Assembly: GCA_017462545.1 (NCBI GenBank)
Contig: JAFTQX010000019.1
Span: 1 to 58,498 of the forward strand
Length of the DNA stretch: 58,498 nucleotides
Direction: 5' to 3'
From: Clostridia bacterium
GTDB lineage: Bacteria; Bacillota; Clostridia; Oscillospirales; CAG-272
In this document: positions 1 to 58,498 of the stretch, one piece after another
How positions within the stretch are numbered: position 1 is the first letter of the stretch
How the letters are laid out: every line of letters starts with the position of its first letter
Notes under the pieces: generated by a model
Told to the model about the DNA's origin: nothing
The model's input: the letters and a program-made list of their open reading frames with translations, nothing else
The model's database searches: none
Made by a program: the position numbers and the translations under genes

Positions 1-436
<436 letters not shown>

Positions 437-448
437 CTACCACTCTAC

Positions 449-477
449 ATTATAGCACAATCTTTTCAAAAACGCAA
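449..477 (-). promoter_or_regulatory. Sigma-A type promoter for nifJ
   Basis: TTGCGT-17 bp-TATAAT with extended -10 TG on the minus strand. Confidence 0.6.
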
Positions 478-614
478 GTGCTTTTATGGAATTTGTTATT
501 TTTTTCGCAATTTTGCCGCAAATTTCGCGCAGGACTTGACAGGCACGGGCTAAAAGAGGTAAAATAGAAAGGCAATGATTTTTTCACAGTCGCGGACAGA
601 AGGAGTATAGCTTT

Positions 615-1613
615 ATGTTTCAAGATAAAAAGGTAGTCTTTTCGGGCGTACAGCCCTCGGGCAACCTGACCATTGGCAACTATCTGGGTGCCATTAAGAA
701 TTTCAGCACCTTTTCGGAGGAATACCACTGCTTTTACTGCGTGGTCGATATGCACGCCATCACCGTGCGCCAGGTGCCGGCCGATCTGCGCCGCCGCACC
801 TATGAGACGCTCGCGCTCTATATGGCCGCCGGCCTTGATCCCAAAAAGAATACGCTGTTTGTGCAGTCGCACGTGCCCGCACACGCAGAGCTTGGCTGGA
901 TGCTGAATTGCTTTACCATGTTTGGTGAGCTTTCCCGCATGACGCAGTTTAAGGATAAGAGCCAGAAGCATGCCGACAATATCAACGCCGGCCTCTTTAC
1001 CTACCCCACCCTGATGGCCGCCGACATCCTGCTCTATCAGACCGAGCTGGTACCCGTAGGCGTTGATCAGAAGCAGCACTTAGAGCTGGCGCGCGATATC
1101 GCGCAGCGCTTTAACGGTCTGTACAGCGATACCTTTGTGGTGCCCGAGGGCTATATTGCACAGACGGGTATGAAGATCATGTCACTTGCCGAGCCGACGG
1201 CCAAGATGTCAAAATCCGATCCCAACCCCAACGCCATCGTCTACATTCTGGACAGCAAGGATGACATCCTGCGTAAGTTCAAGCGCGCCGTGACCGACTC
1301 GGGCTGTGAGGTACGCGCGGGTGAAGGCAAGGACGGCATCAATAACCTGATGACCATTTATCGTTGCTTTACCGGCAAGACGAACGAGGAGATCGAAGCC
1401 GAGTTCGCCGGTCGCGGCTACGGCGACTTTAAGCTGGCCGTGGGCGAGGCCTGTGCCGATGCCCTGGCTCCCGTGCGTGAGGAATACACACGCCTGATCG
1501 CCGATAAGGCCTACCTTGAAAGCGTGATGAAGGAAGGCGCCGAGGCCGCCGCCTACTGCGCGAGAAAGACCATCTCCAAGGTCAATCGCAAGCTGGGCTT
1601 TGTGACACTGTGA
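615..1613 (+). CDS. trpS: Tryptophanyl-tRNA synthetase
   Basis: SGVQPSG, TIGNYLG (HIGH equivalent), VPVGVDQKQHLE and KMSKS motifs. Confidence 0.97.
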   Translation: MFQDKKVVFSGVQPSGNLTIGNYLGAIKNFSTFSEEYHCFYCVVDMHAITVRQVPADLRRRTYETLALYMAAGLDPKKNTLFVQSHVPAHAELGWMLNCFTMFGELSRMTQFKDKSQKHADNINAGLFTYPTLMAADILLYQTELVPVGVDQKQHLELARDIAQRFNGLYSDTFVVPEGYIAQTGMKIMSLAEPTAKMSKSDPNPNAIVYILDSKDDILRKFKRAVTDSGCEVRAGEGKDGINNLMTIYRCFTGKTNEEIEAEFAGRGYGDFKLAVGEACADALAPVREEYTRLIADKAYLESVMKEGAEAAAYCARKTISKVNRKLGFVTL

Positions 1614-1627
1614 TAGGGAGGGATTTG

Positions 1628-1733
1628 TGGGGTGCTTTTTGAAAAAAGCGCCCCACGCCCCGCAAAAACTTTTATGATGATAAAAGTTTTGTCGCCGCAG
1701 GAAACAAACAGTAGGGGAGGCTTGCTCCTCCCG
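1628..1733. repeat. Cluster of REP-like palindromes
   Basis: GGGGTGCTTTTT-g-AAAAAAGCGCCCC, AAAACTTTTAT-gatg-ATAAAAGTTTT and GTAGGGGAGGCTTGCTCCTCCC hairpins after trpS. Confidence 0.5.
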
Positions 1734-1761
1734 CCTAAACCAATTACCGCCAACGCCAAAG

Positions 1762-1800
1762 CAAGGCTTGCAAGGGACTACCTTTGCAAGCCTTGTTTTT
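1762..1800 (+). terminator. Intrinsic terminator after trpS
   Basis: CAAGGCTTGCAA...TTGCAAGCCTTG followed by a T run. Confidence 0.6.
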
Positions 1801-1876
1801 CTTTTCTGCTTTCTGGCACGGAACCCATTTCGCTTGCGCGAAATTGGCACCGGCCCCATTCTTCTTCCATACGTGT

Positions 1877-3085
1877 TCACGCCTTGCGCCACGTCCCCTT
1901 CCACGGCAGGGCAACCAGCACGCCGCCCATGACGATCGCTGCCCACACAAGGATGAGGTTCGACCAGCCAATGCCGTCTGCGGCGTTGGCAAAGATGATG
2001 TTTGAGGCGGCGGCTGCCATATAGCTGAGAAAATCGAGAAAGCCGGTCGCGCCCGAGACCATGCCTGTATCGCGCAGGCTGGGGCAATAGCGGCTCCACA
2101 GCATGGAGGCAGCGGCGTTTGAGCCGATAATGGCCAGCACCATCAGCACCAGATTGACAATCGGCTGCGAAACAAAATAAACGGCAACAAAGAAGGAGGC
2201 CGAGGCTACGAACATGATCAGAATCGTCAGATCCATATTTCTGCCAAGCCGCTCATACACAAAGACGGCAATAAAGGCGGAAAGTGAAATGGCCAGCGTG
2301 GCAACGGTGAACATCCCGGCTGCCTCGTCGGGCGTATATCCGAGAGCCTCATCAATATAGGTCGGCAGCCAAAAGACCACCGAGGTACGCACCACGCCCG
2401 TGATGATGGAGATCAAGGAAAACTTGATGATGCGATGGCGAATCAGCACGCGAATGCCGCCGCTTGCCCCCTTCTCTTCTATCTGATACTGCCCGTATTT
2501 GACGATGCCCTGCTTCTCAAAAACCAAGAACACAACAAAGCAGACCACCGCCATGAGACCGAGAGCGGCCGAGCTGACGTAGAACACGCTCTGCCAGGTG
2601 AGCACCGCTGCCAGCACGCCCGCAAGCGGCGAGCCGAAGAAGGAGGAAAACGTGTAGCCAAGGCTACAGCGTGTGGCATGGATCGGGCCGGTATTCTCGG
2701 CCACCACCTTGGTCATGGGGCCGTAGATCATGGAAAGAAAGAACCCGGTCATGCCGTAGACCACGGTCGCAAGCCAGGAGGAATTGGGCATAAAGACGAA
2801 CAAGCAATTCGTCACACCCGCAAAGAAGAGGCCAAAGCTGATCATATACTGTGCCTTGATCTTATCCCCGATCACACCGTTGATCAGCTGGCCTACGGCA
2901 TACATGGTCAGATAAAGCGCAGAAAGATCGCCAATATAGTCCTTATTTGTCACACCCGTCACCGGGTCGATCATCTGCGGAGTGACCGCGCTGAGCACGT
3001 TTCTCGCGATATAGACGGCGAGATAGGAGACCGAACAAAGCACCCCGATCATAACGGCGTTTCTGACTTTTTTGTTGCTACTCAT
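1877..3085 (-). CDS. MFS transporter (GlpT/OPA-like)
   Basis: About 12 hydrophobic segments; YIARNVLS and YAVGQLINGVIGDK (motif A-like). Confidence 0.8.
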   Translation of the reverse strand: MSSNKKVRNAVMIGVLCSVSYLAVYIARNVLSAVTPQMIDPVTGVTNKDYIGDLSALYLTMYAVGQLINGVIGDKIKAQYMISFGLFFAGVTNCLFVFMPNSSWLATVVYGMTGFFLSMIYGPMTKVVAENTGPIHATRCSLGYTFSSFFGSPLAGVLAAVLTWQSVFYVSSAALGLMAVVCFVVFLVFEKQGIVKYGQYQIEEKGASGGIRVLIRHRIIKFSLISIITGVVRTSVVFWLPTYIDEALGYTPDEAAGMFTVATLAISLSAFIAVFVYERLGRNMDLTILIMFVASASFFVAVYFVSQPIVNLVLMVLAIIGSNAAASMLWSRYCPSLRDTGMVSGATGFLDFLSYMAAAASNIIFANAADGIGWSNLILVWAAIVMGGVLVALPWKGTWRKA

Positions 3086-3154
3086 TTTAGAAACCTCAAA
3101 CAGAACAATATCTTGGGCGATCCGCCGTGCGGATCGCCCAAGTGTGGATCATTA

Positions 3155-3754
3155 TCAATACCCGTATTGGTAGAGCACGCGTCTTCGCTCAAGCGGCGAG
3201 GGCTGCTCATCCCCGAATTTCTTTTCAAGCAGGGCGCGGGCACTTTCTTGGAAATCCAGTTCTCCCTCGTCCTTTGCTTGCTCAATCACCCGTTTTACCA
3301 GCGCAACCGAGTACCCCTTATGCGCCAGGTCTGCTACGATGCGGCGAGGCCCCCAATGCTTGCGGTTGGCCGCAACGAGAACAAGGCGATAGACCTGCTC
3401 CTCCTCGCGGATATACCCCTTTTGCATCATATGCGCGACAGCCGCCTCGGCATTCTCCTGCGAGTAGCCGCGCCTGCGCAGCTTTCGGCAAAGACCGTTT
3501 GCGCTGTTATCGCCGTAGGCCAGCAGGCTTTCAGCCTTGGAGAGCGCACGGATCTCGCCCTCTGCCTCGGCCAAAGCGGCAAGCATCTCGTCGTCAAGCG
3601 CATCCCCCTTTGCGGGCGCGCCGAGCGCGTCATACCGTTTATCGGAGAGGCGAAAGGTGCGGCGGGTGTTGCCGGCAAACTCCTCGATCTCAACAGAAAG
3701 ACGCAAATGACCGTGGATATCGGGAGAGGAAACGCGCAGAACGCGACCGGGCAT
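3155..3754 (-). CDS. recX: Regulatory protein RecX
   Basis: Directly after recA; LCRKLRRRGY and WGPRRIVADLAHKGY repeats. Confidence 0.85.
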   Translation of the reverse strand: MPGRVLRVSSPDIHGHLRLSVEIEEFAGNTRRTFRLSDKRYDALGAPAKGDALDDEMLAALAEAEGEIRALSKAESLLAYGDNSANGLCRKLRRRGYSQENAEAAVAHMMQKGYIREEEQVYRLVLVAANRKHWGPRRIVADLAHKGYSVALVKRVIEQAKDEGELDFQESARALLEKKFGDEQPSPLERRRVLYQYGY

Positions 3755-4863
3755 TAAAGCTCTTCCTCGTCAAAATCGCGGATATCGAGCTCATCGTCCT
3801 CGCCCTCCAGCTCAAACTGCTCGATGATATCGGTGTCTTTCGCCGCCTCGCGAATCTTTTCGGCGATCTCCTCCATCAGGGCGGGCTCGCTTTCCAGATA
3901 CTTGCGGGCATTCTCCTTGCCCTGGCCGATACGGTTGCCGTTATAGGAAAACCACGCGCCGGATTTATCAATGATATTCAGCAAGACACCAAGCTCGATC
4001 AGCTCGCCCGAGCGGGAGATGCCCTGCCCGTAGAGAATATCAAACTCTGCCGTCTTAAAGGGAGGTGCTACCTTATTCTTCACAACCTTGCACTTGACAT
4101 GGTTGCCATACACCTCGCTGCCGTTTTTGAGCGCCTCTGCCTTACGCACCTCAATGCGGACAGAGGAATAGAACTTCAGCGCACGGCCGCCGGTGGTGAC
4201 CTCCGGGTTGCCGTACACCACGCCAACCTTCTCACGCAGCTGGTTGATAAAGATCATGACGCAGTTGGTCTTGGCCACGATGCCCGAAAGCTTACGCATG
4301 GCCTGCGACATCAGACGCGCCTGCAGACCAACGTGGGAGGAGCCCATGTCGCCGTCGATCTCCTGCTGCGGCACAAGAGCAGCAACCGAGTCGACCACGA
4401 TCACATCGATCGCGCCCGACAGGATGAGTGCCTCGGCAATCTCGAGTGCCTGCTCGCCGCTATCCGGCTGTGAGACGAGAAGATTGTTGATATCCACACC
4501 CAGCTTTTTGGCGTAGAGGGGATCCAGCGCGTGCTCGGCATCAATAAAGGCTGCCTCGCCGCCTGTCTTTTGTACCTCTGCCACCACATGCAGGGCAACG
4601 GTGGTCTTACCCGAGGATTCCGGGCCGTAGATCTCAATAATTCTGCCGCGCGGCACACCGCCAATGCCGAGTGCCATATCCAGCGTCAGACTGCCGGTAG
4701 AAACCGCGCTGACGGTCATATCGGCCGCCTCGCCCAGCTTCATAATGGTACCCTTGCCCATGCTTTTTTCAATACGGGCAATCGCCGTTTCCAGCGCGGT
4801 CTTTTTATCGCCCGCAGCCACAGGTTTGACCTGCGGCTTAGGCGCGGATTTTTTGGTTGCCAT
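3754..4863 (-). CDS. recA: Recombinase RecA
   Basis: [20 protein letters not shown] and [12 protein letters not shown] motifs. Confidence 0.99.
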
Positions 4864-4897
4864 TTGTTATCTCCTTACGGATGGTTTAGGGGAAAAA

Positions 4898-6178
4898 TCA
4901 GATATCCAGACGGATGGCACCGGCAGGACGGATGCGCAGCATCATGGCCGAGCCCTCGCCGAACACACCGTCAAGCAGGCGACGATACTCGTCAGCCAGC
5001 TCTGCCTTGACAAAGGCCTGAATGGTGCCTGCAAAGCCACCGCCGTGTACACGCCATGCGCAGCCCTTTCCGGCAAGCGCGCCCTCGGTTACGGCGAGAG
5101 CGAGAGACAGCCCCTGCTCTTCCACATTGAGAGTGGTGTATACGTTCTGCAGATACTTGAAGCTGGAGTCGCCCGACGCGCAAATGCCGGCAAGGAAGTC
5201 TGCCGTGCGGCCCTCCTTGAGTGCCTTTGCCTGCTTACCTACACGCTCGTTCTCACGCACGAAGTGCAAAGCACGCATGATGGCACGGTCGCCAAGCTTC
5301 TCGCGCAGGGTGGGGATAGCAGCTACGATCTGCTCCTCGCTCAGGCCACGCAGAACCTCCTGCCCCATGGCAGCAGCCACAGCCTTCATCTCGCTCGGAA
5401 CAGAGGCATAGTCGGCATTGAGGTTGGCATGGTTGCCGCCGGTGTTGACGATGCAAAGCACATAGCCGGCCTCATCCAGCGCGAAGTTGATCGGCTCGAT
5501 GATGGGGTTCTTCGGGTCGTTGAAATCAATGTAAACAAAGCCGCCAACCGCGCAAGCCATCTGATCCATCAGGCCGCAGGGCTTGCCGAAGTATACGTTC
5601 TCGGCATACTGGGCGATCTTGGCGATCTCCTCGTTTTCTACCTTGCCATCGTTGTAGAGGTAGTTGAGGATATTACCAACCATGACCTCAAAGGCAGCAG
5701 AGGAGGAAATGCCCGAGCCCTTGAGCACGCGGGAGGTGGTGTAGGCATCAAAGCCGCCTACCTTGTAGCCGTACTTTTTGAAGCCACCGCACATACCGGC
5801 GACCAGGGCGTTGGACTTGAAGGCCTTCTGCTTATCGGGATCGTCACAGATCTCCAGCGGCACGCGATCCTCGGGGTAGCCCTCGCTGCGTACGCGAACA
5901 AGCGGCTCTGCGCTCGGGGAGGCAACAGCAATGATATCACGGTCGATGGCAGCAGCCAATACGCAGCCGTGGTTGTGGTCGGTATGGTTACCGCACACCT
6001 CGGTACGGCCGGGAACCGAGAATACAAATACCTCACGGTCCTCCCCATACAGCGCGGCAAACTCCTTCACCGCCTTGATATAACGCTCGGTCTGCTCCTT
6101 CACACCGTCACCATACAGGCAGCGGAAGTTTTCCAGTGCGCCTGCCTCCAGGCGCGCGATCAGCTCGTTCGGTCTCAT
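4898..6178 (-). CDS. galK: Galactokinase-family GHMP kinase
   Basis: PGRTEVCGNHTDHN, GSGISSSAA, CGLMDQ and RVHGGGFAG motifs. Confidence 0.8.
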   Translation of the reverse strand: MRPNELIARLEAGALENFRCLYGDGVKEQTERYIKAVKEFAALYGEDREVFVFSVPGRTEVCGNHTDHNHGCVLAAAIDRDIIAVASPSAEPLVRVRSEGYPEDRVPLEICDDPDKQKAFKSNALVAGMCGGFKKYGYKVGGFDAYTTSRVLKGSGISSSAAFEVMVGNILNYLYNDGKVENEEIAKIAQYAENVYFGKPCGLMDQMACAVGGFVYIDFNDPKNPIIEPINFALDEAGYVLCIVNTGGNHANLNADYASVPSEMKAVAAAMGQEVLRGLSEEQIVAAIPTLREKLGDRAIMRALHFVRENERVGKQAKALKEGRTADFLAGICASGDSSFKYLQNVYTTLNVEEQGLSLALAVTEGALAGKGCAWRVHGGGFAGTIQAFVKAELADEYRRLLDGVFGEGSAMMLRIRPAGAIRLDI

Positions 6179-6247
6179 AGCAATTCTCCTTTATGTAAGC
6201 ACATATTTTTTCTATTTGAAGCCTCTTGCCACAGCAAAAGGCAACCT

Positions 6248-7240
6248 TTACTCTTCACTATTCACTTTTACTTGCGCCGCGCGAAATTCGCGCACAGCGC
6301 ACTCTGCCAGCTCCTCAAGCGGGCGCATGCCGCCCTTCTCATCGGTGGCTTGCAGACGAATGATGCTCCTGTCCCGCTCAAACCAGGTCAACTGCCGCTT
6401 GGCGTAATGGCGGGTGGCAAGGCAGAGCGCCCTGCGCGCATCGTCAAGCGAGCATTCGCCCCGCAGATAGGGGAGCAACTCCTTGTAGCCGATGGCCTGC
6501 GCAGCAGTAGAGCCGGGGGCAAGATAGCCTTTTTCGTAAAGCCGGCCGGCCTCCTCTGCAAGACCTGCACGCAGCATCTCGTCCACGCGAGCATCCATGC
6601 GGCGGTAGAGCACCTCCCTCTCCGGGTAGGTGAGCATGAGGGGGATGATGTGCAAGGCGGGGGGGCGCTCACGCGTGCGGCGATCCCACTCGCTTTTGGG
6701 GATACCGGTGGTCTCGTAGATCTCCAGAGCACGGATCACGCGGCGAATATTGTTGGGATGGGTGGCTTCGGCCGCGGCAGGATCGACCTCGGAAAGCCGT
6801 TGCCAGAGGGTCTCGTTTCCCTGCTCGGCAGCCTCTTGCGCCAGCCTCTCGCGCACGGCGGTAGCACCGGGGATTTCGCAGTTCTCCTCACCCCCGCGGC
6901 GGGCAGCATCCAGATACAGCCCTGTGCCGCCGCAAAAGAGAGGCAGGCGACCACGGGAAAGAATGTCTTCAACGGTGCGATAGGCGTCGGATGCGTAATC
7001 GGCCGCGCTGTAGGGCGTACCCGGCAGCAGAAAGTCAATGAGGTGATGCGGCAATGCCGCCTGCTCCTCCCGGCTTGGCTTGGCCGTGCCGATATCCATC
7101 TCCCGATAGATCTGCATGGAGTCGCAGGAGATGATCTCGCAATCAAGCCGCTTACCAAGCGCGATGGCCAGTGCCGTTTTGCCCGAGGCGGTAGGCCCGA
7201 CCACGGCGGGCAGACGGGTCAGGATCTCTCGGAAAGCCAT
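6248..7240 (-). CDS. miaA: tRNA dimethylallyltransferase
   Basis: GPTASGKT, DSMQIY, DIGTAKP, GGTGLY and YAKRQLTWF motifs. Confidence 0.97.
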   Translation of the reverse strand: MAFREILTRLPAVVGPTASGKTALAIALGKRLDCEIISCDSMQIYREMDIGTAKPSREEQAALPHHLIDFLLPGTPYSAADYASDAYRTVEDILSRGRLPLFCGGTGLYLDAARRGGEENCEIPGATAVRERLAQEAAEQGNETLWQRLSEVDPAAAEATHPNNIRRVIRALEIYETTGIPKSEWDRRTRERPPALHIIPLMLTYPEREVLYRRMDARVDEMLRAGLAEEAGRLYEKGYLAPGSTAAQAIGYKELLPYLRGECSLDDARRALCLATRHYAKRQLTWFERDRSIIRLQATDEKGGMRPLEELAECAVREFRAAQVKVNSEE

Positions 7241-8151
7241 GCGATCAGATCGCCAAAGAATTCCTTGCGGCAGGTCTCGTTAAACAGCTCATGCCGCGCG
7301 CCGGGATAGAGCTTGAGCGTCACATCCTTGGTGCCGGCGGCCGAGAGACGAGCGGCCAGCGCACGCGGTGCGCGGCCATAGTTGCCAACCGGATCCATAT
7401 CGCCGGAGGCGAGGAGGGTGGGCAGGCTCTTCGGATACTCCTGCGCGAAGCGCGAGGAGGAGGCACGCTCTACCATGCTGAAGAGATCGGCATAGGCAGA
7501 GGCGGTAAAGGTAAAGTTGCAGAAGGGGTCAATGACATGCGCCGTCACGACCGCATCATCCCGCGAGAGCCAGTTGGGGCCGGCGGGATCGTATTTGTTG
7601 ATCTTTTTATTGTAATTGCCAAAGACCAACCGTGTCAGCATCTTGCTGCGGTAGCCGGCCCCCTTGCGGCGCACGGTCAGGCGGGCAAGCGCCTTGCCAA
7701 GCGAGGCAATGCGGCTGTTGGTGGTACCGAGAATGACGATACCGTCGATATCGCGGTAATAGCTGCAGGCATAGAGGCGGGCAATCAGCGAGCCCATGCT
7801 GTGCCCCACCAGGATCAGAGGCGAGCCATTGAACTGGCTGCGCATCAACAGGGTCAGCTTATGTACATCGGTGATAACGGTATCCGCACCGTCCTCGGCG
7901 GCAAAAAAGCCCAGCTCGTCACTGTGGCGAGCGGTGTGCCCGTGGCCAAGGTGGTCGCCGCCGCAAACGGCATAGCCCTGCTCGCAGAGTGCCGCAGCCA
8001 TTTCACGATAACGACCCATATAGTCGCACATGCCGTGCACGATCTGCACAACGGCACGCACGGTACGATCCTTCGGGGTATAGAGGCAGGCGGCAATGTG
8101 ATTCTTGCCGTCGCTTGACGCGTAGGTAAATTCCTTGTAATTGTATGCCAT
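7219..8151 (-). CDS. Alpha/beta hydrolase (lysophospholipase-like)
   Basis: HGMCDY, GHSMG nucleophile elbow, DPV and RHELFNE motifs. Confidence 0.88.
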   Translation of the reverse strand: MAYNYKEFTYASSDGKNHIAACLYTPKDRTVRAVVQIVHGMCDYMGRYREMAAALCEQGYAVCGGDHLGHGHTARHSDELGFFAAEDGADTVITDVHKLTLLMRSQFNGSPLILVGHSMGSLIARLYACSYYRDIDGIVILGTTNSRIASLGKALARLTVRRKGAGYRSKMLTRLVFGNYNKKINKYDPAGPNWLSRDDAVVTAHVIDPFCNFTFTASAYADLFSMVERASSSRFAQEYPKSLPTLLASGDMDPVGNYGRAPRALAARLSAAGTKDVTLKLYPGARHELFNETCRKEFFGDLIAWLSERS

Positions 8152-8166
8152 ACGTTTATCTCCTTC

Positions 8167-9102
8167 TTAGTGCTGCTCGGCAAACGAGCGAACCTCGGCG
8201 GCGGTGGGGAAATAGGCAGGATCTGCGCTGTTTTTGAAGAGAAGCGCGTTCAGCGCAAGACCAAAGCGGCAGGCGGCCATGATATCACCATCGTTTTGCA
8301 GATATTCCAGCAAGAGTGCCGCTGTCAGCGAATCGCACAGGGGTGTGCCCTCGGGAATGCGAACGCCGCAGCCGGGCACCATGTGGCAATAGCGGCCATC
8401 ATAGGTAAAGATGCCCCGATCCCCCAGGCGAATGAGGTAGTGCCGTGCGCGGATCTTCTTTTCCAGCTCGACCGCCGCCTTCAGGCAGCTGTCCGAGCCA
8501 ACGGGAAAGGTACCGGTAAGGGCATAGGCCTCTTTGTTATCAAGGCAAAGGATCTCTGCCTCCCCAAGCGAGGAAAGCGGAAGATCGGCCCCGCCCGCCT
8601 CTACGCAGAGCGGGATCTCATAGCGGTCGGCAAGGCGGGAGATGCCACCCACCATATCGGGCGCCAGCTCGGTCTGCAGATAGATGGCATCCGGGCGGCC
8701 ATCGGTGATGGCGCGCTCCACATCCGAAAGAAGAAGACTTGCATTGGCACCGGGATAGTAGACCGTGCGGCTGTTGCCGTTATCCTCACGCAGGATCACA
8801 CGCATGCCGGTCGGGGCGCGGTGATCCACGCTGATAAAGCGGGTATCCATGCCTGCCTCATCATAGAGGTGAGAGAGGCGGTCGCCGTGAATATCGTTGC
8901 CAAGGCGGCCGGCAAACACCGCATCTCCCCCCAGACGGGTAATGGCCAGTGCCGCTACGGCACCCGCCCCCCCCGCTGTGTAGCGATAGCGGCTCTCGTC
9001 GGTCACGCTTTCACCTGCCTGCGGCAGGGCGCGCATTTCCATTGTAAAGTCCATGTTGGCAGCGCCAACAACCAATATCCGTTTTCCCATTCCTTCTCCC
9101 AT
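8167..9102 (-). CDS. PfkB/ribokinase-family protein with degenerate active-site motifs
   Basis: VVGAANMD, GRLGNDIHG and PTG motifs present; GAGD replaced by PLCD. Confidence 0.75.
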   Translation of the reverse strand: MGEGMGKRILVVGAANMDFTMEMRALPQAGESVTDESRYRYTAGGAGAVAALAITRLGGDAVFAGRLGNDIHGDRLSHLYDEAGMDTRFISVDHRAPTGMRVILREDNGNSRTVYYPGANASLLLSDVERAITDGRPDAIYLQTELAPDMVGGISRLADRYEIPLCVEAGGADLPLSSLGEAEILCLDNKEAYALTGTFPVGSDSCLKAAVELEKKIRARHYLIRLGDRGIFTYDGRYCHMVPGCGVRIPEGTPLCDSLTAALLLEYLQNDGDIMAACRFGLALNALLFKNSADPAYFPTAAEVRSFAEQH

Positions 9103-9195
9103 CGGTCTAATCGGTCTTTATTAAGAATATTATAATGCAGATGCGCGAAAAAAGCAATAGTTTTTTCACGGCATTTATATTTTTAGTATGAAAAT

Positions 9196-11484
9196 TTACG
9201 AAAGGCGGATGACCGTCGCCCCCGGCGCGGCCTGCTGCGCCTGCTCGCGCTCTCGCGCGTGGCAGGTAAAGAGCAGGCATTGCTGCCCCTCTTCTGCGAT
9301 TTCGGCCAGTGCGCGGAGTGCGCGGCCAAGGCGGATGTCATCCTGGTGGGCAAAGCTCTCGTCAAAGCAGACGGGGGGCTTTTCCCGATAGAGCAGGTCG
9401 ATCAACGCCATGCGCAGCGAAAGGTAGACAAGGTCCTGCGTGCCGGCAGAAAGCCATTCCGGCGTGCGGGTGCCGCCATCGGTCCCCACGGTCATGGAAA
9501 GATCGCTGCCCACGCCCACGCTTGCATATTTGCCGCCCGTCATATCCGAGAGCAGACGGCAGGCAAAGCCGGAGAGGCGGGGAGAGATCTCCGCACGCAG
9601 ACGCTCACCCGCTCCGGAAAGAGCCTCACAGGCCAGCAGCACAGCGGCATACCTCTCATTTTCGGCAGTCAGCTTGTCCTGCAGGCCGTCTAACGCCGAT
9701 TCGAGCACGGCAGGATCCTCAATACGGCTGCGCATGCTGACAGTCTTGTTTTCCAGCTCGCGCTCACGCTCGGCAAGAATGCGGCATTGCGCGGCGGCAT
9801 ACTCGGCACGGGCGTGCAGCTCCTCGGTCTTCAGCTCCTCCTCGGCGGGCAGCTCGCCCTCCGGCAGGGCTGCGCGCGCGGCTGCCTCATTTGTGCCGCG
9901 CAGACCCGCCCGCAGCGTTTCTACAGCGGCGGCGGCAGCGGCACGATCCTGCTCACGCAGCTTCTTTTTTTCCAGAACCGCGCGTGCGGCCTCGGCCAGC
10001 CGATCCAAAAATTCGGTCGTCTCGCCATTTGGCAAGCGGGTATCAAAGCGACGCACAACGGTATCCAATTCGCCTGCTGCGCGGCGGTATTCCAGCTCTG
10101 CCGTGCGCAGCTTTTCCTCTGCCAGGCGCGCTTCGGCCAAAAGCGTTTGCTCGCTTTGGGCGGCACTGCGCAGCTCGGCCAGCTTTTCAAGCAAAGCCCC
10201 CTGCCCCGCTACGCCGTAGGAGCGGCACAGGGCAAGCTGCTCATTTCTTCGTGCAGCAAACAAGGCAAACGCAAGGGCAGCCGCTGCACACAGCAAGCCC
10301 CCCGGCAGCAGAAGCAGCATTTTCTGTGCGGAAAGCGCAGGCACCAGCAGCCCAAGCAGTAGGGCAAGAATGCCGAGCACCCCACAAGCGATCCCCGAAA
10401 GCAGGCAGGTGCGGCGGCGGCGATCAAGCATGCTGCCATAGGCGGCAATGGCATCTATCCCCCCCTCGCCCTCTGTGCGGCGCAGCAGCGCCGTTGTCTC
10501 GGGAGAGATCGTCTCCTGTTGCTTTTGCTCATAGTCCTCCGTCGCGTCCGCGAGGCGGCGGGCGGCATCCTCGGTTGCGCGGCGGGCGACCGCCAGATCG
10601 GTCAGATCTCTTTCCGAGAGGCGGTGGGAGGGCATGCCGTCCATGCCGATAAGAGCGGCCTCGGCCGCGGCCAGCTTTTCCTCTGCCGCGTGCAGGCGGT
10701 CATAGGAGCGTACCAGCGAAATATTGCGAGAAAGCGTCTCGGCCGCCTTGGCCGTGCGCCCCTCCTCCTCCTTTGTCTGCCGCTCACGGCGAACGGCTAC
10801 CAGCTCGCTCTCGGCAGACAGCAGCGCGGCATTCTGCTCCCGCGCGGTGGCAAGGCGGGTCTCAAGCGCCGCCTTTTTGCTCTCCAGCTCCTGCAAAGCA
10901 CCGCCCGAGCCGCGCTTGTGATGCAGCGCGCGGCGCAGCTCGTCCAGCTTGGAAAGAGCACGGGGGAGATTGGTCTGCTCATCCCCCGAGAAAAGCAGGT
11001 TCTCGATCGCGGAGGTGAGCTTGCTGCCATCCGGCCGCTGCGGGCCGATCTGCCCGATAAAGGCCGTCTGCATAAAAACTGCCTCCGGCACAGAAAGAAA
11101 CCGCTCGCCCGGGCTTTCCCCGTCGGGCGGCAGCAGGGTGTTATTCTCTAAATCCACGATCGTTTCGGTATCACGGTAGGTCTCGCGTGCGCGGGCACCG
11201 GTAGAAACGGTGGTTACACGCTCAATACGGTAGCGTTTTTCACCCACGCGGATGACCATGCTGCCCGCCGCGCGACCACTTTGCCAATCGATGCGCTTTT
11301 TCTTTTCAGCCAGCTCGCTGCCGCGAGCATCGGGAAAACCGTAAAGCATGTAGCGGATAAAGGCAGCCAGCGTGCTTTTTCCCGACTCGTTATCCCCCTC
11401 GATGATGGTAAGCCCCTCACCAAAGGTATAATCCACCCCCGAAAGGCGGCCGAAGCTATCGATACGGATGCTCTCAATGATCAT
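9196..11484 (-). CDS. YhaN-like SMC/Rad50-family ATPase with central TM hairpin
   Basis: Walker A GDNESGKST, long coiled coils, signature LSAGTQD, Walker B CFDESF, LFTCH. Confidence 0.85.
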   Translation of the reverse strand: MIIESIRIDSFGRLSGVDYTFGEGLTIIEGDNESGKSTLAAFIRYMLYGFPDARGSELAEKKKRIDWQSGRAAGSMVIRVGEKRYRIERVTTVSTGARARETYRDTETIVDLENNTLLPPDGESPGERFLSVPEAVFMQTAFIGQIGPQRPDGSKLTSAIENLLFSGDEQTNLPRALSKLDELRRALHHKRGSGGALQELESKKAALETRLATAREQNAALLSAESELVAVRRERQTKEEEGRTAKAAETLSRNISLVRSYDRLHAAEEKLAAAEAALIGMDGMPSHRLSERDLTDLAVARRATEDAARRLADATEDYEQKQQETISPETTALLRRTEGEGGIDAIAAYGSMLDRRRRTCLLSGIACGVLGILALLLGLLVPALSAQKMLLLLPGGLLCAAAALAFALFAARRNEQLALCRSYGVAGQGALLEKLAELRSAAQSEQTLLAEARLAEEKLRTAELEYRRAAGELDTVVRRFDTRLPNGETTEFLDRLAEAARAVLEKKKLREQDRAAAAAAVETLRAGLRGTNEAAARAALPEGELPAEEELKTEELHARAEYAAAQCRILAERERELENKTVSMRSRIEDPAVLESALDGLQDKLTAENERYAAVLLACEALSGAGERLRAEISPRLSGFACRLLSDMTGGKYASVGVGSDLSMTVGTDGGTRTPEWLSAGTQDLVYLSLRMALIDLLYREKPPVCFDESFAHQDDIRLGRALRALAEIAEEGQQCLLFTCHAREREQAQQAAPGATVIRLS

Positions 11485-12212
11485 TTACGCTCTCCCCCGG
11501 CAGGGCCGCCCCCCTCGTTGCCGGAGAGGAAACGGATCGAGCGTTCAACGGCATCCTTGGCATTGTTCCACGGCTCATCCTGATAGCGATAGTCAAACTT
11601 CTTGCAGAACCAGCTGACATCCCCCGAAAGCGTTTCGGCATAGCGCTGCTCCAGCTCCGAGATGGTGGCGTAAAATTCGGCAAATTCCTTTTTGCTCATG
11701 CTTGTCTTGGCCAGCGTCAGCAGGCGGCGGTAATGCGGCAGACAGAAATAGGGCTGCGCTGCCAGCTTGCGGCGAAAGGCGGAATCCTGCCGATAGAGCA
11801 GCAGCACCGTATCAAACATACGGGAGAGATTGGTCTCAATGCGGCCGCAGACATAGCAGCTTTCCTCCAGCTTGCCCAGCTTTTTAATGGCATCATTCCC
11901 CGCGCCCCCGAAGAGAGCGCCAAGTCCCTCTCCCGAGAGGTCGCGCTTGACCTTTTCAAAATGGCTCTCGAGAATGAGGCCGAGGCCGAGGCGATTTTTG
12001 CGCGTAAACATCATGCCGTAGTGGCGATGGCAAAAGCCCAGCTCATTGGTCTTCTGGCGCACGTCAGGCTCCATCATCGAGGCACCGAGGATCAGATCCA
12101 GCTCGTTTTCCTCCAGCCGGTTATAAAGCGCGCACATGGGGCAACCGCAGGCATGATCGGCGGCCGAGGCATCAAACGCCTCGTTGACGGGTATGGTATA
12201 GATCTGTTCCAT
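11481..12212 (-). CDS. DUF6062-like conserved protein (twin Cys/His motifs)
   Basis: CPMC..GFCHRH and CYVC..FCLPH duplicated motifs. Confidence 0.7.
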   Translation of the reverse strand: MEQIYTIPVNEAFDASAADHACGCPMCALYNRLEENELDLILGASMMEPDVRQKTNELGFCHRHYGMMFTRKNRLGLGLILESHFEKVKRDLSGEGLGALFGGAGNDAIKKLGKLEESCYVCGRIETNLSRMFDTVLLLYRQDSAFRRKLAAQPYFCLPHYRRLLTLAKTSMSKKEFAEFYATISELEQRYAETLSGDVSWFCKKFDYRYQDEPWNNAKDAVERSIRFLSGNEGGGPAGGERK

Positions 12213-12245
12213 TTTCGGCTCCTTTCGCGGGTTTTTTCCCGCCTC

Positions 12246-12321
12246 TTGACTTTTTTATCCATCGGATGTATAATATCAATATCTACACTTTCATTATACA
12301 CGGCTTTTCCCGTTTTTGCAA
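12246..12321. promoter_or_regulatory. Face-to-face sigma-A promoters of the divergent genes
   Basis: Plus: TTGACT(12246)-17-TATAAT(12269). Minus: TTGCAA(12321)-17-TATAAT(12298). Confidence 0.6.
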
Positions 12322-12371
12322 GAGTGAAACCGCACCTGGGCGATTTTTCTTTTGCCGGGAAGGAGGCACAT

Positions 12372-13493
12372 ATGAAAATTTTGATTTTGACCATCACCGC
12401 AGGCGAGGGGCATAACGCCACCGCCGCCTCGATCCAAAGCTCACTGCAGGAGCGCGGGCATGATTGCACCGTAGTAGACACCTGGCTGCACATCAGCCGC
12501 AGTCTGTATAACATCGTTTCCAAAGGGTATCTGCTTTCCACCGCGGATTTTAAGCGCACCTATGCTTGGACATACGCGCGGCTTGAAAAGCGCAAGGTCA
12601 ACTCCTACAGCAAATCCTTGACCCGCTCCACCTACAAAATGATCAAGAAAAAGATCGTCTCCTACATCGAGGAATACGATCCGGATGTCATTGTTTACAC
12701 CCATGTGTTTGCCGGCATTTTCCTAGATGTCATTGCCGAAAAAATGCCGCTGCGTGCCCGCACCATCGGTATCGTGACCGATTTTGTCATGCACCCGTTC
12801 TGGGAGGAGGCGCTGCGCACCGATCGTGTGATCATCCCCAACGAGCTGCTGATCCCGGCCGCCGAGCGAAAGGGGCTCACGACCGAGCAGATCACCCCCA
12901 TCGGCATTCCGATTCGCAAGCAATTCTCAAAGACCTGCGACAAGGCTGAGGCACGGCGCGAGCTGGGGCTTGACGAACACAAGCCTACCCTGTTGATGAT
13001 GGGTGGCAGCATGGGCTATGGCGCTCTCTCCGACAATATGCAGGCGCTTGACTCGCTGAAGACGGATATGCAGCTGATCTGCGTTTGCGGCAACAACAAA
13101 AAGGCCAAGGAAGAGATCGATGCCATTGAGTTTACCCATCGCGTGCTGAATTTCGGCTACACCGACAAGATCGGCCTGCTGATGGATGCTGCCGACTGCA
13201 TCGTCACCAAGCCGGGCGGACTGACAACAAGCGAGGCCCTTGCCAAGCGTTTGCCCATGATCATTGCCAACCCCATCCCGGGACACGAGGACAGAAACGC
13301 GGAATTTCTGCGCAATAGCGGCGCTGCCATTATGGCCACCAAAACCGCTCGTCTGACCGACGTGGTCTATCAGCTCTTCTATCACCCCGAGCGGCTGGAG
13401 CAGATGCGCGCCAGCATTGATCTGATCCGCAAGCCAAATGCCGCTGCCGATCTGATCAAGCTGATCGAAGAATTTGATACCCCCAAAAAATAA
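12372..13493 (+). CDS. MGDG synthase/UgtP-like diacylglycerol glycosyltransferase (GT28)
   Basis: SD AGGAGG then ATG at 12372; GEGHNATA, VTDF, GIPIR, TKPGGLTTSEA and PIPGHE motifs. Confidence 0.88.
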   Translation: MKILILTITAGEGHNATAASIQSSLQERGHDCTVVDTWLHISRSLYNIVSKGYLLSTADFKRTYAWTYARLEKRKVNSYSKSLTRSTYKMIKKKIVSYIEEYDPDVIVYTHVFAGIFLDVIAEKMPLRARTIGIVTDFVMHPFWEEALRTDRVIIPNELLIPAAERKGLTTEQITPIGIPIRKQFSKTCDKAEARRELGLDEHKPTLLMMGGSMGYGALSDNMQALDSLKTDMQLICVCGNNKKAKEEIDAIEFTHRVLNFGYTDKIGLLMDAADCIVTKPGGLTTSEALAKRLPMIIANPIPGHEDRNAEFLRNSGAAIMATKTARLTDVVYQLFYHPERLEQMRASIDLIRKPNAAADLIKLIEEFDTPKK

Positions 13494-13500
13494 ATCGGAT

Positions 13501-13530
13501 CGCCCCCTGTACCGCAGGGGGCGTTTTTTT
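13501..13530 (+). terminator. Intrinsic terminator
   Basis: CGCCCCCTG-loop-CAGGGGGCG followed by T7. Confidence 0.8.
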
Positions 13531-13575
13531 GTGCGCGGCATATACTGCTAAAAAACACAACCGGGAGGTCTTTTT

Positions 13576-14199
13576 ATGCTTGTTGTCAAGGAATACAACC
13601 GCGAGCACGCCGTCACCTATGCACGGCGTTGGGCTCTTGACCGTAACCCCTTATATTACAATTACGCCGGCATCGGCGGCAACTGCACCAATTTTGTTTC
13701 CCAATGCGTGTATGCCGGAAGCTGCACCATGAACTACACGCCCGTCTATGGCTGGTACTATCTCTCCCCCGCCGAGCGAACGGCATCCTGGACGGGAGTT
13801 GTATATTTTTACAATTTTCTCACCGGCAACAAGAATGTCGGCCCCTTTGGGCGGGAGGTGACGGCAGCAGAGCTTGAGCCGGGAGATGTGATCCAGCTTG
13901 GGCGAGAGGCAAGCGGCTACTACCACTCGCTGCTGGTGCTGGGACGGCAGGGGGAGGACATTCTGATCGCGGCACAGTCGGACGACGCGCTTGACCGTCT
14001 CCTTTCCACCTATACCTACGACTACGCGCGGTTTTTACATATCGACGGCGTGCGCCTGGAGGTGCCGAGCACCGAGGACTGCTTTCTCTCCCTCCTGAAC
14101 GGTGAGGCCATTCTTCCCAACATTGCCTCTGCCCCGCCCCTGCCGCCCGAGCCGGAGGATATGCCCGCCGCCCCGTCGGAGGAGACGCCTGCCGAGTAA
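13576..14199 (+). CDS. Putative amidase-domain protein (Amidase_6-like)
   Basis: YNREHAVTYARRWA, GGNCTNFVSQC, GDVIQL and YHS motifs. Confidence 0.75.
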   Translation: MLVVKEYNREHAVTYARRWALDRNPLYYNYAGIGGNCTNFVSQCVYAGSCTMNYTPVYGWYYLSPAERTASWTGVVYFYNFLTGNKNVGPFGREVTAAELEPGDVIQLGREASGYYHSLLVLGRQGEDILIAAQSDDALDRLLSTYTYDYARFLHIDGVRLEVPSTEDCFLSLLNGEAILPNIASAPPLPPEPEDMPAAPSEETPAE

Positions 14200-14300
14200 A
14201 GAAACCATCTGCCGAAAATTATTAGATTTTTTTGCGTGTATGCTTGCAATGTGAAAAAATCTGTGTTATAATAATTTCGTATAAGTGAAAAAAGGCGTTT

Positions 14301-15035
14301 TTGGCCGGAAAGGAATGGCAAGAGGTGGAGGATTTTTCGTATATCCGCAACAATCTTGATGCCGTTCTTGCCGAGCTTGCCACCCATGCGCAAAGAGCCG
14401 GGCGGCCTACCCCGCTGCTGGTGGCGGTCACCAAAAGTGCAAAAGACGACGAGGTGCTGGCCCTCGCCGCATGCGGTGTTTCTGCCATGGCGGAAAACCG
14501 CGTGCAGAATTTTTCTGCGCGGCGGGCGCTGCTGCAGGAGCACGGTTTTTGCCCCGCGCTGCATCTCATCGGTTCCTTACAGACCAACAAGGTCAAGTAT
14601 CTTGTCTCCGACGTTTCGCTGATCCAATCGGTCGATTCGCTTCGGCTTGCTGCCGAGATCGAGCGGCAGGGCGCACGCGCCGGGCGATGCATGGACATTC
14701 TTTGCGAGGTCAACAGCGGGCGTGAGGAGCAAAAGGGCGGCCTACTGCCCGAGGAGGTCGTTGCCTTTTGCCGCACGCTTTCCGGCGCGGAGTATCCGCA
14801 TCTTTGCCTGCGCGGGCTGATGACCATGGCTCCCGCATTGGAATGCGAGGAGGCCTATCGCCCCTATTTCCGCGCAACGCGTGAATTGTTTGACGCTTGC
14901 GTAGCGGACGGGCTGTTTGGTGATTCCCCCATTCTTTCGATGGGGATGAGCGACAGCTATCGTGTGGCTGCCGAGGAGGGGGCTACCATGGTGCGCGTAG
15001 GGCGCAGCTTATTCAAAAAGGAAAATGAAAAATAA
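14301..15035 (+). CDS. yggS: PLP homeostasis protein YggS/PROSC
   Basis: LVAVTK, ENRVQ, HLIGSLQTNKVK and LSMGMSDSY motifs; start codon uncertain. Confidence 0.93.
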   Translation: MAGKEWQEVEDFSYIRNNLDAVLAELATHAQRAGRPTPLLVAVTKSAKDDEVLALAACGVSAMAENRVQNFSARRALLQEHGFCPALHLIGSLQTNKVKYLVSDVSLIQSVDSLRLAAEIERQGARAGRCMDILCEVNSGREEQKGGLLPEEVVAFCRTLSGAEYPHLCLRGLMTMAPALECEEAYRPYFRATRELFDACVADGLFGDSPILSMGMSDSYRVAAEEGATMVRVGRSLFKKENEK

Positions 15036-15069
15036 ATTTTAACAAAACTTGTTTAGGGAGGAAGGAAAC

Positions 15070-15492
15070 ATGGCAATTTTCAACAAAAGACCGGTACGCC
15101 CGGAGGAAGAAGACTACGATCGTCGCTACTACGACGAGCAGGATGACGACATGGTTGAGGACACTGAGGCACCTGCCGGCAGCAACATCGGCTTTGGTGG
15201 TGTGAATCTTGGCGGTGGCGGCATCGAGCTGAAGGTCGTTCGCCCCGAGCACTTTGAGGACGTTTCCACCATTGCAGATCATCTGCTCAGCGGCCGCACG
15301 GTCGTTCTGAACCTGGAGGCTACCAACAAGGATGTGGCTCGTCGCTTTATCGATTTTCTCAGCGGCGTTGCTTACTCCATTGACGGTCAGATGAAGCGTG
15401 TTGCCAACAACACCTACATCATCACGCCCAACAATGTCGATGTCACCGACACTGCCCTGCGCGGTGAAAGCGGCGCAGACGACGAGGATTGA
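15070..15492 (+). CDS. sepF: Cell division protein SepF
   Basis: VVLNLE, RRFIDFLSGVAYSIDG and YIITP motifs; follows yggS. Confidence 0.93.
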   Translation: MAIFNKRPVRPEEEDYDRRYYDEQDDDMVEDTEAPAGSNIGFGGVNLGGGGIELKVVRPEHFEDVSTIADHLLSGRTVVLNLEATNKDVARRFIDFLSGVAYSIDGQMKRVANNTYIITPNNVDVTDTALRGESGADDED

Positions 15493-15558
15493 GTCGCAAT
15501 GACAGGGCTGCCCGTGTGATACACGGGCAGCCCTGTCGATTTTACGAGGAGGAGTACC

Positions 15559-15849
15559 TTGGAATTTTTCACGACCCTGTTTGATATTGTGTGCGTGAGC
15601 ATACGCATTCTGCTCTCGGTGCTGGAGTTTGCCTTTTTTGCGCGTGCCATCCTCTCCTTTTTCAATCCGGAGGAGGAGGGCTTTCTTGCTGCCATTCTCT
15701 ACACGGTGACAGAGCCTGTCGTGCTTCCCGTTCGCGCGCTTCTTTCACGCCTGCACTTTGGTGAACATTCTCCCATTGATATGTCCTTCTTTTTTGCGTT
15801 TCTGCTGCTCTCGGTGTTGAGCGTCATGCTCCCCATTATCACCCTATAG
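15559..15849 (+). CDS. yggT: YggT/YlmG membrane protein
   Basis: RAILSFF, TEPVVLPVR and PIDMS motifs. Confidence 0.88.
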   Translation: MEFFTTLFDIVCVSIRILLSVLEFAFFARAILSFFNPEEEGFLAAILYTVTEPVVLPVRALLSRLHFGEHSPIDMSFFFAFLLLSVLSVMLPIITL

Positions 15850-15852
15850 GAG

Positions 15853-16383
15853 ATGCCTATGAACCGATTTCTTTCCTTTCTGCGCGAGCGGTGGCTGCCG
15901 CTTGCCATCATGGCCGCCGCGGTGGTGCTGGATATCATCACCAAGCAGCTGGCCGTGGCCTACCTCAAGCCGATCGACACCTTTCCCATCATTCAAGATG
16001 TGTTTCATCTGACCTACCGCATCAATCCCGGTGCTGCCTGGTCTCTTTTTTCCGCCCCCGACCAACGCTGGATCTTTATGTCGGTCTCTACGGTGGCGAT
16101 TCTCGCCATGCTTGCCTATCTGTTCCTTGTCAAGATCGACAGCAAGCTGATGAAGATCGGCCTTGGCGCGATCATCGGCGGCGGCATCGGCAACATGATC
16201 GACCGCATCTCGCTTGGCTATGTGGTGGATTTTCTGGATGCCCGCATCATCAACTTCCCCGTCTTTAACATAGCCGACTGCTTTGTCACGATCGGTGCCG
16301 GCATGCTGATGCTGGCCCTCATCCTTGACTGGCGACGCGAGGCAAAAGGAGGCGCGCGTGAAGACAACGCTGCAGATAACTGA
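15853..16383 (+). CDS. lspA: Lipoprotein signal peptidase II
   Basis: NPGAAWS, GGGIGNMIDR, VVDF and FPVFNIAD motifs. Confidence 0.96.
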   Translation: MPMNRFLSFLRERWLPLAIMAAAVVLDIITKQLAVAYLKPIDTFPIIQDVFHLTYRINPGAAWSLFSAPDQRWIFMSVSTVAILAMLAYLFLVKIDSKLMKIGLGAIIGGGIGNMIDRISLGYVVDFLDARIINFPVFNIADCFVTIGAGMLMLALILDWRREAKGGAREDNAADN

Positions 16384-17305
16384 AGAACAAAGCGGCACGC
16401 GGCTTGACAGCATTCTGGCGGCGGCGGCGGGCATTTCCCGTTCCGCCGCCGCCAGATTGATCGCAGAGGGGCATGTTACCCTTCGCGGTCGCGCGGCTGA
16501 TAAAAACGACCGCCCCGCGGCGGGAGAGGAGCTGTGCTACGAGCTGCCTGCCCCGCGCGAGGTGGAGACCGAGGCACAGGATATTCCGCTTGCGATCGTG
16601 TATGAGGATGACGATCTGCTGGTCATCAACAAGCCAAGCGGCATGGTGGTGCATCCGGCTGCCGGCAACGAGGACGGCACGCTGGTCAATGCCCTGCTCT
16701 ATCACTGCAAGGACGGGCTTTCCGGCATTAACGGCGAGCTGCGCCCCGGCATAGTGCACCGCATTGATAAGGACACAAGCGGCCTGCTGGCCGTGGCCAA
16801 AAACGATACCGCCCACCGCGCGCTTGCCGCGCAGCTGGAGGATCACTCCATGCGGCGCACCTATTACGCGTTGGTCAACGGCGGCTTTTCGCAGGATGAG
16901 GGAACGGTGGATCTGCCCATCGGCCGCCACCCGCGCGACCGCAAGAAAATGGCCGTTTTGCGGGAGGGCGAGGGGCACAGCCGCCGCGCCATCACGCATT
17001 ATCGCGTGCTGCGCCGCTATGGCAAGATCACCTATCTTTCCCTACAGCTGGAAACAGGACGCACGCACCAGATCCGCGTGCATATGGCGCACCTCGGGCA
17101 CCCGCTACTGGGTGACACGGTATACGGCGGCGGCCATACTCCCTTTGAAAAAAAACACGCCGCCCTCCTTTGCGGGCAATGTCTGCACGCAGGAGAGCTG
17201 GCGTTTGTGCACCCAACGACGAAGGAGGCCATGGTTCACACCTGCCCGCTGCCCGCATCGTTTGAGCGTTTGCTTGCCATTTTAGAGGAAGAGGCAAGCT
17301 GCTAG
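16358..17305 (+). CDS. rluD: RluA-family pseudouridine synthase
   Basis: S4 domain, NKPSGMVVHP, HRIDKDTSG and ETGRTHQIRVH; GTG start after AGGAGG. Confidence 0.9.
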   Translation: MKTTLQITEEQSGTRLDSILAAAAGISRSAAARLIAEGHVTLRGRAADKNDRPAAGEELCYELPAPREVETEAQDIPLAIVYEDDDLLVINKPSGMVVHPAAGNEDGTLVNALLYHCKDGLSGINGELRPGIVHRIDKDTSGLLAVAKNDTAHRALAAQLEDHSMRRTYYALVNGGFSQDEGTVDLPIGRHPRDRKKMAVLREGEGHSRRAITHYRVLRRYGKITYLSLQLETGRTHQIRVHMAHLGHPLLGDTVYGGGHTPFEKKHAALLCGQCLHAGELAFVHPTTKEAMVHTCPLPASFERLLAILEEEASC

Positions 17306-17309
17306 AGGG

Positions 17310-17555
17310 TCAAGAACGGCGATAACCGAGCAGCGTGAGCAGCTCGCCGATCCCGCGCAGACCTCCCAGATCAAGCAGATCGTCAGCCGAGAGATGCTCG
17401 GCGCAGTCCTCACACAAGCTGCGCTCCCCCCGCACATAGCGGCCATCCCCCGGGGCGATCACCTCGTCACAGCATTCACACACGGTGCTTGCCGTTTCTT
17501 TTTCGTAAAAAGGACACCCTTCGTAACAGACGGTGCCCGAACAGGATTCACACAT
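17310..17555 (-). CDS. Small Cys-rich (putative zinc-binding) protein, 81 aa
   Basis: SD GGAG then ATG at 17555; CESC..C...C, CECC and CEDC motifs; own promoter. Confidence 0.65.
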   Translation of the reverse strand: MCESCSGTVCYEGCPFYEKETASTVCECCDEVIAPGDGRYVRGERSLCEDCAEHLSADDLLDLGGLRGIGELLTLLGYRRS

Positions 17556-17685
17556 TTCTTTCTCCAAAAGAAAGCGCCTACGGCGCAGGTGCGGCATTGC
17601 CGCGCTGCTTTCCTGTCAAAAACGGTTGAAATTGATAGCGTTGCGCGGTGAAGTGCGGTATCGCTATTCCGTTTTTTCTGTGACC

Positions 17686-17714
17686 ATTGTAACACACCGC
17701 ATGTGATTTGTCAA
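17686..17714 (-). promoter_or_regulatory. Sigma-A promoter for the Cys-rich gene
   Basis: TTGACA-17 bp-TACAAT with extended TG. Confidence 0.65.
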
Positions 17715-17751
17715 TACATTTTGCGTAATTTTTACGAATTTCGGAGAAACT

Positions 17752-19683
17752 ATGATCATCTTAAGCACATCCGACCTTTCGCTCTCGTTTGGGGGGCGGG
17801 AGATCCTTTCCGGCATCGGCTTTGCCGTTAATGAGGGAGACCGCCTGGGCATCATCGGTGTCAATGGCGCGGGCAAGACCTCGCTGTTTCGCCTGATTAC
17901 GGGAGAGTACACGCCTGACCGCGGCGCGGTGTTTATCGCGCGGGGAAAAACGGTGGGGCTGCTCTCGCAAAGCACGGCGGAGGAGAGCCTTGGCGGCACC
18001 GAATCGCTGCTTGACCATATGATAAACGCCTTCCCCGAGCTGCTTTCGGCCGAAAGGGAGATCGCACGCTTGGAGCAGGAGCTGGCCACCGCCACCTCCC
18101 ACGTTGAGACAACGCGCCTGAGCGAGGCGCTGGGGGAAGCACATCGTGCCTATGCCGCCGGCGGGGGCCTGGAATACCGCGGCCGCTGCCGCGCCATGCT
18201 GCTGCGCATGGGCTTTGCCGAAAGCGAGCTTTCGCTGCCCATCTCCTCTCTTTCCGGCGGGCAAAACACCCGTCTAGCCCTGGCACGCCTGCTCTGCCGT
18301 GAGCCGGATATTCTCATGCTGGACGAGCCGACCAACCATTTGGATATTGACGCGCTGCTATGGCTGGAGGAATTTCTCATCGGCTACAAGAAGACGGTGC
18401 TGCTGATCTCGCATGACCGCTATTTTCTTGACCGCGTGACCACCAAAACGCTGCATATCGAATACACCCACGCCAAGCTCTACCCCGGCAACTATTCCCG
18501 CGCGCGGGAGCTGCGCGAGGCAGAGCGCGAGTCGCTTGACAAGCAATACAAGGAGCAGCAAAAGGTGATTGCCCGCATTCAGGCAAACATCGACTTTCAG
18601 CGTCGCTGCGGGCAGGAGCACAATTTTGTGACCATTCGCGCCAAGCAAAAGCAGCTTGACCGCATGGAGAAGGTAGAGCGCATGGCGGCCGCACCGCGCG
18701 ACATTCGCCTCTCCTTTGCCGAGGAGGAGGGCTCCTCCACCGATGTGCTGCAGGCCAAGAAGCTTTCCTTCTCCTACGGCGAAAAGCCGCTGATCGAAGG
18801 GCTTGATTTCCTCATCCGCCGCGGCGAGCGCGTACTCTTTCTCGGGCAGAACGGCTGTGGAAAATCTACGCTGATGAAGCTGCTGATCGGCCGCCTTGCA
18901 CCGAAGAGCGGGCGGGTAGAGCTTGGCTATCACGTCAAGCCCGGCTACTACGACCAGGAAAATCAAACGCTGACCGAGACCAACACCGTTTTTTCCGAGC
19001 TGCGTGAGGCCTACCCGCAAAAGACGGATGGCGAGCTGCGCTCCGCCCTTGCGCTCTTTCTCTTCTTTGCCGAGGATATGGACAAGCCGATCTCGGTGCT
19101 CTCGGGCGGTGAGCGGGCACGCCTGACGCTCGCCAAAATGATCTTGACCAAGATCAATCTGCTGATCTTGGACGAGCCGACCAACCATCTCGACATCGGC
19201 TCGCGTGAGGCTCTTGAAAACGCCCTCTCCGCCTTTGAGGGAACGGTGGTGGCCGTCTCACACGACCGCTATTTTATCAACCGTGTGGCCACGCGTCTGA
19301 TCGAGTTGGACCCAACCCTGCCGGGCGGCTGCCGTGACTATCCGCTTGACGCAGACGAGGACGCCTACGCGCAATACCGCCGTATGCGAGAGGAGCGCGC
19401 GGCGGCGACGGCTGCCGAAAAGAAGGCACAGGCACCTCTTGTGTCGGACGGAAAGCTGCAATACGAGCAGGCCAAGCGCGAGGCGGCCGAGCGACGCGCG
19501 GCAGAAAAACGTCTGCGCGAGGCAGAAAAAAAGATCCCTCTCTTGGAGGGAGAATTAGAGGAGCTTGAAAAGGAGCTGTTTGGCCCTGCCGCCTCGGACT
19601 ATGTGCGTGCCGCCGAAATTGAGACGCGCCGCGCCGAGATCGAGGAGGAGCTGCTTGCCCTCTACGAGCTTACCATGTCATAA
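17752..19683 (+). CDS. ABC-F family ribosome-associated ATPase
   Basis: Two ABC cassettes (GVNGAGKT, LSGGQ, LDEPTNHLD; GQNGCGKS, LSGGE), no TM segments, C-terminal coiled coil. Confidence 0.93.
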   Translation: MIILSTSDLSLSFGGREILSGIGFAVNEGDRLGIIGVNGAGKTSLFRLITGEYTPDRGAVFIARGKTVGLLSQSTAEESLGGTESLLDHMINAFPELLSAEREIARLEQELATATSHVETTRLSEALGEAHRAYAAGGGLEYRGRCRAMLLRMGFAESELSLPISSLSGGQNTRLALARLLCREPDILMLDEPTNHLDIDALLWLEEFLIGYKKTVLLISHDRYFLDRVTTKTLHIEYTHAKLYPGNYSRARELREAERESLDKQYKEQQKVIARIQANIDFQRRCGQEHNFVTIRAKQKQLDRMEKVERMAAAPRDIRLSFAEEEGSSTDVLQAKKLSFSYGEKPLIEGLDFLIRRGERVLFLGQNGCGKSTLMKLLIGRLAPKSGRVELGYHVKPGYYDQENQTLTETNTVFSELREAYPQKTDGELRSALALFLFFAEDMDKPISVLSGGERARLTLAKMILTKINLLILDEPTNHLDIGSREALENALSAFEGTVVAVSHDRYFINRVATRLIELDPTLPGGCRDYPLDADEDAYAQYRRMREERAAATAAEKKAQAPLVSDGKLQYEQAKREAAERRAAEKRLREAEKKIPLLEGELEELEKELFGPAASDYVRAAEIETRRAEIEEELLALYELTMS

Positions 19684-19699
19684 AGGAAAGGAAACGACC

Positions 19700-19999
19700 A
19701 TGATGAAAAAATGCTTAGTTGCTTTGCTTCTGCTTGCGCTTTGCGCCTCCTTTTTCGCCTGCGGCGGGGAGCATACCCACACCGCTGTGGAGGCTTGGAG
19801 CCATAGCGATATGTACCATTGGCACGCCTGCACGAAAAAGAGCTGCACGGTTGTGCTCAACCAAGTGCCGCACACCTGGAATGACGGCGAGGTCACGAAG
19901 GAGCCAAGCCCGACGGCAGATGGCATCCGAACCTATACCTGCACGATCTGCGGTCACCAAGGCACCGAAGCCATTCCCTACGAGGCAGACGCAAGCTGA
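19700..19999 (+). CDS. Small His/Cys-rich lipoprotein, 99 aa
   Basis: SD then ATG at 19700; signal peptide with lipobox FFAC; HWHAC..C and TYTCTICG motifs. Confidence 0.75.
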   Translation: MMKKCLVALLLLALCASFFACGGEHTHTAVEAWSHSDMYHWHACTKKSCTVVLNQVPHTWNDGEVTKEPSPTADGIRTYTCTICGHQGTEAIPYEADAS

Positions 20000-20002
20000 T
20001 TA

Positions 20003-20040
20003 TAAAATCCGGGTGAGGACATATCCTCACCCGGATTTTA
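20003..20040. terminator. Bidirectional terminator between convergent genes
   Basis: TAAAATCCGGGTGAGGA-cata-TCCTCACCCGGATTTTA perfect inverted repeat. Confidence 0.8.
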
Positions 20041-20042
20041 CA

Positions 20043-20498
20043 TTACTTCCCAAGCAGCATGCGCAGTGCTGCAGGCGTACCGCCGTTGGCCTCTGCCATC
20101 AGCTCATCCATCATTTTGTAGTACTCTTCCCAAAACGCCTCGTCCATCACAACAGGGTTCATAATGCTGTCCACGATCAGATAGATCGCCAGCACAGCAC
20201 CGATAATACCACAGACCAGACCGGCAATGCTCATTCCTTCAAAAAAGCCGACTTGACGACGATGCAGCACCGCAAATACGATCGCCAATACTGCGCAGAT
20301 CAAGCTGACGGGCGACAGGCAGCAGCAAACGATGGCCACGATGCCAAGCACAAGCGAGGCGATGGAAAATGCCTTGCTTTGCCGCTGCATGGGGGATGCA
20401 TACGGATCAAAATACGGCCCTTGGGCGTTGTAATAGCTGTTGTTGTTTTGGTTGTCGGACGGATTTTCGTTGTTCGGGGTATACGGATCTTGATTCAT
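20043..20498 (-). CDS. DUF4190-like membrane protein
   Basis: Low-complexity N/Q/Y N-terminus, AFSIASLVLGI and AGLVCGIIG motifs; SD GGAGG. Confidence 0.75.
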   Translation of the reverse strand: MNQDPYTPNNENPSDNQNNNSYYNAQGPYFDPYASPMQRQSKAFSIASLVLGIVAIVCCCLSPVSLICAVLAIVFAVLHRRQVGFFEGMSIAGLVCGIIGAVLAIYLIVDSIMNPVVMDEAFWEEYYKMMDELMAEANGGTPAALRMLLGK

Positions 20499-20661
20499 AT
20501 ACAGACCTCCTTTTTTGATATGCGTGATGCAATAGGGATACTCTTTTTTCTTCATTATAGCACACGCGGGCAATAAAAATCAATATTTTTTCAAAAATTC
20601 GTGCAATTTCGCGCAAGGCTATGCTATAATAAAGAAAGAAGCAAACAAAGGGTGATGGTTT

Positions 20662-21081
20662 ATGAAACGGCAAACGCGCACATGGCTGATCTATAATCTG
20701 ATGCTGCTGCTTGCTGCGGCGGCCATCACGGTCTATCTGCTGCTGCTGCGCGGGGCGCAGCTTCCCTTTCGCTGTGCGTTTTCCGCACAGTCCCATCTCT
20801 ATTGCCCGGGCTGCGGCTGCACCCGCGCACTAGAGGCCTTGCTGCGCTTTGATCTTCTTTCCTCGCTTTCGGCAAATCCCATGGTGCTTTGGCTGCTCCT
20901 GACCCTGCTGTATTACGAGGTGGCTTTTTTTCTTTCCATGCGGCGAAAAACGGTTCGCGTATCGTCCAAGCCTGCCATCATCTTTGCCTATGCGCTGCTC
21001 GCCCATGCGGTGCTGCGCAACCTGTTGCTTGTTTTTGGGGGCATAGACCCCCTTGGTGATCTTATTCAACACTGGAGATGA
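20662..21081 (+). CDS. DUF2752-like membrane protein
   Basis: CPGCGCTRA motif and ANP; hydrophobic segments. Confidence 0.8.
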   Translation: MKRQTRTWLIYNLMLLLAAAAITVYLLLLRGAQLPFRCAFSAQSHLYCPGCGCTRALEALLRFDLLSSLSANPMVLWLLLTLLYYEVAFFLSMRRKTVRVSSKPAIIFAYALLAHAVLRNLLLVFGGIDPLGDLIQHWR

Positions 21082-21860
21082 TTATGCCTACTGTCAACCG
21101 TGAAAATCTGCACAAAGAGCATCGCAAACGCGTCAAAGAGCGTTTTTTGCGCAGCGGATTAGAGGATTTTGCCCCGCATGAGCTGCTGGAGATGCTGCTC
21201 TTCTACGCCATCCCACAAAAGGATACCAACGAGCTCGGTCATCGACTGATCGAACGTTTTGGCTCGCTCTCGCGCGTTTTTCACGCGTCCTATGAGGAGC
21301 TTTGCGAGGTAGAGGGCATTGGCGATCACGCCGCCACGCTCCTGCGCCTTTGGTTGCCGGCTGCCGCCTACATCCTGACAGACAATCTAAACGAGAGCAA
21401 GCAACGCTTTAACACGGTGGACAAGGTTGGTATGTATTTTATCAATCGCTACATCGGCGCCAAAAACGAGACCGTATATCTGATGCTGCTGGACAACCGT
21501 TTTTCCATGCTCGATTGTATACGGGTGCATGAGGGCTCTGTCAATTCGGTCAGCATTACCGCGCGCCGCCTGCTGGAGCTTGCGCTGCGCAGCAATGCCG
21601 CGATGGCTGTTTTGGCACATAACCACCCCATCGGTATTGCTGTCCCCTCCTCAGAGGATGTTGGCACCACGATGGCCCTGCGCGACTCCTTTGAGGCGAT
21701 CGGCATTCCCTTGCTGGAGCACATTCTGGTGGCCGGTGGAGAATATACGCCTATTTTACTGCGCAGCGAGCGGCAGCTTGCCGAAAGCAAAAGAGGTACA
21801 TCCTTTTACGCAAACTATACATTTCCAAACGAAGAGCGATTACAAAAGGAGCAATCATGA
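21078..21860 (+). CDS. radC: RadC family JAB-domain protein
   Basis: HELLEMLLFYAIP, HhH motif VEGIG, AHNHPIG..PSSED. Confidence 0.9.
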   Translation: MIMPTVNRENLHKEHRKRVKERFLRSGLEDFAPHELLEMLLFYAIPQKDTNELGHRLIERFGSLSRVFHASYEELCEVEGIGDHAATLLRLWLPAAAYILTDNLNESKQRFNTVDKVGMYFINRYIGAKNETVYLMLLDNRFSMLDCIRVHEGSVNSVSITARRLLELALRSNAAMAVLAHNHPIGIAVPSSEDVGTTMALRDSFEAIGIPLLEHILVAGGEYTPILLRSERQLAESKRGTSFYANYTFPNEERLQKEQS

Positions 21861-22588
21861 TCGTATCACATTATCACAGCGCACAGCGCGGCCTTACCCG
21901 CTCGCTGCGCATTGCCATTGTGGCAGATCTGCATAACGAGGCTGACGAGGCGCTTTATCAAAAGCTGCGTGAGGTGGCACCGGAATTTGTGGTGGTGCCG
22001 GGTGATTTTCTCAACGATGCCGAGCACAAGGACGGCGGCCTTGCCTTTTTGCGTGCCTGCGCCGCGCTCTACCCCACCTATTGCTCGATTGGCAATCATG
22101 AGCGAAAGGCGGCCTTGCCCGATCTTGCCGCTTCGGTCAGTGAAACGGGAGCCGAGCTGCTGGACAACCGCGCCATTTTCCGCCATGGCATGTGGATTGG
22201 CGGACTTTCCTCCGGCTGGGGAGAGGGAGAGCGGCAATCGCACCTTGCCAAGACCCCACCGCCCGACGTGGACTTTATTGACGATTTTGCCTCTCGCGAG
22301 GGGTGCCGTCTGCTGCTTTGCCACCACCCCGAGTATTATGAGCCGTATCTTTACGAAAAGAACATCCCCCTGATCATCTCCGGCCATGCCCACGGTGGCC
22401 AGTGGCATTTATTCGGCCACGGGATCTACGCCCCCGGTCAAGGCCTTTTCCCGCACTACACCTCCGGCTTTTATGATGGCCGCCTGCTGGTCAGCCGCGG
22501 GCTTTGCAAAACGCGCCCCTGGATCCCGCGCATCCATAACCCGCGCGAGCTGACGATTCTTGACCTGTGGCCGCAGCCGACGCGCTGA
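21857..22588 (+). CDS. Calcineurin-like metallophosphoesterase (YkuE-like)
   Basis: ADLH, PGD, GNHE, HHP, SGHAHGGQ and SRG motifs. Confidence 0.9.
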   Translation: MIVSHYHSAQRGLTRSLRIAIVADLHNEADEALYQKLREVAPEFVVVPGDFLNDAEHKDGGLAFLRACAALYPTYCSIGNHERKAALPDLAASVSETGAELLDNRAIFRHGMWIGGLSSGWGEGERQSHLAKTPPPDVDFIDDFASREGCRLLLCHHPEYYEPYLYEKNIPLIISGHAHGGQWHLFGHGIYAPGQGLFPHYTSGFYDGRLLVSRGLCKTRPWIPRIHNPRELTILDLWPQPTR

Positions 22589-22610
22589 TCTTCCCCTCCG
22601 CAACGTAATA

Positions 22611-22645
22611 GAAAAACAGCCCTGCCGAAGCAGGGCTGTTCTTTT
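22611..22645. terminator. Bidirectional intrinsic terminator
   Basis: AACAGCCCTGC-CGAA-GCAGGGCTGTT with T-rich tails on both strands. Confidence 0.85.
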
Positions 22646-22838
22646 AGAAAGGAGTCCTCTATGAAACGGGTCGCGCACAAGTCGCGGATGCGCGCCCGTA
22701 CTTTACCATTCCATGAGTACCGCAACATGGGCAGTCATGTAGCCATTATTGGGTATAAAACGGGTGGGATGGATACGCATATCTTTTTTCCTACCTTTCG
22801 TGATGGTTACATGCGCCGTAGCGCCTATGTCAGGTTGC

Positions 22839-23348
22839 CATTGGACCATACCTCAATTTCTGTGAAATAGGCTCTGCCGTTTTTATACATTCGGTGGCAG
22901 ACACCGTTTACTGTAAAAGCGGGTGCACAGGATCTTCTTGATCAAAACCTTCTTTCTATCTTCATCCATCAAAGCGGGTGACGTTCGGGGGACATCTCCC
23001 CTCGGGTTAGGTTTTTGCGAAAGGGATTCCTGTTTATAAAACGTAGAAAGGAGACGGAATCTATCTTCTCGACGTAAGTCTTCTTTGCCCGTTCCTACGC
23101 CTGTACGCTGACGTGGCCGGGGAGCTCTTTCAAAATAAAGGATCAACACGTATCCACTTCTTGTACATGGGTCTATACCTCCCTTTAATGCTTCGTGAGG
23201 TAGGCTTACGTGTACATGGGACCGCTCCTCCTTTTTTATTCAGAAACATACCTTGGGTAAATGCTTAACGGCGCATTGGACCGTACCTCCTGGATGATTT
23301 CGGGTGGCGTTCAATAGACTCTTCGTTGTGCATTGGACCGCACCTCCT
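22839..23348 (-). repeat. Five 18-nt SD-AUG cassettes, consensus (A/G)GGAGG(T/A)RYRG(T/A)CC(A/C)ATG
   Basis: Copies at 23331-23348, 23274-23291, 23215-23232, 23166-23183 and 22839-22856 (last copy has TTGAGG at the SD). Confidence 0.85.
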
Positions 23349-23677
23349 GTTTATTTTGCCGGGATATGCCATGTGTGCGATCACCGCCGGTGATCTTTTT
23401 CTCTCTTCTTCTTCTCTTCTAACCTTCGGCACGCTCCTCGCGTGCGGTTGCACACATCGCTATATAAAAAGCGCCCAAGCCGGAAAACCTTCGTTTTGCG
23501 GTTTGTGCGCCAATTATCTTGTTCTGGTTCGGGCATTTGGGGGATCGATCTTATTTGCCCGTTTGGTGGCACATCAAAAACCGCGCATGAGCATCGCTCG
23601 TCAGAATTTTAGTCATTACGCGCATTTTTGCCACCCCTTTCGGTTTGAATTTGGCTATTTTGCCTCTTTTCACTTAC

Positions 23678-23706
23678 AGTATAGCAGAGGCTTTTCGATT
23701 TGTCAA
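23678..23706 (-). promoter_or_regulatory. Strong sigma-A promoter with AT-rich UP element
   Basis: TTGACA-17 bp-TATACT, extended -10 TG, A/T tracts at 23711-23739. Confidence 0.8.
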
Positions 23707-23750
23707 CCCCTTTTTTAAAATTTTTTCAAAAAATTTTTTGAGGGGGCACA

Positions 23751-24728
23751 TCACTTGCCGAGTGCCTCCAGCAGCGTAGGCATGATGGTTGCCAATACAT
23801 CCTCCGGGCAGCCGTTCAGGGTGCAGCCCGCGGCGCGGACATGGCCGCCGCCACCAAAGGCCTGCGCCACCGCGCTCACATTCGCCTCTACCGAGCGAAG
23901 GGAGACCTTGCTCACCCCCCCCGGCAGCTCACGCACGACCAGGGCGATCTCCACCCCCGCCATCGAGCGAGGGATGTCCACCGCTGTCTCAAAATCATCA
24001 TCCGAAAGGCCTGCGCGGTCGGCAAGCGTTAAGCATACCGCCCCAATGCGCCCGCCTGCGTGTACCGAAAGGCGAGACATGGCGATTTTTTCAGCCGCCA
24101 GCTGCTCGGGCGTGCGACTATCATACAGCAAATGGTTGATCTTATCCGCCTGGATACCCGAGGCGTGCAGCGCGGCCGCAATGCGGTGCGTTTCTGCTGT
24201 GACGTTGGAATACTTAAAGCAGCCGGTATCCGACGAGATGGCGGCATAGATCGCGCCGGCCACGGATACATCGATCTTTGTCAGCGCGCCGCGCGCGCAA
24301 AGCCGCTCGGCCAGGTGATAGATCACCTCGCCCGCCGCTGCGGCATGTGGGCAGATCAGCGAGGGGGCAAAGGCACAGCCCACCTCATGATGGTCAAGCA
24401 TCAGATGAACGCCGCCCGGCAGATATTCCTCGGCAAGAGAGCCAAGCTGCATGGGGGATGCCACATCTACCGCGATCACGGTGCCGCCCTTGTTCTCCTC
24501 TGCCGTGGCCATATCCAGCCCGTCAAACAGGAAGGCAAGGCGGCGGGGCAGCGGATCGGCACAGCGCCAAGCGGCCTTTTTATGTAGCCGCGCCAGAATA
24601 TGACAGAGCGCGGCGGCAGAGCCGACCGTATCCCCATCCGGGTGGGCATGGGAGAGGACGATGGGACGCTCGGCTGCAAGCAGCGTGTCACAAACCTCGT
24701 CCGGCGTCAGGCAAGGAAAATCACTCAT
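23751..24728 (-). CDS. nrnA: DHH/DHHA1 phosphoesterase (nanoRNase/pAp phosphatase)
   Basis: HAHPDGD, LDHH, SDTGCF, SLRS and GGGGHVRAAG motifs; start at MSDF overlapping the rbfA stop. Confidence 0.9.
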   Translation of the reverse strand: MSDFPCLTPDEVCDTLLAAERPIVLSHAHPDGDTVGSAAALCHILARLHKKAAWRCADPLPRRLAFLFDGLDMATAEENKGGTVIAVDVASPMQLGSLAEEYLPGGVHLMLDHHEVGCAFAPSLICPHAAAAGEVIYHLAERLCARGALTKIDVSVAGAIYAAISSDTGCFKYSNVTAETHRIAAALHASGIQADKINHLLYDSRTPEQLAAEKIAMSRLSVHAGGRIGAVCLTLADRAGLSDDDFETAVDIPRSMAGVEIALVVRELPGGVSKVSLRSVEANVSAVAQAFGGGGHVRAAGCTLNGCPEDVLATIMPTLLEALGK

Positions 24729-25122
24729 GCTCTGCCTCCTCGGCGGCAGCGGCCGCCTCGGCCTGCTCACGCGCAAGTCGCGCATCTGCCTCATGAATAT
24801 CCGAAAGGAGGCGGGCAATATGCGCACCATGCTCGATCGAGCCATCAGCCGTAAAGAGCAGATCGGGCGTCAGGCGCAAATTCAGCGTGACGGCCAAATG
24901 GTGGCGCAGCTTTCCCTTGGCAGCCTCCAGCGCGGCCTTGGCCTCCTTTTGGTTGCCAAGCGCAGAAAAATACACACGCGCCACCTTCAAATCGGCGGCG
25001 ACCTCTGCCCGCGTGATGCTGACAAAATGATCGATCAAGCGCGGATCACGCAGCTCCCGCAGGCAAACCGCCAGCTCCTGCGCCACCGCATCGTTGATTC
25101 TTCCTCTTCTGTATTTCGCCAT
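24721..25122 (-). CDS. rbfA: Ribosome-binding factor A
   Basis: LRDPRL, SITRAEVAADLKVARVY and LRLTPDLLF..DGSIEHG motifs. Confidence 0.95.
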   Translation of the reverse strand: MAKYRRGRINDAVAQELAVCLRELRDPRLIDHFVSITRAEVAADLKVARVYFSALGNQKEAKAALEAAKGKLRHHLAVTLNLRLTPDLLFTADGSIEHGAHIARLLSDIHEADARLAREQAEAAAAAEEAEHE

Positions 25123-25328
25123 ATTTCCCATCCTCCTTGCTTGTTATCATTATATTATATCACAGAAAAAAGCCGCTTACAAGGGGTGGTGCAAAAATAA
25201 AGCAGCCTTTGTATGGAAAAGATAGAAAAATTTGCCGTTTGTCTTGCTTTTTTGCCATGTGTGTGCTATACTGAACGCGAAAGCCCCTAAGGGCAAAATT
25301 TGACTTTTCGTGACAAGGAGAGCACAAC

Positions 25329-26360
25329 ATGAAAACCTATCTTCTCCCCAAGGATGGGCAGTTCTACAAGGCAAACCTGCACATGCATACCGTTGTTTCA
25401 GACGGCAAAATGACCCCTGCAGAGGTCAAGGAGGAGTACATGAAGCGCGGCTACTCGATCGTGGCCTACACCGACCATGAGGCACTGGTGCCGCACACCG
25501 AGCTGACCGACGACAAGTTTGTGGCCATCACCTCCTATGAGATTGCCACCAACAAGGGGGCATGCCAAGGCGGCTTCCCCTTTGAGCAGACCTACCACAT
25601 GAACCTCTACGCCAAGGATCCGAACAAGGATCTTTCTCCCGTCTTTACCATGTCCCGCCTGTGGCCGGCCCACGCGGGCAATTATATGAGCGAGGAGGCC
25701 AAGGCGGTAGAGTGGCCGCGCGAATACTCGATTGAATCACTCAACGCGCTGATCGCGCGTGCAAACGAGGACGGCTTTCTTGTCTCCTACAACCACCCGA
25801 ACTGGTCGCTGCAGAATTACAAGGACTATGCCGGTCTGCGTGGCGTGTGGGGCGTTGAGTTCTATAATACCGGTTGCGCTCGCGCCGGCTACCCGGACAC
25901 CATGCAGCCGATCGATGACCTGCTGCAGCAGGGAGAGCGCGTCTTCCCCCTTGCGGCCGACGACGCACACGCGGGTAAGGACACCCTGCACGATTGCTTT
26001 GGCGGCTTTGTGATGGTCAAGGCCGAAAAGCTGGCATACAAAACGGTTATGGAAGCACTGGAAAAGGGCGACTTTTATGCCTCCAGCGGTCCCGCAATCG
26101 AGGAGCTGTATCTGGAAGACGGCGTGCTGCACCTGAAGACCAGCCCTGCCGCCAAGGTAGAGGTGATCACCGAGCGCCGCAGCCGCTGGTGCCGCCGCGG
26201 CGAGGGTCTGACCGAGCTGACCTTTGATCTCTCGGACTACATCAAGACCTCGCGCGAGGTAAGCGAGAAGCGCGCGCCCTCTTACTTCCGCATCACGGTC
26301 ACCGATGCAAGCGGCGAGACCGCGCAGTCCCGCGCTTATTTTGAGGAAGAGTGGAACTAA
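25329..26360 (+). CDS. PHP-family metallohydrolase (CehA/McbA-like)
   Basis: NLHMHT..SDG, TDHE, NHPNWS, DDAH and GDFYASSGP motifs. Confidence 0.82.
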   Translation: MKTYLLPKDGQFYKANLHMHTVVSDGKMTPAEVKEEYMKRGYSIVAYTDHEALVPHTELTDDKFVAITSYEIATNKGACQGGFPFEQTYHMNLYAKDPNKDLSPVFTMSRLWPAHAGNYMSEEAKAVEWPREYSIESLNALIARANEDGFLVSYNHPNWSLQNYKDYAGLRGVWGVEFYNTGCARAGYPDTMQPIDDLLQQGERVFPLAADDAHAGKDTLHDCFGGFVMVKAEKLAYKTVMEALEKGDFYASSGPAIEELYLEDGVLHLKTSPAAKVEVITERRSRWCRRGEGLTELTFDLSDYIKTSREVSEKRAPSYFRITVTDASGETAQSRAYFEEEWN

Positions 26361-26365
26361 CCATA

Positions 26366-26538
26366 TCCCCCGCGAGATTCCGCCATCGCATACGCTTGGC
26401 GCTGCTGCGCAGTTCGACTGCGCGCCCTCACACCGTCATCCTGAGTGAAGGGCGTAGCCCGTAACCGAACCCGTAAGGGTGCCACCGTTAGGTGGCAGGA
26501 TCTTGTGAGGGCGCTCCGCTCAGAATGACGCGCGGGGG
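26366..26538. repeat. Nested palindromic REP-like element (GTCATYCTGAG family)
   Basis: Outer AGATTCC..GTTCGACT..GCTCAGAATGAC unit containing an inner GTCATCCTGAG..CGAAC..AGGATCT unit (26422-26514). Confidence 0.8.
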
Positions 26539-26753
26539 TCTGGCATAGAACAAATAACAAAAGCGGGAGAAATCCCGCTTTTGTTTATGGTTATGCCAAA
26601 CATACAAGCCATGTAATGGCGTCGGGATTCTTGAGCAGAAATCTTCGATTTTTCGCCCGTCAGGCGTATGGCATACGCCGAGGGGGAAAATCGGAGATAG
26701 AAAAAAGAGGGGTACTACCCCTCTTTTTCGGTTATGCCAAAAATCACACGCCA

Positions 26754-27377
26754 TCAGGTGTTCTTCATGATGACGGTTTCTACACAATCTCCTACATGCT
26801 CGCACGCATCGGAGCATTCCTCCATGCGGTCATAGATCTCGCGCCAGGAGAAGATCTCCAGCGTATCCAGATTCTGCTCACGCACGTGCAGGGCGGCCTG
26901 CAGGTAGAGGCGGTCGCACTCCTCCTCGGCGTGGTTCAGCTCTACGATCATATCGTGCAGGGTTTTGGACTTCTTAAAGTTATCAAACTCCTCCAGCATT
27001 TCCTTCATCAGGCGGCAAGAGGCGGCAATCTTCTTGGCAAATTCGATCGCGTCCGGCTGGACGGTGGTGATGCGGTCAATATAAAAGCACTGCAGCACCT
27101 CCTCGATCTTATCGGTCACCTCGTCGATGTTCTGGCTGAGCATGGCCAGATCCTCACGATCGATGGGGGTAACAAAGGCACGCGCCAGCTCGCGCGACAT
27201 TTCGTGCTTGATGCCGTCTGCCTCGTGCTCGATGGCGTGCAGGCTCTCAATCATGGAGAGAATGTTCTCTGCCTGATAGTTAGAGAGGCAGGTCACCAGA
27301 TAATCTGCTGCACGGCAGGCGCAATCGGCGGCGGCGATAAAGTTATCAAAATAAAAGCGGTTTGTCTTATTAGCCAT
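26754..27377 (-). CDS. DUF47 Pit accessory protein (PhoU-like)
   Basis: IEHEAD, FVTPIDRED, EEECD and DACEHVGD motifs; downstream of the Pit gene. Confidence 0.9.
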   Translation of the reverse strand: MANKTNRFYFDNFIAAADCACRAADYLVTCLSNYQAENILSMIESLHAIEHEADGIKHEMSRELARAFVTPIDREDLAMLSQNIDEVTDKIEEVLQCFYIDRITTVQPDAIEFAKKIAASCRLMKEMLEEFDNFKKSKTLHDMIVELNHAEEECDRLYLQAALHVREQNLDTLEIFSWREIYDRMEECSDACEHVGDCVETVIMKNT

Positions 27378-27409
27378 GATCTTTCTCCTTCAACTTTCTT
27401 ATATAACAA

Positions 27410-28474
27410 TCAGAATATCCACATGAACAGCTTGGTCATCAAGAAACCGATCAATCCGCAGCCGGGGAAGGTCAGGATCCAGGTGAGCACCATTTCCTTG
27501 ACCACCGAGAAATTGATGGCCGAGAGACGCTTGACCGCGCCAACGCCCATGATTGAGGTGGTTTTGGCATGTGTGGTAGAAACGGGAATGCCGAACACCG
27601 AGCTGAAGAGCAGCGCAATCGAGGCGGCAAGGTCTGCCGAAAAGCCCTGATACTTTTCCAGCTTGACCATATCCATACCAACCGACTTGATGATCTTTTT
27701 ACCGCCGATCATGGTACCAAGACCCATGACGATCGAGCAAAGCAGCATCAGCCAAATCAGATCGCCTGTGTTGACCGAGCTCATTTCCTGTGGGTTTTTC
27801 CCGTTGACGAGGAATATACTGAGGATAATAACACCCATAAACTTCTGCCCGTCCTGCGCGCCGTGCATAAAGGCCATGCTGGCCGCGCCAAAGATCTGTG
27901 CACCGCGGAAAAACGGCTCTGTCCGCTTGCGGGAAACACGGCGGAACACCGCAACCACGCCGCGGCAGACAAGCCAGCCAAGACCAAAGCCAAGCAAAAC
28001 CGAGATGGCCATGCCATAGAACACCTTGACCCATTCGTTGCCGTTCACACCGGCAAGGCCGCCGTGCAGAGCAATGGCACCGCCCGTCAGACCCGCGATC
28101 AGCGCGTGGCTTTCGCTGGTGGGAATGCCGAATACCCAGGCAAGCGTTGCCCAGACCACGATGGCAAAGAGCGCGGCAGAGAGTGCCACGATCGCCTCAT
28201 ACGAATTGTCGCCGAAGTTTACCATTTTGGTGATGGTTTCGGCAACGGTGGCATTGATCAAGCTCATCAGAAATACACCAAGAAAATTAAAGAATGCCGC
28301 CATCAGAATTGCCGCACCCGCAGGCATGCAGCGGGTAACCACACAGGTAGCAATGGCGTTTGGTGCATCTGTCCAACCATTCACCAGAATGACACCCAGC
28401 GTCAGCAGCACCGCAAGCAGCAAAAGCGGATTGGCGGCAAGCTGCCCAAGAAAAAACGATAGTGACAGATCCAT
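27410..28474 (-). CDS. Inorganic phosphate transporter (PiT family)
   Basis: NGWTDAPNAIAT, PTSESHA, HGAQDGQK and PVSTTH motifs. Confidence 0.93.
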   Translation of the reverse strand: MDLSLSFFLGQLAANPLLLLAVLLTLGVILVNGWTDAPNAIATCVVTRCMPAGAAILMAAFFNFLGVFLMSLINATVAETITKMVNFGDNSYEAIVALSAALFAIVVWATLAWVFGIPTSESHALIAGLTGGAIALHGGLAGVNGNEWVKVFYGMAISVLLGFGLGWLVCRGVVAVFRRVSRKRTEPFFRGAQIFGAASMAFMHGAQDGQKFMGVIILSIFLVNGKNPQEMSSVNTGDLIWLMLLCSIVMGLGTMIGGKKIIKSVGMDMVKLEKYQGFSADLAASIALLFSSVFGIPVSTTHAKTTSIMGVGAVKRLSAINFSVVKEMVLTWILTFPGCGLIGFLMTKLFMWIF

Positions 28475-28668
28475 AGAATACCTCTCTTACAAAGATATGC
28501 AAGAAGAGTATACCACATTTGACAGAGTTTGTAAAGCAAGAATTTACAAGATGAGAAAAAAATATTGCAACCTGATTGACAGAAAGGGGAGTTTATGGTA
28601 CAATATAAACAAGACAGCCCTTGCCAAGTGGCGAGTTTGCTGTTTAGATTACACCATGGGGGACGAAG

Positions 28669-29466
28669 ATGAGCGCCAAACGTATCCTGATGACTGCCGG
28701 CCGCGGCGGTGTTGGCACCGGCTTTTGCACGGTCAATCTCGGTTTGGCACTTTCGCGCCTTGGGCAGCGTGTGCTGCTTGTAGACGGCGGCGTGGTCTGC
28801 CGCTCGCTGGATGCGATCCTCTCCTGCTCCGAGGAGGTAGTCTACGACCTATCTGACCTTTGTGCCGGCCGTGTCGGTGCGAAGGAGGCCTGCCTCACCC
28901 CCGCACAAGGGGAGGGGCTGATGCTGATCCCCGGTGTGTTTTCCCCAACCGATGCGCCCAAGGCTGACGCGCTGCACCGTGCGCTGGATCCTTTGGCAGA
29001 CGATTTTGATTTCATACTGGTAGATGCCCCCGCGCTGCCCGAGGTGATAGCGGGCGCGCGCCGATATGATCTTTGCTGTATCGTGTCCGACCCTTCTGCT
29101 GCCGCGTTGCGCGGAGCGGAGAGAGTAGGCGTTACGCTATGTGAGGCGGGCGCCGGCGCCACGCGCCTGCTGCTCAATCGCTTTTCCCTGCTCCACCCGG
29201 CCGAGACCGGACAAGCCAATGCACGCACCCTGGTGGATGCGGCGCACACACAGCTGCTCGGCATCATACCGCCGGTGGGAGAGGATGAATTTTTGCCGCC
29301 GCCGCACATGGAGGATTATCCGCTGCTTGGCACGAAAGGACCGCACAAGCGTGACCGCGCCAAGACTGCCTTTTTAAACATTGCCAAACGCCTGGCGGGG
29401 GAGGATGTTCCCTTGCTTGCCGGCATGCGTGGGCTGCGTTTTCGCCGCCGCGCGCTACTTTACTAA
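28669..29466 (+). CDS. minD: MinD-like protein with degenerate Walker A
   Basis: GRGGVGTG, VLLVD, RSLDAIL..VVYDLSD, FDFILVDAPA, AFLNIAKRLAGEDVPL and basic C-terminal tail. Confidence 0.7.
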   Translation: MSAKRILMTAGRGGVGTGFCTVNLGLALSRLGQRVLLVDGGVVCRSLDAILSCSEEVVYDLSDLCAGRVGAKEACLTPAQGEGLMLIPGVFSPTDAPKADALHRALDPLADDFDFILVDAPALPEVIAGARRYDLCCIVSDPSAAALRGAERVGVTLCEAGAGATRLLLNRFSLLHPAETGQANARTLVDAAHTQLLGIIPPVGEDEFLPPPHMEDYPLLGTKGPHKRDRAKTAFLNIAKRLAGEDVPLLAGMRGLRFRRRALLY

Positions 29467-29486
29467 ACAATACGGGAGAAGAAAGA

Positions 29487-29924
29487 ATGGAAATTGCCAT
29501 CATTGCAGACGACACCAAAAAAGAATTGATGACACAGTTTTGTATCGCTTACAGTGGCATTCTGGGGCGTCACAATCTCTGCGCGACCCTGATTACGGGC
29601 AAGTTCATTGCCGATGCGACAGGGCTGGAAATTGAATATATGCTGCCCGGCGACGTTGGCGGTGTTGAGCAGATTGCCTCCCGCATTGCCTATAACGAGA
29701 TCGATATGCTGCTCTACTTCCGCGATTCCTCGCGTGAAAACAGCCCCTGGCTGGAGAGCGAGCGTCACCTTTTGCGCGAATGTGATATCAACAACGTACC
29801 GGTTGCCACCAACATCGCCACCGCCGAGGTGCTGGTGCTGGCGCTTGAACGCGGCAGCCTGGATTGGCGTGAGATCGTCAATCCCCGCTCTGAGTACAAC
29901 CGCCGCCGCAAGGGCCAACAGTAA
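29487..29924 (+). CDS. mgsA: Methylglyoxal synthase-like protein (catalytic residues altered)
   Basis: IAIIADDTKK, ATGLEI and NVPVATNIATAEVL fit the MGS fold. Confidence 0.75.
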   Translation: MEIAIIADDTKKELMTQFCIAYSGILGRHNLCATLITGKFIADATGLEIEYMLPGDVGGVEQIASRIAYNEIDMLLYFRDSSRENSPWLESERHLLRECDINNVPVATNIATAEVLVLALERGSLDWREIVNPRSEYNRRRKGQQ

Positions 29925-29935
29925 GAAAGAGAGAG

Positions 29936-29965
29936 AAAAGGCAAGCACGGTGCGCTTGCCTTTTT
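29936..29965 (+). terminator. Intrinsic terminator
   Basis: AAAAGGCAAGC...GCTTGCCTTTTT. Confidence 0.7.
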
Positions 29966-29975
29966 GTAATATAAA

Positions 29976-30401
29976 ATGAGCCATATGCATATTCACCTGT
30001 CCACGCTGACCTTTGATGCCGACGGACAGGGCGAGAAAAGTGAATATACCTACCACGGCCACTATGAAGAGCGTGGGGACGTTTGCCGCCTGCTCTGGCA
30101 GCGGGAGGAGGAGGGGGTCGTGACCAAGACCACGCTCTCCTTCCATCTGCAAGCAAAGGAGACGGTATGCATGCGCCAATCGGGCGGCTGCGAATATGAG
30201 ATGGTCTTTGCCGTGGGCAAGGAGCACGAGGGCATTTATCGCATCCCCGGCGCGGGCGATTTTGACCTGCGCGTCAAGACAGAGCGGCTAGAAAACACGC
30301 TCTCCGCGGTCGGCGGCCGGCTGCGCCTCGACTATGAGATGCTCGTTGGCGGTATGCGGCAGAGGATCATTCTGACGCTGGTGGCAGAGACGAAAGGATA
30401 G
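29976..30401 (+). CDS. DUF1934-like beta-barrel protein
   Basis: All-beta pattern; EMVFAVGKEHEGIY..PGAG and LDYEM motifs. Confidence 0.65.
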   Translation: MSHMHIHLSTLTFDADGQGEKSEYTYHGHYEERGDVCRLLWQREEEGVVTKTTLSFHLQAKETVCMRQSGGCEYEMVFAVGKEHEGIYRIPGAGDFDLRVKTERLENTLSAVGGRLRLDYEMLVGGMRQRIILTLVAETKG

Positions 30402-30405
30402 ACGT

Positions 30406-31440
30406 ATGCTGGTAAACGAGCTGAAGACAAAACTGAAAAGCGGCAAGCCGGAGGGGTGGTACATCTTCTGCGGCGAGGAGAATTTTCTCAAGCGACACTA
30501 CCTAGGCGAGCTGCGGGCTGCCATTTTGACCGAGCCGGCCTTTGATGCCTTCAACCATTTGGTGATGGAGGGAGAAAAGGTAGACTACGGCGCGATTGCC
30601 GATGCGGTCAAGGCCCCGCCCATGATGGCCGAGCGCAAGCTGGTGGAATGGCACCTGGGCGATTTTTCGGCCATGCGTGAGGGAGATCTTGAAAAGCTGC
30701 ACGCCCTGCGTGAGGAGGGAAAGGACTACCCCGAGACGACCGTTTGCTTTCTGGTGGATGCCGAGCGGCTGGATGTGGGCAATCTTCCAAAGCGCCCCTC
30801 GAAGCTCTACACGGCGCTTTCGAAGGATTTTTCGATCGTCTGCTTTGAAAAATCGACCGAGGCAGCCCTTGCTACCTGGCTTGACCGTCACTTTAAGCAC
30901 GAGGGGATAAACGCCTCGCCTGCCGTGATCCGCGCCCTGCTTGCCCAAAGCGGCACGGGCATGGACGCGCTCTCGGGTGAGGTGACCAAGCTGTGCTGTT
31001 ACCTCAAGGCCAACGGGCGCGACACGCTGACAGAGGAGGATGTGGCTTTGGTTGCCTCGCGCGTGACCGAAAGCGATGCCTTTGGTCTTTCTAACGCCAT
31101 TTTAGCGGGGAACGCCGATGCGGCCTACGCCTGCCTACGGGATATGAAGCTGCGCAAGGTTGAGCCGGCGATGGCTGTCTCCTCGGTTGCGCGCATCTAC
31201 AGCGATCTCTTGACCGTAGCCGAATTTGCGGCCGAGGGCACACCGCCCGCCGAGATCGCCGCGCACATGAAGATGCACGAATATAAGCTTTCGCTTTACC
31301 TCAAGGCGGCGCAGGGGCGCGGCATTGACCGCCTGCGCGCTGCGCTCTCGCTCTGCCGCCGTGCGGACATTGCCGCCAAGACCGGCGCGGGAGCGGACGG
31401 CTATCTTTCCCTTGAGCTTCTGATCGCGCGCACGCTATAA
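30406..31440 (+). CDS. holA: DNA polymerase III delta subunit
   Basis: YIFCGEENFL, FN, PPMMAERKLV and EVTKLCCY motifs. Confidence 0.9.
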   Translation: MLVNELKTKLKSGKPEGWYIFCGEENFLKRHYLGELRAAILTEPAFDAFNHLVMEGEKVDYGAIADAVKAPPMMAERKLVEWHLGDFSAMREGDLEKLHALREEGKDYPETTVCFLVDAERLDVGNLPKRPSKLYTALSKDFSIVCFEKSTEAALATWLDRHFKHEGINASPAVIRALLAQSGTGMDALSGEVTKLCCYLKANGRDTLTEEDVALVASRVTESDAFGLSNAILAGNADAAYACLRDMKLRKVEPAMAVSSVARIYSDLLTVAEFAAEGTPPAEIAAHMKMHEYKLSLYLKAAQGRGIDRLRAALSLCRRADIAAKTGAGADGYLSLELLIARTL

Positions 31441-31480
31441 GAAAAACGGCCTGCAAGAAAAAATCCTTGCAGGCCTATTA

Positions 31481-32452
31481 TTATGCAAATGTAATACCGG
31501 ATGCCTCGCGGATACGATCGAGAATGTCGATGGTGATGTCACTTGCCGTCTGCCAGCGGTGGGCTGTGTCACCCTGCGCGATCAGCGCGGCAAAATCACG
31601 CAGCTCGTGCACCATGTTGTTGGCAAGCGGTGTGTAGGGCAGCTGCTCCTCACCCCCTGCGCGGGTAGAGAGGACAACGCGCCCGGGCGAATTGAGCTTA
31701 TCCAGCGTCAGGCTGCCGTCTTCCCCAAGGAAGCAGGAGGGGTTGGCCGATGCCGTGATCTTGGAATAGCCGATCGACACGGTAAAGCCATCGTAGGAGA
31801 GCAGCGCTTCCCCGCCCCCCTCAAAGCCGTTTTCAAGAAAGACCGAGGTTGCCTGCACCGTACGGGGCGCGCCAAAGAGATAGGCCGCCACCGCCACGCA
31901 GTAAACGCCGATATCCATGATCGCGGCGTTTCCATAGCGTGGGTCAAAGGCGCGCAGCACCTCTCCCGTGCGAAAGGCATCATAGCGAGAGGAATACTGA
32001 CAATATTCCAGCCGCACATGGCGCAGCTTGCCAATGGCGGGCAGCTTTTCCTGCAAAAGCCCGAGCAGCGGGTCATGCAAGGGGCGCATCGCCTCCAAAA
32101 GGACCACACCGTGCTCCTTGGCCGCTTGGCGCATGGCACGCCACTCGTCCGCATTGGCGGCCACCGGCTTTTCACACAGAACATGCAGGCCGTGCGTGGC
32201 GGCCGCGATCGCGCCGTGGGCGTGGTGGCAATTGGGGGTAGCGACGTAGACCGCATCCAGCCCCGAGGTCAAAAAGGCTTCTTCATCGGTAAAGGTACGC
32301 GCAATGCCGTTTTCAGCGGCAAAGGCCTCTCCCCTTGCGCGGTCACGCGAAAGAAGGGAGGCAAGGGTGTAGCCGCCTGCCGCGCGTGCGGCATCGGCCA
32401 ATTGGGCGCTGATCTTCCCTGTACCGATGATGCCTAACCGAATCTCCTTCAT
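31481..32452 (-). CDS. Gfo/Idh/MocA oxidoreductase
   Basis: GIIGTGKI, YVATPN..H, CEKP, QYSSRY and MDIGVY motifs. Confidence 0.92.
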   Translation of the reverse strand: MKEIRLGIIGTGKISAQLADAARAAGGYTLASLLSRDRARGEAFAAENGIARTFTDEEAFLTSGLDAVYVATPNCHHAHGAIAAATHGLHVLCEKPVAANADEWRAMRQAAKEHGVVLLEAMRPLHDPLLGLLQEKLPAIGKLRHVRLEYCQYSSRYDAFRTGEVLRAFDPRYGNAAIMDIGVYCVAVAAYLFGAPRTVQATSVFLENGFEGGGEALLSYDGFTVSIGYSKITASANPSCFLGEDGSLTLDKLNSPGRVVLSTRAGGEEQLPYTPLANNMVHELRDFAALIAQGDTAHRWQTASDITIDILDRIREASGITFA

Positions 32453-33588
32453 CCCCGGCTCTCCTTTTTGAAATCGTTTTTGAAATACTGGTAGAGGAAG
32501 CAAGGGATCATGCCGTTATACAGCTTGCGCACCTTATCGGCGCGGCGGCCGTAGAATTTTTCAAACTGCGGGTGCGAGGTAATGACGTAGACCTGCCAGG
32601 GGGCAAGCGAGCGAAAATGCACACCGAGCTCACGGTAGAGCTTTTCTACCTCGGCGGGGGTCATCAGCCGTTCGCCGTAGGGGGGGTTGGTGACAATGGT
32701 GCCGCGCCGCCCGGGCGCGCTGATCTTTCGCGCGTCCGAGACGAAGGCTTTTACGGTATCCCCTACCCCGGCGCGGCTTGCGTTTTCATGCGCAAGTGCC
32801 ACAGCGGCGGGGTCAATATCGCTTGCAAAGACCTCAAAGGAATCGCGGATCTCCCCATCAAGTGCCTCCTCTCTCGCCAGGCGAAAGAGAGACGGGGGGA
32901 TGGCGGGAAACTGCTCGGCAGCAAAGGGGCGGCTCTTGCCGGGGGCAATGCGGCGGTGGAGCATGGCCGCCTCGATGGCGATGGTGCCCGAGCCGCACAG
33001 CGGATCCCACAGCAGCACATCCTCTCGCGGGCGGGAGATGGCCGCCATGGCGGCCGCCAGCGTCTCGCGGATGGGGGCGGCAACCGCCTCACGGCGGTAG
33101 CCGCGCTTGTGCAGCGGCGTACCGCTGGTATCGATCATCAGCGTAGCGCGATCCTTAAAGATGAAAAATTCGATCTGGTAAGTAACGCCCGTCTCCTCAA
33201 ACCAGGAAAGACCATAGGTATCCCCCAAGCGGTTGACTACCGCTTTTTTGATGATCTTTTGGCAGTCGGGCACCGAAAACAGACGGCTGTTGATGGCGTG
33301 CCCCTTGACGGGAAAGGCGTCTCTCTTGCCGATAAACATCTCCCACGGCAGCGCGCGCGTTCCCTCAAACAACTGGTCAAAGCTCTCACACGGAAAGCTG
33401 CCAAGAGAGATGAACACCCGCTCGGCATACCGCAAAAACACGTTGGAAAGGGCAACTGCCTCCTCATCCCCCGAGAAGGTCACGCGGCCATCCATCGTTT
33501 CGATGCGCTCATAGCCCAGCGCCTCGATCTCCTCGCCCAGCAGCCGTTCAAGGCCAAAAAGGCAGGTGGCAACCAGCGTCAGTCTCAT
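32449..33588 (-). CDS. THUMP-domain RNA methyltransferase (RlmL/YpsC-like)
   Basis: LHKRGYR, APIRETLAAA, DPLCGSGT and TNPPYGER motifs. Confidence 0.92.
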   Translation of the reverse strand: MRLTLVATCLFGLERLLGEEIEALGYERIETMDGRVTFSGDEEAVALSNVFLRYAERVFISLGSFPCESFDQLFEGTRALPWEMFIGKRDAFPVKGHAINSRLFSVPDCQKIIKKAVVNRLGDTYGLSWFEETGVTYQIEFFIFKDRATLMIDTSGTPLHKRGYRREAVAAPIRETLAAAMAAISRPREDVLLWDPLCGSGTIAIEAAMLHRRIAPGKSRPFAAEQFPAIPPSLFRLAREEALDGEIRDSFEVFASDIDPAAVALAHENASRAGVGDTVKAFVSDARKISAPGRRGTIVTNPPYGERLMTPAEVEKLYRELGVHFRSLAPWQVYVITSHPQFEKFYGRRADKVRKLYNGMIPCFLYQYFKNDFKKESRG

Positions 33589-34424
33589 GTGTTTTCTCCC
33601 TTCTTTGCGGGTAGGTAGGCTTCAAAAATGATATCGTCAAAGCCGCGGCTCTCTTGCTCGGCCGCGGTGCTCTTGACCGTCCATGCCATGCTCCACGCGT
33701 GGTACAGGCGGGTAGCGAGGCGGAAGGAGAGCAGATGGCGGTCTTCATAGCAGAAGGCAATAAAATCCGGCCGCGCGATAAAATTGGAACAGAGCAACTG
33801 CACGATCAGGTTGCCGACATTGCGCTTGCCCTTACGGAACAGGCGCGAGGAAAGCTGCCCGCGAATGACGGCGGGGCGGTTCTTTTTGAACCAATGCACA
33901 ACATAGGGGGTAAAGGATTCGATCAGATATGCCCCCTTGTAGGAATCAAGCAGCGCCACGGTTGCCTCGCAGACCGGGGCAATCAGGCGGTAGCCCTTGA
34001 TCTCAACGAGGAGCGGCACACGTCCGTCTACCAAGCGCAGCACCTCACAAAGGGTGGGAATGGTATGCTCGGTCTTGCCGCACAGCGGCATTTTTTGCAG
34101 CTCGGCAGCGGTATAGTCAGAGAGCTTGCCCTCTATCCCGCACACACGGGTAAGGGTCGCATCATGAAAGACCATGGCAACACCATCGCGCGAGAGCTGC
34201 ACATCCAGCTCGATGCCGTAGCCCGCGCGGCAGGCGGCATCAAAGGCGGCCAGCGAGTTTTCGGGAATTTCAGCATTGTGCAGACCACGGTGGGCATAGT
34301 GCCAGCCCATAAAGGGGGCGGCCTCACGGCGGCGACGGCCGGGGCAAACAGACAGCACATACAGGACAAACAAAAGGAAGAAGACCGCCAAAACGATCAA
34401 CGGAATAGCGATATAGGGAGGCAT
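33585..34424 (-). CDS. Glycerophosphodiester phosphodiesterase
   Basis: N-terminal TM segment; AHRGLH, PENS, ELDV, FHD, VEIK and AWTV motifs. Confidence 0.92.
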   Translation of the reverse strand: MPPYIAIPLIVLAVFFLLFVLYVLSVCPGRRRREAAPFMGWHYAHRGLHNAEIPENSLAAFDAACRAGYGIELDVQLSRDGVAMVFHDATLTRVCGIEGKLSDYTAAELQKMPLCGKTEHTIPTLCEVLRLVDGRVPLLVEIKGYRLIAPVCEATVALLDSYKGAYLIESFTPYVVHWFKKNRPAVIRGQLSSRLFRKGKRNVGNLIVQLLCSNFIARPDFIAFCYEDRHLLSFRLATRLYHAWSMAWTVKSTAAEQESRGFDDIIFEAYLPAKKGENT

Positions 34425-34482
34425 AGCAGTTCCTTTCTCAAAGCAGGCGGCGTGGGAATCCACGCCGCCTTATTTACACAAA

Positions 34483-36063
34483 TCAATCGTCTACATCCAG
34501 CGCCTCAAGGCCCTTTTTAGCCTCAGGCTTGGCATCACCATGGCGAACAAAGAGCATGGTCACAAAGGCCAATGCAACAAACAGAGCCGCATACGGGAAA
34601 AAGATCTTATCCATGCCAAAGCGATCCATCAAAAAGCCGGAGAGCACGGGGGTCAGCACCTGCGCCGACATACTGGCTGTGTAGTAAAAGCCGGTATATT
34701 TGCCCACGTTGCTGCCGCGTGAAAGCTCAACCACCATGGGGTAGGAGTTGACGTTGATGGTTGCCCAGCCGATACCGGCCATGGCAAAGAGGATATTCAT
34801 TACCATGAGGGGGCTGCTGCTGGTCATGAAGGAGGCGGAAAGGAAGGCGGTGAAGAGGATGAGAACACCGGCAAGGATCATCTTCTTTCTGCCAAGCTTG
34901 GAGGACAGGAAGCCGACCGGGAGGTAGGCCACAATAGCCGCCGCGTTGGCGATGAGCAGGGTGGTGTTATAATCCTTATCCAGCACCGTACCGGCATAGA
35001 CCGAATATTTGGAGGTGACGGCGTTATAGCCCATAAACCACAGAACGACCGAGCCGAGAATAAGGAAGAGGGAGATCAGCTCCCCACGGCTGAGCTTGCG
35101 CTCGCCGGATGCCTTTTCCTCTTCGCTCCCGTCACCCTCCAAAAGGCCAAGGCGGGCAGTCTCCTCCTGCATTTCGGCAGCCCATTTGACCTCACGCACA
35201 CGCCAGAGGAAAACGGCCAGCGCGATCATCATAATGCCTGCCACCACCGAGAAGAAGACGGTATAGCTCATCAGCGCATTGGCGGTTTTGCCCGTGCCGA
35301 ACACGGTGCCAAGCAGCAGCACGAGAATGCCGCCTGCCGTTCCCATCAGATTGATGACGGCATTGGCCTTGGAGCGCAGGGGCTTGATGGTCACATCCGG
35401 CATCAGTGCCACGGCGGGCGAGCGGAAGGTGCCCATGGCTACCAAGGTAAAGAGCAGGAGCGCCATAAAGATAATCAGCGCGGTGGGATCGTTTTCGGTC
35501 ACGATGGCGGCATAGCTTTGGCGGGCGGGCACCACGATGTTGGTGTACTTCTCGCTTGTCACCTGCTTACCGTTCTCCTCCACCGTTACGGGGATAGCGG
35601 TAAAGTCCTCACGGGAGATCAGCTCCTGCAGGGGCTTTTTATCGTCAATGACATCCTCTGTCGTCCAGTCCTGCACGGTGGGGTTGGCATCCCAAATGGT
35701 CTCGAGTGCCTCGGTATAGGCCTCCCCCTCGGTGGCGGTAACCTTTTCAAGCTGTGTGCGCTGCATGGCATCCGGCACGGAGAGCGTGACCAGCAAAATG
35801 GCAGCCACCACGGCACCGATCACGATAAAGGGCGTGCGCCGACCGTGCTTGCTGTTCACCTTGTCCGAGATCGCACCAAAGATGGGCAGAAGGACCAAGG
35901 CAAAGATGTTATCCAGCGCCATGATCGCGCCCGACCAAGCCTGCGGCAGACCGAATTTATCGGTCAGGATCTTGGGAACGATGGTATCATACGCCTGCCA
36001 GAAGGCAGAGATCAGAAAAAAGGCAAAGCCTACAAAAATAACGCGTTTGTAATTGAGCTTCAT
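34483..36063 (-). CDS. MFS/GPH-type sugar transporter with a large loop insertion
   Basis: ISDKVNSKHGRRTPF, RSPAVALMPD and G.YTGFYY motifs; about 12 TM segments. Confidence 0.85.
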   Translation of the reverse strand: MKLNYKRVIFVGFAFFLISAFWQAYDTIVPKILTDKFGLPQAWSGAIMALDNIFALVLLPIFGAISDKVNSKHGRRTPFIVIGAVVAAILLVTLSVPDAMQRTQLEKVTATEGEAYTEALETIWDANPTVQDWTTEDVIDDKKPLQELISREDFTAIPVTVEENGKQVTSEKYTNIVVPARQSYAAIVTENDPTALIIFMALLLFTLVAMGTFRSPAVALMPDVTIKPLRSKANAVINLMGTAGGILVLLLGTVFGTGKTANALMSYTVFFSVVAGIMMIALAVFLWRVREVKWAAEMQEETARLGLLEGDGSEEEKASGERKLSRGELISLFLILGSVVLWFMGYNAVTSKYSVYAGTVLDKDYNTTLLIANAAAIVAYLPVGFLSSKLGRKKMILAGVLILFTAFLSASFMTSSSPLMVMNILFAMAGIGWATINVNSYPMVVELSRGSNVGKYTGFYYTASMSAQVLTPVLSGFLMDRFGMDKIFFPYAALFVALAFVTMLFVRHGDAKPEAKKGLEALDVDD

Positions 36064-36131
36064 AGAGGTTCTCCTCTCGCATGATACCCGTAGTATTCAC
36101 CCCAAAGGGGCAACGGCAATCATACAGGTAT

Positions 36132-36160
36132 ATTTTACCACAAGGCGCGCCGCTTGTCAA
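36132..36160 (-). promoter_or_regulatory. Sigma-A promoter for the MFS-GDPD operon
   Basis: TTGACA-17 bp-TAAAAT with extended TG. Confidence 0.65.
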
Positions 36161-36270
36161 TGGGCAAGAAAAGCATCCACAGAAGAACAAAAAGCAACTG
36201 CCTATAAATATACCTTTTTCGCCGTAGACGCTATCCCTGTCGGGGTGGCAAGAACGTGATTTTCCTATAG

Positions 36271-36300
36271 AAAAAAGCCGCACACAAAGGTGCGGCTTTC
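36271..36300 (-). terminator. Terminator of giant protein A-peptide operon
   Basis: AAAGCCGCAC...GTGCGGCTTTTTT on the minus strand. Confidence 0.8.
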
Positions 36301-36314
36301 CCCTATGCAATAGC

Positions 36315-36431
36315 TTAAAAATCGAAAATGCTCGAAAGCTTATCGATTGCAAGCTCGTTTTCATCGGAGGCCATCAGAACGTCCGAGGTCAACACAAGAA
36401 TTTCACAAAGCGGTGCTTCGTATTTTTTCAT
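36315..36431 (-). CDS. 38-aa YxxP-motif peptide, copy 1 (MKKYEAPLCEILVLTSDVLMASDENELAIDKLSSIFDF)
   Basis: SD AGGAGG directly after the upstream stop; paralog at 46552-46668 differs mostly at synonymous sites. Confidence 0.88.
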   Translation of the reverse strand: MKKYEAPLCEILVLTSDVLMASDENELAIDKLSSIFDF

Positions 36432-36446
36432 CGTTCTCGTCCTCCT

Positions 36447-39400
36447 TTATGCCTTGTATGCAGCAGCTGCATCATACAGGGCAAGAATGGCGTTTGCTAC
36501 GGGAGCAACAGCGGCATTATCCTGCATGTTGTTACAGTAAGCAGCAACGCTATAGGCAATGGTGTTGGAAATGACAACGCCGTCTGCATCCACAACGCGG
36601 AAGTAGATCAGGCTGTTGTAGTTGGCAGCACCGATGCCTTCGGTAATTGCCTTATAGTAGCCACCTTCCTTGGTAGCGGTGTAAGCAACCTCGGTTGCGC
36701 CGGTGAAGTCAGCATTGTCAGCCATCTGAACCTTAGCACCCTCAACGTCGGTATCAAAGACCAGCTTGAGTGCGATCTTCTCCTCCAGCAGGAGGGAGAT
36801 GCCGATCAGCTTGGCGGTTGCGTTCTCTACCTCTGCAACACGATCAGCAGCGGTGTACTCACCGGCGGTGGTGACCGTCTTCTGCGTCTCAGAGAGACCT
36901 GCATTTGCCAGGTCGGCAGCAGCGATCTCAGTGTTGAAGTACTTCTGTGCAGCAGCAGCGTAGTTCAGAGAGGCAATGGCAACATTGCTTGCCTTGTCGG
37001 CAGTATCGGTGGTAACATAAGCCATCAGCGCGTCCTTCATGGTGGTAACACCGGTAGCCAGGGTTACGGTCTTGCCGTCGATCTCACCGGTTACGGTGTA
37101 GGCAAACTTGTTGCAAACATCCTTGGCAGCGGTGGTGATCACGTCAGCCTTGATGTTCTGTGCAATGCCTGCGGTAGCATTTGCCTCGAAGGTGAAGGAA
37201 TCACCAACCGAAACAGCACCGGTAGCGAATACGGGATACTGCTCCTTGTAGGTAACAGCAGCCTGGAACTCCGTACCGCGGGATGCCCAAGCATCCAGGT
37301 TGTTCGGGTTGCCTACCAGGAAGTCGATGGTGGAGCCGTCACCAACGATCACGTCGGTCAGGGCAGCATCGATGGAGGCAGCAACGTCAGCAGCGTAATC
37401 AACGCCCTGCTCAACCAGTACGTACCAAGCGTCACCTGCCGGCCATACCTTCTGGCAGTCAATGAAGATGGCAACCGTGATGGCGCCGTTCTTCTGCGGA
37501 ACCTCAACGGCATCCTCACCCTCGCCTACGGTCACCTTGGCATTGGTAGCCATGGTCCAGAGCTTGGTAACGTCGATATCGATCTTACCAGCGGAGGGAG
37601 CGGTGTAGCGGTAGCCGCCGATTGCCCAGTTGTTACAAGAGAGCGAGCCGGTAGGACCCCAGTCAGCATTGCCGATCATACGGAAGACGGTGTTCTCGCC
37701 CCAGTACATTGCTCTGTTCGCACCGTCGTTGTAGCCCCAGAAGCCGTCGCTCCAACTGGTGGCAGCTTCGCTGCGGTTGATTGCAAAGTAATCGGTGACA
37801 GCGTTTTCCTTGGTGATCTGCTCCTTCGGGAAGTTGACGAAGGACCTTGCAGGATCGCCGAATACGGGAGCGTAAACAAAGTTCTCGGTCTGGTCTGCAG
37901 CGGGAGCGGAAGGCAGGTTCTCATCCAGACGAGTGGTGAACATGGGATCTACGATAGCGGAATCCAGATCGCACTCGGTGTAAGCCACGGTAGCGGTAGC
38001 CATAAAGCCGCACCTGTTACTGATCCAGAAGCCGGTAGCGCTCTCGTCGTTACGAACGAGGATCTCGATCTCGTCGCCTGCCTGAACGGCAATGCCGGTC
38101 AGCGAGCCGGTCTTTGCGGAGCCGTCCTTCACTGCGAGAGCAGCGATGGCAGCAGCATCCAGCTTGGTGTTGTAGGTGCCGATCGCAGCCCACTTATCGG
38201 AGCTGCCGTAGTAGTTCTCACCCTCGCCCTCAGCCATAGGCCAGATCATTTCGCCGTTATGGAAGACGGCTACGTAACCAAAGGTGCCTGCATTGTGCTT
38301 GGAGAACAGCGAGTTGAGAGAAAGATTCAGCGTGCCGTCAAACTCGGCGGTGTAACGCCAGCCGCCGGTAGTATCCAGCGCCGGGATCACGCCGTAGCCA
38401 TTCGGCCAGCCGTCATGATCCACACCCTTATAAGCGAAGGTCACGCCAGCAGGCTTCTTCCAGATGTCGCCAACGTAGCCGTTGGAGAGCCAGCCGTCAT
38501 TGCCGGTGATGTTCGAAATAACGGTATTGATCTGCGCGCCTGCGGTGTACTCGGTCAGGCCTGCGTGGCTGACCAGATCCCAGCCGCCCGTGAAGGTAGC
38601 CTTATCGCCGGCGGTGGTGCCGTGCTGGGGCTTGTTCATGCCGTTGAGCGGATCAAAGGTAGAGCCGGGCAGATACTCGGTGTAAGTAACCTTCAGGTTG
38701 AAGGCGTTTGCAAAGTCGCCGTTCGACCAGCCGGTCACGTTGACAATATTGCTATCACGCCATACGAATACGAGCTGGTCGCCAACAGCAACCTCAACGC
38801 CGGTAACGGCCTCGTTCTTGGTGCCGGTAGCGTTGTACTTGACACCGGCACCCTCGGTAGCGGCGTCAGCAATGTTGGCACCGGTAGCACCGGCAGCCGG
38901 GTAAACCAGGGTCATGCCGTCTGCATTGCTCTTGTAGATCGAGAAGTAAACGGTTCTCGAAGCAGAGGCAATGGGCGTACCGAAGATGGCATCGATATTC
39001 ACGGTGCCGGCATAGGGAACGGCATAAGCAAAGCCTGCGCCGTAATCCTGGAAGCTCGGTGCCTTGCCCTCGATGTTACAACGGGAAATACCGCAGTCAT
39101 CCAGCCACAGGATACCTACCGGCCAGTTACCGTAGGACATGTAGGTACCAGGGAATCCTTGCTTGCTGACAACGCCGGCATCATAACCGATGAAGGACCA
39201 GCCGTCGGTAAAGTCGGAGAGCAGCGGATAGTAGGTGGTCTTCTCGCCGATAACAGGCCAGTTGGTGCCGTTAGCCACCAGCTCAGAGCCGACGAAGTCG
39301 TATGCGTAAACGGTGTCCTGCGCGATGGGGGCGCTGGTCACCTTGCTATAGGTAACGGTCGGGAACGCGGTGATGTGCGGGTTGTTAACGCGGTTGAAGA

Positions 39401-40556
39401 CGATGTCCACGCGGTCGCCGGCCTTAACAGCCAGGTCGTGCGGGTAGCCGTTCTCTGCGCAGTATGCCTCATATGCGGAGAGCAAGCTGCCGGTCTTGGC
39501 AACCTCGGTTACCGGGCGGCAAAGCGCTCTTACCTGGAGATACTTTTCAAGCTCTTCCTCAGCAGCAGCAACAGCAGCCTCGGCGGTTGCAATAGCAGCC
39601 TCGTCGCCGGTTACCTCTGCCTCTTCAAGAGCGGTCTTGGCAGCTGCCAGCTTGTTATCCCAATTGGTTTTCAAGCCCATGTAGTTCTTGTAATCAAAGC
39701 CCAGTGCCTCTACGGTCATGTCAGAGAGGTCAGTGTAGTTCTCCGGAACCTCCTGGCCGAGCAGGGCGAAGTATGCCCAGTCGGTCTCGATATCACCCAC
39801 GAAGGTGGTCTCGGTGTTCTGGTTCTGGTTGTTGTACAGGAAGGTGTAGTTGGTACCGGTGACAGGGTTGTTCTTTACCTTCTGGCCGGCAGCCGATGCG
39901 GGCCATACGATGACGCCGTTGATGGCGATGGCCATAGACGTATCCGAGAATACGCAGCCGTCGGTGTTACGGTCAATGCGCAGAGCCTCAAAGTCTACGT
40001 CGATGACACCGTTGGCAGGTACGTTGTAGGAGAGGGTAAGCATACCCCTCTTCTGGGTAACCATGCGGCGCTCGCCCAGGTAGATACCGCCGTAGGTCCA
40101 GAGGCCCTTGTTCTCAAGGATGTCGTACGTGTTAACGGTTTCGAACAGGTCGTACGCATTGTCGATGTACGAGCCTGCGGTCCAGCCGCCACGGTAGCCG
40201 TCTAGGCTGGTCTTGCTGGTGTAAAGCGGCCAGTTGGTCGTAGGGCTGAAGGTGGACTTCTTCTCCAAGAGATAGAAGGTCACATCGGCAGCGGCCTCAC
40301 CAATCATGGTAGATGCCTCATAAATGGCACCTGCGGGGGTAATGACGTACCAACCGAACGCGTCGGAGGGTACCTCGGGAACGGTAAACTCCAGCGTTGC
40401 GCCGGTTACCGTCTGCGTCGATACTGTGGTGCCGTTGCCGTCGATAAACGTAACGGTAGCGGTCGTCTCCTCGGCGAATACCGGCAGAGCCATTGCCGGA
40501 ACCAGCGTGAGAAGCATGCACAGCACGAGCACAAGGGAAAGTACACGTTTTTGCAT
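36447..40556 (-). CDS. Giant secreted repeat protein A (~1369 aa)
   Basis: Signal peptide MQKRVLSLVLVLCMLL..VFA; four beta-rich repeats (NG..WP / GD.I.F); C-terminal NY.AAAQ.YF..YSVA.Y module. Confidence 0.85.
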   Translation of the reverse strand: MQKRVLSLVLVLCMLLTLVPAMALPVFAEETTATVTFIDGNGTTVSTQTVTGATLEFTVPEVPSDAFGWYVITPAGAIYEASTMIGEAAADVTFYLLEKKSTFSPTTNWPLYTSKTSLDGYRGGWTAGSYIDNAYDLFETVNTYDILENKGLWTYGGIYLGERRMVTQKRGMLTLSYNVPANGVIDVDFEALRIDRNTDGCVFSDTSMAIAINGVIVWPASAAGQKVKNNPVTGTNYTFLYNNQNQNTETTFVGDIETDWAYFALLGQEVPENYTDLSDMTVEALGFDYKNYMGLKTNWDNKLAAAKTALEEAEVTGDEAAIATAEAAVAAAEEELEKYLQVRALCRPVTEVAKTGSLLSAYEAYCAENGYPHDLAVKAGDRVDIVFNRVNNPHITAFPTVTYSKVTSAPIAQDTVYAYDFVGSELVANGTNWPVIGEKTTYYPLLSDFTDGWSFIGYDAGVVSKQGFPGTYMSYGNWPVGILWLDDCGISRCNIEGKAPSFQDYGAGFAYAVPYAGTVNIDAIFGTPIASASRTVYFSIYKSNADGMTLVYPAAGATGANIADAATEGAGVKYNATGTKNEAVTGVEVAVGDQLVFVWRDSNIVNVTGWSNGDFANAFNLKVTYTEYLPGSTFDPLNGMNKPQHGTTAGDKATFTGGWDLVSHAGLTEYTAGAQINTVISNITGNDGWLSNGYVGDIWKKPAGVTFAYKGVDHDGWPNGYGVIPALDTTGGWRYTAEFDGTLNLSLNSLFSKHNAGTFGYVAVFHNGEMIWPMAEGEGENYYGSSDKWAAIGTYNTKLDAAAIAALAVKDGSAKTGSLTGIAVQAGDEIEILVRNDESATGFWISNRCGFMATATVAYTECDLDSAIVDPMFTTRLDENLPSAPAADQTENFVYAPVFGDPARSFVNFPKEQITKENAVTDYFAINRSEAATSWSDGFWGYNDGANRAMYWGENTVFRMIGNADWGPTGSLSCNNWAIGGYRYTAPSAGKIDIDVTKLWTMATNAKVTVGEGEDAVEVPQKNGAITVAIFIDCQKVWPAGDAWYVLVEQGVDYAADVAASIDAALTDVIVGDGSTIDFLVGNPNNLDAWASRGTEFQAAVTYKEQYPVFATGAVSVGDSFTFEANATAGIAQNIKADVITTAAKDVCNKFAYTVTGEIDGKTVTLATGVTTMKDALMAYVTTDTADKASNVAIASLNYAAAAQKYFNTEIAAADLANAGLSETQKTVTTAGEYTAADRVAEVENATAKLIGISLLLEEKIALKLVFDTDVEGAKVQMADNADFTGATEVAYTATKEGGYYKAITEGIGAANYNSLIYFRVVDADGVVISNTIAYSVAAYCNNMQDNAAVAPVANAILALYDAAAAYKA

Positions 40557-40607
40557 GATGAAAGATTCCTTTCTTGTAATTTTTGGGGAAGATACCTCTT
40601 CGAGCAT

Positions 40608-40636
40608 ATGATACCATATCTTTTTTGAAAAGTCAA
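40608..40636 (-). promoter_or_regulatory. Sigma-A promoter for giant protein A
   Basis: TTGACT-17 bp-TATCAT with extended TG. Confidence 0.6.
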
Positions 40637-40677
40637 GTCCCTATTGAAATTTTATGAAAGCACCTGTACGGCAAAGT

Positions 40678-40707
40678 AAAACGCCCTTCCAAGCGGAAGG
40701 GCGTTTT
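40678..40707 (-). terminator. Intrinsic terminator
   Basis: AAAACGCCCTTCC-aagc-GGAAGGGCGTTTT. Confidence 0.75.
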
Positions 40708-40710
40708 GCT

Positions 40711-42738
40711 TTATTCTACAAACAAAATGCGATAGCCGTAGGCACCGAGCGAGAAGGTGAAGCCGAGGTCGGCCTCCTTCTCCATATCACGCACGCGCGT
40801 CACATCCTCCGCAAAGGAGATCGTCACGCTTTCTACCGGCGTGGCGGAAATGTTGACAGCAAAGGCGAGCAGCTGCTGCTTGCCTGACAGGGTGGTATAG
40901 CGGTAGTAGCTGACCTTGACCTTTTCGTGCGAGCTTTCTGTCTTGTTTTCCCAGTAGGGCATCCATTCCGATTGCGCGATCGGGAAGGCATCAAAGATGC
41001 GCCACACGCAGCTCATCAGATCAAGCGGGTGACCGATATCGTTCGGGCGCGGGAGAATGCCGTGCAGGATGGAGCAGGAGAGCGCCTGCTCAAAGGTCCA
41101 GAGCGGACGGTTCTCATAGGCGATGAACTCAACCGGAGCACCGATGTTGCGGCCGATGTACTCGGCGCGGAAGTAGTCGAGGTTCAGGTCGGCCTTTTGC
41201 CCCTTCATCAAGGCAAACTGCAGCGTCTCGCCGTACCAGTTCTGATGAATGTAGGGGATGGCGGTGAAGTTGATAAAGCCGTAGCCGTGCACGTTGATCA
41301 TGCCGCCGCGGGATTCTACCACATCATAGAGCCGCTTGAAGAGCGAGCGCACCGCGCGGATCGCGTAGCGGCCATGCACATTGCCCGCGCGGTCTACGCG
41401 ACCGCAGCCATGGGCTTGGTTTGTACAGCAGCGCAAATGATGCGTGCCATCGAGATACACACCGTCGGTGTGGCACTCGTCCATGATCTTTTCTACACCG
41501 TGGATGAAGATATCCTCATATTCCGAGCCGTAGCAAACCACATAATCACGCTGGAAGGGGACGCGCCACCAGCCGCCCTCGCTCTTGCCATTGGTGTTTT
41601 TGAGAAGGACGCGATCCTTTAAGCGGCTCCACTCCGGCGACATGCTGGAAAACTCGTATCCGAAATAGGTCAGCAGCTTGATGCCGCGCTTATGGCACTC
41701 GTCTGCGATATAGCAGACCTGCTTTTTCGTAAACTCGGAGAGGTCAAACCAGTTCTGCGATTTGTTCCACTTCTCATGCAGGATCAGCGTGGTCACGCCC
41801 ATCTCCTTGAGCTTATCAAAGCGATTTTCGGCAGAAAGGAAATCAATATAGTTACCCTTGATCTTGATGCCGCAATCGAGGTGGAAGGTGTTGCTGATAT
41901 AGGGGTTTTTGGGAAAAGGCTTGACGGGGGTTGCGTGGAAGCCGAAGTGGAAATCGATGGGGCGGTAGGTCAGCATGCCGCGTGCCGGATCGCCATCCCA
42001 TTCGGCGGGGTGCGAATCAAGCAGGCGCAAACGCAGGATCAGCTGCTCTCCCTCTCGTACCAGCTCGATGGCGCGGCTTGCCTTCTCCGGCTGCCAGTAG
42101 AAATCCTCCTCCGAGAAGAAGCCAAGGCCCCGCTGCTCGTTGCCAAGCCAAAAAAGTGCCTTGTGGGGGAGCGAAAAATCCTGCTCCGGCAGACGGCCGC
42201 TGGTGGTCATATCGTGCATGGGCAGCGTGCTGCCATCGGCAAGATAGATCGCGCTGTTGGGGTACATATGGTAATAGGGCATGGCCTCGGCGCGCAGGGG
42301 CAGCTCGATCCACAGCTGATCTAATTTAAATAAGGTAGGCTTTGTTTCGGCAATGCCGAAGACCTGTGCCACCGTCTGCCCGCGCGGCATGACCTTGCAA
42401 TCAATCTCCATGCAGCCATCATAATCAATGGTATAGCAGGTATCCACGATAAAGCGATCGGATTGCTTGGCACCGCAAATGATGATCTGCTCATCCGAGC
42501 GCGTCTGCACAAAGCTCTCGCTTTCGTTTGTCGCATAGTCGGTATCCCAATTGGACGGCTCGCCGTCCTCCACCGCCACCACGCGCATGGGCCCGGCAAG
42601 CAGCTCTACCCCCTGCGAGCGAATGGAGGTGATCATCCCATCGACGCCGATGGTATAGGTACGGTCAACGACCGCGATCGTATGTGCCCCGTTTTCGCTT
42701 GTGGCGCGCACGGGGATAAACGGATGCGGAATCTTCAT
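40711..42738 (-). CDS. Putative cytoplasmic glycoside hydrolase-like protein (DUF6067-like, TIM barrel)
   Basis: N-terminal beta-rich domain; ATPVKP, CHKRGIKLLTYF and DGVYLDG motifs; no signal peptide. Confidence 0.55.
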   Translation of the reverse strand: MKIPHPFIPVRATSENGAHTIAVVDRTYTIGVDGMITSIRSQGVELLAGPMRVVAVEDGEPSNWDTDYATNESESFVQTRSDEQIIICGAKQSDRFIVDTCYTIDYDGCMEIDCKVMPRGQTVAQVFGIAETKPTLFKLDQLWIELPLRAEAMPYYHMYPNSAIYLADGSTLPMHDMTTSGRLPEQDFSLPHKALFWLGNEQRGLGFFSEEDFYWQPEKASRAIELVREGEQLILRLRLLDSHPAEWDGDPARGMLTYRPIDFHFGFHATPVKPFPKNPYISNTFHLDCGIKIKGNYIDFLSAENRFDKLKEMGVTTLILHEKWNKSQNWFDLSEFTKKQVCYIADECHKRGIKLLTYFGYEFSSMSPEWSRLKDRVLLKNTNGKSEGGWWRVPFQRDYVVCYGSEYEDIFIHGVEKIMDECHTDGVYLDGTHHLRCCTNQAHGCGRVDRAGNVHGRYAIRAVRSLFKRLYDVVESRGGMINVHGYGFINFTAIPYIHQNWYGETLQFALMKGQKADLNLDYFRAEYIGRNIGAPVEFIAYENRPLWTFEQALSCSILHGILPRPNDIGHPLDLMSCVWRIFDAFPIAQSEWMPYWENKTESSHEKVKVSYYRYTTLSGKQQLLAFAVNISATPVESVTISFAEDVTRVRDMEKEADLGFTFSLGAYGYRILFVE

Positions 42739-42905
42739 ATCCGATCTCCTTTTGCTTTTTTTACTATGATACTGTTTTTTGCGCGAGAAGTAAATATCGT
42801 TTTTTAGGAAAAAGATATCTTTTTTTCATATTCCCTTGCCGCCTTCCAAAAAAGAATCCGGTTTGCTATCAGTCCGTCCTCTACCCGCTATCAAAAAAAT
42901 TGATG

Positions 42906-42958
42906 TTGCATTTTCTGATATAACGTGCTATAATAAGAGTGTGTTAAAATATTAACGA
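42906..42958 (+). promoter_or_regulatory. adhE promoter with putative Rex operator
   Basis: TTGCAT-17-TATAAT (42906-42934); GTGTTAA-AATA-TTAACGA (42941-42958) has 2 mismatches to the clostridial Rex box TTGTTAANNNNTTAACAA. Confidence 0.7.
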
Positions 42959-43016
42959 TCAATGCCGGAGAATCCCGCATACGTATCCTACTGCCACATG
43001 ATAGGAGATAGAGATC

Positions 43017-45659
43017 ATGGAAGAAAAAGTATACCCCCCGGTAGACGGGACGGAGAGCCTTGCCGCGGCCATTGCCGTCGCCCGCAAGGCGCAAAAGCAA
43101 TTTGCCACCTACACGCAGGAGCAGGTTGACCGCATTTTCTTGGCTGCTGCCCAAGCGGCCAACCAACAGCGCATTTCGCTTGCGAAATTGGCTGTTGAGG
43201 AGACCGGTATGGGCATTGTGGAGGATAAGGTCATCAAAAACCACTATGCCTCCGAATTTATCTACAACAAATACCGCGATACAAAGACCTGCGGTGTCAT
43301 TGAGGAGGACCGCGCGGCCGGCATTCAGAAAATCGCAGAGCCGATCGGCGTGATCGCGGCGGTCATTCCCACCACCAACCCGACCTCCACCGCCATCTTC
43401 AAAACGCTGCTGGCGTTAAAGACGCGCAACGGCATCATCATCTCACCCCACCCGCGTGCCAAGAAATCCACCATTGCCGCCGCCCGCATCGTGCTGGAGG
43501 CTGCTGTGGCGGCCGGCGCGCCGGAGGGCATCATCCGCTGGATCGATGTGCCCAGCCTGGAGATGACCAACATGGTCATGAAGGAGGCTGACATCATCCT
43601 CGCGACCGGCGGCCCCGGCATGGTAAAGGCGGCCTATTCCTCGGGCAAGCCGGCCCTGGGCGTAGGCGCGGGCAATGTGCCCGCCGTGATCGACGAGAGT
43701 GCCGACATCCTGCACGCCGTCAACTCGATCATTCATTCCAAAACCTTTGATAACGGCATGATCTGCGCCTCGGAGCAGTCGGTCATCGTGCTGGATCGCA
43801 TTTATGACAAGGTGCGCGCCGAGTTTGCCGCGCGCGGCTGCTATTTCTTAAAAGAAGACGAGCTGGAAAAGGTCAGAAGGACCATCATCATCAACGGCGC
43901 GCTCAACGCCCGCATCGTCGGGCAGCGCCCCGTGACCATTGCCGCGCTTGCCGGGGTCAGCGTGCCGGAGGGCACCAAGATCCTGATCGGCGAGGTGGAG
44001 AGCGTTGAGCTTTCTGAGGAGGTTGCGCATGAAAAGCTCTCGCCCGTGCTGGCCATGTACCGCGCGCGCGACCTGGAGGATGCCTTCTCCAAGGCCGAGC
44101 GGCTGATCGAGGACGGCGGCTACGGCCATACCGCCTCCATCCACCTCAACGAGGTCACGGCACGAGACGTGCTTGCCGCCTATGCCGCCAAGATGAAGAC
44201 CTGCCGCATTGTGGTCAATATGCCCTCGGCACAGGGTGGCATCGGCGATATCTACAACTTTGCGCTTGCCCCATCGCTGACCCTCGGCTGCGGCTCTTGG
44301 GGCGGCAACAGCGTTTCCGAAAACGTGGGGGTCAAGCACCTCTTAAATATCAAAACCGTGGCTGAAAGGAGAGAGAATATGCTTTGGTTCCGTGCGCCGG
44401 AAAAGATCTATATCAAGAAGGGCTGCCTGAATGTCGCGCTTGACGAGCTTGGCAAGCAGATGGGCAAAAAGAAGGCCTTTATCGTGACCGACAGCTTTCT
44501 CTTCCAAAACGGCCACACCAAGCCGATCAGCGACAAGCTGAACGAAATGGGAATTTCCCACACCACCTTCTTTGAGGTCGAGCCTGACCCCACCCTTGCC
44601 TGCGCCAAGGCAGGTGCCGAGGCCATGCGCGCCTTCGCCCCGGATGTCATCATCGCGCTGGGCGGCGGCTCGGCGATGGACGCAGCCAAGATCATGTGGG
44701 TGCTGTACGAGCATCCGACCGTCGACTTTATGGACATGGCCATGCGCTTTATGGACATCCGCAAGCGCGTGTACACCTTCCCCAAGATGGGTGAAAAGGC
44801 CTACTTTGTGGCCATTCCCACCTCGGCGGGCACCGGCTCGGAGGTCACGCCCTTTGCCGTCATCACCGATGAAACGAGCGGCGTGAAATACCCCCTCGCC
44901 GACTATGAGCTGCTGCCGAACATGGCCATCATTGATACCGATTTCCACATGACCGCGCCCCGCGGGCTGACAGCCGCCTCCGGCATTGACGCGGCGACCC
45001 ACGCGCTGGAGGCATACGCCTCGATGCTGGCCACCGACTATACCGACGGCCTTGCCATCCGCTCGCTGCAAACCGTCTTCAAGTACCTGCCCCGCGCCTA
45101 CGAAAACGGGGGGAGCGACGTGGAGGCACGCGAAAAGATGGCCAACGCCGCCACCATGGCGGGCATGGCCTTTGCCAACGCCTTCCTCGGGGTCTGCCAC
45201 TCGATGGCGCACAAGCTGGGGGCCTTCCATCATCTGCCGCACGGCGTGGCCAACGCGCTGATGATCGACGAGGTGCTGCGCTTTAACGCAGCCGAGGCGC
45301 CTGCCAAGATGGGCACCTTCTCGCAGTACGGTCACCCGCACACGCTTGCCCGCTATGCCGAGGTGGCTGACGCGCTTTGCTTAGGCGGTCGGACGGACGA
45401 GGAAAAGCTGGAAAACCTCATCCGCGCGCTGGATGCATTGAAGAAAACGGTCGGCATCAAGCCCACCATCCGCGACTACGTGCCGGACGAGGAGACCTTC
45501 CTCGCCACGCTTGATGAGATGGTAGAGCAGGCCTTTGACGATCAGTGCACGGGCGCGAACCCGCGCTACCCGCTGATGAGCGAGATCAAGCAAATGTATC
45601 TGAACGCCTACTACGGCAAGACCTTCGAGGAGAAGGCAATGCCGGGAGCGGCAGAATAA
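43017..45659 (+). CDS. adhE: Bifunctional acetaldehyde-CoA/alcohol dehydrogenase
   Basis: PTTNPTST, GMICASEQ, GCGSWGGN linker, GGGSAMD and HSMAHKLG motifs. Confidence 0.98.
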   Translation: MEEKVYPPVDGTESLAAAIAVARKAQKQFATYTQEQVDRIFLAAAQAANQQRISLAKLAVEETGMGIVEDKVIKNHYASEFIYNKYRDTKTCGVIEEDRAAGIQKIAEPIGVIAAVIPTTNPTSTAIFKTLLALKTRNGIIISPHPRAKKSTIAAARIVLEAAVAAGAPEGIIRWIDVPSLEMTNMVMKEADIILATGGPGMVKAAYSSGKPALGVGAGNVPAVIDESADILHAVNSIIHSKTFDNGMICASEQSVIVLDRIYDKVRAEFAARGCYFLKEDELEKVRRTIIINGALNARIVGQRPVTIAALAGVSVPEGTKILIGEVESVELSEEVAHEKLSPVLAMYRARDLEDAFSKAERLIEDGGYGHTASIHLNEVTARDVLAAYAAKMKTCRIVVNMPSAQGGIGDIYNFALAPSLTLGCGSWGGNSVSENVGVKHLLNIKTVAERRENMLWFRAPEKIYIKKGCLNVALDELGKQMGKKKAFIVTDSFLFQNGHTKPISDKLNEMGISHTTFFEVEPDPTLACAKAGAEAMRAFAPDVIIALGGGSAMDAAKIMWVLYEHPTVDFMDMAMRFMDIRKRVYTFPKMGEKAYFVAIPTSAGTGSEVTPFAVITDETSGVKYPLADYELLPNMAIIDTDFHMTAPRGLTAASGIDAATHALEAYASMLATDYTDGLAIRSLQTVFKYLPRAYENGGSDVEAREKMANAATMAGMAFANAFLGVCHSMAHKLGAFHHLPHGVANALMIDEVLRFNAAEAPAKMGTFSQYGHPHTLARYAEVADALCLGGRTDEEKLENLIRALDALKKTVGIKPTIRDYVPDEETFLATLDEMVEQAFDDQCTGANPRYPLMSEIKQMYLNAYYGKTFEEKAMPGAAE

Positions 45660-45673
45660 AGGAGGGTGCCATT

Positions 45674-46423
45674 ATGAAGCTGGAAACCGTCATCGCCCGC
45701 AGCCGCGGCAAGACCGTCTACCGTGACGGCGATAACTGCATCAAGGTATTTGACGAGGGCTATTCCAAGGCCGACATTCTCAACGAGGCAACCAACCAGG
45801 CACGCATTGAGGAAACGGGGCTGAACATTCCCCGCATCCGCGAGGTCATGATGATCGAGGGCAAGTGGGCGATCGTATCCGATTATATTCCCGGCAAGAC
45901 GCTTGCCGCCCTGATGGAGGAGCACCCGGAGCGACGGGAGGAATACCTTTCCCTGTTTGTTGACCTGCAGCTCTCCGTGCTGAAAAAGACCAGCCCGCGC
46001 CTCTCCAAGCTGCGCGACAAGATGCGGGATAAGATCTCGCAGACATCGCTTGACGCCACCACCCGCTACGAGCTGCACGCGCGGCTGGAGGGGATGAAGC
46101 GGCACAGCAAGCTCTGCCATGGTGATTTCAACCCCACCAACATCATCATCCGCGAGGACGGCACGCCCTTTATCGTAGACTGGGCGCACGCCACGCAGGG
46201 CAACGGCGCAGCTGATGCCGCACGCACCTATCTGCTCTTCTGCCTTGGGGGGCAAGAGGAGATCGGCAAGCAGTATCTGGACATTTACTGCAAAAAGAGC
46301 GACACCGCCCGCCAGTATGTGCAAAAGTGGATGCCCATTGTCGCGGCCTCACAGTCGGTCAAGGGCAACGAGCACGAGCGAGAATTTTTGCTCTCCTGGT
46401 GCAACGTGGTGGATTACGAATAA
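45674..46423 (+). CDS. APH/choline-kinase-like phosphotransferase
   Basis: SD GGAGG; CIKVF, LCHGDFNPTN and IVDW motifs. Confidence 0.85.
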   Translation: MKLETVIARSRGKTVYRDGDNCIKVFDEGYSKADILNEATNQARIEETGLNIPRIREVMMIEGKWAIVSDYIPGKTLAALMEEHPERREEYLSLFVDLQLSVLKKTSPRLSKLRDKMRDKISQTSLDATTRYELHARLEGMKRHSKLCHGDFNPTNIIIREDGTPFIVDWAHATQGNGAADAARTYLLFCLGGQEEIGKQYLDIYCKKSDTARQYVQKWMPIVAASQSVKGNEHEREFLLSWCNVVDYE

Positions 46424-46509
46424 ACCGAACGCCCGTGGCAATGCCACGGGCGTTCGTTGCCTGCTCCCCTTCCCTCTGCGGACCGTCAAAGACGCCGATC
46501 CCTACAACG

Positions 46510-46540
46510 AAAAAAAGCCGCGCCCACGGGCGCGGCTTTT
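46510..46540. terminator. Bidirectional terminator (ends giant protein B-peptide operon)
   Basis: AAAAAAAGCCGCGCCC-ac-GGGCGCGGCTTTT. Confidence 0.8.
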
Positions 46541-46551
46541 CTCTTGCTGGA

Positions 46552-46668
46552 TTAGAAATCAAAAATGCTGGAGAGCTTGTCGATAGCAAGCTCGTTTTCA
46601 TCGGAGGCCATCAGCACATCCGAGGAAAGAACAAGCAGCTCGCAAAGCGGTGCTTCATATTTCTTCAT
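46552..46668 (-). CDS. 38-aa YxxP-motif peptide, copy 2 (MKKYEAPLCELLVLSSDVLMASDENELAIDKLSSIFDF)
   Basis: SD AAGGAGG just after the upstream stop; 36/38 identical to copy 1. Confidence 0.88.
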   Translation of the reverse strand: MKKYEAPLCELLVLSSDVLMASDENELAIDKLSSIFDF

Positions 46669-46687
46669 GGTTCTATCGCCTCCTTTT

Positions 46688-49600
46688 TTATTCTGCGGGG
46701 GTTGTAAATTCAATTTCCAGCGCGGCAGAGCTCTTACCGTAGATGCTCTCTGCCACCACCATGGCGGTGTAGGTCGTGCCTGCCGTCAGACCGGTGACGG
46801 GGAGATTGTTGGTCTCCGGCTCGGCCTCGCCCAGCCAGTACCAAGAGTTCTCCTTCTTGAAGTACACAATGTTACCGGCCTCGTCTACGACCACGATGTA
46901 GTAGGCCGAAACCACGTCGTCCGAAACGCTATCGTAAACGTGGGCGATCGGGGCGGTCACGGTTGCGGTGGTTGCGGTCGCGCTGACCGTCAGCTTATCG
47001 GTTGCGGCAAAGACGGGAGCCAGCGCATCGTTTTGACGAGCGGTGGTGTAGGTGAAGTTCTCGGTCGACTGGCAAACGGCGTTGCTGTCGATCACCCACT
47101 CCTGGCCGATCTCGGAATCATGGAAGAAGTCATAGCGCTGCATACGAATGACGTTGTTCGAGTCGATCGTCATAAATACGCCCTGCGAAACCTCGTAGCC
47201 GTCAGAAAGCTTACCGCCAACCGACCAGCTACCGGTCGTGTGCGTGTAGAAGACCTTCGAGCCTGCCGTACCCAGATCGACGTTGGTAAAGTCCTTCTGC
47301 GAGATACGGGTAGGCGAGTTCTGCTTGTTGTGCGAGTGGCCGGAGAACCAAACCACCTGCGGGTACTTGGCCATCTCCGCCTTGCCCTCAGCAGACAGGC
47401 CGAAGGGATTGTTCCCGCTTTCGCTGAAGTAGCCAACGTGCGAGTACACGAGAATGGGCGCGTTCGGGTTGCCGGCAGCTACGTTTGCGTCATAGGCCGC
47501 CTTCACCTCACGGAGCAGGAATTCCTCGCCCTTCTCGTAGCCATAGGCCGACATATCCTTGTTGTATGCAGGAGAATCTCCATCCGTACGCTCGGAAATA
47601 CCGATGATGTGGACACCATTGATCACGATGTGGCTGTCTACGTTATCAAGCTTCTCGGTCATGTTGAAGGGAATCTTGTTCACGTCGCCCACGCCGTCAC
47701 CGTATGCGGCACCAACGCTGAGCATATCCTGGAACATGGTAAACACGTCCTTGACCGTTGCATCCGAGTTGATGTTTTCATCCTGCCAGCCGTAGATGTA
47801 GTGCTCGTGGTTACCAACCACCACGCCAACATCGGTCTTCTCCGGATCGACGTACTGGTTCATGATCTTCAGGAAGGTCTTGTACTGGCTTGCATAGCCC
47901 TCGTTGGTCAGGTCACCGGCAATGGTAATGCCGTCAACCGGTACGCCGTAATAGGTGTTGGCCGTTTGCAGAACGTCAGCCAGCTTGCCGGAGGCGTTGA
48001 CACCGCCCTCCTCACCGATGTGGGTATCCGAGATAAAGAGGAAGCGGGCAACGATCTCGGCCTCCTCGCCGCCCTTGTTTTCGCCAACATAGTTGTCAAC
48101 AGCGATGCCCAAGGTCTGCAGAGCGGCAACGATGCCGGCCTGTGCGGTCTCGGACGCGGTGCGAACGAAGTAGGAGGCAACGCTGTAGGTGATGTCACCA
48201 GTTACGGGGTTGCCGTCTGCGTCACAAACGCGGAAGGTGTAGGTATCACCAAAGCGGCTGTAGGGGATGGAGACATAAGCGGCAAGGTAGGTGCCGGTCG
48301 TGTCTTCCATACGGGTAGAAAGCGCGATCTGCTTGCTGGAGCCATCCGTAACCAGATACAGCTCGCTGTAATTGGAGAGAGGCTCGCCAACTGCATCAAT
48401 ATGCAGCTTAAGCTGAACGGTATCGTTGAGCACCAGGCTCACGCCGCTGAAGAAGTAGCTCTGTCCGTCTACCTTCGTCTGCGTGTAGGCGTCGGTAGCG
48501 GCGGGGGGCTCAAAGGAGATCTCGTCGGTCACGCCGGCGTTGGCAAGCGCGTCAGTCTTGTAGTTAAAGTAGGTCTGTGCCTCAGCACCGTAGGCAAGGG
48601 TGGCAAGTGCCAGATCCTTGATCTTCTGGTCCGTGGTCACGCCGATCAGTGCCTTAAAGTAGTCGGCAAGCGAGGTCGTGCCGGTCTTCAGCACAACATT
48701 CTCGCGCGCGGTGCCGTCCGGCATTTGTACCGTACCGGTGACCGTGTACTTGATCTCCTCGGTCATCTGCTTGGCGGCAAAGCCGGAAATAGTTGCATCC
48801 AGCGTCTTGGCACCGAATACGGGCGTGCCAACCGTCGCGTTGGTCGCGGTGGTGGAGAGCGCCAGCTTCAGAGAAGCAGCCTCCACATAAGGCATAGAGC
48901 CCTGCTGTACGTACATGTTGCCCGTGGTCTTGACGCTGACGTTCGCAGCCAGGTCAGAGCCGAGCGAAGCGGAGGCAGAGGCATCTGCCGACAGCACGCG
49001 GCTGTAGGAGATGGTGGCGTCTACGTGGTTGCCGCAGCCCTTCCAAACGTCGCCGGAGGTGTTGAACAGGAACTCGATCTTATCGCCGGCAGCCACGAAC
49101 AGGTTGCTCGGCATGCTGTCGTTGTAAAGCGAGGCCACGTTGGTCTTGGCCTTGGCCGAGTAGGTCAGGCCGTCGGGATTTTCCTCGCTCACCGTCAGCG
49201 CGGTATAGTCTGCGCCAAAGGGCTTTTCCCATGCGCCGTCGGCCGGCCAGATCATCTTGCCGTTGTGGAAGATGGCAAAATTAACGATGGCCGGGTTAGA
49301 CTGACCGCCAGAGGTATAGTTCATGAGCTGGAGCAGCTCAATATCGATCATACCGGTGTATTCTGCCGTATAGCGGAAACCGGCTGCATATTTTGTAGGT
49401 GCCGAAACGGCATAGCGGTTCAAAACGCCCCAGTTGGTATTCTCGTTCCACATGAAACGGGGCTTGCTGCTGATACCGTCATTGCGGCAGAGGTATGCCA
49501 GGCTCTTGCTGCTGTTATAGTAGGAGGCCAGCGCCACGGTGGGGTTCTGCCCGGCAATGGTGGTGGGCAGGTTGGCGTTGGTGCTATTATAATAGGTAAC

Positions 49601-51379
49601 CAGATCCCAAGCACCGGGATAGGTGACCGTATCCTTAAAGGTAGCCGCAGAGATGGTCTCCGGCGGGGTAACGACCGGCTTGTTGCCTGCCTCAAAGAAG
49701 TTGGAGGTATGCTCTACGATCTGGTTATAGGTAACGTTGGCATACACGCAGATACCGTTACCGGCATAAATGCTCTTGCTGGTGTCAAGATTCTTGACAA
49801 TAAATTCAATGGTGCCACCCTTCTGCACGAGCAGATTAGTCGGGATGGTAGCATTGGCTGCCTCGGCATAGTTGGTATCCATGTCGGGGGCCTGGAAATA
49901 GCCGCTCTCCGGCCACACCTGCACGCCGTCGATGTAGATGGCCGCCTGAATACCGCCGGAGTTGGGCATCTCGGTGGTCACCTTGTTGAGCATCTCAAAG
50001 GAAACGTCTACGTAGCCGCCATTCTCTGCTGTATAGCGCCAACCTACCGCATTAGAAGTACCTACAGCAAGCAGCGCGCCGTAACCGCTCTTCAGCCAGC
50101 CGCCAACTTCGCTACCCATGTACAGGTTGCCGCCCGCAAAGCTGCCGCCCGTGGTATAGTACCGGTTGGCAGTGCCATCTTGCTTCGTCGTGGTCATCAG
50201 CTTGCCGGCACCGGCAGCATAGCCGCCGGCATAATATACGGGCACCCAGCCGCCGCTGAAAACGGCCGCGCCGTCAACCACCGTCGGCTGATTAGAGGTA
50301 TCGTTCAGGCTGCTGCTCTGTACGGGCAGCTTGGTGGTGATGTCCTCCCACATCTCGCCAACCTCGGTGTAGGTGACGGCGGGGGCAAGGTCAACGATCT
50401 TCTTGTTGCCTCTGCCAATCACGAACTGAATGGTATCGCCGCCGTTGATCGCCATGTTGGACAGTACGCCATCCGGGATGGAGACCGTATAGGTCGCTTT
50501 CTCGGCAGCCTCGTTGCCTGCCTCGACCTTGTACCAGCCGGCAGCCTCAAAGCCGGTGGTCACGATATCGGTGCCGGCGGCGGCCGTCGGCCATACGATC
50601 TTGCCGTTCACGGCTACAGCCATAAAGACGTGTGCCTCTGCGACCTGGGAGTTATCAACGTAGCCGTTGAAGATCTTGACCGTGTCAAAATTCACGTTTA
50701 CCTTACCGGAGGCCGGCGCGGTGTACTGTGCTGCAACAACGCGGTTTGCGTTACCGGAAAGCACCCATGCATAGCCGGTGGATGCCTTGGTATAGTACAT
50801 ACCGCCGTAGGTCCAGGCAGAGCCGCCATTCCAGATAGCAAGACCGCCGGAGGAGGGCTTGGAGGCCGTGGTAAAGCCGTGGAAGCCGGTGGAGGTCCAC
50901 AAGCCGCCGTTCCAGCCGCCACGGGTGCCGATAATGGTGGTACCGTCTGCCGTGGTGATCGGAATGTTGGAATAGTCGCTATAGAGCGAGAACTTCGAGG
51001 ACTTGGTGACCGGGTAGAAGGTCAGATCCTCGGTGATGTAGGTGCCGTTGTAGGCACGGGCATCGATCATGTTGCCGTTGACGTCGGTCGTGTACCAGCC
51101 AAGGATCTCCTTGGGGTTCACGTTCTTGACGTAGCACTCGGCATCGCTCGGGGTGCCGAAATAGATAAAGCCCGCGTCAAAGGTATACTGGGCAATCAGG
51201 TCGCCTAAAATACCAGGGCCCTTGCCGCTGCCCGAGCGGAAGCTGATGGTCACCTGCTTCTCCTCCTCGGGGGTTGTGGTGGTTGTTGTGTCTGCAGCCA
51301 CGGCGGGCAATACCATGGTGGGAACCATGGGGATGAGCATGCAAACAAGCAACAACAAGCTGAGAATGCGTTTTTTCAT
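46688..51379 (-). CDS. Giant secreted repeat protein B (~1563 aa) with metallophosphoesterase and FN3-like domains
   Basis: Signal peptide MKKRILSLLLLVCML..AVA; three NG..WP repeats; shared YGAEAQTYF/YSVASY module; SDTH, GDLT, GNHE and GHSH motifs; GLTAGTTYT. Confidence 0.88.
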   Translation of the reverse strand: MKKRILSLLLLVCMLIPMVPTMVLPAVAADTTTTTTPEEEKQVTISFRSGSGKGPGILGDLIAQYTFDAGFIYFGTPSDAECYVKNVNPKEILGWYTTDVNGNMIDARAYNGTYITEDLTFYPVTKSSKFSLYSDYSNIPITTADGTTIIGTRGGWNGGLWTSTGFHGFTTASKPSSGGLAIWNGGSAWTYGGMYYTKASTGYAWVLSGNANRVVAAQYTAPASGKVNVNFDTVKIFNGYVDNSQVAEAHVFMAVAVNGKIVWPTAAAGTDIVTTGFEAAGWYKVEAGNEAAEKATYTVSIPDGVLSNMAINGGDTIQFVIGRGNKKIVDLAPAVTYTEVGEMWEDITTKLPVQSSSLNDTSNQPTVVDGAAVFSGGWVPVYYAGGYAAGAGKLMTTTKQDGTANRYYTTGGSFAGGNLYMGSEVGGWLKSGYGALLAVGTSNAVGWRYTAENGGYVDVSFEMLNKVTTEMPNSGGIQAAIYIDGVQVWPESGYFQAPDMDTNYAEAANATIPTNLLVQKGGTIEFIVKNLDTSKSIYAGNGICVYANVTYNQIVEHTSNFFEAGNKPVVTPPETISAATFKDTVTYPGAWDLVTYYNSTNANLPTTIAGQNPTVALASYYNSSKSLAYLCRNDGISSKPRFMWNENTNWGVLNRYAVSAPTKYAAGFRYTAEYTGMIDIELLQLMNYTSGGQSNPAIVNFAIFHNGKMIWPADGAWEKPFGADYTALTVSEENPDGLTYSAKAKTNVASLYNDSMPSNLFVAAGDKIEFLFNTSGDVWKGCGNHVDATISYSRVLSADASASASLGSDLAANVSVKTTGNMYVQQGSMPYVEAASLKLALSTTATNATVGTPVFGAKTLDATISGFAAKQMTEEIKYTVTGTVQMPDGTARENVVLKTGTTSLADYFKALIGVTTDQKIKDLALATLAYGAEAQTYFNYKTDALANAGVTDEISFEPPAATDAYTQTKVDGQSYFFSGVSLVLNDTVQLKLHIDAVGEPLSNYSELYLVTDGSSKQIALSTRMEDTTGTYLAAYVSIPYSRFGDTYTFRVCDADGNPVTGDITYSVASYFVRTASETAQAGIVAALQTLGIAVDNYVGENKGGEEAEIVARFLFISDTHIGEEGGVNASGKLADVLQTANTYYGVPVDGITIAGDLTNEGYASQYKTFLKIMNQYVDPEKTDVGVVVGNHEHYIYGWQDENINSDATVKDVFTMFQDMLSVGAAYGDGVGDVNKIPFNMTEKLDNVDSHIVINGVHIIGISERTDGDSPAYNKDMSAYGYEKGEEFLLREVKAAYDANVAAGNPNAPILVYSHVGYFSESGNNPFGLSAEGKAEMAKYPQVVWFSGHSHNKQNSPTRISQKDFTNVDLGTAGSKVFYTHTTGSWSVGGKLSDGYEVSQGVFMTIDSNNVIRMQRYDFFHDSEIGQEWVIDSNAVCQSTENFTYTTARQNDALAPVFAATDKLTVSATATTATVTAPIAHVYDSVSDDVVSAYYIVVVDEAGNIVYFKKENSWYWLGEAEPETNNLPVTGLTAGTTYTAMVVAESIYGKSSAALEIEFTTPAE

Positions 51380-51441
51380 AACCGTTCTCCTTTTTTCGTG
51401 TTTTTTCGTGTTTTTATGCATAGGGATAGTCTTACAAATAC

Positions 51442-51470
51442 ATCATAGCACAAAGACGAGTTCATTGCAA
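51442..51470 (-). promoter_or_regulatory. Sigma-A promoter for giant protein B
   Basis: TTGCAA-17 bp-TATGAT with extended TG. Confidence 0.6.
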
Positions 51471-51527
51471 GAGAAATTCCAAAAATCCAAATTTTTTAAC
51501 GGATGTTGCAAATGTGCCGCTTCTACT

Positions 51528-51693
51528 ATCATCCTGAGCGTAAGCGAAGAATCTTTTAAGATCCTTCAGTCGCTCCGCTCCCTCAGGATGACAGGTGGAG
51601 GGTGGCGGTGCTCTCGCTCCCTCAGGATGACAACGGGGCAAGCCTCCCTCCGGGAGGGCTCTGCTTTCCTCGCCTCCCTCTGAAGAGGGAGGC
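51528..51693. repeat. REP-like palindromes (TCATCCTGAG and CCTCCCT..AGGGAGG families)
   Basis: TCATCCTGAGCG..GAAGAATCT/AGATCCTTC..CTCAGGATGACA pair, a second CGCTCCCTCAGGATGACA copy, then GCCTCCCTCTGAAGAGGGAGGC. Confidence 0.75.
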
Positions 51694-51817
51694 TATGCTC
51701 GGCCATTTTGCTATTCCCTGCGAAACACCAATTTGTACACAAAATTTTCACCAAAATGTATTGATAAATCGGCCGTCTCGTGATATACTGAAAAAAACAC
51801 CGAAAAGGAGTTTCGGC

Positions 51818-52660
51818 ATGAACGAAGAAAACGAAAAAAAGCCGCAGAGCGGCGAGGAAATAGAAGAGAGCATTGCGGCCAAGCGGCTTGCGCACTTCTC
51901 CCCCGAGATCAAGGAGGGAGACGGCAGCGAGCTGGTGATCGCGCGAGAGCCGGGCTTCCTCGGCCTTTGCAAGCACCTCTGGTATCACTACAAGCTCGCC
52001 ATCATCGCGGCGGTCTTTGTGCTGGTGGTGGCGGTCATTTGCCTGCGCCAATGCGCCACGCGCAACAGCTACGATGTGGACATTCTGTACGCCGGCCCGT
52101 GGTTTGAATGCGACGGCAGCACCACCATCAGCGGCATGCATGAGGCCTTTGCCGGCATGATCGACGATTACGATGGTGACGGCAAAAAGAACGTGGCCTA
52201 CACGCCGCTGTTCCTCTTGAGCCATGAGCAGCTGGAGGCACTTCGCGCAGAAAACGCGAGCAAGCCGGATGAGGAGAAGATCTTTGTCAGCGACAAGCTG
52301 CTGAAGGACAACCGCGATCTGCTGGATGCCGATATCATGACCGGCGAAATGTCGCTTTGCCTGTTGGATCCCACGATTTACTGGTACATGCGGGAGAATG
52401 ATCTGGTTGACGAGCTTTCTCACTATATTGATGCAAGTCTCATCCCCGAGGGAACGAATTTAGAGGGCTATGGCATCATGCTGAAGGACACCGCCTTTGG
52501 GCAGTACTTTGGCACGTTTCGGGATATGCCGGAGAATACCATCCTCTGCGTGCGCCGTGCGGGCGTGATGAACCAGGCGTGGAACGGCGAGGGGCAGGAG
52601 GAAATGCGTGCCCGCTATGCCGATCTTTTGACCGCGCTGTTGTCGTTTACGGCACCGTAG
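51818..52660 (+). CDS. Membrane-anchored hypothetical protein (possibly solute-binding-like fold)
   Basis: SD AGGAG then ATG at 51818; WYHYK followed by one TM segment; DYDGDGK motif. Confidence 0.65.
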   Translation: MNEENEKKPQSGEEIEESIAAKRLAHFSPEIKEGDGSELVIAREPGFLGLCKHLWYHYKLAIIAAVFVLVVAVICLRQCATRNSYDVDILYAGPWFECDGSTTISGMHEAFAGMIDDYDGDGKKNVAYTPLFLLSHEQLEALRAENASKPDEEKIFVSDKLLKDNRDLLDADIMTGEMSLCLLDPTIYWYMRENDLVDELSHYIDASLIPEGTNLEGYGIMLKDTAFGQYFGTFRDMPENTILCVRRAGVMNQAWNGEGQEEMRARYADLLTALLSFTAP

Positions 52661-52680
52661 AAACAAAACTATGCGGCGTT

Positions 52681-52855
52681 TCCTCACGCCGTCATCCTGA
52701 GCGAAGTCCGCCCGAGATTCCACTTTGGCTGCGCCTCGTGCTTTCGCGCATAGCGCGAAAGTTCGACTCCGCTTCGCTGCGCTCAGAATGACAGCGGGCG
52801 GACGTAGTCGAACCCCGCAGGGGTGCCACCGTAAGGTGGCAGGATCTCGTGAGGA
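52681..52855. repeat. Nested palindromic REP-like element (GTCATYCTGAG family)
   Basis: Outer GTCATCCTGAG..GTCGAAC..AGGATCT unit containing an inner AGATTCC..GTTCGACT..GCTCAGAATGAC unit (52711-52798). Confidence 0.8.
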
Positions 52856-52890
52856 GATGCAGACATTAACACCACAGAGGAGAAAAGACA

Positions 52891-53211
52891 ATGGAACGCT
52901 ATGCTTGGCGGGCAAGGCTGCTGCCCGGTAAAAAGGAAGAATACATTCGCCGCCACGACGAGATCTGGCCGGAGATGAAGGCCGTTTTGCGTGAGGCGGG
53001 CATCCGCAATTACACCATTTGGTGCGAGGGCGACGACCTCTTTGGCTACTATGAGTGTGAGAGCGTGCGCGAGGCAGGCCGCGTGCAGGACGAAAGTCCG
53101 GTGGTCGCCCGTTGGAACGACTATATGAAGGACGTGATGGTGATGGAGCGCGACCCCGTTACCGGCGCACAGCCGCTGCTTTCACAGGTCTTTCTGTTTG
53201 ATGGGGAATAA
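52891..53211 (+). CDS. rhaM: L-rhamnose mutarotase family protein
   Basis: EEYIRRHDEIWPEM, GIRNYTIW, LFGY and RWNDYM motifs. Confidence 0.88.
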   Translation: MERYAWRARLLPGKKEEYIRRHDEIWPEMKAVLREAGIRNYTIWCEGDDLFGYYECESVREAGRVQDESPVVARWNDYMKDVMVMERDPVTGAQPLLSQVFLFDGE

Positions 53212-53214
53212 GAT

Positions 53215-53250
53215 AAAACAGAGCCGATGCGCAGCATCGGCTCTGTTTTT
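53215..53250. terminator. Bidirectional terminator between rhaM and lysS
   Basis: AAAACAGAGCCGATGC-gca-GCATCGGCTCTGTTTT. Confidence 0.85.
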
Positions 53251-53255
53251 ATTCT

Positions 53256-54764
53256 TTAATTCTCCGGCTTCATGGTCGGGAAGAGCAGCACGTCGCGGAT
53301 GGACGCGCTATCGGTCAGCAGCATCACGAGACGGTCAACACCAAAGCCGAGACCGCCTGTGGGCGGCATGCCGTATTCGAGGGCGTTGATGAAGTCATAG
53401 TCCACCTCGGCATGGCACTCCGGCTCGGCTGCCAGCTTGGCGGCAACCTGACGCTCAAAGCGCTCACGCTGGTCGATGGGGTCGTTGAGCTCCGAGAAGG
53501 CGTTGCCGAACTCGGTAGCGTTGATGAAGTACTCAAAGCGCTCGGTAAAGGCGGGGTCGCTCGGCTTACGCTTGGCAAGCGGGCTGTTCTCTACCGGGTA
53601 GTCATAAATAAAGGTAGGCTGAATGAGGTTCTCCTCAACATACGCGTCAAAGAACTCCACAAGCACCGCGCCCTTGGTGGCATCCGCCGGGACGGCCACG
53701 TGCTTTTCCTTTGCCGCGGCGCGGGCATCCTCATCGCTCTGCCAATCGTAATAATCCACCCCGGCATACTTCTTGACAGCCTCCACCATGGTCAGGCGCT
53801 GCCAGCAGTCCATATTGATCTCCTTGCCCTGATAGGTGATCTGACGCGTGCCGCAGATGCGGTCACATAGGCGCTTGTAAAGCTCCTCAACCAGATCCAT
53901 CATGCCTTCGAAATCGGTATAGGCCTGATACAGCTCCACGGTGGTAAACTCCGGATTGTGCTTGGTATCCATACCCTCATTACGGAAGATACGGCCAACC
54001 TCGTACACGCGGTCAAGTCCGCCCACGATCAGACGCTTGAGGTACAGCTCGGTCTCGATACGCAGGTACATATCCATATCCAGCGTGTTGTGGTGGGTGA
54101 TGAACGGACGGGCGGCCGCGCCGATCTCACACGGGGTGAGAATGGGGGTGTCTACCTCCAAAAAGCCCTTTTCATCGAGGTACGCGCGGATCTCACGCAT
54201 GATCTGCGAGCGGCGCACAAAGGTCTCCTTGACCTCGGGGTTCACGATCAGATCGACATACCGCTGACGGTAGCGCAGGTCGGTATCGGTCAGACCGTGG
54301 AACTTTTCGGGCAGGGGCAGAAGCGACTTGGAAAGCAGCGTGATGCTGCAGGCGTGCAGCGAGATCTCACCGGTCTGGGTGCGGAAGACAAAGCCCTCAA
54401 CACCGATGATATCACCCACATCCCACTTCTTAAAGCCGGCGTAGACATCCTCGCCTACATCGTCACGGCGAACGTAGAGCTGCATTTTGCCGGTGCTGTC
54501 AAGCAGATGCGCAAAGGAGGCCTTACCCATGACGCGGCGGGAGACCATTCTGCCGGCCAGGCGCACACGCGCACCGGCAGAGGGATCCTCTACGTCTACA
54601 TAATTCGCCTTCAGGCCTTCGCTGTCAGCGGTGACATCATACTTGGTGATCTCATACGGGTTCTGCCCGGCGGCCACCAGATTTGCCAGCTTTTCGCGGC
54701 GAACGGCAAGCTCGTTGGTGGCATTGACGGGCTGCTGTTGCTGATTTTCTCTGTTGTCTTGCAT
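53256..54764 (-). CDS. lysS: Lysyl-tRNA synthetase (class II)
   Basis: LPEKFHGL, YRQRYVDL, FRNEG..HNPEF and YGMPPTGGLG.GVDRL motifs. Confidence 0.98.
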   Translation of the reverse strand: MQDNRENQQQQPVNATNELAVRREKLANLVAAGQNPYEITKYDVTADSEGLKANYVDVEDPSAGARVRLAGRMVSRRVMGKASFAHLLDSTGKMQLYVRRDDVGEDVYAGFKKWDVGDIIGVEGFVFRTQTGEISLHACSITLLSKSLLPLPEKFHGLTDTDLRYRQRYVDLIVNPEVKETFVRRSQIMREIRAYLDEKGFLEVDTPILTPCEIGAAARPFITHHNTLDMDMYLRIETELYLKRLIVGGLDRVYEVGRIFRNEGMDTKHNPEFTTVELYQAYTDFEGMMDLVEELYKRLCDRICGTRQITYQGKEINMDCWQRLTMVEAVKKYAGVDYYDWQSDEDARAAAKEKHVAVPADATKGAVLVEFFDAYVEENLIQPTFIYDYPVENSPLAKRKPSDPAFTERFEYFINATEFGNAFSELNDPIDQRERFERQVAAKLAAEPECHAEVDYDFINALEYGMPPTGGLGFGVDRLVMLLTDSASIRDVLLFPTMKPEN

Positions 54765-54779
54765 GGTAATGCCCCTTTC

Positions 54780-55253
54780 TTAGCGGGTAATGCTCAGCAC
54801 TTCCAGATGGAACACGTTGCCGTTGGGAGCGGTAAACTCTACCTTCTCCCCCACGCGGGCACCCTTCAATGCCGCGCCGATCGGCGACTCATCCGAAATT
54901 TTGCCATTGACAGGATCGGCACCAAAGGAGCCGACCAGCGTGTACGTAACGATCTTGCCCGTCTCCAGGCGGCGTACCTCTACCACAGAGCCGACGTTGA
55001 TGACATCCTCATCCAGCTCGCTCTCGTCCATGACGTGCGCGTTGGCGATCATGTGCTCCAGCTCGGCAATGCGAGCGGCGATCTTGCCCTGCTCCTGCTT
55101 TGCCTCATCATACTCGCTGTTCTCGGAAAGGTCGCCGTAGCTGCGGGCGGTGGAGATATCCTTTTTGTTCTCCTCGCGCTTTACCTTATACAGCTCAAGC
55201 TCCTTCTGCAGCTCTGCATACTCTGCGGGGGTATAATTCTTGATCTCTGCCAT
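54780..55253 (-). CDS. greA: Transcription elongation factor GreA
   Basis: ARSYGDLSENSEYDEAK and ISDESPIG motifs. Confidence 0.97.
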   Translation of the reverse strand: MAEIKNYTPAEYAELQKELELYKVKREENKKDISTARSYGDLSENSEYDEAKQEQGKIAARIAELEHMIANAHVMDESELDEDVINVGSVVEVRRLETGKIVTYTLVGSFGADPVNGKISDESPIGAALKGARVGEKVEFTAPNGNVFHLEVLSITR

Positions 55254-55289
55254 GATTTGTTTCTCCCTTATATGTTATGAAAAATATTT

Positions 55290-56822
55290 TTATTTCGGTG
55301 CCAGCATCATGAGTGCCGCCTCCATCGCGGCATCTACATCCAGCGGCAGGGTATAAATGGACTGATCGACATAGGCGGGGTCAAGCGGCGCCTCGATATC
55401 CGGGTGCACGCCAAAGCCATGATAGCTCTTGCCCGAGGGGGGCAGATAGCCGGCCACGGTGATCGTCATATACGCGCCGTTTTCCAGCTCATAGCCGGTC
55501 TGCATCGTGCCCTTGCCAAAGCTGGTCTCGCCGATCAGCGTGGCATATTCGTGGTCGCGCAGCGCAGCGCAGAAAAGCTCGGCGGCCGAGGCGGTGCGGC
55601 GGTTTTGCAGCACCACGAGGGGAAGCTCGACGGCCTCATCTGTCTCGCTGTAACGCGGCTCGCGCGCGTTATGCTCGTTGCCGAATTCATAGCTGATGAG
55701 CAGCTTGCCTGCCGGCAGCAGGATATCCAAGGTGTCAAGAATGGCGGTCAGCGAGCCGCCGGTGTTGTCGCGCACGTCAAAGATCAGCGCGTCGATCCCC
55801 GCGGCCTGCAGCTTTTTCAGCGCGCCGCGCAGCTGCTCGGCGGTGCGGTTGTTAAAGGTGAGGAGACGGATATAGCCGATCTTTTTGCCGTTCCCCTCAT
55901 AGGTACGGGTGATCAGCACGTCGGCGGTGACGGCACGGCGGGTCGCAACCAGCGTAAGCACCTCATCACCGCGCTTCACAGTCAGCGTGATGGCGGTATT
56001 CGGCTCGCCGGCCACTCGGGCAACGGCATCGTCATAGCCCACATCGGCCACGCGCACACCATCCACCACGGTGATGCGGTCGCCTGCCCGCAGCCCTGCC
56101 TCCATTGCGGGAGAGGTGGAATGCACATGGAGCACGAGAATGGCATCCCCCTCCGGGGCGGCCATGCTCACAACGCCAATGCCGCAGCGGATGTTGGCGT
56201 TCATCTGATCGGTAAACGCGAGGTATTCCTCGGGGGTATAGTAGGTGGCGTAAACGTCACCTGCCGCGCGGATGTAGCCCTCCAGCATCTCCTCCTCGGC
56301 GGCGGCAGCGGACGGTGCCTCTCCCGCATAGTTGGTGCGGTAAAGGAAGTCAACAAACAGCAGCCGCTCCGCCGTGGAGACAAAGCTGTTTGCATAGCGG
56401 GCCATATAAGCATCCACCTCCTCCTGCACATACGCAGGGCGCGAGGCACCCGCCTCGGCATTCTGCCGCGTAAGCGCCTTGGTCAGCAAGAGACGCAGGC
56501 AGTCCTCTGCCGTGCCCTCTGCCGAGCCGGTGATGGTGATCAGCCGATTGGTAAGCGTCTCGACCTGTGTTGTCAGCGAGGCAAGCTCTGTCTCGGCGGC
56601 GGCAAGGCGGGAGGAAAGCTCGGAGATCTGCGCATCCCGCGAGGAAATGAGAAGATCATATTCCTCCTTCATGGCGGTGGTGGTTTCCCCAAGCTCCTTT
56701 TTATGGGCGGAAAAGATCGAATAGTAACAGAACTGATAGGTCGTCAGCGAGGCGAAGATGACGCACAGCAGCACACACAGCACCGCGCGGCCAACCGAAA
56801 CTCGCTTGATTTTCTCGTTCAT
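55290..56822 (-). CDS. S41 C-terminal processing protease with PDZ domain and N-terminal coiled coil
   Basis: TM segment, coiled coil, GIGV..SPA..AGLRAGD (PDZ), DVRDNTGG, TASAAE and SFGKG motifs. Confidence 0.9.
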   Translation of the reverse strand: MNEKIKRVSVGRAVLCVLLCVIFASLTTYQFCYYSIFSAHKKELGETTTAMKEEYDLLISSRDAQISELSSRLAAAETELASLTTQVETLTNRLITITGSAEGTAEDCLRLLLTKALTRQNAEAGASRPAYVQEEVDAYMARYANSFVSTAERLLFVDFLYRTNYAGEAPSAAAAEEEMLEGYIRAAGDVYATYYTPEEYLAFTDQMNANIRCGIGVVSMAAPEGDAILVLHVHSTSPAMEAGLRAGDRITVVDGVRVADVGYDDAVARVAGEPNTAITLTVKRGDEVLTLVATRRAVTADVLITRTYEGNGKKIGYIRLLTFNNRTAEQLRGALKKLQAAGIDALIFDVRDNTGGSLTAILDTLDILLPAGKLLISYEFGNEHNAREPRYSETDEAVELPLVVLQNRRTASAAELFCAALRDHEYATLIGETSFGKGTMQTGYELENGAYMTITVAGYLPPSGKSYHGFGVHPDIEAPLDPAYVDQSIYTLPLDVDAAMEAALMMLAPK

Positions 56823-56938
56823 ACATCCTCCTATGGTGGCGGGCTGCCCTGCCGCGCGTTTTCGCGCTAAACGACAATACACCCCCGGCGCCGGTTTTCA
56901 CCGCGCCGGGGTGCTTTGGCAGCCACAAGGGCTATGTA

Positions 56939-58024
56939 TCAGAATTTTACCGGCTTGCTTGTCAGGTACTTCTTGACCATCAAGGCAACCTTGAAGGTGA
57001 TGGCGTGATCAAACTCACGCAGATCAAGCCCGGTCAGCTTGCGGATCTTCTCCAACCGATAGACCAGGGTATTACGGTGCACAAACAGCTTGCGCGAGGT
57101 CTCGGAAACATTGAGGTTGTTTTCAAAGAAGGCCTGCACGGTCATCAGCGTCTCGCGATCAAGCGATTCGATAGAGCCCTTCTTGAACACCTCCTGCAAA
57201 AAGATGTCGCACAGGGTGTTGGGAAGCTGGTAGACCAAACGCCCGATACCCAGATTCTCATAGCTGACGATGGTCTTTTCGGTATCAAAGACCTTGCCGA
57301 CCTCAATGGCCACACGCGCCTCCTTATAAGCACGCGCCAGATCCTTGAGGTTATCGACCACAGTGGAAATACCGATGGCGACCTTGGCATAGAACTCGGT
57401 GTTCAACGTTTCGGCAATGCCGGCGGCCAGTGCCTCCATTTCCGAGATCTCGCAGTCCTCATTGACCTCCTTGACCACCACAATGTCCTGCTCGCCCACG
57501 TTGATGACATAATCATGCGAGCGGTCGGGGAACAGCCCCTGCACCATCTCAAAGGGCAGCACATCGGTGTGGCCGAAGAACTTCATTAAGAATACGATCC
57601 GCTGCTCCTCGCCCGAGAAGCGCAGCTCCTTGCTCTTAACAAAAATGTCGCTTGGCAGAATGTTGTCCAGAATGATGTTCTTGATAAAGGAAGAACGGTC
57701 ATATTTCTCATCATACAGGTTGCGGATGTTCGCAAAGGAAATGGCAAGCACGGCCGCCATCCGCTGTGCAAACGTATCATCTCCCGAAACAAAGGCCACG
57801 CAATCGCTGCGGCCTGCCACCGTGATCTGATGATAGGTATAGCCGCCGAACACGGCCTGCCCATCGGTATAGATGATCTCATCTCGGATAGAGCCGCAGG
57901 GCTCGCCGATCCGCTGCGGATCGCTGCATGCGGCAATGATGCCGTTCTCATCGATGACACCAAACGGGCGATCGATGGCATCCTTCATTTGGTGAACAAC
58001 GCTCTGGTAGAGTCTGTTAGGCAT
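56939..58024 (-). CDS. CdaR/PucR-family transcriptional regulator
   Basis: C-terminal HTH NLNVSETSRKLFVHRNTLVYRLEKI..TGLDL. Confidence 0.92.
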   Translation of the reverse strand: MPNRLYQSVVHQMKDAIDRPFGVIDENGIIAACSDPQRIGEPCGSIRDEIIYTDGQAVFGGYTYHQITVAGRSDCVAFVSGDDTFAQRMAAVLAISFANIRNLYDEKYDRSSFIKNIILDNILPSDIFVKSKELRFSGEEQRIVFLMKFFGHTDVLPFEMVQGLFPDRSHDYVINVGEQDIVVVKEVNEDCEISEMEALAAGIAETLNTEFYAKVAIGISTVVDNLKDLARAYKEARVAIEVGKVFDTEKTIVSYENLGIGRLVYQLPNTLCDIFLQEVFKKGSIESLDRETLMTVQAFFENNLNVSETSRKLFVHRNTLVYRLEKIRKLTGLDLREFDHAITFKVALMVKKYLTSKPVKF

Positions 58025-58224
58025 AGTTATCTCCTCTGCATCTATCATATGCTTTTGGTCATACTGCATATTATTTTAACCTATTTTTTGTGATTTTTCA
58101 ATAGGTAAATTGAATTTTTTTATGGAAATCGCACGAAAATTGCAAAAATTTTTATACAAAACGCCAAAAGGTAAAAAACACCCCCTTTTTCCTTTCTTTC
58201 GGGCGATGCTCGTTTACGCGAACA

Positions 58225-58326
58225 AAGTCATGACCACCGGCCGCGCCGGTGGCTTGCACTAGCCCCCTTGGGGCCTATTCCCAGCAGAGCCTATAGGCTC
58301 ATAAAAGTCCGTCACGCGCATGACTT
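58225..58326. repeat. Multi-hairpin MITE/REP-like element
   Basis: Terminal inverted repeat AAGTCATG/CATGACTT enclosing CCACCGGC/GCCGGTGG, GCCCC/GGGGC and GAGCCTATAGGCTC hairpins. Confidence 0.55.
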
Positions 58327-58358
58327 GCCCCACCGCCACAAATGTGGAATTTGTCAAC

Positions 58359-58498
58359 GCCTCCCTTGTGTAAAGGGAGGTGGCACGACACCATCAGGTG
58401 GCGTGACGGAGGGATTGTTGCTCTTTCCATCCCCTGTTTTTTCCTCGTTTCATTACCCCCGGAACAATCCCTCAGTCAGCTACGCTGACAGCTCCCGC
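58359..58498. repeat. CCTCCCTT..AAGGGAGG family palindromic repeat (inverted pair, ends at the window edge)
   Basis: CCTCCCTTGTGTAAAGGGAGG..GACGGAGGGATTGTT and the inverted AACAATCCCTCAGTCAGC..GCTGACAGCTCCC. Confidence 0.7.

What the first reader, a model, noticed from the sequence alone, without database searches (positions are those of the whole stretch)
22611..23706. About 1.06-kb transcription unit with no real protein gene: candidate large ncRNA
Seen: a TTGACA-17-TATACT promoter with extended -10 and an AT-rich UP element points leftward at 23678-23706. The clearest terminator in that direction is the bidirectional hairpin at 22611-22645. The interval is the largest gene-free stretch in an otherwise dense window, appears less GC-rich than its flanks, and contains local hairpins (e.g. 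GATCACC-ggc-GGTGATC) and three distinct repeated motifs. I do not see the tmRNA ends, the RNase P GAGGAAAGUCC motif or a group II intron domain 5. Inference: an abundant, undescribed regulatory RNA. It sits directly downstream of rbfA-nrnA.
Basis: partly seen in the sequence, partly recalled or inferred. Interest (0 to 1): 0.82.

Follow-up and report, generated by a model that had tools for sequence, protein, structure and literature searches.

The report
RNA gene studded with mini-ORFs
A strongly promoted 1.06-kb transcript with no ordinary gene carries five copies of a near-perfect ribosome-binding site, three followed by a three-codon reading frame, plus two or three conserved 24-28-codon frames, and belongs to an RNA family of gut Clostridia that matched no curated RNA family.

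Summary
Window 22612-23671 (minus strand) is a self-contained unit. It has a TTGACA-17-TATACT promoter with the same UP element as this genome's rRNA and tRNA promoters, and it ends at a bidirectional terminator. It is the window's largest gene-free gap and is poorer in G+C. There is no Rfam, Pfam or NCBIfam match. An animal-gut metatranscriptome holds contigs on it but none on the flanking genes.

It is not an ORF-free structured RNA. Four other species of the genus have the element. They conserve a 25-codon ORF (smORF Z, coding-type substitutions), a 28-codon ORF (smORF C, less secure), a 24-codon leader ORF followed by a terminator-like hairpin, and copies of a module: strong SD, GTCCA spacer, ATG, two codons, stop.

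That module marks a wider family. It occurs in 42 of 213 genus genomes (reversed control 0) and in 14 of 401 genomes sampled from the order. It also occurs in 12 phage-like contigs. In an unbiased subset, 38 of 46 modules have 2-3 sense codons. Conserved secondary structure is weak.

Best reading (0.45): a highly expressed, ribosome-engaging micro-ORF RNA. Function is untested.

The parts
22612..23671 (-). Predicted transcript, about 1,060 nt, from the predicted start site 7 nt after the -10 box to the U-tract of the terminator
   Evidence: Promoter found and terminator. Homologous over its length in four other species. Contigs of RNA run X4 cover 22660-23303 but not the flanking genes. The ends are predicted, not mapped.
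23678..23745 (-). Promoter: A/T-rich UP element, -35 TTGACA (23706-23701), TG-extended -10 TATACT (23683-23678)
   Evidence: The UP element plus -35 is 83-88% identical to three other places in the same genome. Two of these lie in front of the 16S rRNA gene and one in front of a tRNA gene, all pointing off contig ends. It is near-invariant in the homologues.
23551..23625 (-). smORF1: 24 codons plus stop, SD GGGGTG 6 nt upstream. A leader-like ORF whose SD and AUG are predicted to pair with its own 3' part.
   Evidence: It has the same length and conserved N- and C-terminal codons in 4 species, and is 14 codons long in G159. The coding signature is weak: 10 synonymous to 45 nonsynonymous codon differences, against 4/43 and 5/49 in the shifted frames. 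The hairpin is predicted.
23460..23511 (-). Terminator-like long hairpin (23511-23471) followed by UUUUUAUAUAG. Possibly an attenuator or a processing site.
   Evidence: Predicted. The outer stem and the U/A tract are conserved in all 5 species, with different inner-stem sequences. A similar CGC-(A/U)UUAUAUAG motif follows a GC hairpin in the wider family.
23429..23445 (-). Hairpin GCACGC-GAGGA-GCGUGC
   Evidence: Invariant stem in 4 species. It is not alignable in G159.
23379..23395 (-). Hairpin GAUCACC-GGC-GGUGAUC
   Evidence: Two stem pairs covary (GC/AU/GU and UA/CG/UG). The G-U pairs in G124 and G154 would be C-A mismatches on the other strand. A related CAC(C)GGCGGUG hairpin occurs in the wider family.
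23265..23347 (-). Units 1 and 2. Unit 1 is GGAGG (23347-23343) and ATG (23333-23331) with a 22-codon frame that runs into unit 2. Unit 2 is GGAGG (23290-23286) and ATG (23276-23274) with two more codons and TAA (23267-23265).
   Evidence: Both units are conserved in the 4 close homologues. In G096 and G154 unit 1 is itself a 3-codon frame.
23206..23231 (-). Unit 3: GGAGG, spacer, ATG TAC ACG TAA
   Evidence: Equivalent 3-codon frames are found in G096, G154 and G159.
23130..23183 (-). Unit 4: GGGAGG, ATG (23168-23166), 12-codon frame. It lies in a stretch (about 23030-23165) that the homologues lack.
   Evidence: One X4 RNA contig joins 22957 to 23273 and skips this part (table 5).
22883..22995 (-). 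An 8-codon frame (22995-22969) overlaps by TGATG the start of smORF C (22969-22883). smORF C has 28 codons, is Lys-rich and has two Cys.
   Evidence: Core of 20 codons across 4 species: 30 synonymous to 21 nonsynonymous codon differences, against 1/42 and 2/46 in the shifted frames. Variable columns by codon position are 3, 5 and 12. Caveats: the amino-acid sequence is not conserved in G159, the frame is shifted from its start codon in G154, and the start context varies.
22830..22854 (-). Unit 5: GAGG, spacer, ATG GCA ACC TGA
   Evidence: Conserved in all 5 species as ATG GCA plus 0-1 further codon and a stop. The stop and the third codon change while the frame length is kept.
22703..22798 (-). 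smORF Z: SD region 22798-22789, ATG 22780-22778, 25 codons, stop 22705-22703
   Evidence: An ORF of 23-26 codons with an SD is present in all 5 species, with the core NGY.T.....LMEW conserved. There are 26 synonymous to 41 nonsynonymous codon differences, against 9/62 and 4/70 in the shifted frames. Leu is kept through CTC, CTG and TTG. No Pfam or NCBIfam family matches.
22646..22654 (-). CUCCUUUCU, an anti-SD-like stretch just before the terminator
   Evidence: Conserved in win, G096, G124 and G154 but absent in G159. In the predicted fold it pairs with the SD of a unit. Alternatively it is an SD plus ATG read on the + strand (22646-22663). The + strand frames behind it are not conserved.
22612..22638 (-). 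Intrinsic terminator: stem 22638-22630 and 22625-22617, loop UUCG, U-tract 22616-22612. Bidirectional.
   Evidence: The same hairpin is found in G096 and G154 and a different one at the same place in G124 and G159.

Best explanation
The interval is one minus-strand gene, about 23671 to 22612. It is transcribed from this lineage's rRNA/tRNA-type promoter and ends at the bidirectional hairpin. Its product is an RNA built to be occupied by ribosomes, not a folded ncRNA.

Architecture, 5' to 3':
1. A short leader ORF (smORF1, 24 codons), followed by a terminator-like hairpin and a U/A tract.
2. Two hairpins.
3. Four tandem modules, each a strong SD, a conserved 8-9-nt spacer ending in GUCCA, and AUG. 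In two of them the stop follows after two more codons; unit 1 runs 22 codons into unit 2 and unit 4 runs 12 codons.
4. A 28-codon ORF (smORF C).
5. A fifth module.
6. A 25-codon ORF (smORF Z).
7. An anti-SD-like stretch and the terminator.

Shown here: the signals, their conservation, and the coding-type substitutions in Z and C.

Inferred:
- The modules load ribosomes that start and stop at once.
- This keeps the RNA covered and shields it from 5'-to-3' decay by RNase J after processing. This is the way strong SD sites stabilise Bacillus mRNAs.
- The RNA delivers one or two microproteins (Z, perhaps C).
- smORF1 plus its hairpin sets how many transcripts run on into the body.

It is a divergent subfamily of a wider family of stand-alone 0.4-0.7-kb RNAs in the same order. 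Those RNAs begin with 1-4 such modules and end with a conserved 9-codon ORF whose stop codon lies inside the terminator stem.
For: Promoter class. It is a TTGACA-17-TATACT promoter with TG. Its UP element plus -35 matches the own genome's 16S rRNA and tRNA promoters.

RNA evidence. Metatranscriptome run X4 has contigs on 22660-22957 (30 differences) and on 22928-23303 (3 differences). It has zero depth on 21400-22578 and on 23758-25300. DNA runs X3 and X5 do cover those flanks.

Strand.
- Promoter and terminator are oriented for the minus strand.
- The G-U pairs in the 23379-23395 hairpin fit only the minus strand.
- The conserved ORFs lie on the minus strand only.

Conservation. The element is about 75% identical in G096, G124 and G154. 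A more distant copy lies in G159 (E 5e-15). All five share the same order of parts.

Coding signatures, as synonymous/nonsynonymous codon differences:
- smORF Z core: 26/41, against 9/62 and 4/70 out of frame.
- smORF C core: 30/21, against 1/42 and 2/46 out of frame.

The module is not a chance motif.
- The pattern AGGTANNGTCCAATGNNNNNNTAR occurs in 42 of 213 genus genomes; its reversed control occurs in 0 of 213.
- It occurs in 14 of 401 genomes sampled from the order; the control occurs in 1.
- In G000 it occurs only in this element.

The frames really are short.
- 81 of 89 distinct modules have 2-3 sense codons.
- 38 of 46 modules have 2-3 sense codons in the subset found without any demand on the stop codon.
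- 86 of 102 GGT-N4-TCC sites in the elements are followed by N-ATG and 2 by GTG.
- The second codons are mostly GCA, AAA and AGA. Ala at position 2 is reported as enriched in highly expressed genes (PMC1397820, title and start of abstract seen).

Family architecture.
- In 22 of 35 family loci a TG-extended promoter starts 42-50 nt before the first module.
- RNase J is over its curated cut-off in 4 of 4 genomes that carry this subfamily. RNase Y is present in G000.
- Initiating ribosomes at a strong SD block RNase J1 on B. subtilis hbs mRNA (PMC5737220, start of abstract seen in the listing).
- The 9-codon ORF and terminator module of the wider family occurs in 48 of 150 other genus genomes, and in none of the five genomes with the window's type. 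This fits one gene family in two forms.
Against: - Transcription and strand rest on contigs of one RNA run that was found with this very sequence. The tool warns that such holders cover the query by choice and that DNA can be present in an RNA library. No start, end or strand was seen.
- There are no translation data of any kind.
- smORF C is not conserved in G159 and is out of frame with its start in G154.
- The coding signature of smORF1 is weak. Its conserved ends may instead form a hairpin.
- In the window's subfamily the first module lies about 325 nt from the predicted start. A 5'-stabiliser role therefore needs an unproven processing step.
- RNase J was not found in G000, which is 81% complete.
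- The phage-like copies hold only two mini-ORFs and no longer ORF. This points to the mini-ORFs themselves being the function, which is rival 1.
- Both halves fold better than shuffles, with z -2.74 and -2.77. Some structure-based role is therefore not excluded.
- Only 5 sequences of the subfamily exist, and two of them (G096, G154) are near-identical.
Confidence: 0.45

Rival explanations
1. Minigene RNA. The function is the start-stop translation itself. A very abundant RNA with up to five perfect initiation sites and 2-3-codon frames ties up 30S subunits, ribosomes and initiator tRNA, or it releases peptidyl-tRNA. It thereby tunes or poisons translation, as phage lambda's bar minigenes do. 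The longer small ORFs are secondary.
For: - The module is the only part shared by all forms: the window's type, the wider family, and 12 phage-like contigs. In those contigs a transcript of about 170 nt holds just two modules and a terminator, upstream of a DnaE-like gene.
- The frame length of 2-3 codons is what is conserved, not the peptide.
- The stop codon is mostly TAA, in 65 of 86 cases.
- The promoter is of the rRNA type, so the dosage would follow ribosome synthesis.
- Minigenes of 3-8 codons sequester tRNA as peptidyl-tRNA (PMC2490762, start of abstract seen).
- The conserved GUCC of the spacer could add pairs to the 16S 3' tail beyond the CCUCC core. That tail sequence is recalled and was not tested.
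Against: - Natural minigenes are known as a curiosity of lambda. No cellular role is established (recalled).
- smORF Z and the 9-codon ORF are conserved at the amino-acid level. A pure titration RNA would not need that.
- Only about a third of the genus genomes carry the family.
- No expression level is known.
- The 16S 3' end is not assembled in G000 or in the 5 relatives searched, so the extra pairing could not be checked.
Confidence: 0.2
2. One reading: a structured, trans-acting regulatory ncRNA. The SD-like motifs would be protein-binding or base-pairing sites, for example a sponge for an RNA-binding protein, and the small frames would be incidental.
For: - There is no long ORF and no protein family match.
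- Both halves fold more stably than 100 of 100 shuffles, with z -2.74 and -2.77.
- One hairpin has clear compensatory changes.
- A repeated GGA-containing motif on an abundant RNA recalls CsrB/RsmZ-type sponges (recalled).
Against: - The RNAalifold consensus is weak. The 5' module has 58 pairs, 6 of them with compensatory change, and a covariation term of +3.4. The 3' module totals -14.2 kcal/mol with a term of +1.19.
- There is no Rfam hit, including the known large RNAs.
- The start codon and an early stop are conserved parts of the motif. A protein-binding site does not require them.
- Substitutions in Z and C follow the codon phase.
- CsrA was not found in G000, which is 81% complete.
Confidence: 0.15
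3. A cis-acting leader or attenuator. The mini-ORFs and hairpins would control read-through into neighbouring genes, or antisense transcription into the convergent gene.
For: - smORF1 is followed by a hairpin and a U-tract.
- In the wider family the stop codon of the 9-codon ORF sits in the 5' arm of the terminator and covaries with the 3' arm (TGA/TAA/TAG against TCA/TTA/CTA). A translating ribosome would therefore melt the terminator.
- In the phage-like contigs the small unit lies just upstream of a DNA polymerase gene.
Against: - In the window the next gene is convergent.
- In 21 of 26 family loci with a downstream ORF of at least 90 codons, that ORF is convergent.
- Flanking genes are not conserved beyond close pairs of species.
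- The phage-like copies have their own terminator, and a new promoter stands before the polymerase gene.
Confidence: 0.07
4. Non-functional DNA: a decayed gene cluster or the remnant of a mobile element that kept a promoter.
For: - G+C is lower than in the flanks.
- The genomic position varies between species.
- A stretch of about 135 nt with unit 4 is present only in this species.
Against: - The order of parts is conserved over five species at about 75% identity or less, with near-invariant blocks.
- The family is spread over six families of the order, with 1-2 loci per genome.
- There is no similarity to transposases or phage genes.
- There are no flanking repeats.
Confidence: 0.05

Closest known systems
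bar minigenes of phage lambda and synthetic minigenes
   Same: An SD, AUG, one to a few sense codons and a stop, transcribed from a strong promoter. Copies also occur in phage-like contigs. Minigenes of 3-8 codons act by sequestering tRNA (PMC2490762, start of abstract seen).
   Different: Here the modules are parts of a conserved stand-alone cellular gene. There are up to five per RNA, with a conserved spacer (..GUCCA) and favoured second codons, and they are combined with longer conserved small ORFs. No toxicity or drop-off is known. What I say about lambda bar itself is recalled.
SD-type 5' mRNA stabilisers of Firmicutes (cryIIIA STAB-SD, ermC leader, hbs mRNA)
   Same: A strong SD close to the 5' end, at which a bound ribosome blocks RNase J1 (PMC5737220, start of abstract seen). 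In 22 of 35 family loci the first module follows a promoter within about 45-50 nt. RNase J is present in the close relatives.
   Different: Known stabilisers precede a normal gene. Here there is no normal gene, the modules include a start and a stop, they are repeated, and in the window's subfamily they are internal. STAB-SD and ermC are recalled.
Dual-function RNAs with a small ORF (S. aureus RNAIII/hld, B. subtilis SR1/SR1P, SgrS/SgrT)
   Same: A stand-alone RNA of 0.2-1 kb with its own promoter and terminator and a conserved ORF of about 25-45 codons. A review of the class was seen in a search listing only (PMC12612679).
   Different: No base-pairing target is known. There is no sequence or Rfam similarity. 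Several ORFs plus start-stop modules are present instead of one ORF. The examples are recalled.
Leader-peptide attenuators, including the 9-codon leaders of inducible cat/cmlA genes
   Same: A short ORF directly followed by, or overlapping, a hairpin: smORF1 plus the hairpin at 23511-23471, and the 9-codon ORF whose stop lies in the terminator stem.
   Different: No regulated gene lies downstream, since the next gene is convergent in 21 of 26 loci. No run of regulatory codons is present. The cat/cmlA comparison is recalled and rests on length only.
3'-UTR anti-SD pairing (S. aureus icaR; hbs 5'/3'-UTR interaction)
   Same: A CUCCUUUCU stretch before the terminator could pair with one of the SDs of the same RNA. 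See PMC3868564 and PMC5737220 (starts of abstracts seen).
   Different: The pairing is only predicted. It is absent in G159. The same letters could serve as an SD on the other strand.

Membership tests
Any Rfam 15 family (tmRNA, RNase P, 6S, SRP, OLE, GOLLD, ROOL, HEARO, raiA and others) | Covariance-model score at or above the family's gathering score | tested here: not met
   There are 0 hits in the whole window. The best sub-threshold hit in 22400-23900 is RT-6, at 22.9 bits against 46.7, and it lies on the promoter on the other strand. None of the homologous or family loci has a hit on the element.
Dual-function / small-protein RNA | Independent transcript with its own promoter and terminator | tested here: met
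   This holds by prediction only: promoter, terminator, both conserved. The ends are not mapped.
Dual-function / small-protein RNA | A small ORF under purifying selection | tested here: met
   smORF Z is present in 5 of 5 species, with 26/41 synonymous/nonsynonymous differences in frame against 9/62 and 4/70 out of frame. smORF C gives 30/21 against 1/42 and 2/46, but is lost or shifted in 2 of 5 species.
Dual-function / small-protein RNA | Translation of the ORF and a separate base-pairing activity | not testable with these tools
   No ribosome profiling, proteomics or target data are available.
Minigene (lambda bar type) | SD, AUG, 1-3 further sense codons, stop | tested here: met
   81 of 89 modules have 2-3 sense codons including AUG, and 38 of 46 in the unbiased subset. 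In the window, units 2, 3 and 5 have 3 codons, while units 1 and 4 have 22 and 12.
Minigene (lambda bar type) | Peptidyl-tRNA drop-off or inhibition of translation on expression | not testable with these tools
   Needs experiments.
SD-type 5' stabiliser | Strong SD near the 5' end of the RNA | tested here: inconclusive
   The feature is met in the wider family, where a promoter starts 42-50 nt before the first module in 22 of 35 loci. It is not met in the window, where unit 1 lies about 325 nt from the predicted start site and only the weaker SD of smORF1 is near the 5' end.
SD-type 5' stabiliser | A 5'-to-3' exonuclease (RNase J) in the organism | tested here: inconclusive
   RNase J was not found in G000, which is 81% complete. 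It is over the curated cut-off in G096, G124, G154 and G159.
Leader-peptide transcription attenuator | Leader ORF followed by a terminator hairpin with a U-tract | tested here: met
   smORF1 (23625-23551) is followed by a hairpin at 23511-23471 and UUUUU. The arrangement is conserved in 5 of 5 species.
Leader-peptide transcription attenuator | A regulated structural gene downstream | tested here: not met
   Only small ORFs follow, and the next gene is convergent.
CsrB/RsmZ-type protein sponge | Many GGA motifs in hairpin loops, and a CsrA gene in the genome | tested here: not met
   The GGA motifs are SDs followed by AUG at a fixed spacing and are not placed in loops. The CsrA Pfam family was not found in G000, which is 81% complete.

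The most novel reading that the evidence does not exclude
This is a new class of gene, a 'minigene RNA'. It is a stand-alone transcript driven by a stable-RNA-type promoter, and its working parts are tandem start-stop reading frames behind an extended, bipartite SD. Bacteria of a whole clostridial order, and some of their phages, would use it to dock or cycle ribosomes and so set translation capacity, with tiny peptides as by-products or co-products.
Probability: 0.2. Interest if true: 0.9.

Novelty: new variant of a known kind. Interest (0 to 1): 0.7.

Why it matters
Genome annotation skips ORFs this small, and RNA-family libraries hold nothing like this element. A gene that probably ranks among the most strongly promoted in these gut and rumen Clostridia is therefore invisible to both.

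The conserved unit is a near-ideal ribosome start site followed by a stop after two codons. It is repeated up to five times per RNA in the window's genome. It occurs in 42 of 213 species of the genus, in several families of the order, and in phage-like contigs. That distribution is hard to explain by any routine function.

If the modules act as ribosome-dependent RNA stabilisers, they are a ready-made part for expression in Firmicutes. If start-stop translation is itself the function, this would be the first cellular counterpart of the lambda minigenes. Either way the family can be tested directly with a reporter, a Northern blot and start-site profiling in any cultured carrier.

Tried and rejected
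Known RNA families were rejected. Rfam gave nothing at gathering score on the window or on 27 related loci. At E up to 10 it gave nothing useful on the region. ARAGORN found no tRNA or tmRNA.

Ordinary protein genes were rejected.
- The 69-aa + strand ORF (22661-22870), the 88-aa minus-strand ORF and the 130-aa + strand ORF have no Pfam hit and are not conserved in the homologues.
- The four small peptides have no Pfam or NCBIfam hit at E up to 10.
- The search for homologous proteins with the 48-aa open frame around smORF Z found no candidate. Callers rarely report such short ORFs, so this says little.

Synteny with rbfA-nrnA was rejected. In the genus loci with an NrnA match the gene is followed directly by long open frames, and no unit or comparable gap is found.

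Searches that found nothing:
- A metagenome-contig scan with the NrnA protein returned 0 confirmed loci.
- A metagenome-contig scan with a two-part pattern for unit 5 plus the end of smORF Z returned 0.
- A genome-contig scan with a 20-mer of the smORF C block found only the three species already known, plus 11 unrelated chance hits.
- The 16S 3' end, needed to test extra pairing of the spacer, is not assembled in G000 or in 5 relatives. The idea stays untested.
- A literature search for the module's letters found 0 papers. This covers only the held library of open PMC papers and bioRxiv preprints.

Viral contigs. Of 37 pattern hits, I read 12 as true family members because they have a promoter, two modules and a terminator. 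Two or three more are possible. The rest are chance matches inside coding sequence.

Sequencing runs. Parts of the stretch without cover in the laid runs are not evidence of absence.

Full report
What is there. On the minus strand the window has TTGACA (23706-23701), a 17-nt spacer and TG-extended TATACT (23683-23678). Upstream lies an A/T-rich region. About 1,060 nt further on is a GC hairpin (stem 22638-22630 and 22625-22617) with a U-tract on this strand and an A-tract before it, so it can serve both strands. Between them lies the largest stretch of the window without a sizeable ORF. Its G+C is 0.482, against 0.60 and 0.63 in the flanking genes. Those genes are a metallophosphoesterase on the + strand and rbfA plus a DHH/DHHA1 nrnA-like gene on the minus strand.

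The promoter is of the stable-RNA kind. The UP element plus -35 (23699-23745) has three relatives in the same genome at 83-88% identity. Read out, two of them stand in front of the start of the 16S rRNA gene and one in front of a tRNA gene. All three point off contig ends. In 40 relatives the only part of the region that BLAST finds is this promoter piece, often near contig ends. This supports the idea of a strongly transcribed unit.

Is it transcribed? The sequence index found ten runs. I laid one animal-gut metatranscriptome (X4) and three DNA runs on 21400-25300.
- X4 has a 376-nt contig on 22928-23303 with 3 differences.
- X4 has a 401-nt contig on 22660-22957 with 30 differences and 3 gaps.
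- X4 has several contigs that share only short blocks (22734-22767, 22914-22957, 23273-23312) and then run on unlike the window.
- X4 has zero depth on both flanking genes, whereas the DNA runs X3 and X5 do cover the flanks.
This is what an abundant RNA from this species and from relatives would give. But these are contigs of a run that was found with this very sequence, so it is support and not proof. It shows neither the strand nor the ends.

Not a known RNA. Rfam 15 gives no hit at gathering score in the window and nothing meaningful at E up to 10 in the region. No tRNA or tmRNA is found.

Homologues. The genus is very diverse: the best NrnA match is 51% identical. NrnA is followed directly by long open frames in the other species, so the position is not conserved. 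BLAST of 22646-23690 against 213 genus genomes found the element in three species (G096, G124, G154) at about 75% identity. A sequence-only model of the 3' part found a more distant copy in G159 at E 5e-15. The genome-contig scan with a 20-mer found the same three species and nothing else related. Their record titles call them Eubacteriales or Clostridia bacterium MAGs. Upstream genes differ between species. The convergent phosphoesterase gene is shared with G154 only.

What is conserved. All conserved features read sensibly on the minus strand only:
- the promoter and the first 50 nt of the RNA;
- a 24-codon ORF (smORF1, 23625-23551), of identical length in four species and 14 codons in G159;
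- a long imperfect hairpin followed by UUUUUAUAUAG (23511-23460);
- two hairpins (23445-23429 and 23395-23379);
- copies of a module;
- a block that reads as a 28-codon ORF (smORF C, 22969-22883);
- a fifth module;
- a 25-codon ORF with its own SD (smORF Z, 22780-22703);
- CUCCUUUCU and the terminator.
The 69-codon + strand ORF at 22661-22870 is not conserved. The hairpin at 23379-23395 changes GAUC...GAUC to GGCC...GGCC. In two species it has G-U pairs that would be C-A mismatches on the other strand.

The module. Five times the minus strand reads GGAGG (or GAGG), 8-9 nt ending in GUCC(A/C), then ATG. After the ATG come two codons and a stop in units 2, 3 and 5. Unit 1 has 22 codons and runs into unit 2. 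Unit 4 has 12 codons. In the homologues the equivalent frames again have 2-3 codons. Stops and third codons change while the frame length stays the same.

The weak hits of model R1 in other genus genomes all turned out to be this same module, standing just after a strong TG-extended promoter. I then searched for AGGTANNGTCCAATGNNNNNNTAR:
- 42 of 213 genus genomes have it; the reversed control has 0.
- 14 of 401 genomes sampled from the order have it, in six families; the control has 1.
- In G000 the module occurs nowhere outside this element.

Among 89 distinct modules from 48 loci, found with a pattern that sets nothing after the ATG, 81 have 2-3 sense codons. In the subset that was not selected for a stop codon the figure is 38 of 46. 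Chance would give roughly one in ten, by my estimate from stop-codon frequency. The start codon is part of the motif: 86 of 102 GGT-N4-TCC sites in the elements are followed by N-ATG and 2 by GTG. The second codons are mostly GCA, AAA and AGA, and the stop is mostly TAA.

The wider family. Typical members run in this order:
1. a promoter;
2. 1-4 modules;
3. a CACGGCGGUG hairpin;
4. (A/U)UUAUAUAG;
5. a variable body;
6. GAAAG.GAGGA, then a 9-codon ORF (consensus M-L-D-T/I-K-S-E-Q-K) whose stop codon lies in the 5' arm of the terminator stem. The stop varies between TGA, TAA and TAG, with matching changes in the 3' arm.
They are 380-690 nt long. A covariance model of this 3' module matches full length in 48 of 150 other genus genomes (18 of 54 high-quality ones). 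It matches in none of the five genomes that carry the window's type. This fits one gene family in two forms, which is an inference. The downstream ORF is convergent in 21 of 26 loci, and flanking genes are shared only by close pairs of species. These are therefore stand-alone genes, not leaders. None has an Rfam match.

Phage-like contigs. The pattern hits 37 IMG/VR contigs. By my reading, 12 of them share a promoter, one module, a second module with a 3-5-codon frame, and a terminator. The whole is about 170 nt and lies just upstream of a DnaE-like polymerase gene. Most of the rest look like chance matches. These 12 hold no longer small ORF.

Coding or structure? Codon-phase counts over all pairs of sequences, as synonymous to nonsynonymous codon differences:
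- smORF Z core: 26 to 41, against 9/62 and 4/70 in the shifted frames.
- smORF C core: 30 to 21, against 1/42 and 2/46.
- smORF1: 10 to 45, against 4/43 and 5/49.
Z is present with an SD in all five species. C is not conserved in G159 and is out of frame with its start in G154. The evidence for smORF1 is weak, and its conserved ends may instead form the hairpin that hides its own SD. The sequences are few, and G096 and G154 are near-identical, so these counts are indicative only.

On the structure side, both halves fold better than all 100 shuffles, with z -2.74 and -2.77. But the consensus structures of the five sequences are weak:
- 5' module: 58 pairs, 6 with compensatory change, covariation term +3.4.
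- 3' module: 43 pairs, 7 with compensatory change, -14.2 kcal/mol in all.
The element thus looks like a string of translation signals and tiny ORFs with a few local hairpins, not like an ornate large RNA.

Mechanism. I commit to a ribosome-engaging micro-ORF RNA.
- Shown: the signals, their conservation and the codon-phase pattern.
- Inferred: ribosomes bind the modules and start and stop at once. This protects the RNA against 5'-to-3' decay, as described for strong SD sites in Bacillus (PMC5737220, start of abstract seen). The RNA also yields microprotein Z and perhaps C.
- Supporting context: RNase Y is present in G000. RNase J was not found there (81% complete) but is present in all four close carriers.
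- Weak point: in the window's type the modules are internal, so a processing step must be assumed. The AU-rich tract after the 23511-23471 hairpin is a candidate site.
The main rival is that start-stop translation is itself the function, a cellular and phage 'minigene' RNA in the sense of lambda bar (recalled; PMC2490762, start of abstract seen). The phage-like copies favour it. The amino-acid conservation of Z and of the 9-codon ORF speaks for a product. CsrA was not found.

Comparison and novelty. It fails membership of every Rfam family. It shares features with minigenes, SD stabilisers, dual-function RNAs and leader-peptide attenuators, and fits none of them fully (see the membership table). 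I found no paper that holds the module's letters. Four further searches on stabilisers, minigenes and dual-function RNAs listed no paper whose title or abstract start described such a family. Only the held library was searched, and supplements were closed. I rate it a new variant of known kinds, with a one-in-five chance that it is a new kind of gene.

Noticed in passing
L056:2142-2212 (minus strand), genome G154: A Gut-1 RNA (RF01706, 57.5 bits against a 50-bit cut-off) lies between the element's terminator and the convergent metallophosphoesterase gene in G154. The window has no such hit at the same place.
   Followed up: no
L151, L157, L158, L160, L165, L169, L172, L174, L175, L177, L180, L181 (IMG/VR contigs): AT-rich phage-like contigs carry a unit of about 170 nt: a TTGACA-17-TATAAT promoter, two SD/mini-ORF modules and a terminator. 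It is followed by a new promoter and a 1,322-aa DnaE-like polymerase gene (PHP, DNA_pol3_alpha, finger and HHH_6 domains in L172:1926-5891).
   Followed up: partly
L155:2704-2727 (IMG/VR contig): One module lies inside an array of at least 17 tRNA genes, in a gap of about 1.6 kb between two of them. There is no Rfam hit in the gap.
   Followed up: no
window 22646-22663, + strand: Right after the bidirectional terminator the + strand reads AGAAAGGAG, 7 nt, then ATG. The frame behind it has 69 codons here and 35 in G124. In G096 (read out) it has only 4; G154 I read the same way from the alignment. It may be the mirror image of the anti-SD-like stretch of the minus-strand RNA, or a start-stop site of its own.
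   Followed up: partly
G000:C14:1608-2567: The genome has a second NrnA-like DHH gene, 41% identical to the one in the window.
   Followed up: no
window 23707-23745; G000 contigs C42, C60, C66; many relatives: A shared UP-element sequence (A/T runs around TTTTTGAAAAAA) marks rRNA and tRNA promoters across this order and often sits at contig ends of the assemblies. It could serve to find stable-RNA genes in such genomes.
   Followed up: partly
window 23030-23165: A stretch with unit 4 and a 12-codon frame is present only in this species. One RNA contig of run X4 joins 22957 to 23273 without it, which suggests that expressed relatives have the shorter form.
   Followed up: partly

Follow-up and report, generated by a model that had tools for sequence, protein, structure and literature searches.

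Tandem Shine-Dalgarno–AUG modules with very short reading frames in Clostridia: a conserved family of putative ribosome-capturing RNA elements

In the current analysis of a window of 58,498 nucleotides from a Clostridia bacterium (contig JAFTQX010000019.1) we have identified a family of short modules that recur, with the same core, across several families of Clostridia. A module is made up of a purine-rich Shine-Dalgarno (SD) sequence, the spacer GGUAC(G/A)G(U/A)CCA, an AUG, one or two more codons and a UAA. Gut and rumen Clostridia carry such modules singly or in tandem, with as many as 10 per array, on predicted transcripts that are short, have a strong promoter and are bounded by a terminator. 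Our preferred explanation, held tentatively and at slightly less than even confidence, is that these are ribosome-capturing mini-gene modules, serving as high-affinity landing sites for the 30S subunit on an abundant small RNA.

Cassettes in the window and their conservation

Five copies of the pattern GAGG-N4-GNYC-M-ATG are located on the minus strand of the window within a gene-poor gap of 1.15 kb, and the spacing from SD to AUG is 9 nt in all of them. Cassette 1 (c1; 23265..23348, with SD to ATG at 23348-23331, AGGAGGTGCGGTCCAATG) opens a 22-codon ORF, MHNEESIERHPKSSRRYGPMRR*, which runs in frame into cassette 2 (c2; 23265..23291, SD to ATG 23291-23274, MRR*). Cassette 3 (c3; 23206..23232, SD to ATG 23232-23215) opens the mini-ORF MYT*, and cassette 4 (c4; 23130..23183, SD to ATG 23183-23166), the most degenerate copy, a 12-codon ORF, MYKKWIRVDPLF. 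Cassette 5 (c5; 22830..22856, SD to ATG 22856-22839) opens MAT. With three codons each, c2, c3 and c5 fall within the definition of a minigene as SD, AUG, one to three sense codons and a stop; c1 and c4 have 22 and 12 codons. The start-to-start distances of c1 to c4 are 57, 59 and 49 nt. The pattern GAGGNNNNGNYCMATG has five matches in the window, all of them in the gap, against a mean of 0.27 in 100 dinucleotide-preserving shuffles, none of which has five matches (0/100).

These positions, the strand and the 9-nt spacing agree with an earlier note on this DNA, all five cassettes having been found again, and so do the recomputed distances and the reading frames that it had given. Its statement that the sequence between the copies is unrelated holds for the most part: the alignment of the cassettes reveals a core of about 22-30 nt with weak similarity in the flanks, the repeats are 75-95% alike over 20 nt, and no array is called at the window cassettes by Tandem Repeats Finder. 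The pairing it had proposed between CTACCTC, just past the MYT stop, and the next SD consists of 6 pairs with GAGGTA.

A loose form of the pattern gives 5 further matches across the 2.0-Mb genome of the organism, 0 of them resembling the cassette spacer, and a 41-nt sequence model gives 4 matches, all inside the cassette region. Near-identical pieces present in the DNA runs X3, X5 and X6 have 0 differences within any cassette and are for that reason uninformative on constraint.

Two sister species (L071 and L141) carry the modules at orthologous positions, with the sequence between the copies diverged or deleted. An orthologous copy of c1 is present in both; c2 is represented by MHK* in L071 and MYR* in L141, and c5 by MAR* and MAT* respectively. 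The orthologue of c3 is MCT* in L071 and is absent from L141, and c4 is found only in the window, with a counterpart in neither species. The motif is thus retained at orthologous loci, where the earlier note had offered its absence as grounds for abandoning the idea.

Among the genomes of the genus, the window 18-mer with up to 2 mismatches is present in 36 of 151 (against 10 control matches), and the 41-nt model at E<=0.01 detects the module in 27 of 80, multiple matches in a genome mostly clustering at one locus. Since it is detected in only about one third of the genus genomes searched, the module appears to be either dispensable or fast-diverging. Genus-type loci have their first module no more than ~25 nt from the -10 box and end in a conserved 9-codon ORF (MLDTKSEQK and variants), the stop of which lies inside the terminator stem. 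The DHH/NrnA-like gene upstream of the window locus has orthologues in 41 of 61 genus genomes (29-51% identity). In the 27 relatives whose DNA extends for 600 nt or more beyond this gene, an ordinary ORF comes next and cassettes are found in 0/27, so the window locus is not syntenic. An origin from the start of rpmH was also considered, as the loci L074 and L087 (before rnpA) resembled the cassette, and was rejected. The rpmH start regions, located in 13 of 29 loci, consist of AAGGAGGTGC and 5-8 nt without GGTCCAATG, and these look-alikes have just AGGAGGTGC in common with the cassette.

Organisation of the window locus

The cassettes of the window would be part of a transcript of ~1 kb from an rRNA-type promoter, alongside three ORFs for small proteins, one likely and two candidate. 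The rRNA/tRNA-type promoter (23678..23742, minus strand) comprises an A/T-rich UP-like tract, a -35 box TTGACA (23706-23701), a 17-nt spacer with TG and a -10 box TATACT (23683-23678), with 11 of 12 consensus matches and an extended -10. The same architecture is found in this genome upstream of two 16S genes (C42, C66) and one tRNA gene (C60). The promoter is conserved in L071 and L141, and it is the only matching part in a gap-wide BLAST against 40 relatives. The first good module is situated ~320 nt from the predicted transcript start.

Further elements of the minus strand are shared with the sister species. A candidate 24-codon ORF (MRVMTKILTSDAHARFLMCHQTGK, 23551..23625), with equal length and stop position in three species, is placed by the fold inside a conserved long hairpin; its coding status is uncertain, with differences by codon position of 15/23/23 and 8 synonymous and 27 non-synonymous changes. 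T1 (23466..23511), reached after ~200 nt of the predicted transcript, is a putative terminator in which a conserved hairpin, the stem of which is kept in three species, is followed by UUUUU, and which is possibly leaky. A hairpin with a GGCG loop (GATCACCGGCGGTGATC, 23379..23395) is conserved and is found in the genus-type loci too, with compensatory changes among CAC/GTG, GAC/GTC and CGC/GCG and from GATC/GATC to GGCC/GGCC.

The 28-codon ORF at 22883..22969 (MDEDRKKVLIKKILCTRFYSKRCLPPNV) is likely to be a small protein gene, judged from its in-frame start in all three species and from differences by codon position of 4/8/20, with 16 synonymous against 9 non-synonymous codon changes. A candidate small protein gene of 25 codons (MRIHPTRFIPNNGYMTAHVAVLMEW, 22703..22780) retains NGYMT....LMEW in the three species, L141 having lost 6 nt in frame, and its codon-position counts, 12/6/13, do not discriminate the strand. 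No family of Pfam or NCBIfam has been assigned to the 28-, 25- or 24-codon ORFs. The unit ends in an intrinsic terminator, T2 (22611..22639, inverted repeat I2), with a 10-bp G+C-rich stem, a TTCG loop and a U-run, which is conserved in L071 and usable as well by the convergent plus-strand gene beyond it, a member of the Metallophos family (metallophosphoesterase). A plus-strand ORF of 69 aa (22661-22870) has an SD but is considered spurious, with 2- and 3-nt indels breaking it in both sister species and no family assigned. A tRNA search of the region found none.

Contigs of the RNA-library run X4 fall on 22928-23303 (376 nt, 3 differences) and on 22660-22957, and are a weak hint of transcription of the region that carries no indication of strand or level. 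The same run has no contig on 22300-22641, most of 23326-23667 and 23782-24000, and these uncovered parts are uninformative.

A module family in Clostridia

The earlier note had described the cassettes correctly but had missed at least one likely small protein gene at this locus and the membership of the cassettes in a large module family. The core GGTACGGTCCAATG-N6-TAA occurs at 120 or more loci in species genomes, against ~70 estimated by chance. Loci with GGTACGGTCCAATG, two codons and TAA are found in relatives within the genus, in Lachnospiraceae and Oscillospiraceae and in Ruminococcus, Blautia and Eubacterium, the record titles being almost all of Clostridia, and include one in a cultured strain of Blautia wexlerae (locus L140). 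The core is identical between families and the flanks differ. A looser class-wide pattern was noisy, with matches in 60 of 401 genomes and many control matches too, and ~22 of the matched strings resemble true modules by eye. A viral contig collection gave 4 matches only, estimated to be about chance, and no link to phages.

Arrays of 2-10 copies are present at 48 of 80 fetched loci, with a spacing of 50-59 nt in 113 of 167 cases. In the arrays of other species the segments between the repeats are often alike, and the similarity extends over whole units as is typical of duplication. Among the 161 copies that were not forced by the search pattern, 91 have an ATG; the stop follows after three codons in 75 of these and after two in 14, so that the ORF has at most 3 codons in 89 of 91. 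The stop is shifted by one base in 5 of the 91 ATG copies, compared with 17 of the 62 that have no start codon. The ATG is absent from the remaining 70 unforced copies (AAG in 35, CCA in 14, others), so that not every copy can need translation.

The middle of the spacer is variable, position 5 being G in 50% and A in 45% and position 7 T in 60% and A in 32%; the GGT and CC of the spacer were fixed by the copy-finding rule and are thus not independently measured. The GGA is not invariant, GGC, GAG or CGA standing in its place in many copies. In 244 aligned units the highest mutual information is 0.18 bit and no internal helix is apparent, which fits a single-stranded recognition site. The earlier note had argued for an RNA-level role from a spacer that is conserved where the peptide is not. 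What is conserved is indeed the unit of SD, spacer and AUG, and selection on it at the level of RNA or translation is supported by the orthologous retention and by the recurrence across families.

Most of the loci form units of their own, between a strong promoter and a terminator. The promoters, which fit the consensus, precede the modules by a few tens of nt, and in arrays the terminator is usually 60-120 nt past the last copy. The downstream neighbour is co-directional at 32 loci, convergent at 20 and absent at 28, and the downstream genes vary among the 36 loci for which the proteins were read. Many of the Lachnospiraceae arrays contain little except 5-10 modules and a terminator, and the arrays of the Blautia type end in a UUG-started ORF of 5-6 codons just before the terminator.

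Comparison with Rfam 15 gave 0 matches at the gathering threshold for the whole window and nothing relevant at E<=10 for the region; for ten array loci there were weak sub-threshold matches at E<=1, none above the gathering score of its family. Searching the literature for the letters of the motif returned no paper, the 10-mer matches being unrelated primers, and key-word searches turned up no account of SD-AUG arrays in tandem. Periodic noncoding arrays are the subject of a 2026 preprint, which mentions, in the part of its text that was available, neither Clostridia nor the motif. The module family is apparently unreported before.

Complementarity to the 16S rRNA tail and the proposed role

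The 3' tail of 16S rRNA, read in a complete genome of the same order, is GGAUCACCUCCUUUCU, and the SD together with the spacer is complementary to the whole of its single-stranded part, a relation noticed post hoc. The predicted duplexes with the tail are -19.0, -18.4, -18.2, -14.2 and -16.0 kcal/mol for c1 to c5, compared with a median of -8.4 kcal/mol at gene starts, just 0.1-0.2% of which match the strength of c1-c3. The mean over 210 distinct cassettes is -15.4 kcal/mol and that over 1067 long-ORF upstream regions -8.0, and the GGAU part of the cassettes contributes -4.7 against -1.7 in shuffled spacers. Copies without an ATG retain the complementarity (-16.2, n=55). The variable positions 5 and 7 entail weaker pairing with GAUC of the tail, and position 6 is a conserved G.U wobble although A-U would pair equally. 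The last two of the proposed pairs (CA with UG) would require the end of helix 45 to be opened. In predicted local folds the window cassettes have an unpaired probability of 0.29-0.41, below the average of 0.47.

What the comparisons show is the motif with its conservation and grammar, its complementarity to 16S and the stand-alone layout of its loci; that ribosomes bind and translate the modules, which way the loci are transcribed and what the modules do in the cell are inferred. Most likely the 30S subunit would land on each module with very high affinity, its SD and spacer pairing with nearly all of the single-stranded 16S tail. At modules with an AUG the ribosome would initiate, form at most two peptide bonds and terminate almost immediately; with such termination at high-affinity sites the RNA would capture and cycle ribosomes instead of encoding a product, as a ribosome-loading or ribosome-trapping RNA. 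The 70 unforced copies without ATG, the variable middle of the spacer, the limited openness of the window cassettes and the detection in only about one third of the genus genomes weigh against this proposal. A further step, which we put forward as speculative and rather improbable, is that gut and rumen Clostridia have a dedicated class of abundant RNAs made up of tandem three-codon mini-genes. As the extended SD would clamp the entire 16S 3' tail, the ribosome could initiate, terminate and re-initiate without leaving such an RNA, which, made from an rRNA-type promoter, would be a ribosome sponge or trap that tunes the pool of free ribosomes or tests new ribosomes. To our knowledge, a trans-acting ribosome-titrating RNA of this kind is not known in bacteria. 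Among the roles that the earlier note had listed, a decoy for the ribosome or 30S subunit continues to be the best candidate, because the whole 16S tail is complemented, also in copies without an AUG; a CsrA-like sponge does not survive the searches described below, and processing into short RNAs is a further possible role from that list.

Alternative explanations

The modules might instead act in cis, by loading ribosomes that shield the transcript from 5'-to-3' decay or that feed downstream small ORFs by termination-reinitiation, in which case the real products would be small proteins: the 28-, 25- and perhaps 24-codon ORFs in the window and the terminal ORF of 5-9 codons elsewhere. Such a helper would account for the first module lying so near to the -10 box in genus-type loci, for the clear coding signature of the 28-codon ORF common to the window, L071 and L141, and for the terminal ORFs of both genus-type and Blautia-type loci, and ribosome binding at strong SDs is described as stabilising Bacillus mRNAs (PMC5737220, PMC3997798). 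We nevertheless consider it unlikely, as a single 5' module should suffice for protection, many Lachnospiraceae arrays hold little beyond modules and a terminator, the small ORFs vary across the family where the module is conserved, and the first good window module is far from the predicted start. A doubtful explanation of much the same standing is an array that sponges an RNA-binding protein or a C-rich sRNA recognising GGUAC(G/A)G(U/A)CCAAUG; the motif would look like a start site since such sites are where the factor normally acts. It would explain a core conserved between families beyond the needs of an SD and retained in copies without AUG, the presence of up to 10 repeats per RNA and the lack of an internal helix. 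No comparable site is found, however, at any gene start of this genome, so that a target regulon is not visible and the regulon of genes sharing this ribosome-binding site, which the earlier note had proposed to look for by a genome-wide scan, comes out empty. The 3-codon frame kept where an AUG is present would be needless for a mere binding site, no conserved neighbour gene suggests a partner, and the genus genomes searched gave no CsrA, which would be the obvious candidate.

CsrB/RsmZ RNAs are abundant, have many SD-like repeats with GGA in hairpin loops, and bind CsrA, titrating a factor that acts at start sites. The modules resemble them as repeated SD-like purine motifs on a small RNA, with GGA in many copies, but are not in hairpins, have GGC, GAG or CGA in place of GGA in many copies and include the start codon and stop in the repeat. 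The CsrA family (PF02599) is found in 0/1 own genome (81% complete) and in 0 of 61 genus genomes, several of them module carriers; 56 of these 61 have a completeness of 90% or more with contamination of 5% or less, and the family was detected in the positive controls E. coli, B. subtilis and T. maritima. A sponge for CsrA is thus hardly credible here, the least probable of the explanations. The decay of a functionless local tandem duplication of the 5' end of a gene, which the earlier note had named as the alternative that would undo its reading, is suggested by tandem copies with similar periods, by a weak extra likeness a few bases beyond the ATG and by the whole-unit similarity in other species. 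It is contradicted by a core identical across families with differing flanks, by the retained frame of at most 3 codons and by orthologous copies that outlast the sequence between them; in addition, no gene of this genome has such a start region, the rpmH look-alikes sharing AGGAGGTGC only. We regard it as very improbable. Slightly less probable still is an RNA-guided or RNA-antitoxin repeat array, either CRISPR-like or of the ToxI type. The repeats of type III antitoxins differ between systems, and a co-directional toxin gene lies directly downstream of the repeats and terminator. In ToxI-like antitoxin arrays (PMC3401426, which mentions Lachnospiraceae in the text available) direct repeats in tandem stand between a promoter and a terminator, as the modules do. 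The window has a convergent metallophosphoesterase gene in the place of a toxin gene, no conserved effector or toxin gene was recognised downstream on reading the proteins of 36 loci, one core is common to families, and the repeat has a grammar of SD, AUG and stop. The 75-95% likeness of the window repeats and the often similar segments between repeats elsewhere differ from the near-identical repeats and unique spacers of CRISPR, and the viral-contig matches are about as many as chance would give.

Comparison with known systems

The bar minigenes of phage lambda are known natural minigenes. In minigenes the SD and start codon are followed by a stop after one to a few sense codons, and the action is through engagement of the ribosome and tRNA and not through the peptide; the modules may by analogy do likewise. 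Other examples are toxic minigenes of 3-8 codons (PMC2490762) and the regulatory one that the axe-txe operon contains (PMC8708949). Strong expression of minigenes is described as costly to E. coli through tRNA sequestration (PMC2490762), which counts against the ribosome-capturing explanation. Minigenes are single elements in phage or operon transcripts, whereas the modules have a conserved 14-nt spacer, occur in several Clostridia families in arrays of up to 10 and make up most of a stand-alone RNA gene.

In SD-type 5' stabilisers of Firmicutes mRNAs a strong SD recruits the 30S subunit, whether or not translation follows, and keeps RNase J1 off the RNA; the modules without AUG likewise keep the 16S complementarity. 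STAB-SD is such a stabiliser (PMC3997798), and in the hbs mRNA of B. subtilis RNase J1 is described as blocked by ribosomes initiating at a strong SD (PMC5737220), a precedent for the role proposed here. The known elements are single and precede a normal gene, in contrast to modules that are in tandem, often with no gene behind. The 5'-end position of a STAB-SD is approached by the first copy in genus-type loci and not by that of the window.

Attenuators that depend on the ribosome also employ very short ORFs with a strong SD before a terminator, the uORF of lmo0919 being three codons long, and the genus-type terminal ORF similarly ends inside a terminator stem. Those with short uORFs include rli53 before lmo0919 (PMC11550727) and rli80 before hflXr (PMC6310831). 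Attenuators have one regulated downstream gene and uORFs that are not arrayed; in the module family the neighbours are inconsistent, and of the 52 loci with a downstream neighbour 20 have it in convergent orientation, as does the window after its terminator.

Significance

Even if the role of the modules should prove to be cis-acting, the 14-nt core would be a compact, portable and very strong start-site element from organisms that have few expression parts so far. The ribosome-capturing idea is directly testable, as at least one cultured strain, the Blautia wexlerae of locus L140, carries the module. If it is true, the whole body of the RNA would consist of successive start sites that leave hardly anything to be translated, which bears on the buffering of the free-ribosome pool, on the natural roles of minigenes and on the limits of extended pairing with the 16S tail. 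If the modules bind ribosomes, they would represent a conserved and apparently unreported form of ribosome handling in major gut Firmicutes.

The cassette array and its setting

Five copies of an 18-nt cassette, comprising an SD-like purine run, a 9-nt spacer and ATG, occur on the minus strand from 23348 to 22839 and are numbered c1 to c5 in that direction. A pattern search with GAGGNNNNGNYCMATG gives five matches in the 58.5-kb window, every one inside the cassette stretch, against a shuffled expectation of 0.27, and five were reached in 0 of 100 shuffles, which confirms the five-cassette array of the earlier note. The spacings from c1 to c4 are the 57, 59 and 49 nt reported there, the ORFs opened by the cassettes read exactly as written, and c5 follows c4 at 327 nt (376 minus 49). 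Alignment of the copies shows them to be alike over about 22-30 nt only, and repeat finding reports no classical tandem array at the cassettes. A loose cassette pattern has five matches elsewhere in the genome of the organism (2.0 Mb, 81% complete), none with a similar spacer, and the four hits in this genome of a 41-nt model of the module (SD, spacer, AUG, at most two further codons and UAA) all lie at the array. Since the matches are confined in this way, the array is real and local and is not the RBS of a regulon; the set of genes sharing this RBS that had been suggested is not found in the genome-wide scan.

The cassettes lie within a 1.15-kb gap between a DHH/DHHA1 (NrnA-like) gene (23751-24845, minus) and a convergent metallophosphoesterase gene (21857-22588, plus). 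A near-consensus promoter on the cassette strand (23706-23678; TTGACA, 17 nt with TG, TATACT) has an A/T-rich tract preceding its -35, tract and promoter together spanning 23678-23742 (minus), and the unit is closed by a terminator with a strong hairpin and U-run (22639-22611, minus). Searches of the gap for Rfam families and tRNAs are negative. The tract and the -35 are the only part of the gap matched in relatives by BLAST, often near contig ends, and 22 of 40 related genomes have short matches to the promoter. Two 16S promoters (contigs C42 and C66) and a tRNA promoter (C60) of the same genome have the same A/T-rich tract, -35 and extended -10. Contigs from a gut RNA library cover 22928-23303 (3 differences) and 22660-22957 (about 90% alike), and their loose ends match loci of two sister species; they hint weakly at transcription of the region, without giving the strand.

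Synteny is not conserved across the genus, where the NrnA-like gene is 29-51% identical and has other genes behind it. The genome encodes two NrnA-like DHH/DHHA1 genes (the window copy and C14:1608-2567) which are 41% identical, and the order of genes downstream of orthologues in relatives is not seen behind the window copy.

A module family in gut Clostridia

The 18-mer with at most two mismatches has matches in 36 of 151 genomes of the genus, against 10 hits for a reversed control, and most of these matches have the recurring form GGAAGGTACGGTCCAATG. Searched across all bacteria and archaea with each species represented by a single genome, GGTACGGTCCAATG-N6-TAA occurs at 120 loci or more, the estimate for chance being approximately 70. 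Nearly all of the 80 fetched loci come from Lachnospiraceae, Oscillospiraceae, Ruminococcus, Blautia, Agathobacter, Eubacterium and Clostridia MAGs, the Blautia carriers including a cultured B. wexlerae strain; one or two (L162, perhaps L145) resemble chance matches. Two to ten copies are carried by 48 of the 80, and 113 of 167 copy spacings are 50-59 nt. Built on sequence alone from 139 of the 140 copies sampled, the 41-nt model detects the module in 27 of 80 genomes of the genus (E<=0.01); where a genome has multiple hits, they are mostly grouped at one locus. Four module hits in a viral collection are estimated to be about chance.

At the loci of the two closest species (L071 and L141), cassettes 1, 2 and 5 have counterparts at the orthologous places, and the stretches between copies have diverged or been deleted. 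The absence of the motif from orthologous loci, which the earlier note named as a refuting outcome, is therefore not what is seen; the family is widespread. The decayed tandem duplication considered in the same note also fails.

Genus-type loci start with a consensus extended -10 promoter and have the first of 1-4 cassettes within about 25 nt, the cassette ORFs encoding, for example, MAK, MKK, MAS, MAN or MA before the stop. A small GGCG-loop hairpin, about 250 variable nt, a 9-codon ORF and a terminator follow, forming a unit of 400-580 nt without a long ORF and with differing neighbours. Many arrays comprise hardly anything beyond modules and a terminator. The downstream neighbour is co-directional at 32 of the 80 loci, convergent at 20 and lacking at 28, the corresponding upstream figures being 34, 32 and 14; downstream proteins, named by eye from their sequences, include deacetylase-like, QueA-like, transporter and sigma-factor sequences.

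Genus loci L060-L088 have inverted TTGTAAA / TTTACAA-like repeats and ACAATTTCT conserved between 40 and 110 nt before the -10 box, which may be operator sites of some regulator. The first 1-3 units of Blautia-type arrays (L140, L134, L115, L153 and L119) are of the subtype GGTACAGACCACC... without a start codon, ATG being present in later units. In a subfamily (L106, L109, L142 and L158) a 7-bp hairpin (GTGTTAT...ATAACAC) precedes each cassette and ends directly at the SD.

Mini-ORFs and predicted pairing with the 16S tail

The start codons were counted in the 161 copies that the search pattern did not itself impose, collected around seeds with a GGT, R, N4, CC rule. ATG is present in 91 of them and GTG or TTG in 8, and the other 62 lack a start codon (35 AAG, 14 CCA, others). 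The stop of the 91 ATG copies follows three codons in 75 and two in 14, a one-base shift being seen in 5, whereas among the 62 that lack a start the stop triplet is in place in 38 and displaced by one base in 17. No P value is attached to these counts because copies inside one array are not independent. The frame is guarded with a start codon and relaxed without one, which is what translation would impose. Codons 2 and 3 are purine-rich and variable across the family, so that no peptide is conserved, bearing out the earlier observation that the spacer is conserved instead. No covariation is seen in an ungapped alignment of 244 distinct units (maximum mutual information 0.18 bit), which suggests that the module is recognised in single-stranded form.

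In a complete genome from the order to which the organism belongs, the 3' end of the 16S rRNA reads ...GGTGCGGCTGGATCACCTCCTTTCT. The module GGAGGU is predicted to pair with ACCUCC of this tail and, beyond a two-base AC bulge, GGUC(CA) with GAUC (and UG). For the genus consensus AAGAAAGGAAGGTACGGTCCA the whole 16-nt tail is predicted to be paired, with two bulges, at -20.6 kcal/mol. This pairing was noticed post hoc, and GGT and CC are fixed by the copy-finding rule behind a mean predicted duplex of -15.4 kcal/mol for 210 distinct cassettes, the corresponding mean being -8.0 for the 23-nt stretches upstream of 1067 long ORFs of the organism. Of the cassette energy, -4.7 comes from the GGAU part of the tail, a contribution that is -1.7 with shuffled spacer letters and -1.2 for genes. 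The predicted values for c1 to c5 are -19.0, -18.4, -18.2, -14.2 and -16.0 kcal/mol, and the strength of c1-c3 is equalled by only 0.1-0.2% of gene starts. Complementarity is no weaker in copies without ATG (-16.2, n=55) than in unforced copies with ATG (-13.3, n=89). Two spacer positions vary so as to break 16S pairs, the final two proposed pairs would compete with helix 45, and predicted folding leaves the window cassettes somewhat less accessible than the sequence around them.

Small ORFs and hairpins on the same transcripts

A very basic 28-codon ORF with two Cys (MDEDRKKVLIKKILCTRFYSKRCLPPNV; 22883-22969, minus) is common to the window, L071 and L141. Its differences by codon position in the three species are 4/8/20, a clear third-position bias, with 16 synonymous and 9 non-synonymous changes, and it has no Pfam or NCBIfam match; it is probably an unannotated small protein gene. 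Length and stop position are also kept in three species by a 25-codon ORF (22703-22780, minus), with ambiguous counts, and by a 24-codon ORF (23551-23625, minus; 15/23/23), for which conservation at the RNA level is an alternative to coding since a conserved long hairpin overlaps it. A 69-aa ORF with a good SD (22661-22870, plus), antisense to cassette 5 and the 25-codon ORF, is probably no gene, its frame being broken by 2- and 3-nt indels in the sister loci.

The GGCG-loop hairpin (23379-23395, minus) shows compensatory stem changes among the window, L063, L075, L080, L082, L071 and L141; in most relatives it comes after the first cassette(s), and in the window it lies upstream of the array. 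The last 60 nt before the terminator in L060-L089 contain a conserved SD and 9-codon ORF (MLDTKSEQK and variants) whose stop codon lies within the 5' arm of the terminator stem, and Blautia-type arrays have a UUG-started 5-6-codon ORF (MDNEHL, MDTES) at the same place. Terminal ORF and terminator may form a translation-sensitive terminator.

Possible role of the modules

Strong promoters, arrays of modules plus a terminator and inconsistent neighbours argue that the modules themselves are functional, acting in trans or on their own RNA and not on a downstream gene. From the predicted pairing and the guarded frame we tentatively propose, at somewhat under even chance, that they are very strong 30S landing sites, most copies also permitting start and stop within three codons. 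A 30S subunit would land on each module by very strong pairing of SD and tail, and on most copies the ribosome would start and stop within three codons; the duplex presumably can stay paired over such a short distance, which could allow the ribosome to be retained or recycled where it is. Such sites may serve free-ribosome buffering, RNA protection or another role, and the bolder notion of a dedicated ribosome-trapping RNA class is given a low probability.

That the modules instead help in cis is unlikely, though the 28-, 25- and 24-codon ORFs share the cassette transcripts in the window, L071 and L141, and other lineages have conserved terminal ORFs of 5-9 codons. A sponge for some protein or sRNA, given a similarly low probability, would suit a conservation of the module exceeding the needs of an SD, but its target regulon is not visible in the genome and the guarded frame is left unexplained; the CsrA-like version put forward earlier is ruled out for the genus, CsrA being found in 0 of 61 genomes. 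Membership tests rejected a CRISPR-like array and a ToxI-like antitoxin, and a likeness to the rpmH start region was rejected as limited to a shared AGGAGGTGC.

Rfam 15 gives nothing on the window or ten array loci, and the module array is outside every family testable here; in its working it is most like a minigene, a sponge RNA and an SD-type stabiliser combined. Full-text searches, with subscription journals and supplements outside their reach, find the motif letters in no paper and tandem SD-AUG arrays described nowhere, including the passages checked of a recent preprint on periodic noncoding arrays. The module family is apparently undescribed. It is widespread in gut Clostridia, and the local array, as one member of it, is more interesting than the sequence alone could show.

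What the first reader, a model, noticed from the sequence alone, without database searches (positions are those of the whole stretch)
36271..51470. Two-gene module found twice: giant secreted repeat protein plus a near-invariant 38-aa YxxP peptide
Seen: two operons share one layout, promoter > giant Sec-signal protein (36447-40556; 46688-51379) > AGGAGG within a few nt of the stop > 38-aa ORF (36315-36431; 46552-46668) > AAGCCGC-type terminator. The giant proteins are highly diverged and differ in domain content. The peptides are 36/38 identical, with 14 codons differing synonymously and only 2 conservatively (I/L, T/S), which indicates strong purifying selection on the peptide. Established: YxxPxL-like motifs in RiPP leaders (e.g. 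lasso peptides) are bound by RRE/PqqD domains. Inference: the peptide is an obligate, co-expressed partner of these surface proteins. It could be a trans-processed anchoring or modification tag, or a strand-donating chaperone. No RRE, cyclase or dedicated peptidase lies beside either copy, so any processing would act in trans.
Basis: partly seen in the sequence, partly recalled or inferred. Interest (0 to 1): 0.88.

Follow-up and report, generated by a model that had tools for sequence, protein, structure and literature searches.

The report
Phosphopeptide precursors riding behind giant secreted proteins
The two 38-residue genes are real, strongly conserved members of a large family of small peptides that look like precursors of the recently described linear polyphosphorylated peptides, and here they are unusually scattered around the genome, each tucked behind a giant secreted protein while their processing enzymes sit elsewhere.

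Summary
Both 38-aa ORFs exist at the stated coordinates and are 36/38 identical, with 18 nt differences (14 synonymous codons, 2 conservative); dN/dS is 0.033.

They are not a pair. The 2.0-Mb genome holds 15 family members. Thirteen sit -4 to +20 nt behind a secreted protein that carries one conserved ~210-aa domain, here called A6.

The peptide matches the register of LppA, the precursor of linear polyphosphorylated peptides (LPPs; Popov et al. 2026, PMC13381572): K-18, Y-16, P-13, a predicted cut after L19, and a near-invariant Ser22 at core position 3, the LPP phosphorylation site.

All four LPP enzyme types occur in trans: an HprK-like kinase plus PqqD RRE (contig C64), an archaeal-type signal-peptidase-like protease (C55) and an NTP_transf_5 transferase (C54).

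Across 401 genomes of the order, 50 of 54 peptide-positive genomes carry the kinase, against 84 of 347 peptide-negative ones. In three genomes the peptide gene abuts the kinase gene.

Verdict: a new variant of a known kind, an LPP-like system with dispersed precursors co-located with giant secreted proteins. No modification, expression or binding has been shown. The link to the giants is unexplained and is the interesting part.

The parts
36315..36431 (-). 38-aa LPP-like precursor peptide, copy 1. The predicted leader is residues 1-19 (K2, Y4, P7, D17, L19). The predicted core is MASDENELAIDKLSSIFDF, with Ser22 as the predicted phospho-acceptor.
   Evidence: Translation. dN/dS 0.033 against copy 2. 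Family profile hits. Register comparison with LppA (PMC13381572, sections 6, 8, 11).
46552..46668 (-). 38-aa LPP-like precursor peptide, copy 2 (I11L, T15S).
36447..40556 (-). Giant secreted protein 1 (1369 aa). It has a Sec-type signal peptide, repeated beta-rich modules, and the conserved ~210-aa A6 domain at its C-terminus (window 36450-37094).
   Evidence: No Pfam hit. A6 alignment and HMM. A6 model pLDDT 86.
46688..51379 (-). Giant secreted protein 2 (1563 aa). It has a signal peptide and an internal A6 domain (window 48086-48721), followed by a Metallophos phosphoesterase domain and a C-terminal extension.
36432..36446 (-). Intergenic spacer 1 with AGGAGG 9 nt before the peptide ATG.
46669..46687 (-). 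Intergenic spacer 2 with AGGAGG 10 nt before the peptide ATG.
36272..36300 (-). Intrinsic-terminator-like hairpin (GCCGCAC...GTGCGGC) followed by a T run, after peptide 1.
   Evidence: by eye; partly listed.
46500..46531 (-). Intrinsic-terminator-like hairpin (GCCGCGCCC GTG GGCGCGGC) followed by a T run, after peptide 2.
   Evidence: by eye; not listed by the scan.
40608..40636 (-). Promoter-like site upstream of giant 1 (TTGACT-17-TATCAT, with TG).
   Evidence: consensus match only.
51442..51470 (-). Promoter-like site upstream of giant 2 (TTGCAA-17-TATGAT, with TG).
   Evidence: consensus match only.

Best explanation
The two 38-aa ORFs are translated genes. They encode precursor peptides of an LPP-type pathway (linear polyphosphorylated peptide, a RiPP class).

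Inferred mechanism:
1. Residues 1-19 form a leader. Its K2-x-Y4-x-x-P7 motif is bound as a beta-strand by the genome's single discrete PqqD-type RRE (contig C64).
2. The adjacent HprK-like P-loop kinase phosphorylates the near-invariant Ser22, which is core position 3.
3. A cytoplasmic archaeal-type signal-peptidase-like Ser/His/Asp protease (contig C55) removes the leader after L19.
4. An NTP_transf_5 transferase, encoded in a polysaccharide locus on contig C54, may decorate the phosphate further.

Shown here: the genes, their conservation, the motif register, the gene content, and co-occurrence and adjacency in other genomes.

Inferred only: every chemical step, and the site of cleavage.

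Unusual features: the 15 precursor genes are dispersed, and 13 of them are placed with their own Shine-Dalgarno site directly behind secreted proteins carrying one conserved ~210-aa domain (A6). Peptide output would then be tied to expression of these proteins. Why they are tied is not known.
For: (1) Coding and selected.
- Among 8 full-length paralogues, synonymous sites are near saturation: mean pS 0.79 in residues 23-38, against pN 0.036.
- The window pair has dN/dS 0.033.

(2) A real family.
- A profile search of 1.84 billion representatives gave 63 hits at E<=1e-3. Of these, 61 are proteins of 31-80 aa; the other two, P0009 (4941 aa) and P0057 (199 aa), are tandem-repeat chance hits.
- 96 unnamed or 'hypothetical' small proteins turned up in the 5.8-billion set.
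- Invariant residues are M1, Y4 and P7. D17, S22 and D30 are conserved at >=90%.

(3) Same register as LppA (PMC13381572, sections 6, 8, 11, 16).
- LppA has K-18, Y-16, P-13, nine residues, then position -3, a cut after -1, and phospho-Ser at +3.
- Here that reads K2, Y4, P7, D17, L19 | M20 A21 S22.

(4) Enzymes in trans.
- PqqD scores 66 bits.
- Its 238-aa neighbour has Walker A SGTGKST. Its AF2 model has pLDDT 95.6 and its top PDB folds are HprK/P 1kkm and 1jb1 (E 2e-6).
- The SpI-like protease has invariant G-x-S-M, H and D residues, with Ser-His spacing of 39 as in LppS. Its best family hits are archaeal SPase I and SipW, below cut-off.
- NTP_transf_5 scores 160 bits.

(5) Relatives carry the LPP core arrangement.
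- Kinase followed by RRE and/or SpI-like protease was found in 18 of 33 loci examined.
- An MsbA-like ABC exporter was confirmed in 3 of 3 tested.

(6) Co-occurrence in the same 401 genomes of the order.
- The kinase is present in 50 of 54 peptide-positive genomes and in 84 of 347 peptide-negative ones.
- Ten families (60 genomes) have neither.

(7) Adjacency.
- The peptide gene lies <=1.1 kb upstream of the kinase gene in G243, G248 and G298, which belong to three different families.

(8) RRE plus peptide co-fold.
- Verdict 'weak support': score 0.33 against a best control of 0.02.
- That mark was reached by 58 of 80 solved complexes and 2 of 110 mismatched pairs.
- At a score of 0.60 or under, only 7 of the 80 solved complexes passed, as did both mismatches that passed.
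- Runs agree in >=73% of contacts, and partner pLDDT is >=51.
- RRE-leader complexes are solved, so the pass may reflect likeness.
Against: - The literal LPP precursor motifs (Px9Fx[T/A]; YxxPxVLxHQxIxFETxxS) are not met at -3/-1 (D and L/I instead of F and T/A), nor at H/Q.
- A profile of the peptide family finds no PDB leader chain.
- The RRE profile is closer to the lasso B1 proteins TbiB1 (6e-9), TfuB1 (7e-8) and PbaB1 (4e-6) than to LppB (2e-4). Membership of the published LPP RRE clade is therefore not shown.
- Four peptide-positive genomes lack a detected kinase.
- 84 kinase-positive genomes lack a detected peptide.
- Related genomes are not independent samples.
- In this genome the enzymes are scattered over three contigs. 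No MsbA-like exporter was sought or linked.
- No evidence of transcription or translation of the peptide was obtained.
- The co-fold support is weak.
- No chemistry was measured.
Confidence: 0.7

Rival explanations
1. The peptide is an unmodified structural partner of the giant proteins. It would act as a strand donor, chaperone or secretion factor and bind the shared A6 domain directly. On this view the YxxP resemblance to RiPP leaders is incidental.
For: - All 13 trailing peptides in this genome follow A6-domain proteins, although only 23 frames in the genome carry a full A6 domain.
- The two-gene unit is kept in other MAGs (L026-L028), with peptide type tracking the A6 clade.
- Each peptide has a tight Shine-Dalgarno-coupled position.
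- The core is identical across 8 paralogues despite saturated synonymous sites.
Against: - The peptide has no signal peptide, while the giants are Sec substrates.
- 10 of 23 A6 proteins lack a peptide.
- 16 of 42 relatives' peptides stand alone.
- Three peptide genes abut kinase/RRE genes.
- Across the family the conserved part is the leader-like N-terminus, and the tails vary by lineage.
- At least 16 of the 26 linked relatives' peptides follow frames in which no A6 domain was detected, though only about 490 aa were visible.
- No binding test was run.
Confidence: 0.12
2. The peptides are lasso-peptide precursors. A B1-type RRE, B2 protease and cyclase would thread the core into a lariat, with the kinase acting as a tailoring enzyme as in paeninodin.
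For: - The YxxP leader.
- The RRE profile's best PDB relatives are the lasso B1 proteins TbiB1 and TfuB1.
- HprK-like kinases and nucleotidyltransferases are known lasso tailoring enzymes (PMC7533575 passages; PMC13381572 section 6).
Against: - No Transglut_core3 (B2) hit above cut-off. The only Asn_synthase match covers 37 of 354 model positions, at 23.4 bits (cut-off 21), at a contig end.
- The genome is only 81% complete, so absence is not proven.
- The penultimate leader residue is not Thr in these copies.
- The kinase neighbourhoods in 33 relatives' loci showed SpI-like or CPBP proteases. Only 10 other neighbour ORFs were put through Pfam, and none looked like a cyclase. Cyclases were not searched for systematically in these loci.
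Confidence: 0.05
3. The product is an LPP-like peptide as in the best explanation, but the position behind the giants is functionally neutral. An ancestral gene pair was duplicated together with the giant paralogues, and the peptide merely borrows their promoters.
For: - The giants are paralogues that share signal peptide and modules.
- Peptide type tracks the A6 clade, as expected from co-duplication.
- Peptide-less A6 proteins are interspersed in the tree, consistent with repeated loss.
Against: - The linkage has survived divergence of the giants to about 25% identity and saturation of synonymous sites.
- It recurs in other families of the order behind unrelated long ORFs: 26 of 42 peptide genes.
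- The NTP transferase lies in a sugar-transferase locus flanked by two such giants.
Confidence: 0.13

Closest known systems
Linear polyphosphorylated peptides (LPP; LppA/K/B/S/D/N of Paenibacillus alginolyticus; Popov et al., Nat Commun 2026, PMC13381572; sections 6, 7, 8, 11, 12, 16, 35 read)
   Same: - Small precursors with a conserved N-terminus and variable tails.
- The same register: K-18, Y-16, P-13, nine residues to position -3, and Ser at +3.
- The same enzyme set: discrete RRE, HprK-like kinase, archaeal-type SPase-I-like protease and NTP transferase, with an MsbA-like exporter in relatives.
- Association with polysaccharide loci.
   Different: - Residues at -3/-1 are D and L/I, not F and T/A, and there is no H/Q.
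- The leader is 19 aa rather than 27 aa.
- The RRE is only distantly similar to LppB (profile E 2e-4, behind three lasso B1 proteins).
- The hosts are gut Clostridia MAGs. The paper's main text does not mention Clostridia, and its supplements were not visible to me.
- There are 15 precursor genes, dispersed far from the enzymes. The paper searched only within 5 kb of the BGC.
- 13 of them sit behind giant secreted proteins.
- The enzyme genes themselves are scattered over three contigs.
Paeninodin-type phosphorylated lasso peptides (HprK-like kinase, B1 RRE, nucleotidyltransferase)
   Same: A [Y/W]xxP leader bound by a discrete RRE; Ser phosphorylation by an HprK-like kinase; an NTP transferase as a further tailoring enzyme (as described in PMC13381572 and in PMC7533575 passages).
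   Different: No cyclase or B2 protease was found here. The phospho-site there is the C-terminal Ser of the core. The leader protease here is a Ser/His/Asp SPase-like enzyme.
Prochlorosin-type systems: many dispersed precursors served by one enzyme in trans
   Same: Many precursor genes scattered over the genome, processed by a single enzyme set encoded elsewhere.
   Different: The chemistry differs (lanthionine). There the cores are hypervariable, whereas here 8 copies share one identical core. Prochlorosin precursors are not attached to giant secreted-protein operons.

Membership tests
LPP precursor (LppA-like) | N-terminal leader with a YxxP RRE-binding motif; Y and P essential | tested here: met
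   Y4 and P7 are invariant in 57 aligned family members. K2 at -18 is conserved at >=90% among the 12 paralogues of this genome.
LPP precursor (LppA-like) | Literal motif Px9Fx[T/A], or YxxPxVLxHQxIxFETxxS | tested here: not met
   The spacing is identical (P7 + 10 = D17; Y4 + 18 = S22). The residues differ: D at -3, V at -2, L/I at -1, and no H/Q (against PMC13381572 sections 6 and 16).
LPP precursor (LppA-like) | Ser at core position 3 as the (poly)phosphorylation site | tested here: inconclusive
   A near-invariant Ser (>=90%) sits at the homologous position, S22. Phosphorylation itself cannot be tested with these tools.
LPP biosynthetic system | Discrete RRE (LppB) | tested here: met
   One PqqD gene, 66 bits, at C64:23193-23459. 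Clade membership is not shown: LppB (9x8z) is only the fourth-best PDB hit of the RRE profile.
LPP biosynthetic system | HprK-like kinase (LppK) next to the RRE | tested here: met
   A 238-aa protein 4 nt upstream of the RRE gene. It has a Walker A motif. Its model has pLDDT 95.6 and its top folds are HprK/P. NCBIfam hits to ScmC and HprK_rel_A/B fall below cut-off.
LPP biosynthetic system | Archaeal-type signal-peptidase-I-like leader protease (LppS) with a Ser/His/Asp triad | tested here: met
   The gene is C55:12760-13248. Its best family hits are sigpep_I_arch and SipW, below cut-off. Invariant residues are S43, H82 and D98, with Ser-His spacing of 39 as in LppS S29/H68. It is unlinked to the kinase in this genome, but adjacent in 14 of 33 relatives' loci.
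LPP biosynthetic system | NTP transferase (LppN) | tested here: inconclusive
   An NTP_transf_5 gene (160 bits) lies at C54:5828-7132. That this Pfam family is the LppN type is my recollection. The paper says only 'uncharacterized NTP transferase'.
LPP biosynthetic system | MsbA-like exporter (LppD) | not tested
   Not sought in this genome. Found beside the kinase cluster in relatives L082, L089 and L090.
LPP biosynthetic system | Precursor encoded within or next to the BGC | tested here: not met
   None of the 15 precursor genes lies on the kinase/RRE contig C64 or the protease contig C55. One variant copy (C54:16553) shares contig C54 with the NTP transferase, about 9 kb away. Adjacency to the kinase gene was seen in only 3 relatives.
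Lasso peptide system | Asn-synthase-like cyclase and transglutaminase-like B2 protease | tested here: not met
   No B2 hit above cut-off. The only Asn_synthase match covers 37 of 354 model positions, at 23.4 bits (cut-off 21), at a contig end. The genome is 81% complete.

The most novel reading that the evidence does not exclude
The matured (poly)phosphorylated, possibly glycosyl-phosphorylated, peptide is a dedicated extracellular adaptor for A6-domain proteins. Each giant secreted enzyme or adhesin, which has no recognisable wall anchor, would be co-expressed with a RiPP that binds its A6 domain. That RiPP would tether it to the capsule or wall polymer, or mark it for sorting. A RiPP would then act as a protein-anchoring tag, and this would supply the missing biological function of LPPs.
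Probability: 0.15. Interest if true: 0.85.

Novelty: new variant of a known kind. Interest (0 to 1): 0.62.

Why it matters
LPPs were described only in 2026, and their final structure and biological role are unknown (PMC13381572, Discussion).

This locus extends an LPP-like system to small-genome gut Clostridia. The kinase was found in 134 of 401 sampled genomes of the order.

It also shows an organisation that the published search could not have seen, because that search looked only within 5 kb of the BGC:
- Many precursor genes act in trans.
- One core sequence is held identical in 8 copies.
- Nearly all copies are co-located with giant secreted proteins sharing one uncharacterised domain.
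- An NTP transferase sits in a polysaccharide locus between two such giants.

This gives a concrete, testable lead on what LPPs are for: the cell surface and secreted glycan-active proteins.

It also shows that RiPP genome mining centred on the BGC misses precursors of this kind.

Tried and rejected
- Pfam and NCBIfam on the peptide: no hits.
- Peptidase_C39 in the genome: none. A double-glycine PCAT route is therefore not supported.
- Lasso cyclase and B2: not found.
- Read-through or frameshift fusion of the peptide to the giant: rejected. The gaps put the peptide in different frames (-4 to +20 nt), and each copy has its own Shine-Dalgarno site.
- Immunity protein of a polymorphic toxin: rejected. 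The peptide is conserved while the giant C-termini vary.
- Expression: 6 RNA runs held only 5-10% of the sampled words. Laying 4 of them gave one identical 219-nt contig over 36442-36660, the 3' end of giant 1, and nothing over the peptide. The other pieces were 90-97% alike, i.e. from relatives. This is no evidence for or against transcription of the peptide.
- A6 domain fold: an Ig-like sandwich flanked by helices (pLDDT 86). There was no PDB match at E<=1e-3; the best hits, NPC2 and CBM21 at 7e-3 to 1e-2, are uninformative. The ESM Atlas gave only unnamed clusters, with a recognition score below the useful level.
- Peptide profile against PDB chains: only a chance metacaspase hit at E 1.4.
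- P0009 (4941 aa, 16 weak repeats matching profile positions 3-19) is a tandem-repeat chance hit and was dropped. P0057 was dropped likewise.
- The search for related loci in genome contigs gave only 3 loci.
- Literature searches:
  - 'HprK-related kinase': 0 papers.
  - 'PqqD, S24, kinase, RiPP': unrelated MNIO papers.
  - 'polyphosphorylated peptides, RiPP': only PMC13381572 and a chemistry paper.
  I found no paper that describes precursors behind giant secreted proteins.
- The supplements of PMC13381572 (lists of SpI homologues, taxa and precursors) are closed. They could show that Clostridia or dispersed precursors were already listed.
- The 18-of-33 neighbourhood count uses BLAST at 1e-4 with a few queries and ORFs of >=60 aa not overlapped by longer ones. 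It therefore undercounts short RRE genes.


Full report
OBSERVATION

Both small ORFs are present as described: window 36315-36431(-) and 46552-46668(-).
- Each encodes 38 aa, and they are 36/38 identical (I11L, T15S).
- They differ at 18 nt in 16 codons, 14 of them synonymous.
- Nei-Gojobori values are dS 1.21 and dN 0.04, ratio 0.033.
- Nucleotide similarity ends at the Shine-Dalgarno site upstream. Downstream it survives only in the terminator stem.
- Each ATG lies 15 or 19 nt after the stop of a giant ORF (1369 and 1563 aa from the MQKR/MKKR starts), with AGGAGG 9-10 nt upstream.
- The giants begin with a Sec-type signal sequence, judged by eye with no predictor run.
- They are 25-29% identical over shared stretches.
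- Promoter-like hexamers precede both giants, but such sites are barely enriched over shuffles.

IT IS A MULTI-COPY FAMILY, NOT A PAIR

tblastn and profile searches of the window's own assembly (2.0 Mb, 78 contigs, 81% complete) found 14 copies. A 15th, with YEAA in place of YEAP, turned up by inspection.
- Thirteen copies lie -4 to +20 nt behind a long secreted protein.
- One is a second tandem copy on C17.
- One stands alone on C65.
- Eight copies share the identical core DENELAIDKLSSIFD[FL], although synonymous sites are near saturation. For residues 23-38 mean pS is 0.79 and pN 0.036. For residues 1-22 the values are 0.70 and 0.26.

This rules out a non-coding conserved element and recent gene conversion.

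All 13 upstream proteins contain one conserved ~210-aa domain (alignment A6).
- An A6 HMM finds 23 frames with a near-full-length domain in the genome: 13 with and 10 without a trailing peptide.
- The domain models as an Ig-like sandwich flanked by helices (pLDDT 86). It has no convincing PDB or Atlas relative.
- The giants are otherwise Pfam-dark, except for C-terminal enzyme domains: Metallophos in two, GDSL in one and SASA in one.

THE WIDER FAMILY

- A profile of the 12 paralogues found 63 representatives at E<=1e-3 in 1.84 billion proteins. Of these, 61 are 31-80 aa; two are repeat artefacts.
- A second search found 96 small proteins, all unnamed or 'hypothetical' and without Pfam domains.
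- The family consensus is MKKYxxPxxELLxLxxxDVLMASDENE followed by lineage-specific acidic tails.
- M1, Y4 and P7 are invariant. D17, S22 and D30 are conserved at >=90%.
- In 401 genomes of the order, 54 have a match, concentrated in a few families: f25 22/25, f27 4/5, f17 12/26.
- Of 42 peptide genes examined in relatives' loci, 26 trail a same-strand frame of >=200 aa and 16 stand alone. For 24 of the 26 the gap is -1 to 30 nt; for the other two it is 48 and 72 nt.

THE PROCESSING MACHINERY IS IN TRANS

The genome has one PqqD/RRE gene (C64:23193-23459, 66 bits).
- Directly upstream lies a 238-aa protein with Walker A SGTGKST.
- Its AF2 model (pLDDT 95.6) matches HprK/P best: 1kkm and 1jb1 at E 2e-6, followed by PEPCK.

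In 33 loci around its homologues in relatives:
- The kinase is followed by an RRE and/or a ~150-aa protease in 18 loci.
- A CPBP protease follows in 3 loci.
- An MsbA-like ABC exporter was confirmed in 3 of 3 tested.

The protease has invariant G-x-S-M, H-R and G-D motifs. Its best, sub-cut-off, family hits are archaeal-type signal peptidase I and SipW.

The own genome has such a protease at C55:12760-13248. It also has an NTP_transf_5 gene (160 bits) at C54:5828-7132. That gene sits next to a sugar transferase and between it and two giants.

LINK BETWEEN PEPTIDE AND MACHINERY

- In the same 401 genomes, the kinase is present in 50 of 54 peptide-positive genomes and in 84 of 347 peptide-negative ones.
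- Relatedness inflates any statistic on these counts.
- In G243, G248 and G298, which belong to three different families, the peptide gene lies <=1.1 kb upstream of the kinase gene.
- Co-folding the RRE with the peptide gave 'weak support': score 0.33 against a best control of 0.02.
  - That mark was reached by 58 of 80 solved complexes and 2 of 110 mismatches.
  - At a score of 0.60 or under, only 7 of the 80 solved complexes passed, as did both mismatches that passed.
  - Runs agree in >=73% of contacts, and partner pLDDT is >=51.
  - RRE-leader complexes are solved, so this may reflect likeness.

COMPARISON WITH THE KNOWN

PMC13381572 (Popov et al. 2026; sections 6, 7, 8, 11, 12, 16 and 35 read) defines linear polyphosphorylated peptides.
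- Core genes: SpI-like LppS, RRE LppB, HprK-like LppK, an NTP transferase LppN and an MsbA-like LppD.
- Precursors carry K-18, Y-16, P-13 and Px9Fx[T/A]. They are cleaved after T-1, and Ser3 of the core is polyphosphorylated.
- The function is unknown, and the BGCs often lie in capsule loci.

The peptides here have the same register: K2, Y4, P7, D17, L19 | M20 A21 S22. The residues at -3/-1 differ.

The RRE profile is nearer to lasso B1 proteins than to LppB: TbiB1 6e-9, TfuB1 7e-8, PbaB1 4e-6, LppB 2e-4.

I therefore file this as an LPP-like sister variant, not as a proven member of the published clade.

No lasso cyclase or B2 protease was found.

WHAT IS NEW

- The precursors are many, dispersed and remote from the enzymes. 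The paper searched only within 5 kb of the BGC.
- One core is kept identical in 8 copies.
- 13 of 15 copies are co-located with A6-domain giant secreted proteins.
- In a FastTree of 31 A6 domains (no support values, midpoint root), peptide type tracks the A6 clade, and peptide-less members are interspersed. This fits long co-inheritance with repeated loss. It does not show co-evolution.

LIMITS

- No expression data cover the peptide.
- No chemistry was measured.
- The genome is incomplete.
- The paper's supplements were closed.

Noticed in passing
G000 contig C54:12370-16550 (outside the window): The giant gene preceding the C54 peptide variant is split into two overlapping frames: 12370-13236, which carries the signal peptide, and 13200-16550. 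This is either a frameshift or an assembly error.
   Followed up: no
G000 contig C15:43166-43315 (outside the window): A 15th family member, MKNNTKKPYEAAE..., has Ala in place of the otherwise invariant Pro of YxxP. It still sits behind an A6-domain protein and before a terminator.
   Followed up: partly
G000 contig C65:31491-31664 (outside the window): A stand-alone 57-aa variant peptide is transcribed divergently from the start of the C65 giant, whose own 3' end carries another variant peptide.
   Followed up: no
window 38259-40205(+) and 46565-51208(+): Very long antisense ORFs (648 and 1547 aa) run opposite the two giants. They are most likely shadow frames caused by the giants' codon composition, not genes.
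   Followed up: no
window 40711-42738(-), 43017-45659(+), 45545-46423(+), 34483-36063(-): The genes between and beside the two modules are a GH123-like glycoside hydrolase, a bifunctional AdhE-type aldehyde/alcohol dehydrogenase, an APH-family phosphotransferase and an MFS transporter. No RiPP enzyme lies in the window.
   Followed up: partly
relatives' contigs listed: Many peptide hits in relatives lie within a few hundred bases of contig ends, for example at positions 2-70, 18-86, 50-118 and 59-130. This suggests that the adjacent giant repeat genes break assemblies, so copy numbers are underestimated.
   Followed up: no
L073 (G298:C45) 4892-5941(-): In this relative, a protein with three SLH (S-layer homology) repeats lies between the peptide gene and the kinase gene, flanked by two large secreted proteins.
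   Followed up: no
G000 contig C64:22597-23169(-): A 190-aa multi-pass membrane protein with no Pfam or NCBIfam match follows the RRE gene in this genome. In relatives, the SpI-like protease or a CPBP protease occupies this position.
   Followed up: partly
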